Positions 1 through 64,000 of a stretch of 64,000 bases of DNA are shown here, piece after piece (the first letter of the stretch is position 1; the number at the start of each line of letters is the position of its first letter). A program made the position numbers and the translations under genes. The stretch lies in the NCBI GenBank assembly GCA_964035575.1, contig OZ037838.1, positions 1,488,001 to 1,552,000 of the forward strand, read 5' to 3'. This DNA is from Rhynchopus sp. YZ270_cl-10. Lineage: Eukaryota. Under the pieces are notes generated by a model. It was not told the origin of the DNA and made no database searches. It was given only the letters and a program-made list of their open reading frames with translations.

Positions 1-183
1 GATATGGATGCTGGCAAACAACATTTACTGCACCAGTATGATGTGGCGACCATGTCCTGTGTGCGTGAGATACCGGACTCCGACAGCTGCGAAGGGTTTG
101 CGATATCGCCGTGTTCACGTGTGGTACTATTTGCGAATACGAGACGAAACACTTTTGAGACGAAACATCTGTACCCCTACTGA
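1..183 (+). CDS. 3' end of a Ubl-WD40 propeller family gene (copy 0, truncated by window start)
   Basis: Frame 1 reads DMDAGKQHLLHQYDVATMSCVREIPDSDSCEGFAISPCSRVVLFANTRRNTFETKHLYPY*, matching the C-terminus of the full copies. Confidence 0.9.
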   Translation, partial: DMDAGKQHLLHQYDVATMSCVREIPDSDSCEGFAISPCSRVVLFANTRRNTFETKHLYPY

Positions 184-506
184 GTGATGTTTTGCGAGAG
201 GTTGTGTTTGTGCAGCTTCTCGCAGGCAGTCCACCCCAGAAGCACCTCCTCGCTGTCGCTGAGTACTGCACTGTTCTGCTGTAGTGAGACCACCGACGGG
301 ATACTCATTATTTTTTCCCGGGGACATGACACTTGAGACATATCGATATATATCGTTGGAAATATTTTAGTAAATGCGAAGACGATTCTTGTGCTCCTCA
401 CTTCTCCCCCACACTATGTCAATACAACAGGTTAGAGCGTTTGTCACATCGCATACACAACCTTGCAGAACACGACACCCGCTGCCTCTAACGAAGACAC
501 AAAACA

Positions 507-1622
507 ATGGATGTGACCTTTGTGCTGGAAGAGTCAGGCGTGACTGCGACAGTGGAGGTGCCGTGCGAGGCGGACGTTGCAGCGGCAAAGGAGGTTGCGT
601 GCACGGCGCTTGCTGTCTCGCCTGCGTCTGTCGAGATGCGCATCGGCACGCAGGTGCTGGAGGGGACGTGCCGTCTGCAGGACACTGCGTTTGATGCAGG
701 GGTGCAGGTTGTGCTTGCCTGTCCTCGCTTTGCCGACATCAAGTGTCCTGCTGAGTACAGTGTAGATGCGCCATCTGGTGGGCAGGGGATGAATATTAAT
801 TACTTTTCGCTGTCTCCTTGTGGAGCACTCTGCCTCTTTACACAGGAGGAACGCAACGTCGCCGGCCTCGATACAGAAACCTTCAGCCCTGCCTTCACGT
901 TCAAAGTAGACTTTGCGGTGTGCAGTGTACCTGCCATCTCACGGTGCAAGACACGCTGCTACCTGGCGAGTAGGAATTGTCTTGCGGAGGTTTCGCTTCC
1001 GGGTGGGGAGGTGCTCCGCAAAGTTGACGGCCGCTCGTACGCAGTGTACGCGTGTGGTGGTGTTGTCTCCTGTGGCGAACAAGGAAGCGTCTCTGTGTAT
1101 GACGAAGACCTGACGTTGCTCCGCTTGCGCCCTCACATCTGGTACCTAGGTGGTATGATGGCAGTGTCTGGCTGTGGTGGGTGGGTGATCACCTCCTCCC
1201 TCAGCGATGAGAAGGCACGTCTGTGGGATGTGAACACAGGTGAAGCTGTGGTATGTGTGCCTGCGGATGGGAGGCCGGTGGCTTTTTCACTGCCTGCCTC
1301 GCTCTTTGCTGTGGTATGCTCTGACAAAGTGCAGCTCTATGACTGGAGTGGTGTGGCTCTTCGCAGCTTTGAAAAAAAAGGTTATATTTTAGTTTGCATG
1401 CGATTCACACCATGTGGGAAGTACCTCGTAGGAATGTTTTTGGATGGTTATGGGTTTGCTGAATATTCACTGCACCAGTATGATGTGGCAACCATGTCCT
1501 GTGTGCGTGTGATCACTGATGTAGACTGTCGCTCGTTTGCGATATCGCCGTGTTTACGTGTGGTATTGTTTATGAGCTCGGTATGCGAAAGCATTGTGAT
1601 GAGGCATCTGTACCCCTACTGA
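507..1622 (+). CDS. Ubl-WD40-like beta-propeller protein (copy 1, 371 aa)
   Basis: N-terminal ~70 aa follow the ubiquitin beta-grasp pattern (GVTATVEV...VAAAKE...SPASVEMRIGTQVLEG..RLQD...VVL) with no di-Gly. Then seven blade-like repeats (SLSPCG, AISRCK, ACGG, VSGCGG..RLWDVNTGE, FSLPAS..QLYDWSG, FTPCGK..HQYDV, AISPC). Confidence 0.9.
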   Translation: MDVTFVLEESGVTATVEVPCEADVAAAKEVACTALAVSPASVEMRIGTQVLEGTCRLQDTAFDAGVQVVLACPRFADIKCPAEYSVDAPSGGQGMNINYFSLSPCGALCLFTQEERNVAGLDTETFSPAFTFKVDFAVCSVPAISRCKTRCYLASRNCLAEVSLPGGEVLRKVDGRSYAVYACGGVVSCGEQGSVSVYDEDLTLLRLRPHIWYLGGMMAVSGCGGWVITSSLSDEKARLWDVNTGEAVVCVPADGRPVAFSLPASLFAVVCSDKVQLYDWSGVALRSFEKKGYILVCMRFTPCGKYLVGMFLDGYGFAEYSLHQYDVATMSCVRVITDVDCRSFAISPCLRVVLFMSSVCESIVMRHLYPY

Positions 1623-1954
1623 GTGATGTTTTGCGAGAGGTTGTGTTTATTCAGCTTCTCGCAGGTAGTCCACCCCAGAAGCACCTCCTCGCTGTCGCTG
1701 AGTACTGCGGTGTGTTGCTATCGTGCGTTGCATCAGTATTTGCGTTGCACCCTCGACCTACTAGCCTGTGAGGGAATTCACTTTGAGGATAACGACCACA
1801 CCACCCTTTACCCCACTCTTACTTTTGCTTTGTTCAAACCCTCTTCTGTTGGTGGAAACTACCGACACAACTAAAACATCACAAACACACAAAACAAAAC
1901 AACCCACACCTCATCTCCTTCCTAACAGAGCTGGAACAAGAAGAAGACAAAACA

Positions 1955-3040
1955 ATGGATGTGACCTTTGTGCTGGAAGAGTCAGGCGTGACTGCGACAG
2001 TGGAGGTGCCGTGCGAGGCGGACGTTGCAGCGGCAAAGGAGGTTGCGTGCACGGCGCTTGCTGTCTCGCCTGCGTCTGTCGAGATGCGCATCGGCACGCA
2101 GGTGCTGGAGGGGACGTGCCGTCTGCAGGACACTGCGTTTGATGCAGGGGTGCAGGTTGTGCTTGCCTGTCCTCGCTTTGCCGACATCAAGTGTCCTGCT
2201 GAGTACAGTGTGTATGCAGGATTCTTGTCGCTGTCGCGTTGTGGAACGCTCTGCGTCTATAGTTACGGGAATGGGCATGTTGGCGGCTTCGACACAGAAA
2301 CCTTCGATACTGTCTTCGAGGTTAAAGTGGATCATAATATAAAGTTTGGTCTGCCTGCCATCTCGCAGTGCAAGACACACTGCTACCTGGCGTGCAGGCA
2401 AGAAGGCATACACGAGGTTGCGCTTCCGGGTGGGGAGGTGCTCCGCAAAGTCGACGGCATCTCGTCTTCAGTGTTCGCGTGTGGTGGTGTTGTTGTCTCC
2501 CAAGGCAAAGACGGCGTCTCTGTGTATGACGAAGACCTGACGTTGCTCCGGTCTCTCTCGAATGAACGGTGTGCGGGCTTGGCAGTGTCTGACTGTGGTG
2601 GGTGGGTGATCACCTCCTCCGCAGCAGAGAAGAACGCACGTCTGTGGGATGTGAACACAGGTGAAGCTGTGGCATGTGTGCCTGCTAGTAGGATCGTGGC
2701 GCTTTCACGGTCTGCCTCTGTCTTTGCTGTGGAGTGCTCTGACAAAGTGCAGCTCTATGACTGGAGTGGTGCGGCTCTTGGCAGCTTTGAAAAGGCGGAT
2801 CATGAATTTTCTGGCCTGCAGTTCACTCCCTCCGGGAAGTATCTCGTAGTACGGGTGGTGGAAATGGGTGCTGATAAATATTCACTGCACCAGTATGATG
2901 TGGCGACCATGTCCTGTGTGCGTGAGATACCGGACTCCGACGACTGCGGTGCGTTTGCGATATCGCCGTGTTCACGTGTGGTACTATTTGCGAACTATCT
3001 ACGAGACACTATTGAGACAAGACATCTGCACCCCTACTGA
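1955..3040 (+). CDS. Ubl-WD40-like beta-propeller protein (copy 2, 361 aa)
   Basis: Intact ORF. First ~255 nt read identical to copy 1; same blade framework. Confidence 0.9.
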   Translation: MDVTFVLEESGVTATVEVPCEADVAAAKEVACTALAVSPASVEMRIGTQVLEGTCRLQDTAFDAGVQVVLACPRFADIKCPAEYSVYAGFLSLSRCGTLCVYSYGNGHVGGFDTETFDTVFEVKVDHNIKFGLPAISQCKTHCYLACRQEGIHEVALPGGEVLRKVDGISSSVFACGGVVVSQGKDGVSVYDEDLTLLRSLSNERCAGLAVSDCGGWVITSSAAEKNARLWDVNTGEAVACVPASRIVALSRSASVFAVECSDKVQLYDWSGAALGSFEKADHEFSGLQFTPSGKYLVVRVVEMGADKYSLHQYDVATMSCVREIPDSDDCGAFAISPCSRVVLFANYLRDTIETRHLHPY

Positions 3041-3377
3041 GTGATGTTTTGCGAGAGGTTGTGTTTGTGCAGCTTCTCGCAGGCAGTCCACCCCAGAAGC
3101 ACCTCCTCGCTGTCGCTGAGAAGCAACGTCTATCAGACTGAGTGATGACAGGGTCCCTATCTGCAATGTAACCCCCTGTGAAAGAGCTCCCCCCCGAATG
3201 TGTATCTTTCTTAGGGGTACAGGACCCTCACACTTTGTTATCCCTTCGCAACTCCCCCACCACGGAGCTCAAAACACCACTGTGACCACGACAACATTTC
3301 CTTGTTACCCCCTCTCCCTTTTTGCATAACCTCCTCATAAGTCAGACACAAAGCACACAAAGCACACATAGTACACA

Positions 3378-4082
3378 ATGCGTTCATATGGCTCAGCGCA
3401 GGCAGGAAGCGAGCGTCTCCTCGGTGGTGGCAGCAGCAGCGGCTACGCAGGGAACCCCTTCGCAAGCGCGGCGCACGACGCGCGTGCAAAGCACCGACGC
3501 ATCTTCGAGCCGAAGGTCATGCTCGTCGTCGCGCTCTGCTCAGTTCTCTCCTTCTCCGTCGGCCGCATCACGTCACCACCACCTCTCTCCGAGATGACCC
3601 ACCAGCGGGAACCTACAATAGTCCAGGTATGTTTTTTTTTTCGACAAATTGATATCATTCATTCTACCCCGTGGTCGATAGCATAACCTTTCCATAGCCC
3701 GATATCATAGCCACTCTTGAACACTTCCCTATTGCAGGCTGCCGATGCGAAGAGAATGGAAAAGCTTTTAAAACTACTTGAGGAGAGCAAGCAGCGGGAG
3801 GTGCTAGCGGTTCAGAAGTCCGACAGACTTGCGGCAGGTTCGATGTCCGGCACAGCACAGATCGCAAAAGAAGAGCTGCCAGAGACGTCACACACAGACA
3901 AGGTGGTACCCGCTCCGCCGGTCATAGAAGTGGTGCGTCGCGTGAAAGACCCGGAGGCTTTGCTGCAGTCATCTGTCGCGGAGAGCAAGCAGGCGCTCAG
4001 TGAAGAGAAGCCGGCCAAACCCATCAACGCTAGCGAACAGAAGCCCTCCGCAGTGGAGAAGGTGGAGGAGGAAAAGTTGTAG
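3378..4082 (+). CDS. Hypothetical single-pass membrane protein, two exons (3378-3626, 3738-4082; ~197 aa)
   Basis: A phase-0 intron (GTATGT donor at 3627, TTGCAG acceptor ending 3737) joins ORFs 3378 and 3717 in frame. Hydrophobic segment VMLVVALCSVLSFSVG is followed by a charged, coiled-coil-like C-terminus. Confidence 0.7.
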
Positions 4083-6711
4083 TTGACAAGGTGGTCACCT
4101 ATAAAAGGGGGAGGGGGGTTAAAGTATAGCGGAAAGAAGAAGTTCTTGCAAATGGAACTAAATAGCTGGGGTGGTGGGGGTGGGCTGGGGATGTCTTTTT
4201 TTGAAAAATTCTTGAAAAAATACAAGCGTTACAGCGGGTTCTTAAGGAGGTCCTTAAGGGCTGTGCCCGTTTGCCTGGCTTTGCAAAAAAAATTGATGAA
4301 AAGTGTTTCTTTTCCCAAAAAACAATAAAAATAGGTAATGGTGTCATCATAAAAAAGCTCTGTTGCTCTCGTTTCTTTTGTAAGGTGGGGGACGTCTGAA
4401 AAAGCGTCTTGGGGAGGATCAACTGCGTGTTGACCCATATGTTTGTCAACAAAGCAAGATCTGAAGATATCTGAGATAGAGTTGCTTCTTGTGCTGGTTT
4501 TTATTTGGTTTTAGTTGCAGTTCAAATAAACGAAAAAGTAAAATAATTTAAAAGCCTCTGATCACTCTCTCAGAGGATCGGATGTGCTGTACAGTTTTGT
4601 GAAAATATCCGCTCTTCAAAAGGCACTGCATACACGACGACATTTGCCATAATGTGACACAGTCTATGTTACAACTACAGTTGGACAAGAAACTAGGCGC
4701 CCAAATATGGCAGATTTTGGGGGTTTTCTTGTAATTGGCGATTTTTTTGGTCAATATTATTTGTCCAACTGTAACATAAAAGGATAATATATTATACAGA
4801 ACTGCTTGTCAAGTGTGCTTTGTCATGTCATGACAAATGTCGTCGTGTCAGGGGCCAAATCAATTCGGTGATTTATTGAGAGATATTTGACGGAAAAAGC
4901 AAAAGTATGATAAATGGAGCACATCCTGAGTGTTGCCCTTAGAACGAATATTTTTGAGGGGGGAAAACGGGGTAATGGCAAAAATAAGAAAAGCTTTGAA
5001 GACCTTTAGACCAGCAGGTGGAAAGTGATGGTCGATGCAGCAAAACAAAGAAGAACAAAAAGAGGATCTCGCCACATAGGATCCCTTTGTGAAAACGTCT
5101 TCTTTTTTTGCGTGTCTTTTCCTCCCCCACCACCACCACAACAAAACGCGCCCACCCTTCTGGGTAGGTTGCGCTGGTTTTATGTTATTTTATTTTTTAC
5201 TCACTTCGCTTCTGGGAAGATCCATCAGGGGAGCACTAACAAGTACGTGCCAAAGTGCGCCGCCAGAGGTGTGAGTGAGTCACAGAGTGCGCGAAAACAA
5301 GGATTCACTCGAGTGGATCAAAAGTATTTTTTTTTTTCCCTTTTGCATGATTTCAGGAACCAGTTCCTCTCTGCTACAGTGATATGAGAACGAAACGCAT
5401 TGCGAAGCAGTTTATTCTTTTAACGCTCCGTCCCAAATTTTTGTCCACACATACGATAAAGTAATAGTTACTCCACTAAATAAATCGAGCAAAAATATGG
5501 TGAACTCAGCGGAGCCCGGTTTTAAAAGTGCCAAAAACGACCTTTTCGTTTTGACGCATTGTGACTTCCTCAAATGCACTTTTCAAGGGTAAAAAATTCG
5601 GGTTTTCTAAGCACAACCAGTGTTAAGTCAAAAAATTTCGCGAAAAAAAAAATAGATTTTTTTTGACTCTAGATGCCGGAACCCAGAAACGTCCATTCGA
5701 GCAATTTTTTTTTGGTTTTGACACACCCTGTGCCCGCCAGGCATAGTCTGTACAAAGTGATTTTTACCTGGATTTTTGCCTGTATTTTCCTTAAGGAAAA
5801 TACATAGGGAATTATCTTAATTTAAAAAAAAGTTCTGTATTCTGCAGTACAAAAGGTTTCGGCTTAGAGTACAGAACTTTTGTTCCGTTTTTTTGGAGCG
5901 AAGTGACTGTCGACACAATAATGTTCGAAACTTTGCACCTTTCTGAATGAACTAAACACAATAACAAAAAACGAAAATAAATAATAACTGAATCTGATAA
6001 TTCCCGTTAAAGTATATCCTCACAATTTAACGCAGGGAGTTGTGGGTCATGAATGTACTAATCCCACGAGCGCAGCGAGTGGGATTACACAGAACAGAGA
6101 AGCGAGGGTCATACCCGGTTCTTTGGGTAAGCATGAAGTGCATGCATCATGGGGTGGAACATTCATAACAATAAATCAAGTTTTCAAATAAAAAGGAAGT
6201 TGTTTCAAGCATAGACGCGTGAAAACCCCTTATGCATCCCCCGCCCCTTATTCAAAACTATAGTTTGAACAACACTTCCTCAGAAAAGAAAACCGAATTA
6301 TTGAGTGTTTTTTCTCTCCCTTTTGACCCCCTAAGGCCCCCTTTTTTTTAGGGTACAGTTCTTCTCTGAGGGCTATTTTTTGTCAAAAAAAAAATATTTT
6401 TTGCAAGGTGACTAAAGCACGAAAGCTTAGATTCACTTTCTTTTTTCTCTTTCTTGAGTAGACCCCTATCTTGCTTGCAAGGGTGACGAAAAGCTCTTTC
6501 ACAGGCTTAGGATCATTGTTACCAACTTTTTTCTTCTCCCCCCTTTTCCCCTTTTGCAGTAGTACCCCCTTATGGGCGCTATGTGAACAGGCGCGTTCTT
6601 CGTAATATCAAAAAAAGCTCGCTCTCTCTCCTATTCTTCTATCATATGTGTTCACGAGAGGCTCATTGATCAAAAGATATTTTACTTTTTTTGAAACATT
6701 TTGTCATTGAA

Positions 6712-6848
6712 TACAACGATACAAAGGCCGCATCGGCCTCGCTAAGGCTGGCTCAGGTGTGGTTGTAAGTACTACACCTCAGTCACGCCTCAGGATAGAT
6801 TTTCCAGACATGCCTCTTTCAGGCGTAGCCAAGCCTCGTTGCATTGTA
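6712..6848 (-). mobile_element. Shorter, degenerate copy of the TIR MITE at 42574-42858, in inverted orientation
   Basis: Ends tacaacgatacaaaggccgcatcggcctcgctaaggctgg and gatagattttccagacatgcctctttcaggcgtagccaagcctcgttgcattgta match the reverse complement of both ends of the 42.6-kb element. Confidence 0.7.
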
Positions 6849-8155
6849 ATGTTATGTTGGTGTTCTTTTTTGTTTTGCATTTTTCCATTGGAATTCCAAT
6901 TATCTGACCAAGAGGACGTAAAGCATTCTACTCCCTTTTTAGTCAGCTATTGGGGGCAGATGCCAACCTCGAATAGTGGTATCCCATGTTGGGATGCATG
7001 GTTCGGGTCCACCAGGTTGCACCCCCCTGGTTGGTCTATGTACCAAAGTACATTGTCACAAGAGGAGTCAAATTTTGCTTTCATTTTTTATGGTTTTTTT
7101 TTTTGGTTCTGTTTCTATCCCTGTGGAAGCGAACAACAAACAACCTTTACTTTTTCCCCCCCCGGTTTATAGTCTTTTGAGCAGCAAGCAAAGAGGAATC
7201 TCTCGAGCATTTTTTTATGGTTTTTTTGGTTCTGTTTCTATTCCCTCCCTTCTCCTTCTTTCCCAAACCCTCATAATCACTAGCACCCTCTTTTTGTTGT
7301 GTTTTTTCAGCAACCTAGCTAATTTTGCCTTTTTCTTTTCTTTTTTTTACGCAGTACTTTGTGTCACGCAGTTCACTCACCCAACCGCGTTCCGCAACAC
7401 CACCCCTACAAGCGTAGGTAGTGTGTGGAAGCGTCAACCGCACAGTATAGTGTGTCGTTATTCTATCTGGGATCTCTCCTTTCAATGGATGGCTGTTCCC
7501 GTTTTCTCCCTGTCTCCTTTTCGTGAAATGGTGATAAAAGGAGGATCAATGGTGAGAGAAGAGAAGAAGAGAGTGTGGCTGCCCATTTTTATGTAATTTT
7601 TTTCCTCAAAAAAAAAGGGGGGAAAAGGGGAAGGTTACGATCTCACGCATCTAGGTGTTGCGTTTTTTGGCAGTATTTTCCAAAAAAAAAAAAAAGGGAG
7701 AAGGTAAAAAAAAAAAATGTATTGAGGCGCACCTATTCGTTTAGGTAAGGTGGGTTGCCCTTTTTTTTTTGGAAGCCTTTTTTTTTTTTTTTTTTGAAAA
7801 TCCCTAGGGGAAGATGACCCGTCGGGGGGTTAAATACCAATATATCGGCAACCTGCAATCTCACTCCCCCCAAAAAAAGACGGCGACGTTCAGTGAAAAA
7901 AAAAAAAGGTTTTCCCCTTTTTCACATATTTACCTTTTTCTCAATCTCCTCCCGTTTTCCCCCCTACCTCAAACACCACCCCACCACCTTTCAGCACCTT
8001 CCCTTCCCCTTCTCATACCCCTATATTACACCAATTTAAACACAGCAGCTGCCCCCTAATCTCTACACCACATTAGATTTCATTAAGTTGCATCTGGTAT
8101 TTTACCGTTTTCATCCCCCCCGCCTCGCTCCCCCCCCTTTCCCCCCATTAATAAA

Positions 8156-9159
8156 ATGGCACCCAAACGAGATCCACAGGTAACTCGAAGTGTGAGGACG
8201 AATTCAGGGAATGGAAAGACATTTTCGGTGTACCCAGAGGGGCAGGGGGGAGGGCCTGCGGTCGTTGCGACAGAGCAAGGGGGTGCAGACTCGTCTTGTG
8301 GAGAGTCCTTCATCCGCGTGCACAGCGACAGTGCAGTGCAGACACACTTCTTTGCCGATGCAGAGCAGGAGGCAGACGCCGCAGGCACAGCAACAGCGGG
8401 GGGAGGAGGAGGGGGTGGAGGTGGAGGTGAAGCAGAAGGCCCCGAAGGCGGGAAGGTGGCCCTGCACAGCGACGTTGCCTGCCTCGATCAGTACCACCCT
8501 GCGAACTTTATCGACTCATCCAAGAAACGTCTAGTTGTCTGCGAGGTATATACCCTTTTTTTTTCAAAAACGTCCTTTTTTTGTGCGCTTTTCTCATCAT
8601 TTTTGACTTTTGAAAATTAACATTTTTCAACTGAGAGGACACGAAAAAATGCGCTCGAATTAAACGACGAAATAGATTCTCGTTATTATTGCACCCTCCC
8701 CACAAAGCAAAAACCACAACTTTCATTCAACCCCTTTTTTTCCAGATCTGTTTAGAAGAAGGTGTACCGTGTTCCATGCGATACCAAGGTGGGGAGCAGT
8801 GGACGCACCGCACCGGGGAGTGCGCCGCGCTCTTCAGCAGCCACCTGATGGAGGTGGACCGGCGCAGTGTGCAGGTCCTCCTCTCAGAGATCCGCTACTG
8901 CACCGGCGCGCTTGAGACCTTCCAAAGCTGCTTCGGCGGCGACCGTGAGTACAGCGTCCGTGCACTCCAGGAGGAACGCTCGCAGGCCGTCGTCGCCCTC
9001 CACCGACGCCTCCGAGCTACCTTCCACGTCCTCGGGGAGGACGGCCCCTGGAAGCTCTCTCGCACAACACGCGAACTCATCCTCGCCTTCACAGCAGGAT
9101 CCCTACGCATGGACACCACGCCTACCGACCCTGCCGACCCTGCCGAAGCCGTGTTCTAG
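8156..9159 (+). CDS. Hypothetical protein, two exons (8156-8545, 8746-9159), Gly-rich with a possible Zn-binding motif
   Basis: Phase-0 intron (GTATAT at 8546, polypyrimidine-CCAG ending 8745) joins two ORFs and reconstitutes a CEIC motif across the junction, followed by H..C..H. Confidence 0.7.
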
Positions 9160-9394
9160 AGAGAAGAGTGCATCGATTTAGAAGAGTGCAGCCTAGGGTA
9201 GAATAGGCAATGCTGTTGAGGGTGGTGCTAGTGGAGCAGCATGTGCCAGAGAGAGAGGAGAGAGATGTGCTTTTTGCGGGTCCTTTCAGAAGGGGCTTCC
9301 AGAAGGGGGTTCGTGTTCTGCTTGAAAATTGGGAGTGTGTTTTGATTGAATTTAGAGTGGGGTAAACGCCTGAACGGAGTATAGTTGGAGGGTG

Positions 9395-9396
<2 letters not shown>

Positions 9397-9447
<51 letters not shown>
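9397..9447. repeat. (GT)n microsatellite, ~25 units
   Basis: Perfect dinucleotide run seen directly. Confidence 0.98.
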
Positions 9448-9448
<1 letters not shown>

Positions 9449-10351
9449 TAGAAAAAAAGTTCGCTAATTTGAATTGTATTGAGCTCAACGGAGCTGTTTT
9501 TAGAATGTTTTCCCTTTCAATAAGATTTTAATAGGCAAAAAGAGTGAGATGTTCTGTTTGGATAATGGGGGGAAGGGGGGGAGTGGTTTTGGTGGGGTGT
9601 GTGTTGTGTGTCTGAAAAGTAAATATGGGTATCGTTTTTTACCCAATCCTGGGGTGGGAACGGGGGGATAATTTTTGTCTGACTTACGTTTGACAGGGAA
9701 TAGTTGAAGATTGAAAGAAAGAGCAAAAATAATTTTACAAAAAAAAAATAAAAGCCCCTCGGGCTACCTACCTCGGTAGGCGATTGACATAATGACGTAA
9801 CTTTTGAATATTTTTTGATAAACACGTTCCCATCGGTCACTCACCTGTTTGGAGCGGGTGCAGGGGCCCGTTATTTTTTTTGTTCGTGGACAAAAACTCC
9901 ATCTTTTGATTGAAAATATTATTTTAATCATTAGTTCGGCAGGTTTTTTGTGTCAGTGCTTGTGTCCCAGAGGCGTTTTGCACGATCTTCACTTTTTTGT
10001 TTTTAGAAATGAATTAGCACCTAGCTTAGGTTCATCTTTTACACTACCGTAAAACGTTCTAATCTTTGTACCGTGGCAATCATCCGATGATTTTTTCTTT
10101 CATAATTATTTTTGTGCTTTTTTTTTTGTTTCCACCCCCCTTGCACTGTCACGAGAGTGCTTTGTTTTTTATTTTCTTTTTTTTTTATTTTGCTCATAAA
10201 CTTGAACCATTTCCCCCTCGAACTGTCGCGAGTGGAGGATTTGTACTTCAAGTTTCGTTGCTTTGGAAAGGCACCACTCCTTTTGAGTGTGACCTAGGCA
10301 CACAGAGGCTTAAGTTCATCTTCAAATAATTGTCAACTTTTCACTTTTTTT

Positions 10352-10767
10352 TTAAAAACCAATTTTGATGCATCGTGTTTCACTTCGGCCCCGCCCGCTC
10401 ACACCAGCTGCGTACTGCTTGCTGTCCTCGTTCAGATTGTTCCAATCCTTGTCGACCAGGTCACCCACGCACTTCACTGCATCCGTCCACTGAAGCTTCG
10501 CGAAATACTGCGCATCAGTGCCAGAACACTGTGCACTCGAGACTCTCTTCTTAGCCGGCGATGTGCAGCTCTGGTCACTCAGTTGCGCACAGTCACGCAG
10601 GATTGCGTCGCAGATCTCATCTTCCTCGAAGACGTCCGTGATCGGAGTCAGGAATATGTTCGACTGCGCGCACCCAGTCGGGGAGTGCATTCGGAATCTC
10701 CACAATAGCTTAGGAAAGCTTGCGGTCCTTTGCTTTCTCGTAGCGTCTCTTCTAGGCCAAAACTCTT
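10352..10767 (-). other. Coding-like island on the minus strand (isolated exon or decayed gene/TE fragment)
   Basis: GC-rich open frame (...MHSPTGCAQSNIFLTPITDVFEEDEICDAILRDC...KQYAAG) in AT-rich DNA, with a GTGAGC donor-like site near 10400. No family recognised. Confidence 0.3.
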
Positions 10768-11298
10768 AGGGGAAACTTCCGCGGGTTTTGCGAATCTGAA
10801 GACTTTGCTTTGCTGGGGGAGCTGCCGCAGCAGCAGTACCGAACCCAGCGACAAGAACTAACGGATAAATCCCATAGACTTACCACTACCCGCCACCTCA
10901 TCCTCCACACAGAAACAACACTTTTCACTTTTATTCCCTCCCCTCCCCTCCCCCTCCCACTCCCTCCCCCAATTCCCAACACCACACACCATGCTCGCTG
11001 TATTGAGCTAAGCACCGCTGCCGCTGACCGTCGTAATAGCTAACTACTCGCTTCGTAGCCCCCCCCCATCGCACCTCCCACAACAACCCTAATTAAAATT
11101 AACTCAAAACGTTGATTCTGCTTATAACTCTTTTTGCAGAACACTTCTACACCTTGCCTGGGTATATTCTATTCTGTGTGTAATATCCTTAAAAGAATTT
11201 CGTTGATTATCCCTTTTGAATTAACAATTGAGGGTTAGTTGCAAACCCCCCCGAGGGGAAACCAAAGGATTTGATTGAAAAACAGAAAAAATAAAAAA

Positions 11299-13401
11299 AT
11301 GCAGCAATCCGTCGACCCCTACGAGCTAGCAGTGCGGGAGAGCTCCGGGTCTTTCATTCCAAAGAGCATCCCCCCTCCTGCGTTCTTAGGGAAAGGGTTC
11401 GATTGTAAGGTACTTAGATTTTTGTATATTGCACTGCGCGTTACGAAGATGAGCTCACAACGACGGCCGTACCCTCGAATTTGGATTGTTACCCCAGCAT
11501 TTAGTGCGTTATGCCATGAAAATGGTTTGGTTTTACGTCTATTGAAGCTTGGAGACATAGAGAGAGTCTTTGTACAGGAGTTGACCGGACAACAGCTGGG
11601 GACAGTGCGGTTTATTATCAAAGCGAAGTCGCAGACGAACGACCCGACCCAAATCTTAGAACTGAATGAACAGGACAGCCCGAAGGAGTTGCTTCGTATA
11701 GTAGATGCACTACGACGCCCGCAGACCGATGGAGAGACCCTTCCTGTTACCACAGTGTTGCCTGATGAGGACGTATACTCAAACCAAGAGCGATATGGAG
11801 AGGTAAACCAGAGCAAACTATCTGCATACGTTAAGCCGCAACAGAAGGTATTGCAATGGGATAAGAGCGACGAGCCGGCCAGCGTTTTGAACAAACGGTG
11901 GCAAGCGGAGCAAGACACTTTACAAAAAAAGCAGAGTATCGAAGAAACCCCCGCACAACCAGCTCCGCTAGCTCCACCACGCAACCCTGCGTCGGAGGAT
12001 GTAGTCTCATTTGCTCCGGGGAATGCCCCGAATTTGAATGAAGCTCTGCAAACAGAGAGACGAGCAAGAGCAGAAGCGGAGCGCCGTGCAGACCGTGCAG
12101 AGGCAGCAGCGAACACCCTAGCACAACAGCTCACCACCGCGGCACAGACAGAGTCAACACAGCTTCGCGTCACCCATTTGAGAACAGAAGGCTTCGACTC
12201 CGCCATGACACCCTGCCACGTCTGCCAAGAACCCCTCGCCCCCTTCTGCGCGGTGACCGGTCTTGCACACAACCGTGGAGAGCTCATCCTCACCGTCTTC
12301 ACCTCCCGTCTCTCCCAACACGCTACGGCGGTAAGCCGCGGCGGGGCGGCGGAATACTCAACAGAATCATGGTCGCCCTATATCTTGGTCAGCGACCGAG
12401 ACATTTTATTCAGTGTAGTCTCCGGGGGCGTTCTCCTTGGCAAAACAGGAGTGCTCCTTCGCGATGCGCTACCCCCAGGGAGACATGAAACGCCTGCTTC
12501 GTTATGGGACCCCGGGGTGGTGGTGAAGCTGGACGGAAAAGGGGTAGGCCTGCTGCGTCTGCGTGCCGTAGAGGTGAAGGACAGAGTTAACAAACCAGAG
12601 GTCATGCGGTGCACGCCAAAGTCAGGGGATTGCCACGTTCTCTGTAAACTGCCCTGTGGAGAGCCGGTAGGGATTGTTGCTCGAGGTGAGAAGTTGGTGA
12701 TAGAGGAAAGAGTGGACCGGCAGCTGGAGGAGTGGGGGAGGGTGGAGGATAAGTGGGTGTTGATCCGGGATGTGTATGGGTTTCATTATATGACGACCAC
12801 CGCGAGGTCGTTGGAGGTGAAGACCATGGCCGCGGTATGTGCAGGGCTTGCTATCCTAACAGCAGCGTCTCATGCAGCCTCTCTTGGCCTTCGAAGCCTT
12901 TCTTCTGTTAACCAGCACATTACACATATGCAGCAGGACATCAACACCCTCGAACATAATACCCTTCTCAAGCAGACTGCGCTCGAGGCAGTGGAGGTTA
13001 CACTGCATCCAGGTCCGGTGTTGCCGGCATATCGGCACAACACTCCGACAGTGGTGCATGCTGCTATAGAGGAGATTGTGCCGGATGCGTATCCTTCTGT
13101 GCATCCGCTGGGGGGTGTGAAGCGGGAGGTGAAGAAGGTTGCACGGTTTGATGATGGAGAAGGGGGAGGTGGAGGAGGAGGGGCTGGTGTGGGGAGTGTG
13201 GGTGGTGGTGGTGGTGTTGACAGCGTCCACCCAGAGCTGCAGCGTCATGCAGCCTGGGAGCGTGCGCAAAGCCTGCGAACGTCGCATCGAGGAGAACCCG
13301 ATACCATCTTCGTGACAGTGACCAATGTCGATGCGGCGCCGTCCCCAACATTTGCCTCACTGCACACAGGAGATGCGTTTACACCGTATACCCCGGTATG
13401 A
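11299..13401 (+). CDS. Hypothetical multidomain protein (~700 aa): PH-like N-terminus, coiled coil, small Zn knuckle, possible C2- and SH3-like segments
   Basis: Long intact ORF. RVTKMSSQRRPYPRIWIVTP..LRLLKLGDIERV resembles a PH-like fold; ERRARAEAERRADRAE is coiled-coil-like; CHVC..PFCAVTGLAH is a Zn-knuckle motif. Domain calls are by eye. Confidence 0.75.
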   Translation: MQQSVDPYELAVRESSGSFIPKSIPPPAFLGKGFDCKVLRFLYIALRVTKMSSQRRPYPRIWIVTPAFSALCHENGLVLRLLKLGDIERVFVQELTGQQLGTVRFIIKAKSQTNDPTQILELNEQDSPKELLRIVDALRRPQTDGETLPVTTVLPDEDVYSNQERYGEVNQSKLSAYVKPQQKVLQWDKSDEPASVLNKRWQAEQDTLQKKQSIEETPAQPAPLAPPRNPASEDVVSFAPGNAPNLNEALQTERRARAEAERRADRAEAAANTLAQQLTTAAQTESTQLRVTHLRTEGFDSAMTPCHVCQEPLAPFCAVTGLAHNRGELILTVFTSRLSQHATAVSRGGAAEYSTESWSPYILVSDRDILFSVVSGGVLLGKTGVLLRDALPPGRHETPASLWDPGVVVKLDGKGVGLLRLRAVEVKDRVNKPEVMRCTPKSGDCHVLCKLPCGEPVGIVARGEKLVIEERVDRQLEEWGRVEDKWVLIRDVYGFHYMTTTARSLEVKTMAAVCAGLAILTAASHAASLGLRSLSSVNQHITHMQQDINTLEHNTLLKQTALEAVEVTLHPGPVLPAYRHNTPTVVHAAIEEIVPDAYPSVHPLGGVKREVKKVARFDDGEGGGGGGGAGVGSVGGGGGVDSVHPELQRHAAWERAQSLRTSHRGEPDTIFVTVTNVDAAPSPTFASLHTGDAFTPYTPV

Positions 13402-13434
13402 ATTTTTTTTTGTTGTGTTGTGAATTATTTTTGA

Positions 13435-13570
13435 AAATTGAAAACCGTACATTCCTTTATGTTTTTCCCCACCCCGCAATAAAGCAATAACAAACCCGCC
13501 CCAGAAAACAGAAAAAGGAAGGGAGGGTATACGGTGTTCAATTTCCTTTTAGCATTGCATGTAGTCATAA
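13435..13570 (-). repeat. Dispersed repeat, with an inverted partner at ~43057-43256
   Basis: Reverse complement tatgactacatgcaatgctaaaaggaaattgaacaccgta...ttctggggcggg matches 43057 onward. Confidence 0.7.
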
Positions 13571-14153
13571 AAATAAAATACATAAATTTCTCTCTCTCAG
13601 ATTGGATCGAATATCTACCAGAGCAGTGTCGCAGTTCCGTCGCCAATGGATCGTGTTATGTTTTCTTTATGAGGGTTGCTTTTTCCTGATGTGTATTTTT
13701 CTTTTTTTGAAAATTCCCTGTCTAGGGCGGTGCTGATCTCTTCTTTCACACGATCAAAAAACTGTACTTTTATGTTTTGCGAATGTTCTTCGATTCGTTG
13801 TGGGGTTTTGTGGTTCTGTCCTCGGAAGGATGTGCCTTTTGCCCATCAACCGTAGGGTCCCAGAACAGCCCATGTATTTTTTTTAGATTATTGCGGGGCT
13901 ATTTTCTACCCCTTTGTGAGACTAGAAAATACGAGGTTAAAATCACGGCCAAAATAAACCGTAAAAATAGAAAGCCGTAACCGACACCATGATCAAAAAA
14001 AAAAAGAAAAATAAATTTTGTCTATTAGGTGTCAAGTGAAGTGGTCACAAGCCTCCGTGAGTTCGATGTAACCATGACAACCTTTCCGTTTCATCTCCAC
14101 TCTATTTTTTTTGGGACTTCCATCCAACCACAACACAGGTAACAGAAAAAAAC

Positions 14154-15710
14154 ATGTTAAGACCCATTGTATGCTGTATGCTGCTGGTAGGTGCAGCTGC
14201 ACAAACTCCGGTGTGCAACATGACAGACCCCGTCCAGCATCTGATGTGCAACGACGCTAACGCAGGTGCGCTGTGGTTGGGTGAGCTGATTGACGACAGG
14301 CACAACGCACAGTTCACATACTCGCGGGAGGAGCTGCGTGCGATTGCGGCACACTTCCCTTCCGAGGGTGTGAGCCGTGGACGGCAGAGCAATGCACGTC
14401 AGGCAGCACTCCTGACAACGATCCTGCAGATGACGGAGGTGCTGCTCGCCATGACGGCTTCTCTCCCTCAGCCACTCTCTGCTTGGCAGGAACGCCGTGC
14501 GGCACAGCTCAGCTCCATCCACGCGAGGTTCCTCACCCGCCAGCAGGCCTACCTCGCCGACCCGACGAAGCCCCTCATCAACGTCATCCCAAAATGGTAT
14601 CATGGCTACTACGACAACGTGGAGAAGTCCCTCCAGAACAAGGCAGTCACACCCGATATGCAGCCAAGCGGACGCAACTTTAGTTCAATTTGGATCGACC
14701 ACAAGCCCGGGGAGTTTTACGGACCTGTCTGGACTTCTTACGACAGCGGCATTGAGAGCAGGGAGATGAGAAATAGCTACTACGCTTCAGCTGGTGACGG
14801 GAACATGTCTTCATGGTACATGGCGTTCCTGCCAACACCTGCACTGCCGTTGTTCACAGATGACGGCAAGTTGAATGCTGTGGAGTGGGTGTATGGCAGC
14901 GAGACGGAGCTTGCGAACCTGACGGCCATGGCACACAAACACCTCACCTCAGCAGAGGCAGCGGCCATGCTCAGCACTGCCATCAGCTCGCAGGAAGCAC
15001 GCCTCCAGGACGTTGTCACCAAGCTTGCACGTGTCTACAGTGCAGACAGGGCAAACCTCATTGCTGCGGTGACGCTGCTGCCACAGTGGGCGCAGTACAC
15101 TAGACTCGAGTACGGGTTCATCCCAGGGTTTAACTGGTGTTCGGCGAAGGTGTGTTTGCAGGGAGCGGACTCAGCGGAGAACATGGCTGTGGCGGTGAGC
15201 TCGCTGCCGAAGGGCACAATTCTGCAGACGTGGGGTAACGGAGATGAGATCTCCAGCATATTGCCTAAGTTTTTGATTGTTGTGGAGGCTGCAGCGGACG
15301 GTGCACTGCCTGTCGTGGTTGACGTGGAGCTGGACATTTCATTCATTACCCCAGGAAAGTATCCTGTGTACGAGCCACTGCGGAGACGCATCTCACGCAC
15401 TGCATACGAGAACAACGCAACCACGTTCCTGCTCTCAAACTTTGCCCACAGGCGCCATGTTTTCGAGACATTTGGCGTGTCAACTGTGCAGGTCTTCGGC
15501 ACAGTGGACCCCTCTGTCGACATCTCAAAGGTGCCCGATGTCTACAAGGTGATGGCAGATGGCCTCTGGGAGGACAGAACCCCTGTGTTCCCCTATGAGT
15601 ACTGGAGCAACGACTGCGGCGGCGCCTTCTGCCAGGGTGTATGCGAGTACGGCGATGAGGGGCCAGACAGCTATTGTGTGTTCGTACCCTGGGTGTACCC
15701 AAAACTGTAG
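14154..15710 (+). CDS. Secreted variable-patch family protein, copy S1 (518 aa), function unknown
   Basis: Signal peptide MLRPIVCCMLLVGAAAQ, several N-x-S/T sequons, Cys-rich C-terminal module, no evident TM helix or GPI signal. Confidence 0.85.
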   Translation: MLRPIVCCMLLVGAAAQTPVCNMTDPVQHLMCNDANAGALWLGELIDDRHNAQFTYSREELRAIAAHFPSEGVSRGRQSNARQAALLTTILQMTEVLLAMTASLPQPLSAWQERRAAQLSSIHARFLTRQQAYLADPTKPLINVIPKWYHGYYDNVEKSLQNKAVTPDMQPSGRNFSSIWIDHKPGEFYGPVWTSYDSGIESREMRNSYYASAGDGNMSSWYMAFLPTPALPLFTDDGKLNAVEWVYGSETELANLTAMAHKHLTSAEAAAMLSTAISSQEARLQDVVTKLARVYSADRANLIAAVTLLPQWAQYTRLEYGFIPGFNWCSAKVCLQGADSAENMAVAVSSLPKGTILQTWGNGDEISSILPKFLIVVEAAADGALPVVVDVELDISFITPGKYPVYEPLRRRISRTAYENNATTFLLSNFAHRRHVFETFGVSTVQVFGTVDPSVDISKVPDVYKVMADGLWEDRTPVFPYEYWSNDCGGAFCQGVCEYGDEGPDSYCVFVPWVYPKL

Positions 15711-16039
15711 CTCGTTTTGTAGGGAAGCTTCGCTTGACCCATTCTTTAGCCTTTCTATAACCTTTCTATAGGCTATGTGGTGATATGTGTCGGAGGAAGT
15801 GAAGATCATTAACTTTATGACAGGCACATTGTCTTACATTTTGAGATCCGTTGTGTCACTATTGTTTCAACTTTGGTGTCTTGTTCTGTTTCTCAGTGTC
15901 CTTGAGGATAAGTGAGCATGACTCATATTTTGTTTGTATCTGTGCGTTATTCCTGTCAAGTTGAACGACGGGTAGACGTCATCAGAAATGTATTTTTTAA
16001 ATCTTTCAGAGTTGACCCCCAAAATACGGGTTGTCTTCC

Positions 16040-16500
16040 TTCTGTGTGCGTTCACCTCCCTTTCATTAGTGTTTCGACCATGTTTACTGTTTTTCTCAAC
16101 TCTTGTTCCCCTCTGCTCTGTTCTCCTGGTCGTCCTTCCATGTACAGCGAAGGTACCGAGAGGCACCTCAGCTCCTTGGGAAGACGGCTGGCGATGAGAC
16201 AAAGATGCACCACCACCCTCCCCCTTTCTCACAGTTTACTGGCAAAGCAATGTTCCTGGTTGGCCCCTCGAGGGTACGTACAAGGTAGGTGTGCACAGCT
16301 TCAGTAAATAGTGAATGAGCAAAACACATTTTATTTTGGCGACCGATGTCCTAAATGTTTTCCTAAAAGCGGCGCCGGTTCTTCGCCTTTGCATTATGAG
16401 ACTGTCGCAAATTTATTATCAAAAAAGCTAGTCATTTCTTGTTCTCTGGAAAATACCCCATCTACCGTAGGAGTCGCAAACCTCCGCGGTTACTATGCTT
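16040..16500 (+). repeat. Intergenic duplication within the secreted array, paired with ~18620-19100
   Basis: Near-identical tgtgcgttcacctccctttcattagtg...gtgaatgagcaaaacacattttattttggcgac block in both spacers. Confidence 0.85.
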
Positions 16501-16597
16501 TATACCTACTTCTTTTCTTCAACTTCCGTTGGGAATTCCCCCATTACAAAGCATGTCCCACCCGCCCACTGACAAAACAGACCAAATCTACAAAAAC

Positions 16598-18136
16598 ATG
16601 TTAAGACCCATTGTATGCTGTACGCTGCTGGTCGGTGCAGCTGCACAAAATGCGGTGTACTGCAACATGACAGACCCCGTCCAGCATCTGATGTGCAACG
16701 ACGCTAACGCAGGTGCGCTGTGGTTGGGTGAGCTGATTGACGACAGGCACAACGCACAGTTCACATACTCGCGGGAGGAGCTGCGTGCGATTGCGGCACA
16801 CTTCCCTTCCGAGGGTGTGAGCCGTGGACGGCAGAGCAATGCACGTCAGGCAGCACTCCTGACAACGATCCTGCAGATGACGGAGGTGCTGCTCGCCATG
16901 ACGGCTTCTCTCCCTCAGCCACTCTCTGCTTGGCAGGAACGCCGTGCGGCACAGCTCAGCTCCATCCACACGAGGTTCCTCACCCGCCAGCAGGCCTACC
17001 TCGCCGACCCGACGAAGCCCCTCATCAACGTCATCCCAAAATGGTATCATGGCTATTACGACAACGTGGAGAAGTCCCTCCAGAACAAGGCAGTCACGCC
17101 CGATACGCTGCCACACTACAACTTTAGTGACATCTGGATCGACCACAAGCCTGGGGAGAATTACGGACCGTTCTGGACTTCTTACGACAGCGGCATTGAG
17201 AGCAGGGAGATGACCAACAGTTGGTACACTTCCGGGAACATGTCTTCGTGGTACATGGCGTTCCTGCCAACACCTGCACTGCCGTTGTTCACAGATGACG
17301 GCAAGCTGAATGCTGTGGAGTGGGTGTATGGCAGCGAGACGGAGCTTGCGAACCTGACGGCCATGGCACACAAACACCTCACCTCAGCAGAGGCAGCGGC
17401 CATGCTCAGCACTGCCATCAGCTCGCAGGAAGCACGCCTCCAGGACGTTGTCACCAAGCTTGCACGTGTCTACAGTGCAGACAGGGCAAACCTCATTGCT
17501 GCGGTGACGCTGCTGCCACAGTGGGCGCAGTACACTGTGCTCGACTATGGGTTCACCCCAGGGTTTAACTGGTGTTCGGCGAAGGTGTGTTTGCAGGGAG
17601 CGGACTCAGCGGAGAACATGGCTGTGGCGGTGAGCTCGCTGCCGAAGGGCACAATTCTGCAGACATGGGGTTACAGTGATGAGATCCAGAGTAGGATGCC
17701 AAAGTTTTTGATTGTGGTGGAGGCTGCAGCGGACGGTGCACTGCCTGTCGTGGTTGATGTGGAGCTGGACATTTCACCCGATTTCCCAGGAAAGTATCCT
17801 GTGTACGAGCCACTGCGGAGACGCATCTCACGCACTGCACCCGAGAACAACGCTACCACATACAGACTCGACAACCTGGGTTTCCGGTCTACGTTCACGA
17901 CATTTGGCGTGTCAACTGTGCAGGTCTTCGGCACAGTGGACCCCTCTGTCGACATCTCAAAGGTGCCCGATGTCTACAAGGTGATGGCAGATGGCCTCTG
18001 GGAGGACAGAACCCCTGTGTTCCCCTATGAGTACTGGAGCAACGACTGCGGCGGCGCCTTCTGTCTGGATATGTGCAACAACCAGGGTCCAGTGATATTT
18101 TGTGCCTTCACGGAGAAAACCTTCCCGAAGGCTTAG
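16598..18136 (+). CDS. Secreted variable-patch family protein, copy S2 (512 aa)
   Basis: Intact paralog of S1; ATG placed by homology (aaaaacATGttaagaccc). Confidence 0.85.
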   Translation: MLRPIVCCTLLVGAAAQNAVYCNMTDPVQHLMCNDANAGALWLGELIDDRHNAQFTYSREELRAIAAHFPSEGVSRGRQSNARQAALLTTILQMTEVLLAMTASLPQPLSAWQERRAAQLSSIHTRFLTRQQAYLADPTKPLINVIPKWYHGYYDNVEKSLQNKAVTPDTLPHYNFSDIWIDHKPGENYGPFWTSYDSGIESREMTNSWYTSGNMSSWYMAFLPTPALPLFTDDGKLNAVEWVYGSETELANLTAMAHKHLTSAEAAAMLSTAISSQEARLQDVVTKLARVYSADRANLIAAVTLLPQWAQYTVLDYGFTPGFNWCSAKVCLQGADSAENMAVAVSSLPKGTILQTWGYSDEIQSRMPKFLIVVEAAADGALPVVVDVELDISPDFPGKYPVYEPLRRRISRTAPENNATTYRLDNLGFRSTFTTFGVSTVQVFGTVDPSVDISKVPDVYKVMADGLWEDRTPVFPYEYWSNDCGGAFCLDMCNNQGPVIFCAFTEKTFPKA

Positions 18137-19154
18137 TTTGGTTGTTCTAGTAATCATTCTGTTCTTTTTACTTAAAATCCTTACCGCGACAACGCTAGCG
18201 ATGAAGGTGATTTAGCACTGAGAGGTTGGTGTCAACAGTGAACCACATGTTCACCTGAACTACAGACAGATGTGTCGCATGCAACAGACACACCTGCATA
18301 TTACACCCCCCTTTTGTTTGTTTCTGTGTTTACCTATTTTATTTGTCGATCTTTGCATCTATTTTCATTGTTCAGGGAAATTTTCGTGCCACAATTCTGT
18401 TGTGCTTGGCACTTTGCGTCCTTTTTTTATGAAATAAAGGACAGCAACGAGCGTCCATACGTACAGTTGGCTCCTGTCAAGGTAACTGCAATGTTGGGAT
18501 GGCAATGCTATTTCCACCCACAACCACTTTGCTTTTTTGTGTTTTATCCCCGGTCTGACATCATACAGATGTAAAGCAGGAAATGCCTGTAGCGATAGCT
18601 ACTATATTGTACCTTCTTTCTGTGCGTTCACCTCCCTTTCATTAGTGTTTCGACCATGTTTACTGTTTTTCTCAACTCTTGTTCCCCTCTGCTCTGTTCT
18701 CCTGGTCGTCCTTCCATGTACAGCGAAGGTACCGAGAGGCACCTCAGCTCCTTGGGAAGACGGCTGGCGATGAGACAAAGATGCACCACCACCCTCCCCC
18801 TTTCTCACAGTTTACTGGCAAAGCAATGTTCCTGGTTGGCCCCTCGAGGGTACGTACAAGGTAGGTGTGCATCGCTTCAGTAAATAGTGAATGAGCAAAA
18901 CACATTTTATTTTGGCGACGGATGTACTAAATGTTTTCCCCAAAACATTGCGCCGGTTCTTCGCCTTTCCATCATGAGGCATAATGTTCTCAAACGAAGC
19001 ACCACAAATTTTATTATCGAAAAAGCTAGTTCTTTCTTGTTCTCTGGAAAACACCTCATCTACCGTAGGTGTCACAAACCCTATGCTTTCTGACTTCTTT
19101 TCTTCAACTTCCTTTGGGACTTCCAGCCAACCACAACACAGATAACAGCAAAAC

Positions 19155-20707
19155 ATGTTAAAACCCATTGTATGCTGTATGCTGCTGGTCGGTGCAGCTG
19201 CACAAAATGCGGTGTACTGCAACATGACAGACCCCGTCCAGCATCTGATGTGCAACGACGCTAACGCAGGTGCGCTGTGGTTGGGTGAGCTGATTGACGA
19301 CAGGCACAACGCACAGTTCACATACTCGCGGGAGGAGCTGCGTGCGATTGCGGCACACTTCCCTTCCGAGGGTGTGAGCCGTGGACGGCAGAGCAATGCA
19401 CGTCAGGCAGCACTCCTGACAACGATCCTGCAGATGACGGAGGTGCTGCTCGCCATGACGGCTTCTCTCCCTCAGCCACTCTCTGCTTGGCAGGAACGCC
19501 GTGCGGCACGCTCAGCTCCATCCACACGAGGTTCCTCACCCGCCAGCAGGCCTACCTCGCCGACCCGACGAAGCCCCTCATCAACGTCATTCCAAAATGG
19601 TATCATGGCTATTACGACAACGTGGAGAAGTCCCTTCAGAACAAGGCAGTCACGCCCGATATGCAGCCAAGCGGACGCAACTTTAGTGACATCTGGATCG
19701 ACCACAAGCCTGGGGAGAATTACGGACCGTTCTGGACTTCTTACGACAGTGGCATTGAGAGCAGGGAGATGACCAACAGTTTTTACCCTTCAGCTGGTGA
19801 CGGGAACATGTCGTCATGGTACATGGCGTTCCTGCCAACACCTGCACTGCCGTTGTTCACAGATGACGGCAAGTTGAATGCTGTGGAGTGGGTGTATGGC
19901 AGCGAGACGGAGCTTGCGAACCTGACGGCCATGGCACACAAACACCTCACCTCAGCAGAGGCAGCGGCCATGCTCAGCACTGCCATCAGCTCGCAGGAAG
20001 CACGCCTCCAGGACGTTGTCACCAAGCTTGCACGTGTCTACAGTGCAGACAGGGCAAACCTCATTGCTGCGGTGACGCTGCTGCCACAGTGGGCACAGTA
20101 CACTGTGCTCGACTATGGGTTCACCCCAGGGTTTAACTGGTGTTCGGCGAAGGTGTGTTTGCAGGGAGCGGACTCAGCGGAGAACATGGCTGTGGCGGTG
20201 AGCTCGCTGCCGAAGGGCACAATTCTGCAGACGTGGGGTTACAGTGATGAGATCCAGAGCAGGATGCCAAAGTTTTTGATTGTGGTGGAGGCTGCAGCGG
20301 ACGGTGCACTGCCTGTCGTGGTTGACGTGGAGCTGGACATTTCATCCGATTTTCCAGGAAAGTATCCTGTGTACGAGCCACTGCGGAGACGCATCTCACG
20401 CACTGCATACAACAACAACGCAACCACGTTCCTGCTCGCAAACCTCGTTGCGAGGTCCTCCTTGTTCACGACATTTGGCGTGTCAACTGTGCAGGTCTTC
20501 GGCACAGTGGACCCCTCTGTCGACATCTCAAAGGTGCCCGATGTCTACAAGGTGATGGCAGATGGCCTCTGGGAGGACAGAACCCCTGTGTTCCCCTATG
20601 AGTACTGGAGCAACGACTGTGGCGGCGCCTTCTGTCTGGATATGTGCAACAACCAGGGACCACAGACGCATTGTGCCTTCCTGAACCGGTACTACCCAAA
20701 GCCATAG
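19155..20707 (+). pseudogene. Secreted family copy S3, frameshifted by a 1-bp deletion after 19509
   Basis: gcggcacgctcagc versus gcggcacagctcagc in intact copies; ORF is split into 19155-19772 and 19487-20707. Confidence 0.8.
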
Positions 20708-21558
20708 TTGGCTGTTGTTATCCTGAAGTTGTTCTCCATGATTGCTTGCGTAGCATTGCTTTGTGTCTGTGTTTGTGTTGTTGCTTGTTTTGTTTCTGAA
20801 TGATTTGATTTTTATTGCGCAGTGGGGTGGGACGTACTCTCCAAAGTTGTGCACCTTTGTGTGTCTGTCAAAGAGGGCATATGAAAGCAGCTGTGCTGGG
20901 TTGCATATTCTGCTCGTCTTCGTCATTGATTGTAGAGGTGTCATCAATAAACTATATTCTTTTTCAATTCTGATAATTTTGCTTTTTTCAATCATATTTT
21001 CTTTGTGCGTTTGACCCTCCCTTTCAATATGATTCGAATATGATTCACTGTTTTTCTCATCTCGTGTACCCTCTGCCCAGTTAGCATAGCTTCAGTAAAT
21101 ACTAAAGCAAAACTGATTCGATTTTCCACAACCTTCCTTCACCCCCCCCCCCCCTGTAAGGGCATCCGAAGGTGAAGTAAGGTATAGTATTGAAATCGCT
21201 GTGGTGGGTGGTAAGGGTCAATTTTTACAAATACATCATGATATCACAAATAATTCTTGTCGCATCTCGGTGGGTAGGGGAGTAGTTGCACTGTCCCTTC
21301 AGGGTTCATTGGAACTGCATTTCTTGAAAGAGACCTTAAGCGAAACCTCCTATCAGCCTTTGAGATAGACAATATGTTATTCCGATATTTCCCCCCCCCC
21401 CCCTTTTTACGTACATAGAAGTTTCGACAAAAAAGCGAAACACCGGTAATTATCATCAAAAAAGGAAAGGAATGGAATAGAAGACAAACAATGTGCTTTT
21501 TGTTTTCCTTCCTGGGTCCCACCCTCCCACTGACAAAACAGACAAAATCTACAAAAGT

Positions 21559-23112
21559 ATGTTAAAACCCATTATATGCTGTATGCTGCTGGTCGGTGCA
21601 GCTGCACAAAATGCGGTGTACTGCAACATGACAGACCCCGTCCAGCATCTGATGTGCAACGACGCTAACGCAGGTGCGCTGTGGTTGGGTGAGCTGATTG
21701 ACGACAGGCACAACGCACAGTTCACATACTCGCGGGAGGAGCTGCGTGCGATTGCGGCACACTTCCCTTCTGAGGGTGTGAGCCGTGGACGGCAGAGCAA
21801 TGCACGTCAGGCAGCACTCCTGACAACGATCCTGCAGATGACGGAGGTGCTGCTCGCCATGACGGCTTCTCTCCCTCAGCCACTCTCTGCTTGGCAGGAA
21901 CGCCGTGCGGCACAGCTCAGCTCCATCCACACGAGGTTCCTCACCCGCCAGCAGGCCTACCTCGCCGACCCGACGAAGCCCCTCATCAACGTCATTCCAA
22001 AATGGTATCATGGCTACTACGACAACGTGGAGAAGTCCCTTCAGAGCAAGGCAGTCACACCCGATGTGCAGCCAAGCGGACGCAACTTTAGTTCAATTTG
22101 GATCGACCACAAGCCGGGCCAGTATTACGGACCTGTCTGGACTTCTTACGACAGTGGCATTGAGAGCAGGGAGATGACCAACAGTTTTTACCCCTCTGTT
22201 GGTGACGGGAACATGTCTTCATGGTACATGGCGTTCTTGCCAACACCTGCACTGCCGTTGTTCACAGATGACGGCAAGCTGAATGCTGTGGAGTGGGTGT
22301 ATGGCAGCGAGACGGAGCTTGCGAACCTGACGGCCATGGCACACAAACACCTCACCTCAGCAGAGGCAGCGGCCATGCTCAGCACTGCCATCAGCTCGCA
22401 GGAAGCACGCCTCCAGGACGTTGTCACCAAGCTTGCACGTGTCTACAGTGCAGACAGGGCAAACCTCATTGCTGCGGTGACGCTGCTGCCACAGTGGGCG
22501 CAGTACACTGTGCTCGACTATGGGTTCACCCCAGGGTTTAACTGGTGTTCGGCGAAGGTGTGTTTGCAGGGGGCGGACTCAGCGGAGAACATGGCTGTGG
22601 CGGTGAGCTCGCTGCCGAATGGCACAATTCTGCAGACGTGGGGTTACAGTGATGAGATCCAGAGCAGGATGCCAAAGTTTTTGATTGTTGTGGAGGCTGC
22701 AGCGGACGGTGCACTGCCTGTCGTGGTTGATGTGGAGCTGGACATTTCATCCGATTTTCCAGGAAAGTCTCCTGTGTACGAGCCACTGCGGAGACGCATC
22801 TCACGCACTGCATACGAGAACAACGCAACCACGTTCCTGCTCTCAAACTTCGCTGTCAGGTCTTACTCGTTCACGACATTTGGCGTGTCCACTGTGCAGG
22901 TCTTCGGCACAGTGGACCCCTCTGTCGACATCTCAAAGGTGCCCGATGTCTACAAGGTGATGGCAGATGGCCTCTGGGAGGACAGAACCCCTGTGTTCCC
23001 CTATGAGTACTGGAGCAACGACTGCGGCGGCGCCTTCTGTCTGGATATGTGCAACAACCAGGGTCCAGTGATATTTTGTGCCTTCCAGAACCGGTACTAC
23101 CCAAAGCCTTAG
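21559..23112 (+). CDS. Secreted variable-patch family protein, copy S4 (517 aa)
   Basis: Intact paralog with signal peptide MLKPIICCMLLVGAAAQ. Confidence 0.85.
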   Translation: MLKPIICCMLLVGAAAQNAVYCNMTDPVQHLMCNDANAGALWLGELIDDRHNAQFTYSREELRAIAAHFPSEGVSRGRQSNARQAALLTTILQMTEVLLAMTASLPQPLSAWQERRAAQLSSIHTRFLTRQQAYLADPTKPLINVIPKWYHGYYDNVEKSLQSKAVTPDVQPSGRNFSSIWIDHKPGQYYGPVWTSYDSGIESREMTNSFYPSVGDGNMSSWYMAFLPTPALPLFTDDGKLNAVEWVYGSETELANLTAMAHKHLTSAEAAAMLSTAISSQEARLQDVVTKLARVYSADRANLIAAVTLLPQWAQYTVLDYGFTPGFNWCSAKVCLQGADSAENMAVAVSSLPNGTILQTWGYSDEIQSRMPKFLIVVEAAADGALPVVVDVELDISSDFPGKSPVYEPLRRRISRTAYENNATTFLLSNFAVRSYSFTTFGVSTVQVFGTVDPSVDISKVPDVYKVMADGLWEDRTPVFPYEYWSNDCGGAFCLDMCNNQGPVIFCAFQNRYYPKP

Positions 23113-24700
23113 TTGGTTGTCCTTTGTTCTTCTAGGTTTACACATTGTATTTGGCAAAATGCACTAGACCCTCAATCTCTCGCAACTGTGTATCCCTGCT
23201 TCCGACTTTGTTTTCCCCCCCTCTTTTGTGTGCTACGACACTTTCTGTACTTCAGGCAAACACCATACCGTACATTTACTGTGATCACTGGTGGAAGCAG
23301 CAAACAACCTTATTTTGTCGTTTTCCCCATTTTTGTAGTCATTTTTAGCCACAAGCAAAGAGTAACGAGTCGCTGGAGCATTTTGTTCCTTTGTACTCTC
23401 CGTGTTTGTGCACCTTTGTGTGTCTGTCAAAGAAGGCCTATGAAAGCAGCTGTGCTGGGCTGCATGTGTATATCTCGTCTTCATCATGGATTGCAGATGT
23501 GTCATCAATTAAACTAACCATAATGGTGTGGCTGAAAACGGGTGATTCGCACATTCTTGCGTACTTTTTGCTCCCCCATTCAACCATACCATATTTTGAA
23601 TTCTGTTTCGTATTTCTTCAATCATATTTTCTTTGTGCGTTGACCCAGCCTTTCAATATGCTTCGAATAATTCACTGTTTTTCTCATCTCGTGTACCCTC
23701 TGCCCAGTTAGCATAGCTTCAGGTAAATAATGAAGCAAAACAGATTCGATTTTTTGCCCTTTTTTTGGACCATCCAAAAGAGATTTTCTCTTTTTTTGCA
23801 GATAATGGTCCGGTCAAGGACATATCAATAATAGGGAGGGGTGTGTTATTTTGTATTTTGTATGCTCTTTTAGTTGTGTGTGTACATTTCTAGGTCTGTA
23901 TGTACCAAGAACTTGTCCATTTTGGCAAAGTGACACCACTACTGGCCGATGTCAGCAATCGCCATTTTGTTCTTTTAGTAAACACGTAGTAAATGCTCGA
24001 GACACTCGTGAAAGGTCGGTGGAAGCGAACAACAAGCAGCCTAAATTTTTCTTCTTCCCGTTTTCAGCCTTTTGAGCAACAAGCAAAGTGTAACGAGACT
24101 CTCGAGCATTTTTCTTCTTCCCCAGGAGGAAGCATATTAGCTTTGAAGGGGAACTTCTTTATGTCGTTTTTATTGCCTATTTTGTCAAGAGATGAATGCG
24201 TAGGGAAGACAGCTGAGACAGAGAAGGGAAAAGAATATCCAAAAATTCCAAGATGAAGCCGTCGGCGGCGTCTGTACTCTACAGCGCACCCATTCGTTCT
24301 TTTGAGGATGCCCAGGAGCGCGTCGATGCGGTGCCCCTGCTCATCGCAGAACGCACCCTAAGTGGGTCGGAGACTGAGCCACGGACCGCAGTGAGCCGCT
24401 AGGGCTCCTTGGTCAGTGCAACTCCATTGGGTGGTGTACTTACATCCCCGCAACCAATTTATAAAAATAAAATGACATCACAAAGAATTCTTGTCGCAGC
24501 TCATGTATGTGTAGGGGAGTAGTTGCCCCTATGTTGCACTGTCCCTTCAGGGTTCATTGGAACTGCATTTCTTGAAAGAGACCTTAAGCGAAACCTCCTA
24601 TCAGCCTTTGAGATAGACAATATGTTATTCCGACATTTTTCTCTCCTTTTTACGTACATAGAAGTTTCGACAAAAAAGCGAAACACCGGTAATTATCATC
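23113..24700 (+). repeat. Spacer duplicated at ~26367-28110; its 3' part also matches ~21240-21470
   Basis: Collinear high-identity blocks, including a GC-rich island gatgaagccgtcggcggcgtctgtactc... at ~24252 and ~27687. Confidence 0.85.
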
Positions 24701-24810
24701 AAAAAAGGAAAGGAATGGAATAGAAGACAAACAATGTGTCGCTTTTGCTTTTTGTTTTCCTTCCTGGGTCCCACCCTCCCACTGACAAAACAGACAAAAT
24801 CTACAAAAAC

Positions 24811-26366
24811 ATGTTAAAACCCATTGTATGCTGTATGCTGCTGGTCGGTGCAGCTGCACAAAATGCGGTGTACTGCAACATGACAGACCCCGTCCAGCAT
24901 CTGATGTGCAACGACGCTAACGCAGGTGCGCTGTGGTTGGGTGAGCTGATTGACGACAGGCACAACGCACAGTTCACATACTCGCGGGAGGAGCTGCGTG
25001 CGATTGCGGCACACTTCCCTTCCGAGGGTGTGAGCCGTGGACGGCAGAGCAATGCACGTCAGGCAGCACTCCTGACAACGATCCTGCAGATGACGGAGGT
25101 GCTGCTCGCCATGACGGCTTCTCTCCCTCAGCCACTCTCTGCTTGGCAGGAACGCCGTGCGGCACGCTCAGCTCCATCCACACGAGGTTCCTCACCCGCC
25201 AGCAGGCCTACCTCGCCGACCCGACGAAGCCCCTCATCAACGTCATTCCAAAATGGTATCATGGCTATTACGACAACGTGGAGAAGTCCCTTCAGAACAA
25301 GGCAGTCACGCCCGATATGCAGCCAAGCGGACGCAACTTTAGTGACATCTGGATCGACCACAAGCCTGGGGAGAATTACGGACCGTTCTGGACTTCTTAC
25401 GACAGTGGCATTGAGAGCAGGGAGATGACCAACAGTTTTTACCCTTCAGCTGGTGACGGGAACATGTCGTCATGGTACATGGCGTTCCTGCCAACACCTG
25501 CACTGCCGTTGTTCACAGATGACGGCAAGTTGAATGCTGTGGAGTGGGTGTATGGCAGCGAGACGGAGCTTGCGAACCTGACGGCCATGGCACACAAACG
25601 CCTCACCTCAGCAGAGGCAGCGGCCATGCTCAGCACTGCCATCAGCTCGCAGGAAGCACGCCTCCAGGACGTTGTCACCAAGCTTGCACGTGTCTACAGT
25701 GCAGACAGGGCAAACCTCATTGCTGCAGTGACGCTGCTGCCACAGTGGGCGCAGTACACTGTGCTCGACTATGGGTTCACCCCAGGGTTTAACTGGTGTT
25801 CGGCGAAGGTGTGTTTGCAGGGAGCGGACTCAGCGGAGAACATGGCTGTGGCGGTGAGCTCGCTGCCGAAGGGCACAATTCTGCAGACGTGGGGTTACAG
25901 TGATGAGATCCAGAGTAGGATGCCTAAGTTTTTGATTGTGGTGGAGGCTGCAGCGGACGGTGCACTGCCTGTTGTGGTTGATGTGGAGCTGGACATTTCA
26001 TCCGATTTTCCAGGAAAGTCTCCTGTGTACGAGCCACTGCGGAGACGCATCTCACGCACTGCATACGAGAACAACGCAACCACGTTCCTGCTCTCAAACC
26101 TCGCTCCGAGGTCTTACTCGTTCACGACATTTGGCGTGTCAACTGTGCAGGTCTTCGGCACAGTGGACCCCTCTGTCGACATCTCAAAGGTGCCCGATGT
26201 CTACAAGGTGATGGCAGATGGCCTCTGGGAGGACAGAACCCCTGTGTTCCCCTATGAGTACTGGAGCAACGACTGTGGCGGCGCCTTCTGTCTGGATATG
26301 TGTAAGAACCAGGGACCAAAGGTATTATGTGCCTTCATGGACTGGTACTACCCAAAGCCTTTTTAG
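24811..26366 (+). pseudogene. Secreted family copy S5, same 1-bp deletion as S3 (after 25165)
   Basis: gcggcacgctcagc lesion identical to S3; ORF is split into 24736-25428 and 25143-26366. Confidence 0.8.
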
Positions 26367-26400
26367 TTGGTTGCCCTTTGTTCTTCTAGGTTTACACATT

Positions 26401-26731
26401 GAACAAGATAAAACAATAAGCTCGCGTTTCTTTTATCGAACCGATTTTATTCTCCGCCCCGTACCCAAAACGTAAACACCACTTTGAATGAGAAAAAATG
26501 TTTTCCCTGTCCTTTTTTCTTCCACACGCGCTGGTTTTCGTATCTCGCTACTTTTTATCAAAAAGCTTTCCCCTAGTTTCGAGTGCGAAACGTTTCTCCA
26601 TGTATTGCACGGGAAACAATATGACAAACAGGTGCAGGGTGGTTCTGTGCTTATCATAGAACCTGGCACCTTGTGTGTCTCCCAAAACCAAAAGCGTGTG
26701 TGTGAAGTTTGGAAGGAAGCAAAAATAAAGC
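26401..26731. mobile_element. ~331-bp dispersed non-coding element (copy A)
   Basis: Inserted between cacatt and gtatttgg relative to the uninterrupted paralogous site after S4 (cacattgtatttgg, ~23141). Further copies at 41742 and 47430. Confidence 0.75.
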
Positions 26732-28476
26732 GTATTTGGAAAAGTGCTCGATACCCTCACACTCTTGCGACTGTGCATCCTTTCTCCCGACTTTGTGTTC
26801 TACGACACTTTTTGTACTTCAGGCAAAGACATACCGTACATTTACTGTGATCACTGGTGGAAGCAGCAAACAACCTTATTTTGTCGTTTTCCATTTCCCC
26901 CATTTTTGTAGTCATTTTGAGCCACAAGCAAAGAGTAACGAGTCGCTGGAGCATTTTGTTCCTTTGTACTCTCCGTGTTTGTGCACCTTTGTGTGTCCGT
27001 CAAAGAAGGCCTATGAAAGCAGCTGTGCTGGGCTGCATGTGTATATCTCGTCTTCATCATGGATTGCAGATGTGTCATCAATTAAACTAACCACAATGGT
27101 GTGGCTGAAAAAGGGTGATTCGCACATTCTTGCGTACTTTTTGTTCCCCCATTCAACCATACCATATTTTGAATTCTGTTTCGTTTTCTTTTCAATCATA
27201 TTTTCTTTGTCCTCCCTTTCAATATGCTTCGAATAATTCACTGTTTTTCTCATCTCGTGTACCCTCTGCCCAGTTAGCATAGCTTCAGGTAAATAATGAA
27301 GCAAAACAGATTCGATTTTTTGCTTTTTTTTGGACCATCCAAAAGAGATTTTCTCTTTTTTTGCAGATAATGGTCCGGTCAAGGACATATCAATAATAGG
27401 GAGGGGTGTGTTATTTTGTATTTTGTATGCTCTTTTTGTTGTGTGTGTACGTTTTTAGGTCTGTATGTACCAAGAACTTTTCCATTTTGGCAAAGTGACA
27501 CCACTACTGGCCGATGTCAGCAATCGCCATTGTTCTTTTTCGTTTTCTTTTTCCCCAGGGGGAAGGATATTAGCTTTGAAAGGGAACTTCTTTATGTCGT
27601 TTTTATTGCCTATTTTGTCAAGATATTGACGCGTAGGGAAGACAGCTGAGACAGAGAAGGGAAAAGAAAATATCCAAAAATTCCAAGATGAAGCCGTCGG
27701 CGGCGTCTGTACTCTACAGCGCAGCCATTCGTTCATTTGAGGACGCCCAGGAGGGCGTCGATGCGGTGCCCCTGCTCATCGCAGAACGCACTCTAAGTGG
27801 GTCGGAGACTGAGCCACGGACCGCAGTGAGCCGCTAGGGCTCGGTCAGTGCAACTCCATTGGGTGGTGTACTTTTCATCCCCTCAACCAATTTATAAAAC
27901 AAATGATATCACAAAGAATTCTTGTCGCATCTCATGTATGTGTAGGGGAGTAGTTGCCCCTATTTTGCACTGTCCCTTCAGGGTTCATTGGAACTGCATT
28001 TCTTGAAAGAGACCTTAAACGAAACCTCCTATCAGCCTTTGAGATAGACAATATGTTATTCCGATATTTGTGAGAAAACAGTGAAACACCGGTTATTATT
28101 ATCAAAAAAAAGGAAGGAAAAAACTCTTCCCACTTTGAGTGACGACAGCACATAAAGGTGCTTGGCGCCTGGTTTTGGTTTGTGTCGGGTCCAAACAAAA
28201 CAAAGCGAAATGCCGTCACAGATTCAAAGTAAAAAAAAAATACTGCCGATTTTCTATTTCTGCAATATTCGATCTACATCTATCCTCGAAGTGAAGTGGT
28301 CACAAAAACCCGCAAATTTATCGCAAAAGTTGTTCATTTCTTGTTCTCTGGAAGCTACGAAGTTGTCCCACCCCCAACTCTTCGGTTACTAGTGTTTCAT
28401 GCTGACGCCATTTCTTCGCTTTCCTTTGGGAATTCCCTACGAGAACCGGAAACCACAACACAGACAACAGCAAACC

Positions 28477-28535
28477 ATGTTGGGACCTATTGTATGCTGC
28501 TGATTGGTGCTGCACAGCATCTGATGTGCACGACG
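28477..28535 (+). pseudogene. 5' remnant of a sixth secreted-family copy
   Basis: Family 5' leader followed by atgttgggacctattgtatgctgctgattggtgctgcacagcatctgatgtgca: a deleted signal-peptide region plus QHLMC, with an early stop. Confidence 0.7.
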
Positions 28536-28681
28536 GTGTCTGCGAGCTTCGTCTCCACGTTCTCTTTTTTAACAAGGTGGCCAATCACTAAGGCGATTCA
28601 TTTCAGTCAGCTTTTTGTCCTGTTTTCCCCCAACAAACACCACACCACAGATCATTTAGTTTTCCACCAATTCCTGACAAA

Positions 28682-30496
28682 ATGGTCTGCGACACGGAAC
28701 CTACAGCACCACAGCTCCCTCCATGCGAGAACTGCACCGCACCTGCACAGCTGCAATGTGGACGCTGCGAAGATCTGTTCTTCTGCGACAAGCCTGCCTG
28801 CTTCGAAGCGCTGCACCCAAGGGCACGCGACCACGAGACCCACGTGTGTTCTATCACTTCGTACGGAACGTCGTCGAAGTGTGCACTCCACCCAGGCGAG
28901 GATCTGTGCCTCGTCTGCGAAGACCCTGCGTGCGGCAAAGCGTTGATCTGCCTGCGCTGCACCACCAACACCAACAACCACGCGGGGCACAAGACCACCG
29001 ACATTGTGCACTACATGGAACGTCAGCGCCGTGCCCTACGTGCCCACATGGACGTCCTGACGAAGCAGCGGGATGCTGCAGAGGAGGAGAGCAGTGCGCT
29101 TGGGGCCATGCTCCACAGGTGCGAGGCGGTGTGCAAGCTTGGGGACAACCAGGTGCTGCGTGTGGTGACAGACATAGAGGTCGTGATGAGGAGCATCGCA
29201 AGCCTGGCAGAGAAGATCGGAGCCCGCTGCCTTGGTGCATCCCTAGAGGAACAGCTTCCCAAGAAGGTGCCTGCCAGGAGTGTGCACGACGCCATCGGAG
29301 AGCATGTGTGCGTTACTGCGCCTGAGATGGGTCTGTGTGATACGGTGGCGGACTTACGTCGCGAAGTGGCGTCCAGCCTGGAGGTGCCTGAAGACTGCTT
29401 TGTCATGTTCTGCGGAAGCGACGTTATTGACGAAGGAGCGGATGTGGGCCAGCTCAGCGGTGCTGTAATCAAGGTGGTGATGACGAATAAGTACGCCGCC
29501 ATAGCTGCGCTGCGTGCGTTGGGTGAAACAGACCTGACGGAGCAGAGGCTTGCGAATGTGGCGGACCCTAAGGTGATGTGTTTGTTTCTGCAGGCGGAGG
29601 TTGTGACTGCATTTCCAGACGACTTCTTGCCAGGAAAACTTTTCACCTCTCTTGGTATCACTGACGTGTCTGTTGTTAGTCGCCTTGTGGACAGCCCAGA
29701 TAGTAGTGAATACACACCCTTGAAGGTGACACTCGACTTTTCTGGGTTGGGCTGCGTCACCTCGATTGGGAAAAACTTCTTTCTCCCCAACCCATCACAC
29801 GGACAGTTAAAAACCATGGACCTCTCTGCTTTGACCAGTGTCACGTCCATTGGTGACGGCTTTCTACACAATTGCGGGGCGTTAACAACACTTAACCTCT
29901 CTGGGATGACCAGCGTCATTACCATTGGTAATGACTTCGTGAGAGGCTGCAAGGCGTTAACAACACTTAACCTCTCTGGGATGACCAGCGTCACAACCAT
30001 CGGTGACGGCTTCTTGTATGAAGCCATGATACCAACACTCGACCTCTCTTCATTGACCAGCGTCACCACCATTGGTAACCACTTTTGCAATGGCGGATCG
30101 TTCGAAACACTCGACCTCTCTGGATTGACCAGTGTCACGGAGATTGGTTCCCATTTCTTTGCACACTGCTCGAAGTTACGAACACTCGACCTCTCTTATT
30201 TGAGCCACGTCACCAGCATAGGTGGGAACTTTGCTGCCTCTTGTTCTCAAGCAGAGATCAGATACCGGAGCATAGCCAGCTGCAGCAGCTTGGTTGTATT
30301 AAATTATACTATACCGGACAGGGGGTTTGGAGGGTTTGGAGGGTTTGGTGCTCCCACCGTTGCTGTTAAGGAGGTGGTCACGGGAGGGTTTGGAGGGTTT
30401 AGTGGCAATCAAGCTGTACAGAAGCCAGTCGCTGAAGGTTTTGGAGGGTTTGGTGGCACTCCTGCAGGGGGAGGGTTTGGTGGGTTTGGTCGCTAG
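28682..30496 (+). CDS. RING-less TRIM-like protein: B-box, B-box, coiled coil, Ubl-like domain, BspA-like LRRs, GGFG-repeat tail (604 aa)
   Basis: B-boxes CENC..CGRC..FC..C..LH..H and CALH..LVC..C..IC..C..HAGH; heptad region; CDTVADLRREVASSLEVPEDCFVMFCGSDVID beta-grasp pattern; seven ~24-25-aa LxxLDLSxxTSVTxIGxxF repeats; eight FG dipeptides at the C-terminus. Confidence 0.85.
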   Translation: MVCDTEPTAPQLPPCENCTAPAQLQCGRCEDLFFCDKPACFEALHPRARDHETHVCSITSYGTSSKCALHPGEDLCLVCEDPACGKALICLRCTTNTNNHAGHKTTDIVHYMERQRRALRAHMDVLTKQRDAAEEESSALGAMLHRCEAVCKLGDNQVLRVVTDIEVVMRSIASLAEKIGARCLGASLEEQLPKKVPARSVHDAIGEHVCVTAPEMGLCDTVADLRREVASSLEVPEDCFVMFCGSDVIDEGADVGQLSGAVIKVVMTNKYAAIAALRALGETDLTEQRLANVADPKVMCLFLQAEVVTAFPDDFLPGKLFTSLGITDVSVVSRLVDSPDSSEYTPLKVTLDFSGLGCVTSIGKNFFLPNPSHGQLKTMDLSALTSVTSIGDGFLHNCGALTTLNLSGMTSVITIGNDFVRGCKALTTLNLSGMTSVTTIGDGFLYEAMIPTLDLSSLTSVTTIGNHFCNGGSFETLDLSGLTSVTEIGSHFFAHCSKLRTLDLSYLSHVTSIGGNFAASCSQAEIRYRSIASCSSLVVLNYTIPDRGFGGFGGFGAPTVAVKEVVTGGFGGFSGNQAVQKPVAEGFGGFGGTPAGGGFGGFGR

Positions 30497-31107
30497 CAAA
30501 TGCTTTACTTTTTTGAGAGATTCAAGCGTCACCGACTTTTCGTTTTTTACCCCCTTTATGGTGCACTCATGTATCAGTTCGTACTTCCCCCACAAAGGCC
30601 AGCTCATGGTTGAACAACGTAGTACGTGCCAACATTACGACCTCCCGTTGGGGGCTTGGCATCCCACACACCCTTGCAGTTCCACACAGCTGATGCTGTG
30701 AGGTAGCGGGTCAAGGTAGATTCATCTTTTTCAATTTTTTTCTTTCTTTTTTAGACGTTTTTTCAGCGGTTTTGGGGGGGTATACAATCAGCGTGGGAAT
30801 GGTAGGACTAAGCAAAAAAAAGGACAAACTCCAAAGATTATTTTCTCTTTTGTCAATTTACGCATTTTCGTCTACTTTCTCTGCTGACGAAGAGACAGCC
30901 GAGTTTAAACCAAACCCAGCATTCTGGAAACGATGTGAGCACATCGACACATTCATCTGGCCACTTCTCTCTCCCGAGGCACCTTCATGTAAGCTGAGCT
31001 TATCCTGTCATGATGTGGACGACGTCGAACAGAAACCATCGTCTCACGTATTGTAGGCTCACTTTTATGCACCATTTTTCAATGCACACTTCCAGGATAC
31101 ACACAAG

Positions 31108-33696
31108 ATGCGGCTATTGGTGGTGTTCTCTGTGTCGTGTGTGGTGCTTGCCAACGTTACGCCTCCCCTGCTGGAGTCTACCCCTGCACCTGCGACACCA
31201 GCGCCATCGACGATGATCCCATCTGCGTCGTGTTCGGAAGCCGTGTCACCGTTGCATGTTTCGTTCCGCCCAGAGTCTCATTTTTCGTTTATAAAATGCT
31301 GGACATTTCAGTGTACGGGACGTGTGCACATGACCTTCCAGAAGAAGACGTTGACAGCATCGTTGTCGCTTCTCAACAGCAACGATTACGAGCTCACGTC
31401 CCTGAGGAGGGCGCCGAACAGCTACGTCGCGTCGCACGCTGCGGACGGCGACATGAAGCTTGTTCTCACCTCCAACCCCGTGTGGTACTACGACCTTGAG
31501 AACACAGACTTCTTCACAGTCGAGTGGGAGTGCGAGGAGAGCACACCTGTGCCGCCTGCAGTGGGCTTTGCTGCTGCCGACTACCTGACACTTCCACCCG
31601 AGGGGACATACAAACGGTTGTATTCAAGAAAAGGAACGTATGGGTGGGTTATTCCCTGTACAGGCACGCTCGATATAGAGGAGTACTTCTCTGGTGTGTC
31701 CACGACGGTTTTATTTATCAACAACGGTGTGGAGGTGCTGCAACAGCGCAGTTCCAACCATTGGGGCAAATTCTTCTCAGTGGATGGAAACTTTGTTGTG
31801 AAATTAATCCAGGACTACGATTGGACACACTCCGCAGACGGCTGCTTGACCCTTTCCTGGAGCTGCAATGGGGAGAGTCCACCGCTCCCACCTTTGGAGC
31901 GTCGTCAGGACCTGGTAACTCCTGTGCCTGCTACAGGTGTGCCTCCGACATTTGTTCCTGCTGGTGCATGTTTGGAAGCGGTGTCACCTTTGGACGCTTC
32001 GTTCTACCCAAAAGAAAAAATGCAGGACGCGTTGGTGAGGTGCTGGACATTTCAGTGTATGGGCACTGTGCACATAACCTTCCTGGACCACGGACCACGC
32101 GACAGGCTCACGCTCCTCAACAGCAACGGATACGAGCTCCTGGCACTGAAGGAATCACGAGACCGCTACACCGCGTCGTTCCCCGCGAACGGCGAGCTGA
32201 TGCTTGTCCACACTAACTCGTGGGTTTCCAAAGGCGTGATACACTTTACAGTCGAGTGGGAGTGTGAGGAGAGCACACCTGTACCGCCTGCAGTGGGCTT
32301 TGATGCTGCCGACTACCTGACACTTCCACCCGAGGGGACGTACAAACGGTTGTACATCAGAAAAGCACTTCACAGATGGATCATTCCCTGTACAGGTACG
32401 CTCAGTGTTGCAGGGGTCCTTGGCAACGTGGCGAAGTCAACAGCAGTCTCATTTTTCAACAACAAGGAGAAAAACAGCGTGTTTTTTCATCAGAATGAGT
32501 TCAACACATCCGGCGACTACTTGGTTGATGGAAACTTTATCATTGAACTGGACAGCTTCGGCAAGTGGAATGCGTACGAGAACTTCTTTTACATGGCTTG
32601 GAGCTGCAATGGGGTGCTGCCGCAGCTTCCCTTGCTAGAGGATACCTCTGCACCTGCGACACCAGCGCCTCCGACGATGGTTCCGTATGCTTCGTGTTTG
32701 GAAGCCGCGACGCCGTTGCATGTTTCGTTCGACACACACGCTGTGACAAAATGCTGGACATTTCAGTGTGTGGGAACTGCACATATGACCTTTCTGGAAA
32801 CAGAAATGCGAGAAGGGCTGCTATCGTTCACTAGCAACAGGTACGAGCTAACGACACTGAGCGGAAGCAGGAAGGAAGGAGCAGACGGGTACACAGCTTC
32901 GTACCCCGTGAACGGCAATATAGAGATTGTGTTCAACTACACAGACCGTTACTATGTTTCAATAGGTTTCACAGTCGAGTGGGTATGTGAGGAGAGCACA
33001 CCTGTGCCGCCTGCATTGGGCTTTGATGCTGCCGACTACCTGACACTTCCACCCGTGGGGACGTACAAACGGAGGTACATCAAAAGAGCACTTCACAGAT
33101 GGATCATTCCCTGTACAGGTACGCTCAGTGTTGAAGGGGTTCTTGGCAAACCCGTAAGGGGACAAACGACAGTCTCGTTTATCAACAACGAGACGGTGGT
33201 GTTCCAACAGGAGAACGAGTTCAACACATCCAGCGACTATTTGGTTGACGGAAACTTTATCATTGAGCTGAACAGCCTCTGGGAAACTCAAGAGAACTTC
33301 TTCATGTTTTCTTGGAGGTGTGGGGATGCTACGGCGCTGCCTACGGTCCTGAAGCCAGTGTTCGACTCGCCTAGGCCTGTCACTGTCACACCACCGACAT
33401 CTGCACCTACAGCATTGCCAACGGTTTTGAATACAGCGGTTGCAGACTCGCCTGGTCCTGTGTCCTCTGTCACACCGGAATCTGAGGGGAGCAACGTCAC
33501 CCTTTATGGCATTGTTGCGGGCGTGCTGGGTGTGCTGGGCGTGCTGGGGGCTGTAGCTGCCGTATTGTACCGTAAATGGAAGCGTTCGGCAAGTCAGTAC
33601 ACCTCGGCTACAGACCTCGAAGATGGTGATGACGATGAGATGATTGACGAGCTGTGGACAGTCCAAGACGATCATGATGTATTAAGCACAGAATGA
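31108..33696 (+). CDS. Type I membrane protein with three tandem ~243-aa units, each two CUB-like domains (862 aa)
   Basis: Signal peptide; repeated CWTFQC..HMTF..FTVEWECE and WIIPCTGTL..VDGNF..SWSC modules with P/T-rich linkers; TM LYGIVAGVLGVLGVLGAVAAVLY followed by RKWKR; short acidic tail. Confidence 0.85.
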   Translation: MRLLVVFSVSCVVLANVTPPLLESTPAPATPAPSTMIPSASCSEAVSPLHVSFRPESHFSFIKCWTFQCTGRVHMTFQKKTLTASLSLLNSNDYELTSLRRAPNSYVASHAADGDMKLVLTSNPVWYYDLENTDFFTVEWECEESTPVPPAVGFAAADYLTLPPEGTYKRLYSRKGTYGWVIPCTGTLDIEEYFSGVSTTVLFINNGVEVLQQRSSNHWGKFFSVDGNFVVKLIQDYDWTHSADGCLTLSWSCNGESPPLPPLERRQDLVTPVPATGVPPTFVPAGACLEAVSPLDASFYPKEKMQDALVRCWTFQCMGTVHITFLDHGPRDRLTLLNSNGYELLALKESRDRYTASFPANGELMLVHTNSWVSKGVIHFTVEWECEESTPVPPAVGFDAADYLTLPPEGTYKRLYIRKALHRWIIPCTGTLSVAGVLGNVAKSTAVSFFNNKEKNSVFFHQNEFNTSGDYLVDGNFIIELDSFGKWNAYENFFYMAWSCNGVLPQLPLLEDTSAPATPAPPTMVPYASCLEAATPLHVSFDTHAVTKCWTFQCVGTAHMTFLETEMREGLLSFTSNRYELTTLSGSRKEGADGYTASYPVNGNIEIVFNYTDRYYVSIGFTVEWVCEESTPVPPALGFDAADYLTLPPVGTYKRRYIKRALHRWIIPCTGTLSVEGVLGKPVRGQTTVSFINNETVVFQQENEFNTSSDYLVDGNFIIELNSLWETQENFFMFSWRCGDATALPTVLKPVFDSPRPVTVTPPTSAPTALPTVLNTAVADSPGPVSSVTPESEGSNVTLYGIVAGVLGVLGVLGAVAAVLYRKWKRSASQYTSATDLEDGDDDEMIDELWTVQDDHDVLSTE

Positions 33697-34085
33697 CGAG
33701 GTGTACTCCCTTCCCGCGCATTGTTTCGCCCTCTTTCATTATCCCTCCCCACATTTTTTTTTTCTCCCTGATGCGACACTTTGTGATGAGGAAATCTTGG
33801 TATTCGCGAAAGACGATTTTATTCTCACGCTTCCCCCACACCAAATCAATACAACAGGTGAGACCAAAAGGTCTGGGAGGGTTTGGGGTTTCTTTCTGTT
33901 AAATCTTAAACAATTACGAGAGGAATATTTTTTAATTCTTTTCAAAAAAAAAGGTGTGTAATCTGAGTGAACAAAGCATAGCAAACACTTCAATATTCTC
34001 CCATTTTTTTTTTGGAGTGCGTACGTTAGGATTATTGTATTCGATAAAAAAAAAATACTTTGTGGTGCGAAAATAATTCAAAAAA

Positions 34086-35125
34086 GTTGAATGTGGTGTC
34101 CCGCGACCAGCCCACAATCGCCCCCCTAGAGCCCACCTGGGCCCACCTGTGCCCACCTGAACCCAATTTCACCCGATTTCACCCGATTTCGCCCGGATTT
34201 CAAAAATTCCTTTTTTTGGGTTGGCGGTGGGGAGCTTGGGCGGGGTTTGACCAAAACCAAGAACTTGGCCATTTCGGCAAAGTGACCCCACCACAGCGCG
34301 GACGGATTCCGGAAACGCCAATCGCGGCATGTTTTGGAGCCCACTTTTTTTCAGGGAAAATATTTGCTTCCAGATGTCGGAATTTTCCGGAAAATTTCCA
34401 GAATTAGGAAACAGCCTGGAGGAGCGGGTTGAACGTTATTGGCGCGTGTACCTACGATGGTTTGTGCCAATACCCACCCAAACTGTGTACTGTGTACTGT
34501 GTACTGTGTACTGTGTACTGTGTACTGTGTACTGTGTACTGTGTACTGTGTACTGTGTACTGTGTACTGTGTACTGTGTACTGTGTACTGTGTACTGTGT
34601 ACTGTGTACTGTGTACTGTGTACTGTGTACTGTGTACTGTGTACTGTGTACTGTGTACTGTGTACTGTGTACTGTGTACTGTGTACTGTGTACTGTGTAC
34701 TGTGTACTGTGTACTGTGTACTGTGTACTGTGTACTGTGTACTGTGTACTGTGTACTGTGTACTGTGTACTGTGTACTGTGTACTGTGTACTGTGTACTG
34801 TGTACTGTGTACTGTGTACTGTGTACTGTGTACTGTGTACTGTGTACTGTGTACTGTGTACTGTGTACTGTGTACTGTGTACTGTGTACTGTGTACTGTG
34901 TACTGTGTACAGTGAGTCACCTAAAGGGGTTCTGCTCAACAAAAGTGGCCGATTTTTTTTATATTTCACCCAGACCCAGCCCGGAAATCTCGAAAAGCGC
35001 GGTTTCTGGGTGTTTTACTGGGCCAAACCCTCACAGAAGCCAAAAAACCCTGTTTTTGCCCGATTTCGCCCGATTTCACCCGATTTCGCCCGGATTTCAC
35101 CGGGGTTGGGGACACCCCATTGAAC
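34086..35125. mobile_element. Putative non-autonomous TIR element carrying a heptamer satellite
   Basis: Imperfect 17-bp inverted ends (gttgaatgtggtgtccc / gggacaccccattgaac, 15/17). 10-mer RCCCGATTTC arrays near both ends (34161-34200, 35058-35098). Confidence 0.55.
34484..34910. repeat. Perfect (TGTGTAC)n tandem repeat, 61 units
   Basis: 427 bp of uninterrupted 7-mer seen directly. Confidence 0.97.
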
Positions 35126-36257
35126 CGGATTCTGACCGAACCCTGGTGTGTACAGGGGGGGTGCTATTTTTCTGCTATTTTTGGGGTCGTCGGCCACACC
35201 AAACCCGGTTTAAATACCGAGGGACTCTTTCTGTTGCCCTGGTCGTTTCTCGTTGTCTTTTATGTGTTTTCTTCATGCGTATCTCCCCGCCAGTGAACCG
35301 TTTGGGACCCCCGGCTCTGCCTTTGGCAATCGTCTCTAGCGGTGTCACGTTGTCGGGAGATGCTCTGGTTTTCGTTTACTCCCCTCCCCTTTATTGTCAC
35401 CTCATTTCTGTACCTCAGGCAAAGGGTTTTTTCCTAGGAAAAAATGCTTTGTGGGAAATGATGCAAACGTCTGAGACTTTCTGTTTTTATTCCCCATAGG
35501 GTTTTTTTTCTCGTTGGCGTGGGGAAACTTCATAAAAAACCCCCGCTGACCTATAGTACGAAGTGTACCAAGCTAAACAAAAGACGAATGGAGTTTTTAT
35601 TATTTTCAAGACGTGAAGTGCAGTCGTATTTTCACTGTTTTTGTTGATAAAAAACTTACATGCCACGGAAATGAAAGCATATTTTTTGTGTAATTTTTTG
35701 TGAGTGTGGGGATGCGTTCAAGAATTAAACTCTTCCCCCCAAACCCCCTTTTTCGTCTTTGTTTTCTTTATTCAAACGGCAAGTGGATGCGTAATAATTT
35801 TTCTGTTTCCATAAAGGAGCCAAAAGAGACCTGGAGATAGTAAGTCTAAATACTTAAAAGGTTATTAGCATTCTGCTTGTCCTTACTCTTTTGCAGCTCA
35901 AAGCGAAAATACCTTTTTTGGCAAAAAACAAAAAAACAATCAAACAAAAAAAACAAAAAAGAGCAAAAGAGAACCAAGCAGTTTTCCCTTTACCACCTAC
36001 TTCTGTTAATCCCTCCGCTGTTTTTACGGTTTTTACCCCCTCCACTCCCCTTGATAGTCTATATATAGGGCAGGGGCCGAAGCTACTTTTCTTTTGTACG
36101 AGTATGCAATACGTCTGGAAATGAAAGACGCGCTCGTCGGTTGCCATGAGTCTTCCTGTGTTCCCCTTCCCCACCGAAACCATCACAAACACACAAAACA
36201 AAACAACCCACACCTCATCTCCTCCTGACAGAGGTGGAACAAGAAGAAGACAAAACA

Positions 36258-37367
36258 ATGATGGATGTGACCTTTGTGCTGGAAGAGTCAGGCGTGACTG
36301 CGACAGTGGAGGTGCCGTGCGAGGCGGACGTTGCAGCGGCAAAGGAGGTTGCGTGCACGGCGCTTTCTGTCTCGCCTGCGTCTGTCGAGATGCGCATCGG
36401 CACGCAGGTGCTGGAGGGGACGTGCCGTCTGCAGGACACTGCGTTTGATGCAGGGGTGCAGGTTGTGCTTGCCCGCCGCACTGCCGACATCAAGTGTCCT
36501 GCTGAGTACAGTGTAGAGGCACCACCTGACGGGCAGGAGATGAATATCAATCACTTATCGCTGTCTCCTTGTGGAGCACTCTGCCTCTTTACACATAATG
36601 CACGCTACGTCACCGGCCTCGATACAGAAACCTTCAGCCCTGCCTTCAAGTTCAAAGTAGGCGTTAAGGTGTGCGGTCCGCCTGCCATCTCACGGTGCAA
36701 GACACGCTGCTACCTGGTGTGCAAGGAAGAAGGTCTGCACGAGGTTGCGCTTCCGGGTGGGGAGGTGCTCCGCAAAGTCGACGTCTTCTCCTCCGCAGTG
36801 TTCGCGTGTGGCGGTGTTGTTGTCTCCCAAGGCACAGACGGCGTCTCTGTGTATGACGAAGACCTGACGTTGCTCCGCACTCTCTCGCACGAAGAGTGCT
36901 GGCGCATGGCAGTGTCTGACTGTGGTGGGTGGGCGATCACTTCCTCCTCCAGTGAGAAGAAGGCACGTCTGTGGGATGTGAACACAGGTGAAGCTGTGGC
37001 ATGTGTGCCTGCTAGTAGGATGGTGGCGCTTTCACGATCTGCCTCGCTCTTTGCTGTGGTGTGGTTTGACGAAGTGCACCTCTTTGATTGGAGTGGTGTG
37101 GCTCTTGGCAACCTTAAAAGGGCGTATCATATATTTGCTGACCTGCAGTTCACTCCGTGTGGGAAGTATCTCGTAGTTCGGGTGATGGATATGGGTGCCA
37201 ATAAATATTTACTGTACCAGTATGATGTGACGACCATGTCCCGTGTGCGTGTGATACCGGACTCCGACGGCTGCCGTGAGTTTACGGTATCGCCATGTTC
37301 ACGTGTGGTACTATTTGCGAACTCGGGACGAGGTACTATTGAGACAAGACATCTGCACCCCTACTGA
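36258..37367 (+). CDS. Ubl-WD40-like protein (copy 3, 369 aa)
   Basis: Intact ORF with family Ubl and seven blades. Confidence 0.9.
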   Translation: MMDVTFVLEESGVTATVEVPCEADVAAAKEVACTALSVSPASVEMRIGTQVLEGTCRLQDTAFDAGVQVVLARRTADIKCPAEYSVEAPPDGQEMNINHLSLSPCGALCLFTHNARYVTGLDTETFSPAFKFKVGVKVCGPPAISRCKTRCYLVCKEEGLHEVALPGGEVLRKVDVFSSAVFACGGVVVSQGTDGVSVYDEDLTLLRTLSHEECWRMAVSDCGGWAITSSSSEKKARLWDVNTGEAVACVPASRMVALSRSASLFAVVWFDEVHLFDWSGVALGNLKRAYHIFADLQFTPCGKYLVVRVMDMGANKYLLYQYDVTTMSRVRVIPDSDGCREFTVSPCSRVVLFANSGRGTIETRHLHPY

Positions 37368-37741
37368 GTGATGTTTTGCGAGAGGTTGTGTATTTGCATC
37401 TTCTCGCAGGCAGTCCACGAATCAATAATATTATAGAAGGGGGGGTATTTCATTTTTATAAGACATGCGTGCATTTCTAGTGAAATTTTTGAGTATCCAC
37501 GAGTCGTTTTTTCCCTCCCGTGCTCCCCATCTCTCACACATACATTACATCTTTATCAGGAAAATTGTCAATTTTTCGCTCATTATTGTGAACAGCGTTT
37601 GGTGTTTTTCAAAAAAAAAAAAAACGCGGGTGCGGATGGGAAGAGAGCAAGGTGTCGCTCTTGCTTTGTTCTTTTGTAAAACCTTCATGTCTACATAATA
37701 CACCCAACCCCACACTACCCAATTCAGAAACGACGGTGGGT

Positions 37742-38050
37742 TGTGGTACTATTTACGAACGCGGGATGGGCCACTTTGTGACGAGACATCTGCACCCCTA
37801 CTGAGTGACGTTTTGCGAGAGGTTGTGTATTTGCATCTTCTCGCAGACAGTCCACGAATCAATAAATAGTGGAGCACACTCTAGGGTGGCTACACTAATA
37901 CAACCAAGTTTTCAATAAAGAAGGGGGGTATTTCATTTTTAAAAGTTACACGGGTAGGGATGGGAAGAGAGCAAGGTGTCGCTCTTGCTTCTTTCTTTTG
38001 TAAAACCTTCATGTCTACATAATACACCCAACCCAACTTCCCAATTCCAG
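37742..38050 (+). pseudogene. Tandemly duplicated 3' end of a Ubl-WD40 gene with its 3' flank
   Basis: gtggtactatttacgaacgcggga...acgagacatctgcacccctactga plus the post-stop hairpin and a repeat of parts of the 37436-37725 flank. Confidence 0.8.
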
Positions 38051-38074
38051 AAACCACGCAGGGGCGGGTGACTA

Positions 38075-39695
38075 ATGAATTTTTCGGACACATCTGATGG
38101 CTACAACTCATCAGGATCTACGATGCTTGATGTCATGGACACCGAAGAACTGCTGCTGACACTGCAGCAGACGTCTGTCAGGTGGCGCATGAAGAGACCC
38201 CCAACGTGTGTACATTTTATTATTTTTCAGATGTAAACCGCTACTAGACACAGGGTCAGTGTGCACCCGGTCATACATATATTACACTAAGGTACCCCAA
38301 GAGTGCTTTGTATTTGGAGTTATTTTTCTTATGATTCGGGGGAAGTGTGCCGTCTATTTTCTCCACACTGCATACAGGCCCATCGCCGCACGCATCTGCT
38401 CCGCCGCTGTGACTGACTCCATCCACTCGAAGCTGCTGTCCCTCGACCTCTCTGGGTACATCGGTGTCAAGGGTTTATGCTGCGCCTTCCAGACGTTGCT
38501 CCCGAACCTTCCGTTTCTGGAAAAGCTTTCTGTTGTGGGCGCAGGGATGTACTACGGCGACGCGTCTCAGCACCTGGCTGGGGATGGGGGTGTCGATGGG
38601 AACACGTGTGTAGGGGTGCTTGCAGATGAGGCGGCTGTGCACACATCGCTCCGGTGTTTGGACCTGCGGGACAACGGGATTGCGACGGTGGGTGCGAAGC
38701 GTCTGCTGCATATGATAGAAGCAAACGCACGCATCACAAGCCTCGACCTAGGCGGCAACCACATCAAAGGGCGTGAGCAGCGACTCATTGCAGACCGCCT
38801 CTGTATTAATGTCAATACCACGGACGCGCCGCAGGCACACCCCACACGACACAGACCCGACACAGACGACACACCATGCGTGCTCCCGCCAGGCCTCCCC
38901 CTGGATCTGCACACCCTCCTGGAAGGCGCTGTGTACCCAGTGACGTCGGTGTCCGCAGGTACCGTGCAGGATGCATTCCACATCGTCGTCCGTGGGTCTG
39001 TCGGTGTTGGTGTCGTGCAGCCTGCCCGCGGGGGTGCGAGCGGCACCGTAGCAACGTGCGCCACAGTGTGCGCGCCAGCACTGCTGCCGTACACTGCGCT
39101 GCTTGCGGAGGATGTGCCAGCAGGGGGGGAGACTGTGGGTGGTGCGTGGGACGGTGTCTGTGCAGACGACACCTTTCTGCGCACGTTTGTGCGCACTTGG
39201 CGTGGTGTCTCCCTTTCGGCTGTAGCAGGTGCGGATGCACAGATCCTCCGGGTGCGTGCGTCGCACACCCAAAGGGTAGCACGCGCCCTGCGCTCACGTC
39301 TCCTCAGCACGCTCCCCACAGTGGCGCGCGTGCCCTGGCTGCAGGGCCTTCCGTGGAGCAGGCTTCTCAGTCTCTGCGACTGCAGCACCGTGGCAACGTA
39401 CGCAGCAGGGGAACGCGTTGCGCGGCCTGCCCACCATGTACACGTCATCGCCTCTGGGACTGTGCAGGTGTGCGCTGGGGTTGAGGGGCAAGACAAGCAT
39501 GAAGAGCCTAGTGTGGCACGCATATACTCGGTGCTGGATGTGCTGGGGCTCGAGGCGTGTCTAACAGGGGATGAGGAGGAGGGGGAGGAGATGCACTGTG
39601 CCACGGCTGCAGCAGTCGTGCAGATTCCTGCGGCTGATCTTCTCAGTGCGGTGGACGAGTATTCAACTCGCGACGTTCTGAAGAGGGCAGTGTAG
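38075..39695 (+). CDS. LRR + two degenerate cyclic-nucleotide-binding domains; resembles euglenozoan PKA regulatory-subunit-like proteins (predicted exons 38075-38181, 38231-38254, 38378-39695)
   Basis: LRR block LDLSGYIGVKG...DGNTCV...HTSLRCLDLRDNGI...RLL; CNB-like AFHIVVRGSV and YAAGERV..HVHVIASGTVQV. Two phase-2 GT-AG introns give an in-frame model. The exon model is inferred. Confidence 0.7.
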
Positions 39696-40169
39696 TGTAG
39701 GGATGAGACACGTTTTTGCATTTACACGCGATTAGTTGGTTTTTTTTTTTCCAGACTGAGCACAATGCTCAGCTCAGCAGCCTTGCTCTTTAGTTTCTCT
39801 TTGTGATTTTGTGTTTAAGAATGTCGAGTATTTAAAAGAGGTAAAATAAGTCAATTTTTTGGTGCAGTGGGTCTTTGGGGTGATTGGCGCTTTCTCTGTG
39901 TTTGCTGTCAGTAGGGCGCGTAGCTCTATGGTTCTGCACTTCAGTGTTAATATGGGTGGGGCAGTTATTCACATGCAGTTACACCAGCCACCCCGTGTGG
40001 GAACGACCACACCACCCTTTACCTCTTTTTTTTTACTTTGTCTTAAGTTAAAAACTCTCTTCTGTTGGTAGAAACTACAGACACAACGAAACCATCACAA
40101 ACACACAAAACAAAACAACCCACACCTCACCCACTCCCAACAGAGGTGGAACAAGAAGAAGACAAAACA

Positions 40170-41324
40170 ATGGATGTGACCTTTGTGCTGGAAGAGTCAG
40201 GCGTGACTGCGACAGTGGAGGTGCCGTGCGAGGCGGACGTTGCAGCGGCAAAGGAGGTTGCGTGCACGGCGCTTGCTGTCTCGCCTGCGTCTGTCGAGAT
40301 GCGCATCGGCACGCAGGTGCTGGAGGGGACGTGCCGTCTGCAGGACACTGCCTTTGGTGCAGGGGTGCAGGTTGTGCTTGCCCGCCGCTTGGCCGACATC
40401 AAGTGTCCTGCTGAGTACAGTGTAGAGGTGCCACCTGAAGGGCAGGAGATGAATATCAATCTTTTAACGCTGTCTCCTTGTGGAGCACTCTGCCTCTTTA
40501 CACATAATGCACGCTACGTCACCGGCCTCGATACAGAAACCTTCAGCCCTGCCTTCAAGTTCAAAGTAGGCGTTAACGTGCATGGTCTGCCTGCCATCTC
40601 ACGGTGCAAGACACGCTGCTACCTGCCGTGCAAGGATGAAAGGGAAGCAGGTATACACGAGGTTGCGCTTCCGGGTGGGGAGGTGCTCCGCAAAGTCGAC
40701 GTCCTCTCCTCCGCAGTGTACGCGTGTGGTGGTGTTGTTGTCTCCTATGGTGAACAAGGAAGCGTCTCTGTGTATGACGAAGACCTGACGTTGCTCCGCA
40801 CTCTCTCGCACGCAGGGTGCAGGAAGGTGGCAGTGTCGGACTGTGGTGGGTGGGTGATCACCTGCTCCTGGGAGGAGAGAAACGCACGTCTGTGGGATGT
40901 GAACACAGGAGAAGCTGTTGCATGTGTTCCTGCTAATTGGAATAGTATCGTGGCGCTTTCACGATGTGCCTCTGTCTTTGCTGTGGCGAGTTCTGACGAA
41001 ATGCAGCTCTATGACTGGAGTGGTGCGGCTCTTGGCAACCTTAAAACGCCGTATCATATATTTGCTGACCTGCAGTTCACTCCCTCCGGGAAGTATCTCG
41101 TAGTACGGGTGTGTCGGTTGCTGGGTGTGGGTGCTAAATATATACTGCACCAGTATGATGTGGCGACCATGTCCTGTGTGCGTGAGATACCGGACTCGGA
41201 CGGCTACGATGCGTTTACGATATCGCCGTGTTCACGTGTGGTAGTGTTTGCGAACTCAGGACGAGGTACTTTTGAGACCTCGGGACGAAACACTATCGAG
41301 ACGAGACATCTGCACCCCTACTGA
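40170..41324 (+). CDS. Ubl-WD40-like protein (copy 4, 384 aa)
   Basis: Intact ORF; 8-aa duplication in the last variable loop. Confidence 0.9.
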   Translation: MDVTFVLEESGVTATVEVPCEADVAAAKEVACTALAVSPASVEMRIGTQVLEGTCRLQDTAFGAGVQVVLARRLADIKCPAEYSVEVPPEGQEMNINLLTLSPCGALCLFTHNARYVTGLDTETFSPAFKFKVGVNVHGLPAISRCKTRCYLPCKDEREAGIHEVALPGGEVLRKVDVLSSAVYACGGVVVSYGEQGSVSVYDEDLTLLRTLSHAGCRKVAVSDCGGWVITCSWEERNARLWDVNTGEAVACVPANWNSIVALSRCASVFAVASSDEMQLYDWSGAALGNLKTPYHIFADLQFTPSGKYLVVRVCRLLGVGAKYILHQYDVATMSCVREIPDSDGYDAFTISPCSRVVVFANSGRGTFETSGRNTIETRHLHPY

Positions 41325-41741
41325 GTGATGGTTTGCGAGAGGTTGTGTATTTGCAGCTTCTCGCAGGCAGTCCACGAATCCATAAAGAAGGGGGGGGGGA
41401 CCTGGGGGGGGGGTATTTCATTTTAAAAAGTTACACGGGTAGGGATGGGAAGAGAACAAGGTGTCGCTCTTTGGTGTGGCCAAATCCAAAAATAAAGTGT
41501 AATTTTTGTACTTCTAAGAATCTTTTGTATTATTTTTTGTATACCCAAAAAAAAGTCCTCGGAGTGTGCAAGAAAGCGGCGCACCTGACACCACTCCCAA
41601 CCACGTCATACGGTGCACTGATGGAAGATCACGCAGCCGACCTTCTGCCTACCTCGTAGAGGCAGGATTTATTGACGCAAAGACAGACGACCTTCTCCGA
41701 CCATCGCAGTAAGAGGGATGAGAGGGGAGGGGCATTTTTTT

Positions 41742-42046
41742 GAACAAGATAAAGCAAAAAGCTTGCGTTTCTTTTCTCGAACAGAAACATAAACACCACT
41801 TTGAATCAGAAAAAATATTTTTCCTCTTTTTTCTTCCACACGCGCTGGTTTTTGTGATTCGTTCATTTTTTATCAAAAAGCTTTCCCCTAGTTTCGAGTG
41901 CGAAACGTTTCTCCATGTATTGCACGGGAAACAACATGACAAACAGGTGCAGGGTGGTTCCGTGCTTATCATAGAACCTGGCACCTTGTGTGTCTCCCAA
42001 AAACCAAAAAGCATTGTGTGAAGTTTTGAAGGAAGGAAAAATAAAA
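41742..42046. mobile_element. Dispersed element, copy B
   Basis: gaacaagataaa...gtttcgagtgcgaaacgtttctccatgtattgcacgggaaac...gaaggaaggaaaaataaaa, as at 26401. Confidence 0.75.
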
Positions 42047-42573
42047 CTTTTTATACATTTTCTTTACTACTCAGGGCCTTAGGGTACTTTTCGCGTCAAG
42101 AAACAGATACCTGCCTGACCTGGTTGGTCTTCTGCTCTCGTCTGCACCTGCAGTCTGTTCATGTGTCTGTTTTACAAACTTCGTATTCTGTTGTGTCGTG
42201 TGTGTACCTAGTTCATCTTTCATCCCAACTGTCTTATGTATTTCGTAAGGCATTCATATTTCAAGGATCCTCTATTTTTGGTGTGTTTACACGAACCCCC
42301 GTATTTCCCATTTGTCTGAGGGATACTATTCACGACATGTAACACCAAAAGACCCCTATTTATGTTGTGCTCAACCTTGGATCTCCCCCTCCCTCTACTT
42401 TTTTTTTCCATGTGTGACCCGAGAATAAAGTGAATACAATCGTGGGCTTACCTGCATCCACCTTTTTAGAAGATGTGTTCTGTTGAGTCAGCACAGGCTT
42501 TCATCTTTGCAAAGCATTGTTTTTGCCCATAAAATGGTGTGATTGCAAATAAATAGCCATGACGTTTTCCCTT

Positions 42574-42858
42574 TCATACAATGCAACGAGGCCTGAAACG
42601 CCTGAAAATGGACATGTCTGGAAATTCTATCTGTGGTGTTTTTCCCTTTTGACATCCATTTCTGGACGTTTTGGGGGTAGAAAAAAAAGTGTTTTTTTTT
42701 TGTTTTTTATTTGCATGTCAAACAGTGTTTTTTTCTAGGATTCGGGTGTCTGATAGTGCGTATGACGCGGGTAGCGTACCAACTAAACAAAATATGAAAG
42801 GGGTTTGTATTATTTCCAGGCCTTAGCGAGGCCGGTTCGGCCTCGTTGCATTGTATGA
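42574..42858. mobile_element. MITE with perfect 20-bp terminal inverted repeats (285 bp)
   Basis: tcatacaatgcaacgaggcc ... ggcctcgttgcattgtatga; no coding capacity; second copy at 6712-6848. Confidence 0.8.
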
Positions 42859-44558
42859 TATTTTCACACTTTTGTATTTTAAACCCCTCGCATACCCTTC
42901 CGCCCTTTTGTTGGTTCGCTCATTGTTTCACTGGAAAATATGCCCCATTCCCTCTTATTAAGAGAGCGTCTTGGTTCAGCCTTAACTCTGCAGCCTGAAG
43001 AATAAAACAAATAATGGAGCATATCTTCATCATGTGTACTGCTACTGCAATAAAGATATGATTACATGCAATGCTAAAAGGGAAATTGAACACCGTACCC
43101 CAACTCCCTTCCGTTTTCTATTCTGGGGCGGGTTGGAGTAGAGCCACATTTCACCCGACAGGTCGAGGTGTGTGCGTTTCGCCACAACCTCTCCCTTTTG
43201 TCTTTATTGTTTTTATTGCTTTGGAAAAAACGCAAAAAGGAGTGCGGTTTCAATTTCTACTCAGCGGTACAATGATCTGGTGTTTTTTCCCCCTTGCACT
43301 TTCATTGAATCACTATGAAAGTGCCTTTTTACATCCCTTTGACACATGTTGGTTCGTGAGGGTTACCTGACGCAGGAGCTTTTCTTGGAACTGTTTCATT
43401 CTCCTCACCCCAACAACATCACATTCAGAGAAGCATTGTTTTTTCGTTTTTATTCGCTTTCTTTTCTTCTTCCTCACACTTTGTTACTGTGAAGAAATTT
43501 TTTTTCGTTTCTAGTCGCATTCTTTGCGTCAGGTGTTCCATGCGTAGGGTCTAGCTGGCCTTAGCGACCGGAACCAACCTCCTTTCAACCTTGTTCTTGA
43601 TTTATCTCTACTTTAGCAGCAAAAATCCTGGTTTTTCACTCCCTAGTCCCATCCTGGTCGCAAACGCGAGTTTTCCTGGAAGCGCAGGAAAAATGACTGG
43701 GGAGTGTTGGTGGCTCCGTGACGCCACAGAGCCGGCACACTCGTTGGAAAAAAGGAAAAAAAACCGTTTATATAAATCCCTGGCCCCGACGTGCAATAGA
43801 ATTAAAAAAAAGCCCGCACACCTTGGGGGGAGGTGTGCGGGCTGTAACCCCACCTCTACTTTCCCACTTTTGAAAAGAGGGCAGTTTTCTTAGCTGTTAC
43901 CTCCGGCACCCCCTTCTTAGCATGTAGCCGTGCAATGGTGTAGAACACCTTGATGCGGACTACCCCTTTGAAGGTTCTTTTCATCCTAAAAGTTGCTCTC
44001 AAGGGTTCAGGACGAACGACGTCTATACCTTCCGTAGTACAAACGCTTCGGCCAACATTGAGTACAGACCCGAATTCTCCCACCTGATAGGATTACTCGG
44101 CGATTGTCAACACAACAAAAAACATCATAGCATTGCTTTAGTGCCGCGTCCACGACGCGTTGCACTGCCAACATCACTTTTCTTTTCTTTTCAAAAAAAA
44201 ATAAAAAAAAACCCCCCTATTTTTTTACTCCGTGGTTAGTGATGCAGTCCACCCTGTGTGGGAAGTACCTCCTCGCTGTCGCTGAGTACTGCGGTTGCTA
44301 TCGTGCGTTGCATCAGTATTTGCGTTGCACCTTCGACCTCCTATCATGTGAGGGAATTTATTTTGAGACATTTTCACGATTAACGACCACACCACCCTTT
44401 ACCTCTCTTTCACTTTTGCTTTGTTAAAACCCTCTTCTGTTGGTGGAAACTACAGACACAACGAAAGTCACTAACATATAAAAGAACCCACCCCTCATCT
44501 CCTCCCAACACCTCCTAGATCTATCCCAACAGAGGTGGAAAAAGAAGAAGACAAAACA

Positions 44559-45635
44559 ATGGATGTGACCTTTGTGCTGGAAGAGTCAGGCGTGACTGCG
44601 ACAGTGGAGGTGCCGTGCGAGGCGGACGTTGCAGCGGCAAAGGAGGTTGCGTGCACGGCGCTTGCTGTCTCGCCTGCGTCTGTCGAGATGCGCATCGGCA
44701 CGCAGGTGCTGGAGGGGACGTGCCGTCTGCAGGACACTGCGTTTGATGCAGGGGTGCAGATCGTACTTGCCCGTCGCTTGGCCGACATCAAGTGTCCTGC
44801 TGAGTACACTGTACCACCGCATACGGAACACTTGTCGCTGTCTCCTTGTGGAACACTTTGCGTTTTTTACCATGATAGCTGGGTCACGTGTTTTGGTGGC
44901 TTCGACACAGAAACGTTCGAGACTGCATTTGAGTTTGAAATCGAATTATCTGGTCGAGGTCCGCCAGCCATCTGGTGCAAGTCACGCTGCTACATGGCGT
45001 GTGGGCATTATCTTGCGGAGGTTGCGCTTCCGAGTGGGGAGGTGGTCCGCAAGGTTGACGGCTCCTCGTTCCAAGTGTTTGCCGGTTGCAGTGTTGTTGT
45101 CTCGAAGGGAAAAGATGGCGTCTCTGTGTATGACGAAGACCTGACGTTGCTCCGCTCGCTCCCGCACGAAGTGTGCGGGAAGGTTGCAGTGTCTGGTGGG
45201 TGGGTGATCACCTCTTCCAAGAAGGAGAAGAACGTACGTCTGTGGGATGTGAACACAGGTGAAGCTGTGGCATGTGTGCCTGCGAATGCTGGGCATGTGG
45301 CGATCTCGCAGTCTGGCTCTGTCTTTGCTGTGGAGTGCTCTGACGAAGTGCAGCTCTATGACTGGAGTGGTGAGGCTCTTGGCAGCTTGGAAAAGGAGGA
45401 ACATCATCGTTGCGTCTGTGGTGTGCAGTTCACTCCGTGTGGGAAGTATCTCGTAGTTGTGTTGGCAGGATATCCTTCGTACAGTCTCCACCAGTATGAT
45501 GTGGCGACCATGTCCTGTGTGCGTGTGATACCGGACAGTACGCATATTTTTGTTATTTCGCCATGTTCACGTGTGGTCATGTTTGAGTCATCAGAAAGGG
45601 GCGCCCTTGTGACACAGCATCTGTACCCCTACTGA
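44559..45635 (+). CDS. Ubl-WD40-like protein (copy 5, 358 aa)
   Basis: Intact ORF with family framework. Confidence 0.9.
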   Translation: MDVTFVLEESGVTATVEVPCEADVAAAKEVACTALAVSPASVEMRIGTQVLEGTCRLQDTAFDAGVQIVLARRLADIKCPAEYTVPPHTEHLSLSPCGTLCVFYHDSWVTCFGGFDTETFETAFEFEIELSGRGPPAIWCKSRCYMACGHYLAEVALPSGEVVRKVDGSSFQVFAGCSVVVSKGKDGVSVYDEDLTLLRSLPHEVCGKVAVSGGWVITSSKKEKNVRLWDVNTGEAVACVPANAGHVAISQSGSVFAVECSDEVQLYDWSGEALGSLEKEEHHRCVCGVQFTPCGKYLVVVLAGYPSYSLHQYDVATMSCVRVIPDSTHIFVISPCSRVVMFESSERGALVTQHLYPY

Positions 45636-46161
45636 GTGATGTTTAAGAGATATATAATATTTTGGGGAAAGCCAGAGAAGAGTAGCCCTCATGAGCACAA
45701 CATGCTTGTAGCAGTGCGGCTCTTAGCTGCTTTGATGAAGCATGGGCATGTCAGGGCGTGCAGTCCACCCTGTGTGGGAAGTACCTCCTCGCTGTCGCTG
45801 AGTACTGCGGTGTGTTGCTATCGTGCGTTACATCAGTATTTGCGTTGCACCCTCGACCTACTAGCCTGTGAGAAGATACATTTTGAGACATCTTGAGGAT
45901 GACGACCACACCACCCTATTCCTCTCTCTCTCTCTTCTAGCCTGTGAGGGAATATATTTTGATACCATTTTGAGAAAAACGACCACACCGCCCCTTCGCC
46001 TTTCTTTTTCACTTTTGCTTTGTGGAAAGTCTTTTGAAAGACTTTGTTTTCTCCTGTTGGTGGAAACTGCAGACACAACGAAACCATCACAAACACACAA
46101 AACAAAACAACCCACACCTCATCTCCTCCTGACAGAAGTGGAACAAGAAGAAGACAAAACA

Positions 46162-47250
46162 ATGGATGTGACCTTTGTGCTGGAAGAGTCAGGCATGACT
46201 GCGACAGTGGAGGTGCCGTGCGAGGCGGACGTTGCAGCGGCAAAGGAGGTTGCGTGCACGGCGCTTGCTGTCTCGCCTGCGTCTGTCGAGATGCGCATCG
46301 GCACGCAGGTGCTGGAGGGGACGTGCCGTCTGCAAGACACTGCGTTTGATGCAGGGGTACAGGTTGTGCTTGCCCGTCGCTTGGCTGACATCAAGTGTCC
46401 TGCTCAGTACACTGTATCACCGCATACGGAACACTTGTCGCTGTCTCCTTGTGGAACACTTTGCGTTTTTTACCATGATAACTGGGTCATGTCTTTTGGT
46501 GGCTTCGACACAGAAACGTTCGAGACTGCGTTTGAGTTTGACATCCATTTATCTGGTCGAGGTCCGCCTGCCATCTCACGGTGCAAGACACGCTGCTACA
46601 TGGCGTTTGGGCATTATCTTGCGGAGGTTGCGCTTCCGAGTGGGGAGGTGCTCCGCAAAGTTGACTGCTCCTCGTTCTCAGTGTTCGCGTGTGGTGGTGT
46701 TGTTGTCTCCAAGGGAAAAGATGGTGTCTCTGTGTATGATAAAGACTTCACGTTGCTTCGCTCGATCTCGCACAAAGGGTGCAGGGAGGTGGCAGTGTCG
46801 GACTGTGGTGGGTGGGTGATCACCTCCTCCTGGGAGGAACCGAACGTACGTCTGTGGGATGTGAACACAGGTGAAGCTGTGGCATGTGTGCCTGCGAATG
46901 GTGGGCATGTGGCGATCTCGCAGGCTGCCTCTGTCTTTGCTGTGGCGAGTTCTGATGAAATGCAGCTCTATGACTGGAGTGGTGCTGCTCTTGCCTGCTT
47001 GGAAAAGGAGGAATATCGTTGTGTCTGTGGCGTGCAGTTCACTCCGTGTGGGAAGTATCTCGTACTGGTGTTGGGGCGTGGAGAATATGCTGCGTACAAC
47101 CTTCACCAGTATGATGTGACGACCATGTCCTGTGTGCGTGTGATACAGGACAGTGCGCATATTTTTGTGATTTCGCCGTGTTCACATGTGGTCATGTTTG
47201 AGTCATCAGAAAGGGGCGCCCTTGTGACACAGCATCTGTACCCCTACTGA
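46162..47250 (+). CDS. Ubl-WD40-like protein (copy 6, 362 aa)
   Basis: Intact ORF, closest to copy 5. Confidence 0.9.
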   Translation: MDVTFVLEESGMTATVEVPCEADVAAAKEVACTALAVSPASVEMRIGTQVLEGTCRLQDTAFDAGVQVVLARRLADIKCPAQYTVSPHTEHLSLSPCGTLCVFYHDNWVMSFGGFDTETFETAFEFDIHLSGRGPPAISRCKTRCYMAFGHYLAEVALPSGEVLRKVDCSSFSVFACGGVVVSKGKDGVSVYDKDFTLLRSISHKGCREVAVSDCGGWVITSSWEEPNVRLWDVNTGEAVACVPANGGHVAISQAASVFAVASSDEMQLYDWSGAALACLEKEEYRCVCGVQFTPCGKYLVLVLGRGEYAAYNLHQYDVTTMSCVRVIQDSAHIFVISPCSHVVMFESSERGALVTQHLYPY

Positions 47251-47429
47251 GCGATGCAGTCCACCCTGTGTGGGAAGTACCTCCTCGCTGTCGCTGAGTA
47301 CTGCGGTGTGTTGCTATCGTGCGTTGCATCAGTATTTGCGTTGTACCCTCAACCTACTAGCCTGTGAGGGAATTCATTTTGAGATATTTTGAGGATAACG
47401 ACCACACCACCCTTTACCTCTTTTTTATT

Positions 47430-47740
47430 GAACAAGATAAAACATTAAGCTCGCGTTTCTTTTATCGACCAGATTTATTCTCAAAAACGTATACACCACT
47501 TTCAACCAGGAAAAATATCTTCCTCTCCTTTTTTCTTCCACACGCGCTGGTTTTTTGTATCTCGTTAATTTTTATCAAAAAGCTTTTCGAGTGCGAAACG
47601 TTTCTCCATGTATTGCGCGGGAAACAATATGACAAACAGGTACAGGGTGGTTCCTTGCATATCATAGAACCTGGCACCTTGTGTGTCTCCCCAAAACCAA
47701 AAGCGTTGTGTGTGAAGTTTTGAAGGAAGGAATAGTAAAA
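47430..47740. mobile_element. Dispersed element, copy C, inserted in the Ubl-WD40 5' spacer
   Basis: Interrupts the usual accacccttt...ctgttgg spacer; same ends as copies A and B. Confidence 0.75.
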
Positions 47741-47849
47741 ACCTTTGCCTTGTTGAAACCTTGTTCTGTTTGCATCACAAACACACAAAACAAAACAACC
47801 CACACCTCATCTCCTCCCAACAGAGGTGGAACAAGAAGAAGACAAAACA

Positions 47850-48944
47850 ATGGATGTGACCTTTGTGCTGGAAGAGTCAGGCGTGACTGTGACAGTGGAG
47901 GTGCCGTGCGAGGCGGACGTTGCAGCGGCAAAGGAGGTTGCGTGCACGGCGCTTGCTGTCTCGCCTGCGTCTGTCGAGATGCGCATCGGCACGCAGGTAC
48001 TGGAGGGGACGTGCCGTCTGCAGGACACTGCGTTTGATGCAGGGGTGCAGGTTGTGCTTGCCCGCCGCTTTGCCGACATCAAGTGTCCTGCTGCATTTTG
48101 TGTCGACGAGAGCATGGAGTTCTTCGTGTCTCTGTCATGTTGTGGAACGCTGTGCCTGTACTATGATAGGTGGCATGAGTGTTTAGTTGGCTTCGACACA
48201 GAAACCTTTGGCACTTCTTTCCAGCTCGTAGTGGGAATGCACCGCGGCAGACCTTGCATCTCGCAGTGCAGGACACACTGCTACGTGGCGTACGACGGCA
48301 TACGTAAGATCGCGCTTCCTGGTGGAGAGGAGCTCCGTGGAGTTGGCACCAACTCGAGTGCAGTGTTCGCGTGTGGTGGTGTTGTTGTCTCCCAGGGTGA
48401 AGACGGGGTCTCTGTGTATGACGAAGACTTGACGTTGCTCCGCTCTCTCTCGCTCGAAGGATGTCAGAGGATAGCGGTTTCGGACTGTGGTGAGTGGGTG
48501 ATTGGCACTTCTCGCGAAAACAACAACGTATGTCTGTGGGATGTGAAAACAGGTGAAGCTGTGGTGTGTGTGTCTCTTGGGTGGCGGTGTGAAGCAGTGG
48601 CACTCTCACGGTCTGCCTCCGTCTTTGCTGTGGGGGGGTACGAGGGTGTGGATCTCTATGATTGGAGTGGTGTACAACTTCACGAAAAACGCGTTGTGTG
48701 TCGGGATGTCGAGGGTTTGCAGTTCACGCCGTGTGGGAAGTACCTTGTGGTCCACGTAGTCAGTCAAGCGTGGCGCGACGAATTCGAACTGCACCAGTAC
48801 GACATGACAACCATGTCTCGTGTACTTGTGATACCGTGTGTCGGTTTATCGTTTGCGGTATCGCCATGTTCACGTGTGGTTGTGTTTGGTTCAATGTCAC
48901 ACGAAGTTGTGACGAGACACCTGTACCCACACAACAGTGAGTAA
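47850..48944 (+). CDS. Ubl-WD40-like protein (copy 7, 364 aa; divergent propeller, ends HNSE)
   Basis: Intact ORF. The Ubl is near-identical to other copies while the propeller is among the most divergent. Confidence 0.9.
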   Translation: MDVTFVLEESGVTVTVEVPCEADVAAAKEVACTALAVSPASVEMRIGTQVLEGTCRLQDTAFDAGVQVVLARRFADIKCPAAFCVDESMEFFVSLSCCGTLCLYYDRWHECLVGFDTETFGTSFQLVVGMHRGRPCISQCRTHCYVAYDGIRKIALPGGEELRGVGTNSSAVFACGGVVVSQGEDGVSVYDEDLTLLRSLSLEGCQRIAVSDCGEWVIGTSRENNNVCLWDVKTGEAVVCVSLGWRCEAVALSRSASVFAVGGYEGVDLYDWSGVQLHEKRVVCRDVEGLQFTPCGKYLVVHVVSQAWRDEFELHQYDMTTMSRVLVIPCVGLSFAVSPCSRVVVFGSMSHEVVTRHLYPHNSE

Positions 48945-49484
48945 AACATCCCCTATCGCTTTGCGGCTTTTTCCCTGTGGAGAGAGAGTGAGTGTCATGT
49001 TTTTGCTTCTGTGTTGGTCTATTTTATTGCGTCAATAACGAGGTACATTTGCAAACCCGCAACCCGTATTTCTGGTTACGTTTTGAACTTACCTCTTGTA
49101 ATTGTGCTACAAAAACAGAAAGGGTGTATGTCTTCTGTTCTCTTGAATTGAAGGACTTCAGACTGTACAAATCTAACCTTTGCCCATACCCATGTTTGCC
49201 TCTCTACCCATCATGAACACGATACCACCCGATTCTTTCGAACCCTTTCCCACACTCCCCAACGCGCCCTCACTCAGCAGCATCTACACGAGCACATGCG
49301 TTGTGCGTTCCCCGAAGACGTGCTTTCCCTTGACGGGACTATGGACAAGAAGCCTTCTACGAAGTGGAGGCAGCCGAGTGCTCCCGAGGGGATCACGGTG
49401 TCACTGCGGCAGCTGGACACAAAACAAAACAACCCACCCCTCATCTCCTTCCCAACAGAGGTGGAACAAGAAGAAGACAAAACA

Positions 49485-50583
49485 ATGGATGTGACCTTTG
49501 TGCTGGAAGAGTCAGGCGTGACTGCGACAGTGGAGGTGCCGTGCGAGGCGGACGTTGCAGCGGCAAAGGAGGTTGCGTGCAGGGCGCTTGCTGTCTCGCC
49601 TGCGTCTGTCGAGATGCGCATCGGCACGCAGGTGCTGGAGGGGACGTGCCGTCTGCAGGACACTGCGTTTGATGCAGGGGTGCAGGTTGTGCTTTGCCTG
49701 TCCTCGCTTGGCCGACATCAAGTGTCCTGTTGAGTACACTGTACCACCGCATACGTAACACTTGTCGCTGTCTCCTTGTGGAGCACTCTGCCTCTATGTC
49801 CACAATGCTTTAAAAGGACATATTGGCGGCTTCGACACAGACACATTCGAAACTGCTTTTGACTTTGAAGTGTACCCCCATGCGTCCGGCCCACCTGCCA
49901 TCTCGCAGTGCAAGACACGCTGCTTCCTGACGTGCAAGGATGGCATACGCGAGGTTGCGCTTCCGGGTGGGGAGGTGCTCCGCAAAGTCGACGGCCCTTC
50001 GTTCTCAGTGTTCGCGTGTGGCAGTGTTGTTGTCTCCCAAGGTGAAGACGGGGTCTCTGTGTATGACGAAGACCTGACGTTGCTCCACACTCTATCGCAC
50101 GCTGCCTGCACGTCTTTAGCGGTGTCGGACTGTGGTGGGTGGGTGATCACCTCCTCCTGGGAGGAGAGGAACGCACGTCTGTGGGATGTGAACACATGTG
50201 AAACTGTGGCATGTGTGCCGGTGGGGCGCATACCACAGGGGTGCCCAGTAGCTCTTTCCCGGTCTGCCTCTGCCTTTGCTGTGGACTCTGACGTGAAGCT
50301 TTATGATTGGAGTGGCGCGGCTCTTGGCAGCTTCGATGTACATGGTGGCAGGGTCGGGAACGTGCAGTTCACTCCGTGTGGGAAGTACCTTGTCGTGAGT
50401 GTTTCCGTATTGGCAAGTTTTGAGGTGCACCTGTACCAGTATGACGCGATGACCCTTTCCTGCGTGCGTGAGTTCACAGATGCTGCCGGTCCGTCGTTTG
50501 TGATATCACCGTGTTCACGTGTGATTGTCTATACGAGCATGAGCTACATTGCAACAAGGAATCTACACCCCCACAGCGAGTGA
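49485..50583 (+). pseudogene. Ubl-WD40 copy 8, disrupted
   Basis: Extra T at ~49694 (gtgctttgcc vs gtgcttgcc) and a GAA>TAA stop at 49756-49758. The propeller downstream remains open. Confidence 0.85.
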
Positions 50584-50728
50584 TTGCTTTCATTGAGATT
50601 AACAAAGTAGCGATTCTCAATAATAATTGAAACACAAGACAAGCATTTGTGGGACAAGGATAAATTAAAAAAGTAACCTCATTTCAACAGTTTTTGGGTG
50701 ATCTATGAACGGGGAGAGATTTTTTCAC

Positions 50729-51101
50729 TAGCTCTCAGTAAGCTCTCACAGGCTCTCACAGACTCTCACAAGCTCTCACAAGGTCTCACAGGCTCTCACA
50801 AAGCTCTCACAGGCTCTCACAGACTCTCACAAGCTCTCACAAGCTCTCACAGGCTCTCACAAGGTCTCACAGGCTCTCACAGCTCTCACTAACTCTCACT
50901 AAGCTCTCACAAGCTCACACAGCTCCCACTAGCTCTCACTAACTCTCACTAACTCTCAGTAAGCTCTCACAGGCTCTCACAAGCTCTCACAAGGTCTCAC
51001 AGGCTCTCACAAGGTCTCACAAGCTCTCACAGGCTCTCACAAGCTCTCACAAGCTCTCACAGGCTCTCACAGACTCTCACAAGCTCTCACAAGGTCTCAC
51101 A
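50729..51101. repeat. 10-bp minisatellite (variants aagctctcac / aggctctcac / aaggtctcac / agactctcac), ~37 units
   Basis: Tandem degenerate decamers seen directly. Confidence 0.95.
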
Positions 51102-51396
51102 GCCTGTTACGTGTCCCACGGAGACGATCATAGATCACCCAGTTTTGGGTAATATTATATTGTTCTAAAAATGGAACAACAAATTGTTTCATGTGAGCAC
51201 TGTCGTGGTGTGGCTGTGGTGTATTTGGGTAGGAATTGGCTCAGCGCCTGCATCTCGACTGCTTGCTTTGTGCCAAGGACCCTCATACTTAAACGACAAC
51301 AGTACAGATGATGCAATTCCACGAGTTGCGAAGTCATACAATACATCACATCAAACCACCAACCATCACATCAACCACAACAGACCCCTTAACAAT

Positions 51397-52566
51397 ATGA
51401 TGGATGTGACCTTTGTGCTGGAAGAGTCAGGCGTGACTGCGACAGTGGAGGTGCCGTGCGAGGCGGACGTTGCAGCGGCAAAGGAGGTTGCGTGCACGGC
51501 ACTTGCTGTCTCGCCTGCGTCTGTCGAGATGCGCATCGGCACGCAGGTGCTGGAGGGGACGTGCCGTCTGCAGGACACTGCGTTTGGTGCAGGGGTGCAG
51601 GTTGTGCTTGCCCGCCGCTTTGCCGACATCAAGTGTCCTGCTGAGTACAGTGTAGAGGCGCCTGCTGAGTACAGGGAGGATATAGAATACTTGTCACTGT
51701 CGCGTTGTGGAACGCTTTGCGTTTTTTGGAAGCGCTTTGGGCGTGTTGGCGGCTTCGACACAGAAACCTTCGACACTGTCTTCTCGTTCAAAGTGGACGA
51801 CACTATTGCGTCCGGTGCGCCTGCCATCTCGCAGTGCAAGACACTCTACTACGTGCCGTGCAGGAACTACTTTTGCAAGGTTGCGCTTCCGGGTGGGGAG
51901 GTGCTCCGCAAAATTGACGTCACCTCGAACGCAGTGTCCGCGTGTGGTGGTGTTGTTGTCTCCCAGGGTGACGACGGCGTCTCTGTGTATGACGAAGACC
52001 TGACGTTGCTCCGCACTATCTCGCACGAAGAGTGCTTTGACGTAGAAGTGTCGGACTGCGGTGGGTGGGTGATCACCTCTTCCTGGAAGAACAACGTACG
52101 TCTGTGGGATGTGAGCACAGGTGAATCTGTGGCGTGTGTGCAGTTTGGTGGGTGCGCGCTTTCACGGTGTGCCTCTGTCTTTGCTGTACGGGACGAATGC
52201 AGCGTGCACCTCTATGATTGGATGGGTGCGGCTCTTCGCAGTGTTGATGTGGCTGTAGGTCGGGAGGTCAAAGGCATGCAGTTCACACCGTGTGGGAAGT
52301 ACCTTGTGGTCAGGGTGGGTGTTGCGCTCTACACACGCACCTATGATGCAGATGGTAGTTGTAGTGCACAATATTATGGTTTCGATGGACGACTGCACCA
52401 GTATGATGTGGCGACCATGTCCTGTGTGCGTGTGATCCCGCAAACCTATGTTCAGTCGTTTGCGATATCACCGTGTTCACGTGTAGTTGTGTTTGAATGT
52501 GAAGACAAAAGCGATACACCAGCAGTCATTGTAACAAGGCATCTGTACCCACACAACAGTGAGTGA
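51397..52566 (+). CDS. Ubl-WD40-like protein (copy 9, 389 aa; ends HNSE)
   Basis: Intact ORF with a long insertion in the blade-6 loop (GVALYTRTYDADGSCSAQYYGFDG). Confidence 0.9.
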   Translation: MMDVTFVLEESGVTATVEVPCEADVAAAKEVACTALAVSPASVEMRIGTQVLEGTCRLQDTAFGAGVQVVLARRFADIKCPAEYSVEAPAEYREDIEYLSLSRCGTLCVFWKRFGRVGGFDTETFDTVFSFKVDDTIASGAPAISQCKTLYYVPCRNYFCKVALPGGEVLRKIDVTSNAVSACGGVVVSQGDDGVSVYDEDLTLLRTISHEECFDVEVSDCGGWVITSSWKNNVRLWDVSTGESVACVQFGGCALSRCASVFAVRDECSVHLYDWMGAALRSVDVAVGREVKGMQFTPCGKYLVVRVGVALYTRTYDADGSCSAQYYGFDGRLHQYDVATMSCVRVIPQTYVQSFAISPCSRVVVFECEDKSDTPAVIVTRHLYPHNSE

Positions 52567-53034
52567 TGTTTCGAGGGGTGGGAGGGTGGTGACTGTATTC
52601 TGACAGAAGGGGACAGTGCAAGTGTCTGCAGAGGGTATACCATCAACTGCATAGGCCACACCGTCAATCTAGCTCAAGCGGACGGCTTTTCACACATAAC
52701 ACACAAAGACTTCGTTGCGGTTGTGTATTTTATTCATGTTGATATCGTTTCTGTTCGATTCTTTACTTACTGTGGAAATGGACTTCAAGACACACATAAT
52801 CCCCCCAAGTGAACCGCTATGACCGTTCCGCCTAGGCGGTCGTGGATAGCGTTGTCACGTCGAGGTCCTGGGGTGTCTTTTCACATTACCTGTGTGTTTG
52901 CCGCAGGGTATCTTCAAATTGCTTGCTTTGTCAGAGATTATTGAAACACGTATTTAACCCACCACCCTTCTTATTTGTCGTTGCGAAGTGACACCACCAA
53001 CCATCACATCAAACACAACAGACCCCTTAACAAC

Positions 53035-54168
53035 ATGATGGATGTGACCTTTGTGCTGGAAGAGTCAGGCGTGACTGCGACAGTGGAGGTGCCGTGCGAG
53101 GCGGACGTTGCAGCGGCAAAGGAGGTTGCGTGCACGGCGCTTTCTGTCTCGCCTGCGTCTGTCGAGATGCGCATCGGCACGCAGGTGCTGGAGGGGACGT
53201 GCCGTCTGCAGGACACTGCGTTTGATGCAGGGGTGCAGGTTGTGCTTGCCCGCCGCACTGCCGACATCAAGTGTCCTGTTGAGTACACTGTACCACCGGA
53301 TACGGAACACTTGTCGCTGTCTCCTTGTGGAGCACTCTGCCTTTTTGCACAGGAGGATGGCAATGTGACCGTCCTCGATACAGAAGCCTTCGGCCCTGCC
53401 TTCAATTTCAAAGTAGGAATGTCGTTGTGCGGTCTGCCTGCCATCTCACGGTGCAAGACACGCTGTTACCTGCCGTGTAGGGAAGGTCTGCACGAGGTTG
53501 CGCTTCCGGGTGGGGAGGTGCTCCGCAAAGTCGACGTCCTCTCCTCCGCAGTGTTCGCGTGTGGTGGTGTTGTTGTCTCCCAAGGCACAGACGGCGTCTC
53601 TGTGTATGATGAAGACCTGACGTTGCTCCGCTCTCTCTCGCACGAAGGGTGCAGGAGCATGGCAGTGTCGGACTGTGGTGGGTGGGTGATTACCGTCCCC
53701 CTCAGTGAGAACAACGCACGTCTGTGGGATATGAACACAGGTGAAGCTGTGGCATGTGTGCCTACAGATGGCTGGTGTGTTGTGCTTTCACCACCTCTTG
53801 TGGCGCTTTCACGATCTGCCTCTGTCTTTGCTGTGGTGTGCCCCGACAAAGTGCAGCTCTATGACTGGAGTGGTGCGGCTCTTGGCTGCTTTGAAAAGGA
53901 GCAGTGTGGCGTCTGTGGCGTGCAGTTCACTCCGTGTGGGAAGTACGTCGTTGTTGGGTTCGTGAAGAAGTTACACGGTTTTTGCTTTGGGACGCTTTCA
54001 CCAGACCTCCACCAGTATGATGTAGCGACCATGTCTTGTGTGCGTGTGATACAGGACACCTCCGGTGGGTTAGTGATATCGCCGTGTTCGCGTGTGGTTA
54101 TGTTCAGGGCAGCAGGAGGTGACGCAGCAAGTGACGTCCTTGTATCACGACATCTGTACCCCTACTGA
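53035..54168 (+). CDS. Ubl-WD40-like protein (copy 10, 377 aa)
   Basis: Intact ORF. Confidence 0.9.
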   Translation: MMDVTFVLEESGVTATVEVPCEADVAAAKEVACTALSVSPASVEMRIGTQVLEGTCRLQDTAFDAGVQVVLARRTADIKCPVEYTVPPDTEHLSLSPCGALCLFAQEDGNVTVLDTEAFGPAFNFKVGMSLCGLPAISRCKTRCYLPCREGLHEVALPGGEVLRKVDVLSSAVFACGGVVVSQGTDGVSVYDEDLTLLRSLSHEGCRSMAVSDCGGWVITVPLSENNARLWDMNTGEAVACVPTDGWCVVLSPPLVALSRSASVFAVVCPDKVQLYDWSGAALGCFEKEQCGVCGVQFTPCGKYVVVGFVKKLHGFCFGTLSPDLHQYDVATMSCVRVIQDTSGGLVISPCSRVVMFRAAGGDAASDVLVSRHLYPY

Positions 54169-54284
54169 GTGATGCAGTCCACCCTGTGTGGGAAGTACCT
54201 CCTTGCTGTTACTGAGTAGTACAGTGCGTTGCATCAGTATTTGCGTTGCGCCCTCGACCTACTAGCCTCGCGTGGGACAATCGA

Positions 54285-54568
54285 TTTTGAGATATTTTGA
54301 GGATAACGACTACCCTTTACCTCTCTTTTTCGCTTTTGTCTTGTTAAAACCCTGTACTGTTGATGGAACCTACAACAAATCATCACAAATACACAAAACA
54401 AAACAACCCACACCTCATCTGCCCGACAGTCTGGTACACGTACTGAAAAACCGAGAGGAGTGGCCTCGTGAGCACAACGGCGTGTGCTCCGTCAGTTGCG
54501 ATATCTCCGTGTTCACGTGTAGTTATGTATGCACGCATTGCAACAATGAAGCTGTACCCACACAACAG
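54285..54568 (+). pseudogene. Internally deleted Ubl-WD40 remnant (5' leader joined to the last blade)
   Basis: Leader catcacaaatacacaaaacaaaacaacccacacctcatct followed within ~80 bp by ttgcgatatctccgtgttcacgtg...ctgtacccacacaacag. Confidence 0.7.
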
Positions 54569-54708
54569 CGACTCAGAGTGAGTCTTTGCTTTTAACGCCT
54601 CCCGTTAAAGAGCTGTTCGAATGGTTTGCCTTCTTTTTTGAACACCTTCACACTGTGTGTGCGTTTCTCCTTCCCTTACCCCACCCTCCAGCCCAGTACA
54701 CAGCACAC

Positions 54709-55383
54709 ATGTCGTCACAGATCTCCTTCACCTCTGAAGCCTCATGCCCACAGTGGGAGACAAACACATTTCGCCCCTCGAAGTGCAAAGCGTGTGGTGC
54801 TGAGTTCAGTTCGCACTGTCCTGAGAGCGTGACGGAGGAGGATGTGCGTGCGTATCTTGGGCACGTTAATGCGCGGGCACCGTGCAACGAGGTGCTTCCG
54901 CGTACCGGGGCGGTGGGGGCACTGTTCCTAGGTGGTGCGCAGGCGTCGTCACGCGAGAACCTTGAAGTGTGCAGCATTGCAGCTATGGTGCAGACTGCGA
55001 AGGGGTTGGAGTCGTTCTATCCTCTTCTGGGGAAGCGGCTTGCCGGGTTCGAGGCGGAAGGGGCACTGGAGGTGTTGCGGACGGAGTGGGATGATGTGGG
55101 CAGTCAGGTTCTGAGCGGGCTTGGTGATGCAGTACGCTTTGTCCACAGGCACCGTGCGAAGGGAAGCAACGTTCTTGTGTCCTGCGCGCAGGGAAAGTCG
55201 CGCTCCACATCGCTTGTGGTGGCGTACCTTCTCGCAACCTCGCAATCCGCATCTGTGCAAGAAGCACTCCAACACACCCAAAGCAAGCGGGCCATTGCCG
55301 AACCCAACCCTGGATTCATGGCGCAACTCCACACCTTCCATAAATCCGAAGAACTCAAAGAGCTAAAAGAGGAGCTGAAATAA
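54709..55383 (+). CDS. Dual-specificity protein phosphatase with N-terminal C3H Zn-finger-like motif (224 aa)
   Basis: LFLGG, VLVSCAQGKSRSTSLVVAYLL (CX5R) and KRAIAEPNPGFMAQL are canonical DSP motifs. N-terminal CPQWETNTFRPSKCKACGAEFSSH. Confidence 0.9.
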   Translation: MSSQISFTSEASCPQWETNTFRPSKCKACGAEFSSHCPESVTEEDVRAYLGHVNARAPCNEVLPRTGAVGALFLGGAQASSRENLEVCSIAAMVQTAKGLESFYPLLGKRLAGFEAEGALEVLRTEWDDVGSQVLSGLGDAVRFVHRHRAKGSNVLVSCAQGKSRSTSLVVAYLLATSQSASVQEALQHTQSKRAIAEPNPGFMAQLHTFHKSEELKELKEELK

Positions 55384-55826
55384 GTTCGGGGAAGGGGTAG
55401 ATCGGGGGAATGAGAAACGAAACTGAACATTAAATGGTGTTCCTTACCTCCGCGTACGTTCGATACTTTTTTGGAGTAAAATCACGAACACCATGAAATC
55501 TTTCTTCCCCTCATTTATCTTCGCGTCGGAAAAGAGCCTAAAAGGGTTTCCTAAGGATTGATGGTGTTTTTACCCATTTTTTTGGGGGTTTTTTTCACTT
55601 TACCTTAGAGAACAAGCGTTGCGTCATCAAATTCGAGATTTGCCCCACATAAGGCATTCCCTACGTGGGTTTTCTTTAAACAACAAACTTGTAGAAGCCA
55701 GCGCAGCTGATGCTGTGCGATAACGAATATGATAAGGTGACTAAGCACGAGAGGCTTGGGATCATCTTATAAACTTTTCTTTCTTTTTTCCCGCTCAGCG
55801 AGAGCGTAGGGGTAGGGTCCAACCTC

Positions 55827-56080
55827 ACAGCTTGCTGCTGTTGCTGTGGTATCCTTCAATGAGATACGTCTGCTCTTGTACATACCATTCTAGCCTAGTC
55901 GTGTTCACAATGAGCTATGTTTCACACCAAAGAGGTTTTCGTATATTGCATGTTTAATTCTACTTTCCTCCCCCAACCACCCTGTGAAAATTGCAAATTT
56001 TGTTCGGTCCAATTTCACAGGAATGTGTTCTATTAGTTGCTGCCCCAACACACCAAAGACTTAGCGCTCATGCTAGCCAA
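55827..56080 (+). repeat. Duplicated spacer block, paired with ~62126-62378
   Basis: cagcttgctgctgttgctgtggtatccttcaatgagatacg...gctagccaa is near-identical at both sites. Confidence 0.9.
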
Positions 56081-57233
56081 TGTTTTCTAAGTAAAGGTTG
56101 TTCTTAAACCCTGCAAACAGCACATTCATTTTTTCCATCTCGAGTTTTTTTTTTATCTCTCTGCTTTTTTCAGGGTATTATATAGCCCCCCTAGCCCCAC
56201 CAAAAAGGTGGTTTTGTGTGAGGCAGTCATTTTTTCCTGTGGGGGAAACGCAGCGAAATATTTTCTCGGTAATTTGTGATCCACGGCCAACCCACACCAC
56301 CCCAACCCTGCGGAAAAGCCTCCCCTCCTCTGTGCAGCCTTGGTAGCTTTCAGCCACTGGTGATCCGCAATCCGGAGTGGGTGTCAGCCATATTGTCGGT
56401 AACCTCAGCACATTTACAAGAAGGTCATGGCACCCAAAGGTTCTTGGCGAAGCCACGGTACGCAACATTTCTAAAATCGCGCTTTAAAATTGCACTATTT
56501 TATAGGCAAACAATGTCATGGGAAGGGTGTGAGGTAAGCTTGCGCCGCAGGCGCACGGTACTTTTATTCTTTTCGCCATATCTTTTTTCTCACTCATAGT
56601 TGGGTTCTTCAAGCTCCGTCCGTCAAATGAACCCTTTTTTGCGGAGCAAAAAAAGGAAAAATGGCGCCGCCGGCAAAAAAAATTGTAAGGTACAGCCTGG
56701 ATGGTGCGGTCAGCAACCCAGTTCCCCCGGGTACTGCGTACTCCCGTGGTTCAACCACGGTTCTTTCCCCCATATTTTTTCCCTCCCGAAATCCAAATCT
56801 ATATTTTTGGAGAGAAGAATTTTGGATCCGAATATAGGCCGAATATCATATTCGCTTTCTAGGGGGGGCTATATAAAACCCTGGCTTTTTTTTGTGTTAC
56901 GACCGTAGTAGCATACCATGATGTTCCGTAGGTGTACGGTCGATAATTTGTACGAATACGGTATCATGTGTTCCCTTACTCATGCCACCACAGCAGCGGA
57001 GTGTTCAGGAGGAACGTTGTACTCTCTACCTACCAGCCTGTGCGAAGATGCATTTTGAGACATTTTGAGAAGACGACCGCACCCTCTTTTTCACTTTTGT
57101 TTTCTCCTGTTGCTTTGTTCTTACCCTCGTCTGTGTTAGTGGAAACTACGGAAATGAAACCATCACAAAGACACAAAACAGAACCACACCTCATCTCCTC
57201 CCAACAGAGCTGGAACAAGAAGAAGACAAAACA

Positions 57234-58348
57234 ATGGATGTGACCTTTGTGCTGGAAGAGTCAGGCGTGACTGCGACAGTGGAGGTGCCGTGCGAGGCGG
57301 ACGCTGCAGCGGCAAAGGAGGTTGCGTGCACGGCGCTTGCTGTCTCGCCTGCTTCTGTCGAGATGCGCATCGGCACGCAGGTGCTGGAGGGGACGTGCCG
57401 TCTGCAGACACTGCGTTTGATGCAGGGGTGCAGGTTGTGCTTGCCCGCCGCACTGCCGACATCAAGTGTCCTGCTGAGTACAGTGTAGAGAGGCCAATTG
57501 GAAAGCCGGAGAGGAAAATTAGGCATTTATCGCTGTCTCTTTGTGGAGCACTCTGCCTCTTTACACAGGAGGAAGGATATTTCGCCGGCCTCAATACAGA
57601 AACCTTCAGCCCTGCCTTCAAGTTCAAAGTAGACATTAAGGTGTGGGGTGCGCCTGCCATCTCACGGTGCAAGACACGGTGCTACATGGCGGATGGGAAT
57701 TGTCTTGCGGAGGTTGCGCTTCCGGGTGGGGAGGTGCTCCGCAAAGTCGAGGTCGCCTTAATAGCAGTGTTCGCGTGTGGCGGTGTTGTTGTCTCCCAAG
57801 GCACAGACGGCGTCTCTGTGTATGACGAAGACCTGACGTTGCTCCGCTCTCTCTCGCATGCACGGTGTGCGAACTTGGCAGTATCGGACTGTGGTGGGTG
57901 GGTGATCACCTCCTCCCACAGTGAGAACAACGTACGCCTGTGGGATGTGAGCACAGGTGAAGCTGTGGCATGTGTGCCTGGAAATGCAAAGGGGTTCAAG
58001 GTGTCGCTTTCACGGTCTGCTTCAGTTTTTGCTATGGGTTATCACGGAGTGCAGCTGTATGACTGGAGTGGTGCGGCTCTTGGATGTATTGAAAAAGCTG
58101 GGTCTTCTGTTATCTCTTCCATGCAGTTCACTCTGTGTGGGAAGTATCTCGTAGTTCATTTCATGAAGGGTGATTATGACGGATATGCACTGCACCAGTA
58201 TGATGTGGCGACCATGTCCTGTGTGCGTGTGTTCTCCAAACCCGACTTCTCTCCCGCGTCATTTGCAATATCGCCGTGTTCACGTGTGGTACTATTGACG
58301 AACGCGGGACGAGACACTATTGAGACGAGACATCCGTACCCCTACTGA
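57234..58348 (+). pseudogene. Ubl-WD40 copy 11 with a single 1-bp deletion at ~57407 (real pseudogene or sequencing error)
   Basis: ctgcagacact versus ctgcaggacact in all other copies; the remainder is open. Confidence 0.7.
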
Positions 58349-58809
58349 GTGATGTTTTGCGAGAGGTTGTGTTTGTGCAGCTTCTCGCAGGTACCCCAGA
58401 AGCACCCGACATCCGTCATATGTGGGTAACTACTATGTTCAGGATCTTACTCGTGTGCAGGTGACAGCATCTCATTATGTTCTTGTTCTCTTGCTCTTTC
58501 ACTCATGTGTTCTGTCAACAAATGCTTCAGGTGGAAGCGTACAACTAACAAACTCTCCCCCTTTTTTTGCTTCCCGTTTTCCTGTGTGGGCTGAAGATAG
58601 CTCGGAGCCTTCTAGCCTGTGAGAGAATTCATTTTCATATATTTGAGGATAACGACCACACCCTCACCTTTCTTTTTCAGTTTTGCTTTGTTAACCCTGT
58701 ACTGTTGGTGGAAACTACAGACAGAACGAAACCATCACAAACACACAAAACAAAACAACCCACACCTCACCTACTCCTGACAGAGGTGGAACAAGAAGAA
58801 GACAAAACA

Positions 58810-59928
58810 ATGGATGTGACCTTTGTGCTGGAAGAGTCAGGCGTGACTGCGACAGTGGAGGTGCCGTGCGAGGCGGACGTTGCAGCGGCAAAGGAGGTTG
58901 CGTGCACGGCGCTTGCTGTCTCGCCTGCGTCTGTCGAGATGCGCATCGGCACGCAGGTGCTGGAGGGGACGTGCCGTCTGCAGGACACTGCGTTTGATGC
59001 AGGGATGCAGGTCGTGCTTGCCTGTCCTCGCTTGGCCGACATCAAGTGTCCTGCTGAGTACACTGTAGAGTCGCCACCTGGGAGGCATAGGAAGAATATT
59101 AATCTTTTATCGCTGTCTCCTTGTGGAGCACTCTGCCTCTTTAGACAGGATGAACGCCATTTCACCGGCCTCGATACAGAAACCTTCAGCCTTGCCTTCA
59201 AGTTCAAATCAGACATTGTGGTGTGGGGTGCGCCTGCCATCTCACGGTGCAAGACACACTGCTACATGGCGGATGGGAATTGTCTTGCGGAGGTTGCGCT
59301 TCCGGGTGGGGAGGTGCTCCGCAAAGTCGACGGCTCCTCCGGTAAAGTGTTCGCGTGTGGCAGTGTTGTTGTCACAAAGGGAAAATACGGCGTCTCTGTG
59401 TATGACGAAGACCTGACGTTGCTCCGCTCGCTCTCGCATGAAGGGTGCAGGGACATGGCAGTGTCGGACTGTGGTGGGTGGGTGATCACCTCCTCGGAGA
59501 AGGACGCACGTCTGTGGGATGTGAACACAGGTGAAGCTGTGGCATGTGTGCCTGCGGATGGGTGGTGTGTTGCGCTTTCGCGGCCTGCCTCTGTCTTTGC
59601 TGTGCTATGCTCTAACAAAGTGCAGCTCTATGACTGGAGTGGTGCGGCTCTTGGCTGCTTTAAAGAGGAGCAGTGTGATGTCGCTGGCGTGCAGTTCACT
59701 CCGTGTGGGAAGTACGCCGTAGTTAGGTTCCTGGACGGACGATGCTTCGGGAAGAATTACCTGCACCAGTATGATGTGGCAACCATGTCCTGTGTGCGTG
59801 TGATACAGGACAGCAAAGGTCTATTTGAGATATCGCCATGTTCACGTGTGATTATGTTTGTGTTCAAGGCAGCAGGAGGTGACACAGGAAATGACGTCCT
59901 TGTCGCAAGGCATCTGTACCCCTACTGA
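58810..59928 (+). CDS. Ubl-WD40-like protein (copy 12, 372 aa)
   Basis: Intact ORF. Confidence 0.9.
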   Translation: MDVTFVLEESGVTATVEVPCEADVAAAKEVACTALAVSPASVEMRIGTQVLEGTCRLQDTAFDAGMQVVLACPRLADIKCPAEYTVESPPGRHRKNINLLSLSPCGALCLFRQDERHFTGLDTETFSLAFKFKSDIVVWGAPAISRCKTHCYMADGNCLAEVALPGGEVLRKVDGSSGKVFACGSVVVTKGKYGVSVYDEDLTLLRSLSHEGCRDMAVSDCGGWVITSSEKDARLWDVNTGEAVACVPADGWCVALSRPASVFAVLCSNKVQLYDWSGAALGCFKEEQCDVAGVQFTPCGKYAVVRFLDGRCFGKNYLHQYDVATMSCVRVIQDSKGLFEISPCSRVIMFVFKAAGGDTGNDVLVARHLYPY

Positions 59929-60021
59929 GTGATGCAGTCCGCCCTGTGTGGGAAGTACCTCCTTGCTGTTGCTGAGTATAACGACTACCCTTTACCTCTC
60001 TTCTTCTAAGTAAAAGAAAAC

Positions 60022-60140
60022 CGACGCAGGAGCTTTTCTTGGAACTGTTTTATTCTCCCCACCCCAACAACATCGTATTCAGAAAAACAGTGTTTTTTTT
60101 TCGTTTTTTTTCGCTTTCTTTTCTTCTCCCTCACACCTTT
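60022..60140 (+). repeat. Dispersed repeat, paired with ~43369-43480
   Basis: gacgcaggagcttttcttggaactgttt...ccccaacaacatc...cgctttcttttcttc at both sites. Confidence 0.8.
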
Positions 60141-60780
60141 TTGTTGTGGTGTTTCAGGTTGTAAAACAGATATTCAGTATTCCATGTGGAGGGCCCTATG
60201 TTGGTCTAGTGGAGCACACTGTGAGCTCTGGCCGCTTGCCTTTCGAAGGTGGTGGCGAAGTGGCGTTCAAGGTGTGAAACAGATATTTGTTCAGTGCGTA
60301 CCACTCTGTGTGGCATGTCTCGGTAATATTTCCCTGTGCTAGTCTCACAGTAGTGACGATCTCTGCCCTTAGTGCGTTTATCTTTGTTTGCGTTTTTTTG
60401 TGTTCCTTGCAATAATTTTGTACTCCCTAGTCGCATACGCGAGTTTTCCTTAGTGGTATCCTGGAAGCGCAGGAAAAAGACTGAGGAGTGTTGGTGGAAG
60501 TTCACGTTGCTCTTATTTATTGTCCTCACTCTTTATCATTGTTGTTGGGTTGGGAAATAAATAACTTATCTCGAGAATGATCTTGGTGCACCTCGCTTGT
60601 CGTAAGGTGACTTTGTGAGGGTCCGAACTCTGCCTGGTAGTAAGGAGTGAGCTTGTCTTCAAATTGCTTGCTTTGTCAGAGTTTGTTGAAACACGTATTT
60701 AACCCACCAACCTTCATATTTGGTCATTGCGAAGTGACACCACCAGCCATCACATCAAACACAACAGAGCCCTTAATAAT

Positions 60781-61908
60781 ATGATGGATGTGACCTTTGT
60801 GCTGGAAGAGTCAGGCGTGACTGCGACAGTGGAGGTGCCGTGCGAGGCGGACGTTGCAGCGGCAAAGGAGGTTGCGTGCACGGCGCTTGCTGTCTCGCCT
60901 GCGTCTGTCGAGATGCGCATCGGCACGCAGGTGCTGGAGGGGACGTGCCGTCTGCAGGACACTGCGTTTGGTGCAGGGGTGCAGGTTGTGCTTGCCCGCC
61001 GCTTTGCCGACATCAAGTGTCCTGTTGAGTACAGTGCAGAGGCGCGACCTGGGAGGCAGGGGATGCATATTAATCTCTTATCGCTGTCTCCTTGTGGAGC
61101 ACTCTGCCTCTTTACACATAATGCAGGCAGCATTACAGGCTGCTTCACCGGCCTCGATACAAAAACCTTCAGCCCTTCCTTCGAGTTCAGAGTAGGCATT
61201 CCGGTGTACAGTGCGCCTGCCATCTCACGGTGCAAGACACGCTGCTACATGGCGAGTATGCATTTTCTTGCGGAGGTTGCGCTTCCGGGTGGGGAGGTGC
61301 TCCGCAAAGTCGAAGGCACCTCGACGTTGGTGTTCGCGTGTGGCGGTGTTGTTGTCTCGAAGGGCAAAGACGGCGTCTCTGTGTATGACGAAGACCTGAC
61401 GTTGCTCCGCTCTCTCTCGCACAAAGGGTGTATGAGTGTGGCTGTGTCTGACTGTGGTGGGTGGGTGATCACCTCCTCCGACAAGGAGAAGAACGCACGT
61501 CTGTGGGATGTGAACACAGGTGAAGCTGTGGCATGTGTGCCTGCGGATGGGTGGTGTGTTGCGCTTTCACGGTCTGCCTCTGTCTTTGCTGTGGTGTGCT
61601 CTGACAAAGCGCAGCTCTATGACTGGAGTGGTGCGGCTCTTGGCAGCTTTGAAAAGGAGCAGTGTGGCGTCTGTGGCGTGCAGTTCACCCCGTGTGGGAA
61701 GTACGTCGTTGTTGGGTTCGTGAACGAACGATACTTTGGGATGCGTTCACTGTGCCTGCACCAGTATGATGTGGCGACCCTGTCTTGTGTGCGTGTGATA
61801 CAGGACACCTCCGGTAGGTTAGTGATATCGCCGTGTTCACGTGTGGTTATGTTTGGTTCAGCAAAAGGAGGTGGCGCCCTTGTAACACAGCATCTGTACC
61901 CCTACTGA
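60781..61908 (+). CDS. Ubl-WD40-like protein (copy 13, 375 aa)
   Basis: Intact ORF. Confidence 0.9.
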   Translation: MMDVTFVLEESGVTATVEVPCEADVAAAKEVACTALAVSPASVEMRIGTQVLEGTCRLQDTAFGAGVQVVLARRFADIKCPVEYSAEARPGRQGMHINLLSLSPCGALCLFTHNAGSITGCFTGLDTKTFSPSFEFRVGIPVYSAPAISRCKTRCYMASMHFLAEVALPGGEVLRKVEGTSTLVFACGGVVVSKGKDGVSVYDEDLTLLRSLSHKGCMSVAVSDCGGWVITSSDKEKNARLWDVNTGEAVACVPADGWCVALSRSASVFAVVCSDKAQLYDWSGAALGSFEKEQCGVCGVQFTPCGKYVVVGFVNERYFGMRSLCLHQYDVATLSCVRVIQDTSGRLVISPCSRVVMFGSAKGGGALVTQHLYPY

Positions 61909-62678
61909 GTGAAGGAGTGATGTACAGAAGAGCCATTGTGTGGTACGGTTTTGAGATATTTTGAGAACAACGACCACACCACCCTTTACCTCTCTTTTTT
62001 TACTTTGGCCCTCTCCTGTGGAAACTACTGACACATCGAAAGCATCACAAACACACAAAACAGAACAACACACACCTCATCTGCTCGGCAGGTGCAGTCC
62101 GGTACTGAAAAACCGAGAGGAGTCGCAGCTTGCTGCTGTTGCTGTGGTATCCTTCAATGAGATACGTCTGCTCTTGTACATACCATTCTAGCCTAGTCGT
62201 GTTCACAATGAGCTATGTTTCACACCAAAGAGGTTTTGGTATATTGCATTTAGTTCTACTTTCCTCCCCCCAACCACCCTGTGAAAATTGCAAATTTTGT
62301 TCGGTTCAATTTCACAGGAATGTGTTCTATTAGTTGCTGCCCCAACACACCAAAGACTTAGCTCCTCCTGCTAGCCAAGCCACGTTCATTTTCATTTTTT
62401 CCAATTTTTTTATTTCTCTCAAATTGACAATGTTCCAAACCGAGGCGGTTTGTTCTCTTATCAATACAACATGATGATCATGTGTTCCCCTACTCACTAC
62501 CTCCCCCCCCTTTAACTTCCCTCCATCCCCCCCCCTCCTCCTCCTCCTCCTCTGCATTGCCATACCTCCCACATTTTGCTTTCTCAACAGATGTAAAAGA
62601 GACAACACACCATGCCGTAACCATCTCTGCCCCCCTTCCCCGTACACACCCTCCCTCCTCAACACCTTCTCCACCATC

Positions 62679-64000
62679 ATGGCGCTTCTGAATGCACAAC
62701 GCAAGACATTTGCTATATTGAAAGTTGCGCAGGGTGCTCTGCAACGTGAGGTGGCAGGGTGTGTGGTGCGTCTGGAGTCGGAGGTTGTGGCGTTCGAGCG
62801 AGAGGTGGGGGCCGCGACACAGCAGGATAAGGGAGAGGGTGCTGCTGCTGCTGCTGCTGCTGCAGGACTACCTCACCCAGAGGATGCCGGGCGGATTCTG
62901 CACAACTGTGCCGTGATCGCAGAGGAAGTTGTACTGCGTTCCCCTCCGCATACCTTTCACCACGCAGCAGGTCGTTCTGTCTTTAGAAGGGCAGCTAATA
63001 TTTTTCTTCCCAGTGTTGCTTCTGGTGTTGTGCAGTGTCCGCAAGAGGAAAGCCGTGTCCGTCGATATGTCTGGCTTGAAGTGCAGGAAGCACAGACCGA
63101 ACTAAGTTTGACTCACCACCTCAAGCTTAGCCGTGTCTCTCGAAAGGCAAACAGCAAAGCGAATCGGAAAGGGATGGCCGCGTTGGAGGGTACCCATCTC
63201 CTCTCTGTCGATGGGCATACGGTGAAAACACTGAAAGATGTATTAACGATCTGCAGGAAGAAGCAACCTGGGGACCGCGTCAAATTAGGTTTCGGCAGTC
63301 CCTCCGCCGCCACGCTGCCAGCAAAATCCGTTGCCCTGACGCTTCGCTCTGTTGCCCTGATGGTCACACCACCAGAACTTCCTAGCACCATAACGCTTCC
63401 TCATCCTCTCTTCACAACCCTCTCAGACACCCAGCAGGAAGGCGCTATAGTACGCGAGGCGGCGGTAGTATTGAAAAACGCATGGCGTGTGGGCACGCTT
63501 TCCGGCTGTCCTGAGGACATCACGATGTGCGTCTCTGCCTGCATTAAGCTCCGGTTCCCCCTCTCTGAGGTGGAGTGGCTGTTTGACGCTTTGATGGCAG
63601 GTCCGTGCGACTTTACTTCGCTCTGCAGGGCGCTCCGTGGTGCGGTGCGAATCAATCTCCCAAAAGGCAAACTTCGCACTCTCTTCATCGCGGCCTCCCG
63701 CCAGACCCCTCCTTCCATCTCTCTTGAAAACCATGCTACGCTGCTATGGTGTCTCTACAAATCTAAGGTCTACGACACCACGCTTCTCGCCTCACTCCGT
63801 CTTTGCATGCATAGCTCTCCTCTTAATACGATGCGTTTCGGGGCAGGACTCACAATGAAAACTGCGATACCCATCGTGACCTATCTAAACTCCACCATAA
63901 CATCCTGTACAGAGCTGGGTGATGTAGAATCTGTCCAAACCCTCTTCAAGCATGCAACAGTATTGTTCGTACGGAAGGCCAGAGATGACATAGAGCTTCG
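62679..64000 (+). CDS. Hypothetical protein with a PDZ-like segment, 3'-truncated by window end
   Basis: Frame from ATG 62679 (MALLNAQRKTFAILKVAQG...) stays open to the end; it is missing from the ORF track because it has no stop. LEGTHLLSVDGHTVKTLKDVLTICRKKQPGDRVKLGF fits the C-terminal half of a PDZ domain. Confidence 0.75.
   Translation, partial: MALLNAQRKTFAILKVAQGALQREVAGCVVRLESEVVAFEREVGAATQQDKGEGAAAAAAAAGLPHPEDAGRILHNCAVIAEEVVLRSPPHTFHHAAGRSVFRRAANIFLPSVASGVVQCPQEESRVRRYVWLEVQEAQTELSLTHHLKLSRVSRKANSKANRKGMAALEGTHLLSVDGHTVKTLKDVLTICRKKQPGDRVKLGFGSPSAATLPAKSVALTLRSVALMVTPPELPSTITLPHPLFTTLSDTQQEGAIVREAAVVLKNAWRVGTLSGCPEDITMCVSACIKLRFPLSEVEWLFDALMAGPCDFTSLCRALRGAVRINLPKGKLRTLFIAASRQTPPSISLENHATLLWCLYKSKVYDTTLLASLRLCMHSSPLNTMRFGAGLTMKTAIPIVTYLNSTITSCTELGDVESVQTLFKHATVLFVRKARDDIEL

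Follow-up and report, generated by a model that had tools for sequence, protein, structure and literature searches.

A constant Ubl and a diversified propeller face in a protist gene array: a likely non-self recognition repertoire

The tandem array and its family

The original prediction, made for the same 64-kb stretch of DNA analysed here (the window), was an antibody-like repertoire in which an invariant ubiquitin-like domain (Ubl) carries a WD40 propeller with a hypervariable top face. A motif scan of the window placed 13 of 13 N-terminal motifs of this Ubl-propeller family on the + strand, in agreement with the predicted number of copies, with two copies at 507-3040 and 11 at 36261-61908. 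Eleven of these are intact and free of introns, with ORFs of 358-388 aa, and the remaining two carry a 1-nt frameshift each. The features are:

28..183, +, one more copy, truncated by the window start so that only its 3' part remains (tblastn, residues 325-374)
507..1622, +, intact gene, 371 aa
1955..3040, +, intact gene, 361 aa
36261..37367, +, intact gene, 368 aa; second ATG at 36258
37775..37865, +, remnant: final codons of a copy and duplicated 3' flank; start approximate
40170..41324, +, intact gene, 384 aa
44559..45635, +, intact gene, 358 aa
46085..46161, +, a representative 5' leader of ~77 nt
46162..47250, +, intact gene, 362 aa; nearest relative is the 44559 copy
47850..48944, +, intact gene, 364 aa; most divergent propeller of the window, common Ubl
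49485..50583, +, copy frameshifted by 1 nt near 49693, where there is a short homopolymer; either a pseudogene or an error of assembly
51400..52566, +, intact gene, 388 aa; 5' leader of the second type; longest blade-6 B-C loop of the window
53038..54168, +, intact gene, 376 aa; 5' leader of the second type
57234..58348, +, copy frameshifted by 1 nt near 57406; either a pseudogene or an error of assembly
58810..59928, +, intact gene, 372 aa
60784..61908, +, intact gene, 374 aa; reference copy for the models
60784..60999, +, residues 1-72 of the reference copy, its Ubl domain (model, Foldseek and VIA-align, profile alignment)
61024..61905, +, residues 81-374 of the reference copy, predicted to form a WD40-like propeller of seven blades (model, Foldseek)

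The ~77-nt leader is 91-97% identical among most copies that have the first leader type. The most divergent copy is matched with zero differences by contigs from short reads (run X1, which may be the source sample, over 48064-49468; run X4, from a separate study, over 48743-49234), thus the variation there is not assembly error. At the frameshift sites 49693 and 57406 the contigs are mostly derived from paralogues. The runs cover intergenic DNA as well as genes, and runs X6-X10 cover only small shares of the window, X6 in 19 short pieces. An unrelated tandem family that adjoins the array is also patchy in its variation, so patchiness may partly be general to arrays of this genome. The Ubl-like stretch of a neighbouring B-box-LRR gene did not match the family Ubl profile.

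A homologue search returned 415 matches, the best 120 of which share 63-79% identity with the query (the query itself excepted); 86 of these 120 come from a contig of the size of the one that contains the window. The family is probably lineage-specific, with intronless genes, and it comprises many dozens of copies, likely hundreds. Its architecture is old, since members with 25-32% propeller identity still keep the Ubl, and the propeller is retained in every member examined. The protein tree is a quick version with many open forks and long branches and was not used to order events.

The Ubl and the two faces of the propeller

The first 216 nt are 96.3-100% identical (mean 98.0%) among 12 copies, the 57234 copy being omitted owing to a deletion, and the dN/dS of the Ubl is 0.38, from few changes. 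In the protein, 105 of 117 members stay within three changes of the majority over 71 residues. The near-identity was predicted to extend to synonymous sites and it does: at four-fold sites the Ubl shows 2.2% difference, compared with 18% in the bottom half of the propeller and 25% in the top half. By these sequence comparisons the invariance of the Ubl is largely DNA homogenisation, and because the synonymous sites are equally constant, it is weak evidence for a constrained handle.

The expectation of a beta-grasp N-terminus was borne out. The Ubl of the reference copy models as a ubiquitin fold with a pLDDT of 83.8 (the Ubl part of an earlier whole-protein model was at low confidence), Foldseek aligns the model to 1ubq with a TM of 0.84 and an rmsd of 2.0, and VIA-align aligns it to ubiquitin with a Z of 13.0 and an rmsd of 1.4 over 75 residues. 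Ubiquitin and ISG15 head the structural matches. By Pfam and phmmer the window Ubl alone gave no ubiquitin-family match, nor did the P0188 Ubl by phmmer, and the distant member P0277 matches PF00240 at an E of 7e-5, under the Pfam cut-off; the relation to ubiquitin is recovered by profile and by structure model.

In canonical UBLs of the Rad23/Dsk2 type the hydrophobic Leu8/Ile44 patch serves proteasome binding. This patch is absent from the family Ubl in the ungapped profile alignment, where Glu9, Glu43, Arg45 and Thr48 stand at the ubiquitin positions Leu8, Arg42, Ile44 and Gly47. The window copies also have no di-glycine at the domain end, and the Ubl runs straight into the linker. The lack of both features argues against canonical binding to the ubiquitin receptors of the proteasome. 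Of the proposed constant effector handle, then, the constancy of the Ubl stands, but it is mostly homogenised DNA and comes without these canonical features.

The C-terminal part models as a seven-bladed WD40-like propeller (pLDDT 81.9 for the reference copy), in which strand 81-84 probably closes blade 7. Foldseek matches the model to G-beta at an E of 9e-16 and to the PkwA WD40 domain with a TM(target) of 0.79; solved WD40 proteins share no more than 13-18% identity with it. All six window copies tested match PF00400 under its 27-bit cut-off (best 24.2), which the relatives P0188 and P0274 pass. The whole 358-388 aa ORF is taken up by Ubl and propeller, and no NTPase or F-box matches were found in the copies examined. 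By inspection there is no signal or membrane segment; since the proteins also begin with the Ubl, they presumably remain inside the cell.

Fixed propeller blocks recur as described: each block of five or more residues is found in 11-13 of the 13 copies within the mismatch limits, and SPCG, too short for such a count, is visible in the alignment. The blades of one copy are plainly unlike each other, with each fixed motif occurring about once per copy. The five blade-6 loops quoted in the prediction are present exactly as written, and the 120-protein alignment contains 14 variable segments where about 14 had been proposed. Each segment has 82-117 distinct versions among 119 proteins. Indel-rich is an apt description of about eight of the 14; the most frequent length is found in a fraction of 0.23-0.95 of the proteins in the 14 top connectors versus 0.96-1.00 in the 13 bottom connectors.

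We take the top half of the propeller to be the D-A and B-C loops with the adjoining strand ends, and it is to these that the model assigns the variable segments, as predicted. Among 108 homologues outside the window, all 60 columns with an entropy of at least 2.5 bits lie on the top half (19 in D-A loops, 20 in B-C loops, 21 in top strand halves), so that the highest variability is on one face. Mean entropy is 2.08 for the top, 0.46 for the bottom and 0.13 for the Ubl. From the strand topology, the Ubl linker and a constant C-terminal motif are predicted to sit on the opposite, conserved face. The variable columns are enriched in charged residues but not in aromatics (FWYH 0.116, against 0.120 expected). 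"Antibody-like" is therefore an overstatement and holds as analogy only, for what is a germline multigene family.

Recombination and selection on the top face

Not all of the contrast between the faces can be attributed to selection on the protein. Synonymous divergence rises in the loops too (dS 0.92 in top loops, 0.21 in bottom loops), thus much of the contrast reflects escape from homogenisation. Loops recombine between paralogues, and the histories of the propeller are incompatible along its length. This becomes apparent from site incompatibility, which grows with distance even among bottom-face sites alone (p 0.0005), and from the relatedness of loops, which falls from a rho of 0.20 between neighbours to roughly 0 once their distance reaches three segments (permutation p 0.002). 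The homologue P0122 has a Ubl that is 98.6% identical and a propeller that is 55% identical. Exchange between paralogues would homogenise the long unbroken 5' block and swap the loops behind it, which could generate new combinations of the face.

Selection was tested on the DNA of the 11 intact window copies with custom codon-model code. Over 258 gap-free propeller codons, M8 is preferred to M7 (2dL 192.5), and all 37 sites with a posterior above 0.9 are on the top half, which supports the predicted outcome of this comparison; its omega of 4.1 at 20% of sites does not hold up, being inflated by synonymous-rate variation, and we reject it. When the positively selected class is given its own synonymous rate, omega is 1.75 (LRT 9.3), and with multi-nucleotide changes added it is 2.25 (LRT 13.7), this being the re-optimised fit; the first fit of that mixture was caught in a local optimum and was no better than the null. 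Columns pre-chosen from non-window proteins give omegas of 1.56-2.51, and 1.61-2.81 with separate trees for four or seven gene segments (p 0.009 to 5e-5). None of 150 neutral simulations with identical column choice attains the observed values. Positive selection acts on a subset of the codons of the top face, with an omega of about 1.6-2.8, and this survives when recombination, column choice, multi-nucleotide changes and variation of the synonymous rate are controlled for. The expectation of dN/dS above 1 in the loops holds for that subset and is borderline for the loops averaged, where 39 gap-free codons give 0.70 by counting and 1.04 by likelihood. The whole top face is at 1.11-1.18, indistinguishable from 1, the bottom face at 0.37-0.42 and the bottom loops at 0.36.

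These numbers bear on the simplest alternative, a runaway tandem expansion of little function in which gene conversion keeps the 5' block identical, only the fold is maintained by purifying selection, and the top face, being exposed, is left to drift. An average top-face omega of about 1.1, Ubl synonymous sites as invariant as the protein, the frameshifted copies and remnants, and the lack of aromatic enrichment would all fit. However, omega is above 1 at pre-chosen columns under every partition and multi-hit setting, no neutral simulation reaches the observed values, and the bottom loops are exposed too, yet conserved. With 11 of 13 copies intact and an old architecture that keeps its Ubl at such low propeller identity, we consider this alternative unlikely.

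Known systems and the proposed role of the Ubl

The family is in our analysis likely a repertoire of non-self recognition adaptors. We lean, if only slightly, towards a fuller reading: intracellular adaptors whose top face, diversified by recombination and selection, would catch foreign proteins while the constant Ubl docks the catch on one host disposal machine. Selection would come from an antagonist, for instance a virus or an intracellular bacterium, and the partner of the Ubl may be ubiquitin-proteasome or AAA-ATPase machinery, bound through a surface other than the Ile44 patch.

The closest parallel for the variable face, and one the prediction had rightly drawn, is the HNWD/NWD family of Podospora anserina (HET-E, HET-D), whose WD40 repertoire is reported to arise from sequence exchange together with positive selection that targets the D-A loop and the B-C turn (PMC1805685); the selected positions of the Ubl-propeller family lie on the same top platform. 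The differences are that our genes have no NACHT or HET domain, their N-terminal module being the Ubl; that near-identical repeats within a gene are replaced by one propeller of mutually different blades; that exchange runs between paralogues at matching positions; and that 10 genes are described there versus more than 100 here. F-box/WD40 and BTB-Kelch adaptors also combine a constant handle with a substrate-binding domain. The rapidly evolving F-box families of Caenorhabditis, according to PMC8665587, have a constrained N-terminus and a selected C-terminus, and share with our family the constant handle, birth-and-death expansion and a proposed recognition of foreign proteins. The handle of these adaptors and families is an F-box or BTB domain and not a Ubl, and for our family a link to a cullin ligase would be speculative.

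Midnolin joins a Ubl and a substrate-catching domain in one chain, as the arrangement predicted here would, and is a model for proteasomal delivery without ubiquitination. Encoded by a single gene, midnolin has a Catch domain, an RPN1-binding helix and a Ubl that mimics ubiquitin at RPN11 with a Gly76 equivalent (PMC12088389); we saw none of these in the Ubl-propeller family. A bolder form of our reading, which we think fairly unlikely, is that of hundreds of one-piece degraders, each face catching its own protein of viral or bacterial origin and the non-canonical Ubl leading to the proteasome or an AAA-ATPase without an E3 ligase, with loop shuffling renewing the specificities.

A constant Ubl on variable C-termini also recalls the Crinkler (CRN) proteins, expanded families whose conserved Ubl header has no true signal peptide and is joined to variable C-termini at a recombination hotspot (PMC5289972). 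With this precedent, and constant Ubls on varied propellers here as well, the family could be exported effectors, the Ubl serving as a trafficking header that sends propellers into prey, host or competitor cells. This we judge quite unlikely, as the Ubl has no Crinkler match in Pfam and no LXLFLAK motif, and the C-terminus, a propeller in every member examined, is a binding fold and not an enzymatic toxin domain. Selection on a binding face would equally fit an arms race of decoys, propellers that mimic host WD40 targets and soak up pathogen effectors, with a Ubl that stabilises them or baits the ubiquitin enzymes of pathogens; the missing receptor-binding patch would also fit. A bait would be expected to diversify, which this Ubl has not, and mimicry sits poorly with the low identity to solved WD40 proteins; decoys seem very unlikely to us.

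The order Ubl then WD40 propeller is itself already known, solely from the housekeeping proteins Rsa4/NLE1 and Ytm1/WDR12, where the integral N-terminal Ubl is an AAA-ATPase handle and an acidic Ubl residue binds MIDAS (PMC8122580). Those are essential, conserved, low-copy ribosome-assembly factors, unlike the expanded, hypervariable family with 13 copies in 64 kb. Descent from them, with midasin or another AAA-ATPase still pulling, could underlie a self-directed repertoire for kin or mating-type recognition or for many endogenous substrates. Glu43 is invariant among six aligned Ubls, an NLE-WD40 cluster is among the Atlas matches at 0.84 (all are below 0.9 and leads only), and HET-E repertoires are reported to function in allorecognition (PMC1805685). 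On the other hand, no NLE match (PF08154) is listed by Pfam for two window Ubls or the distant members, under HMMER filters that discard weak matches, the structural matches are headed by ubiquitin and ISG15, and fixed endogenous substrates should not drive continuing diversification. We regard this as the most improbable of the alternatives. The claim of an undescribed family holds for the family, none of this kind being found in the literature listings and opening lines of abstracts that were searched, but not for the architecture.

To our knowledge, little has been learned so far about the recognition of viruses and intracellular bacteria by protists. The Ubl-propeller family offers a concrete candidate: its germline repertoire is large, one module is constant, and on the single variable face the selected residues are already mapped. 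If this reading is true, the Ubl would join F-box, BTB and NACHT as a constant handle for diversified recognition. The family may also serve as a natural library of binding scaffolds that are small, are encoded by a single exon and have 14 loops predicted to be tolerant of change.

The gene array and its family

Thirteen gene starts of the Ubl-propeller family lie in the window, all on the + strand and in eukaryotic-looking DNA (50% GC, standard code, long open reading frames without introns), and a 14th copy is truncated by the window start. Eleven of the 13 are intact and encode 358-388 aa, while two carry a 1-nt frameshift. The original observation of 13 copies with near-identical Ubl DNA was confirmed, with 96.3-100% identity over the first 216 nt among 12 copies (57234 copy omitted), and the fixed propeller blocks and blade-6 loops it quoted are present as written. 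The variation of the most divergent copy is real, since short-read contigs match it exactly with zero differences.

Features of the window (position, strand, description)
507, 1955, 36261, 40170, 44559, 46162, 47850, + strand: Ubl-propeller gene starts (gene-start motif)
49485, 51400, 53038, 57234, 58810, 60784, + strand: Ubl-propeller gene starts, continued (gene-start motif)
14154-26366, + strand: unrelated tandem family, 5 copies of ~518 aa, signal-peptide-like start
28682-30496, + strand: TRIM-like gene encoding two B-boxes and a coiled region, followed by a stretch that resembles a Ubl by eye, by BspA-type LRRs and by a tail rich in Gly/Phe
31108-33696, + strand: 862-aa protein with a signal-like start and a membrane-like segment at its C-terminus, and with three repeats in between; no clear Pfam family
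about 34480-34900: long array of tandem 7-nt units
38331-39695, + strand: LRR and weak cNMP-binding gene, interspersed among Ubl-propeller copies
54709-55383, + strand: dual-specificity phosphatase gene (PF00782, E 1.6e-17), likewise interspersed
56171-56883: element inside the Ubl-propeller array that has terminal inverted repeats of 21 nt and stands out by its read depth; likely a DNA transposon of the non-autonomous kind

Several Ubl-propeller copies have a pyrimidine-rich tract followed by CAG ~100-170 nt upstream (e.g. 44390-44460), which we take to resemble a splice or trans-splice acceptor. Copies of the ~518-aa family are 89-96% identical with differences in clustered patches, two of them (19511, 25167) have a frameshift after codon ~118 in common, and a Pfam scan gave no match. 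The TRIM-like B-box-LRR gene possibly represents a second recognition family.

A search with the 60784 copy (E<=0.001) returned 415 proteins; the matches listed cover 120 of them, and the remaining 295 may take in fragments or unrelated WD40 proteins. Among the 120 listed, 86 lie on a contig of 2,712,987 bases, the size also recorded for the window's own proteins, and 34 lie on contigs of 12 other sizes; 9 of the 120 are window copies. A profile search through 1.84 billion representatives brought in older subfamilies as well as four distant members (P0164, P0171, P0188 and P0191), and a search with these four gave one extra member (P0277). The rest of the top 150 profile matches are long proteins aligned over the propeller only; four were scanned and all are multi-WD40 proteins, two with an nSTAND1 domain. 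The Ubl is present in six longer matches, and the four examined comprise one tandem read-through, two proteins extended at the C-terminus and one preceded by a B-box unit. The extension (~360 aa) is common to P0272 and P0273 and could be fusion or read-through, and the B-box unit ahead of the Ubl-propeller in P0274 is related to that of the 28682-30496 gene. We infer that the family likely belongs to one lineage, and likely to one assembly.

A predicted propeller with one variable face

The propeller is modelled as seven four-stranded blades (AlphaFold2, 94 family members; pLDDT 81.9, pTM 0.77), and Foldseek matches it at 13-18% identity to WD40 proteins, G-beta among them. D-A loops and B-C turns are given as the top binding platform (PMC1805685). 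The variable segments had been proposed to be these loops, and the model agrees: all 60 columns with entropy of at least 2.5 bits among 108 non-window homologues (the 120 less 9 that match the window and 3 with an odd length) fall on the top half, the halves being assigned by model strand order, not coordinates, with several strand limits hand-set at places where DSSP had fused or truncated strands. Entropy stays below 2 bits in every column of the A-B and C-D loops, and length variation is almost confined to the top connectors. The 14 variable segments each occur in 82-117 versions across 119 proteins, as counted in a database clustered at 90% identity with near-duplicates removed. Charged residues, not aromatic ones, characterise the variable columns, and "antibody-like" holds as an analogy only. 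On the conserved face, the A-B loops of most blades carry a Ser/Thr-x-Cys-Gly/Ser/Lys motif (e.g. 61084-61098); in blades 1 and 2 it does not vary even among the most distant members.

The 94-member run gave a poor model of the Ubl, which reached pLDDT 83.8 when folded with an alignment including divergent members. The resulting model matches ubiquitin (TM 0.84; Z 13.0, rmsd 1.4 over 75 residues), in line with the beta-grasp fold originally predicted. A six-sequence profile aligns without gaps to ubiquitin 4-63 and places Glu9, Glu43, Arg45 and Thr48 at the positions of Leu8, Arg42, Ile44 and Gly47. With these replacements and no di-glycine, the Ubl is an integral domain whose surface is non-canonical. 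The canonical proteasome-receptor route is unlikely because the Ile44 patch is missing. That the Ubl is instead an export header, for which Crinklers are the model (PMC5289972), seems quite unlikely.

Selection and probable exchange between paralogues

Selection was tested in the 11 intact copies over 258 propeller codons free of gaps, with indel-rich columns excluded throughout. M8 was favored over M7 (2dL 192.5), and its selected sites all lie on the top half (37/37). We rejected its omega of 4.1 as inflated because synonymous divergence varies along the gene (dS is 0.025 for the Ubl; among propeller columns it is 0.21 for the constant and 0.83 for the most variable ones). Omega is 1.75 once each class has its own synonymous rate, and adding multi-nucleotide changes gives 2.25 (LRT 13.7). 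Columns picked from non-window proteins give 1.56-2.51 on a single tree and 1.61-2.81 when 4 or 7 segments have trees of their own, and the single-tree omegas were never reached in 150 neutral simulations that chose columns in the same way (95th percentiles 1.33, 1.24). The bottom face is under purifying selection (0.37-0.42). There is real positive selection, but it is moderate and limited to a subset of sites. The expected dN/dS above 1 in the loops is borderline for loop codons alone (1.04 by likelihood, 0.70 by counting). These loop values and an omega of 1.11-1.18 for the entire top face (not different from 1) count against positive selection; the top-face value also speaks for a near-neutral expansion, which we regard as unlikely.

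Site incompatibility increases with distance for bottom-face sites alone (p 0.0005), and loop relatedness falls to about zero at three segments' separation, a decay to which saturation may contribute. In 24 protein pairs one segment of at least 10 residues is identical and the other segments are >50% different. The same Ubl is found behind differing 5' leaders and joined to propellers as distant as 55% identity. In distant members both parts have diverged similarly (Ubl 27-45%, propeller 25-32% identity). Frequent exchange between paralogues would be the simplest reading. It would homogenise the long unbroken 5' block, the short constant blocks less so, and would swap loops that selection then holds different. 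Of the proposed constant Ubl handle the near-identity stands, but this is largely what homogenisation would give and is only partly a sign of function (Ubl dN/dS 0.38).

Known repertoires and a candidate role

A Ubl that serves as a handle has precedents in Rsa4 and Ytm1, where midasin is the partner (PMC8122580), and in midnolin, where it is the proteasome (PMC12088389). Rsa4 and Ytm1 have the same domain order, but the present family is not a housekeeping gene. Our literature search, at the level of titles and abstract beginnings, found no expanded Ubl-propeller family. The recombining, selected face bears the signature of the recognition repertoires HET-E (PMC1805685) and nematode F-box genes (PMC8665587); the family works like the HNWD and F-box repertoires and belongs to neither.

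A binding surface confined to one face, positively selected and recombining, joined to a constant module and present in a very large family, is the signature of a recognition repertoire. We see a slim chance that the proteins are decoys, and a slimmer one that the repertoire is directed at self. The role that we lean towards, by a little, is that of an intracellular adaptor for foreign proteins, in which the top face of the propeller would catch the foreign protein and the constant Ubl would dock a host disposal machine.
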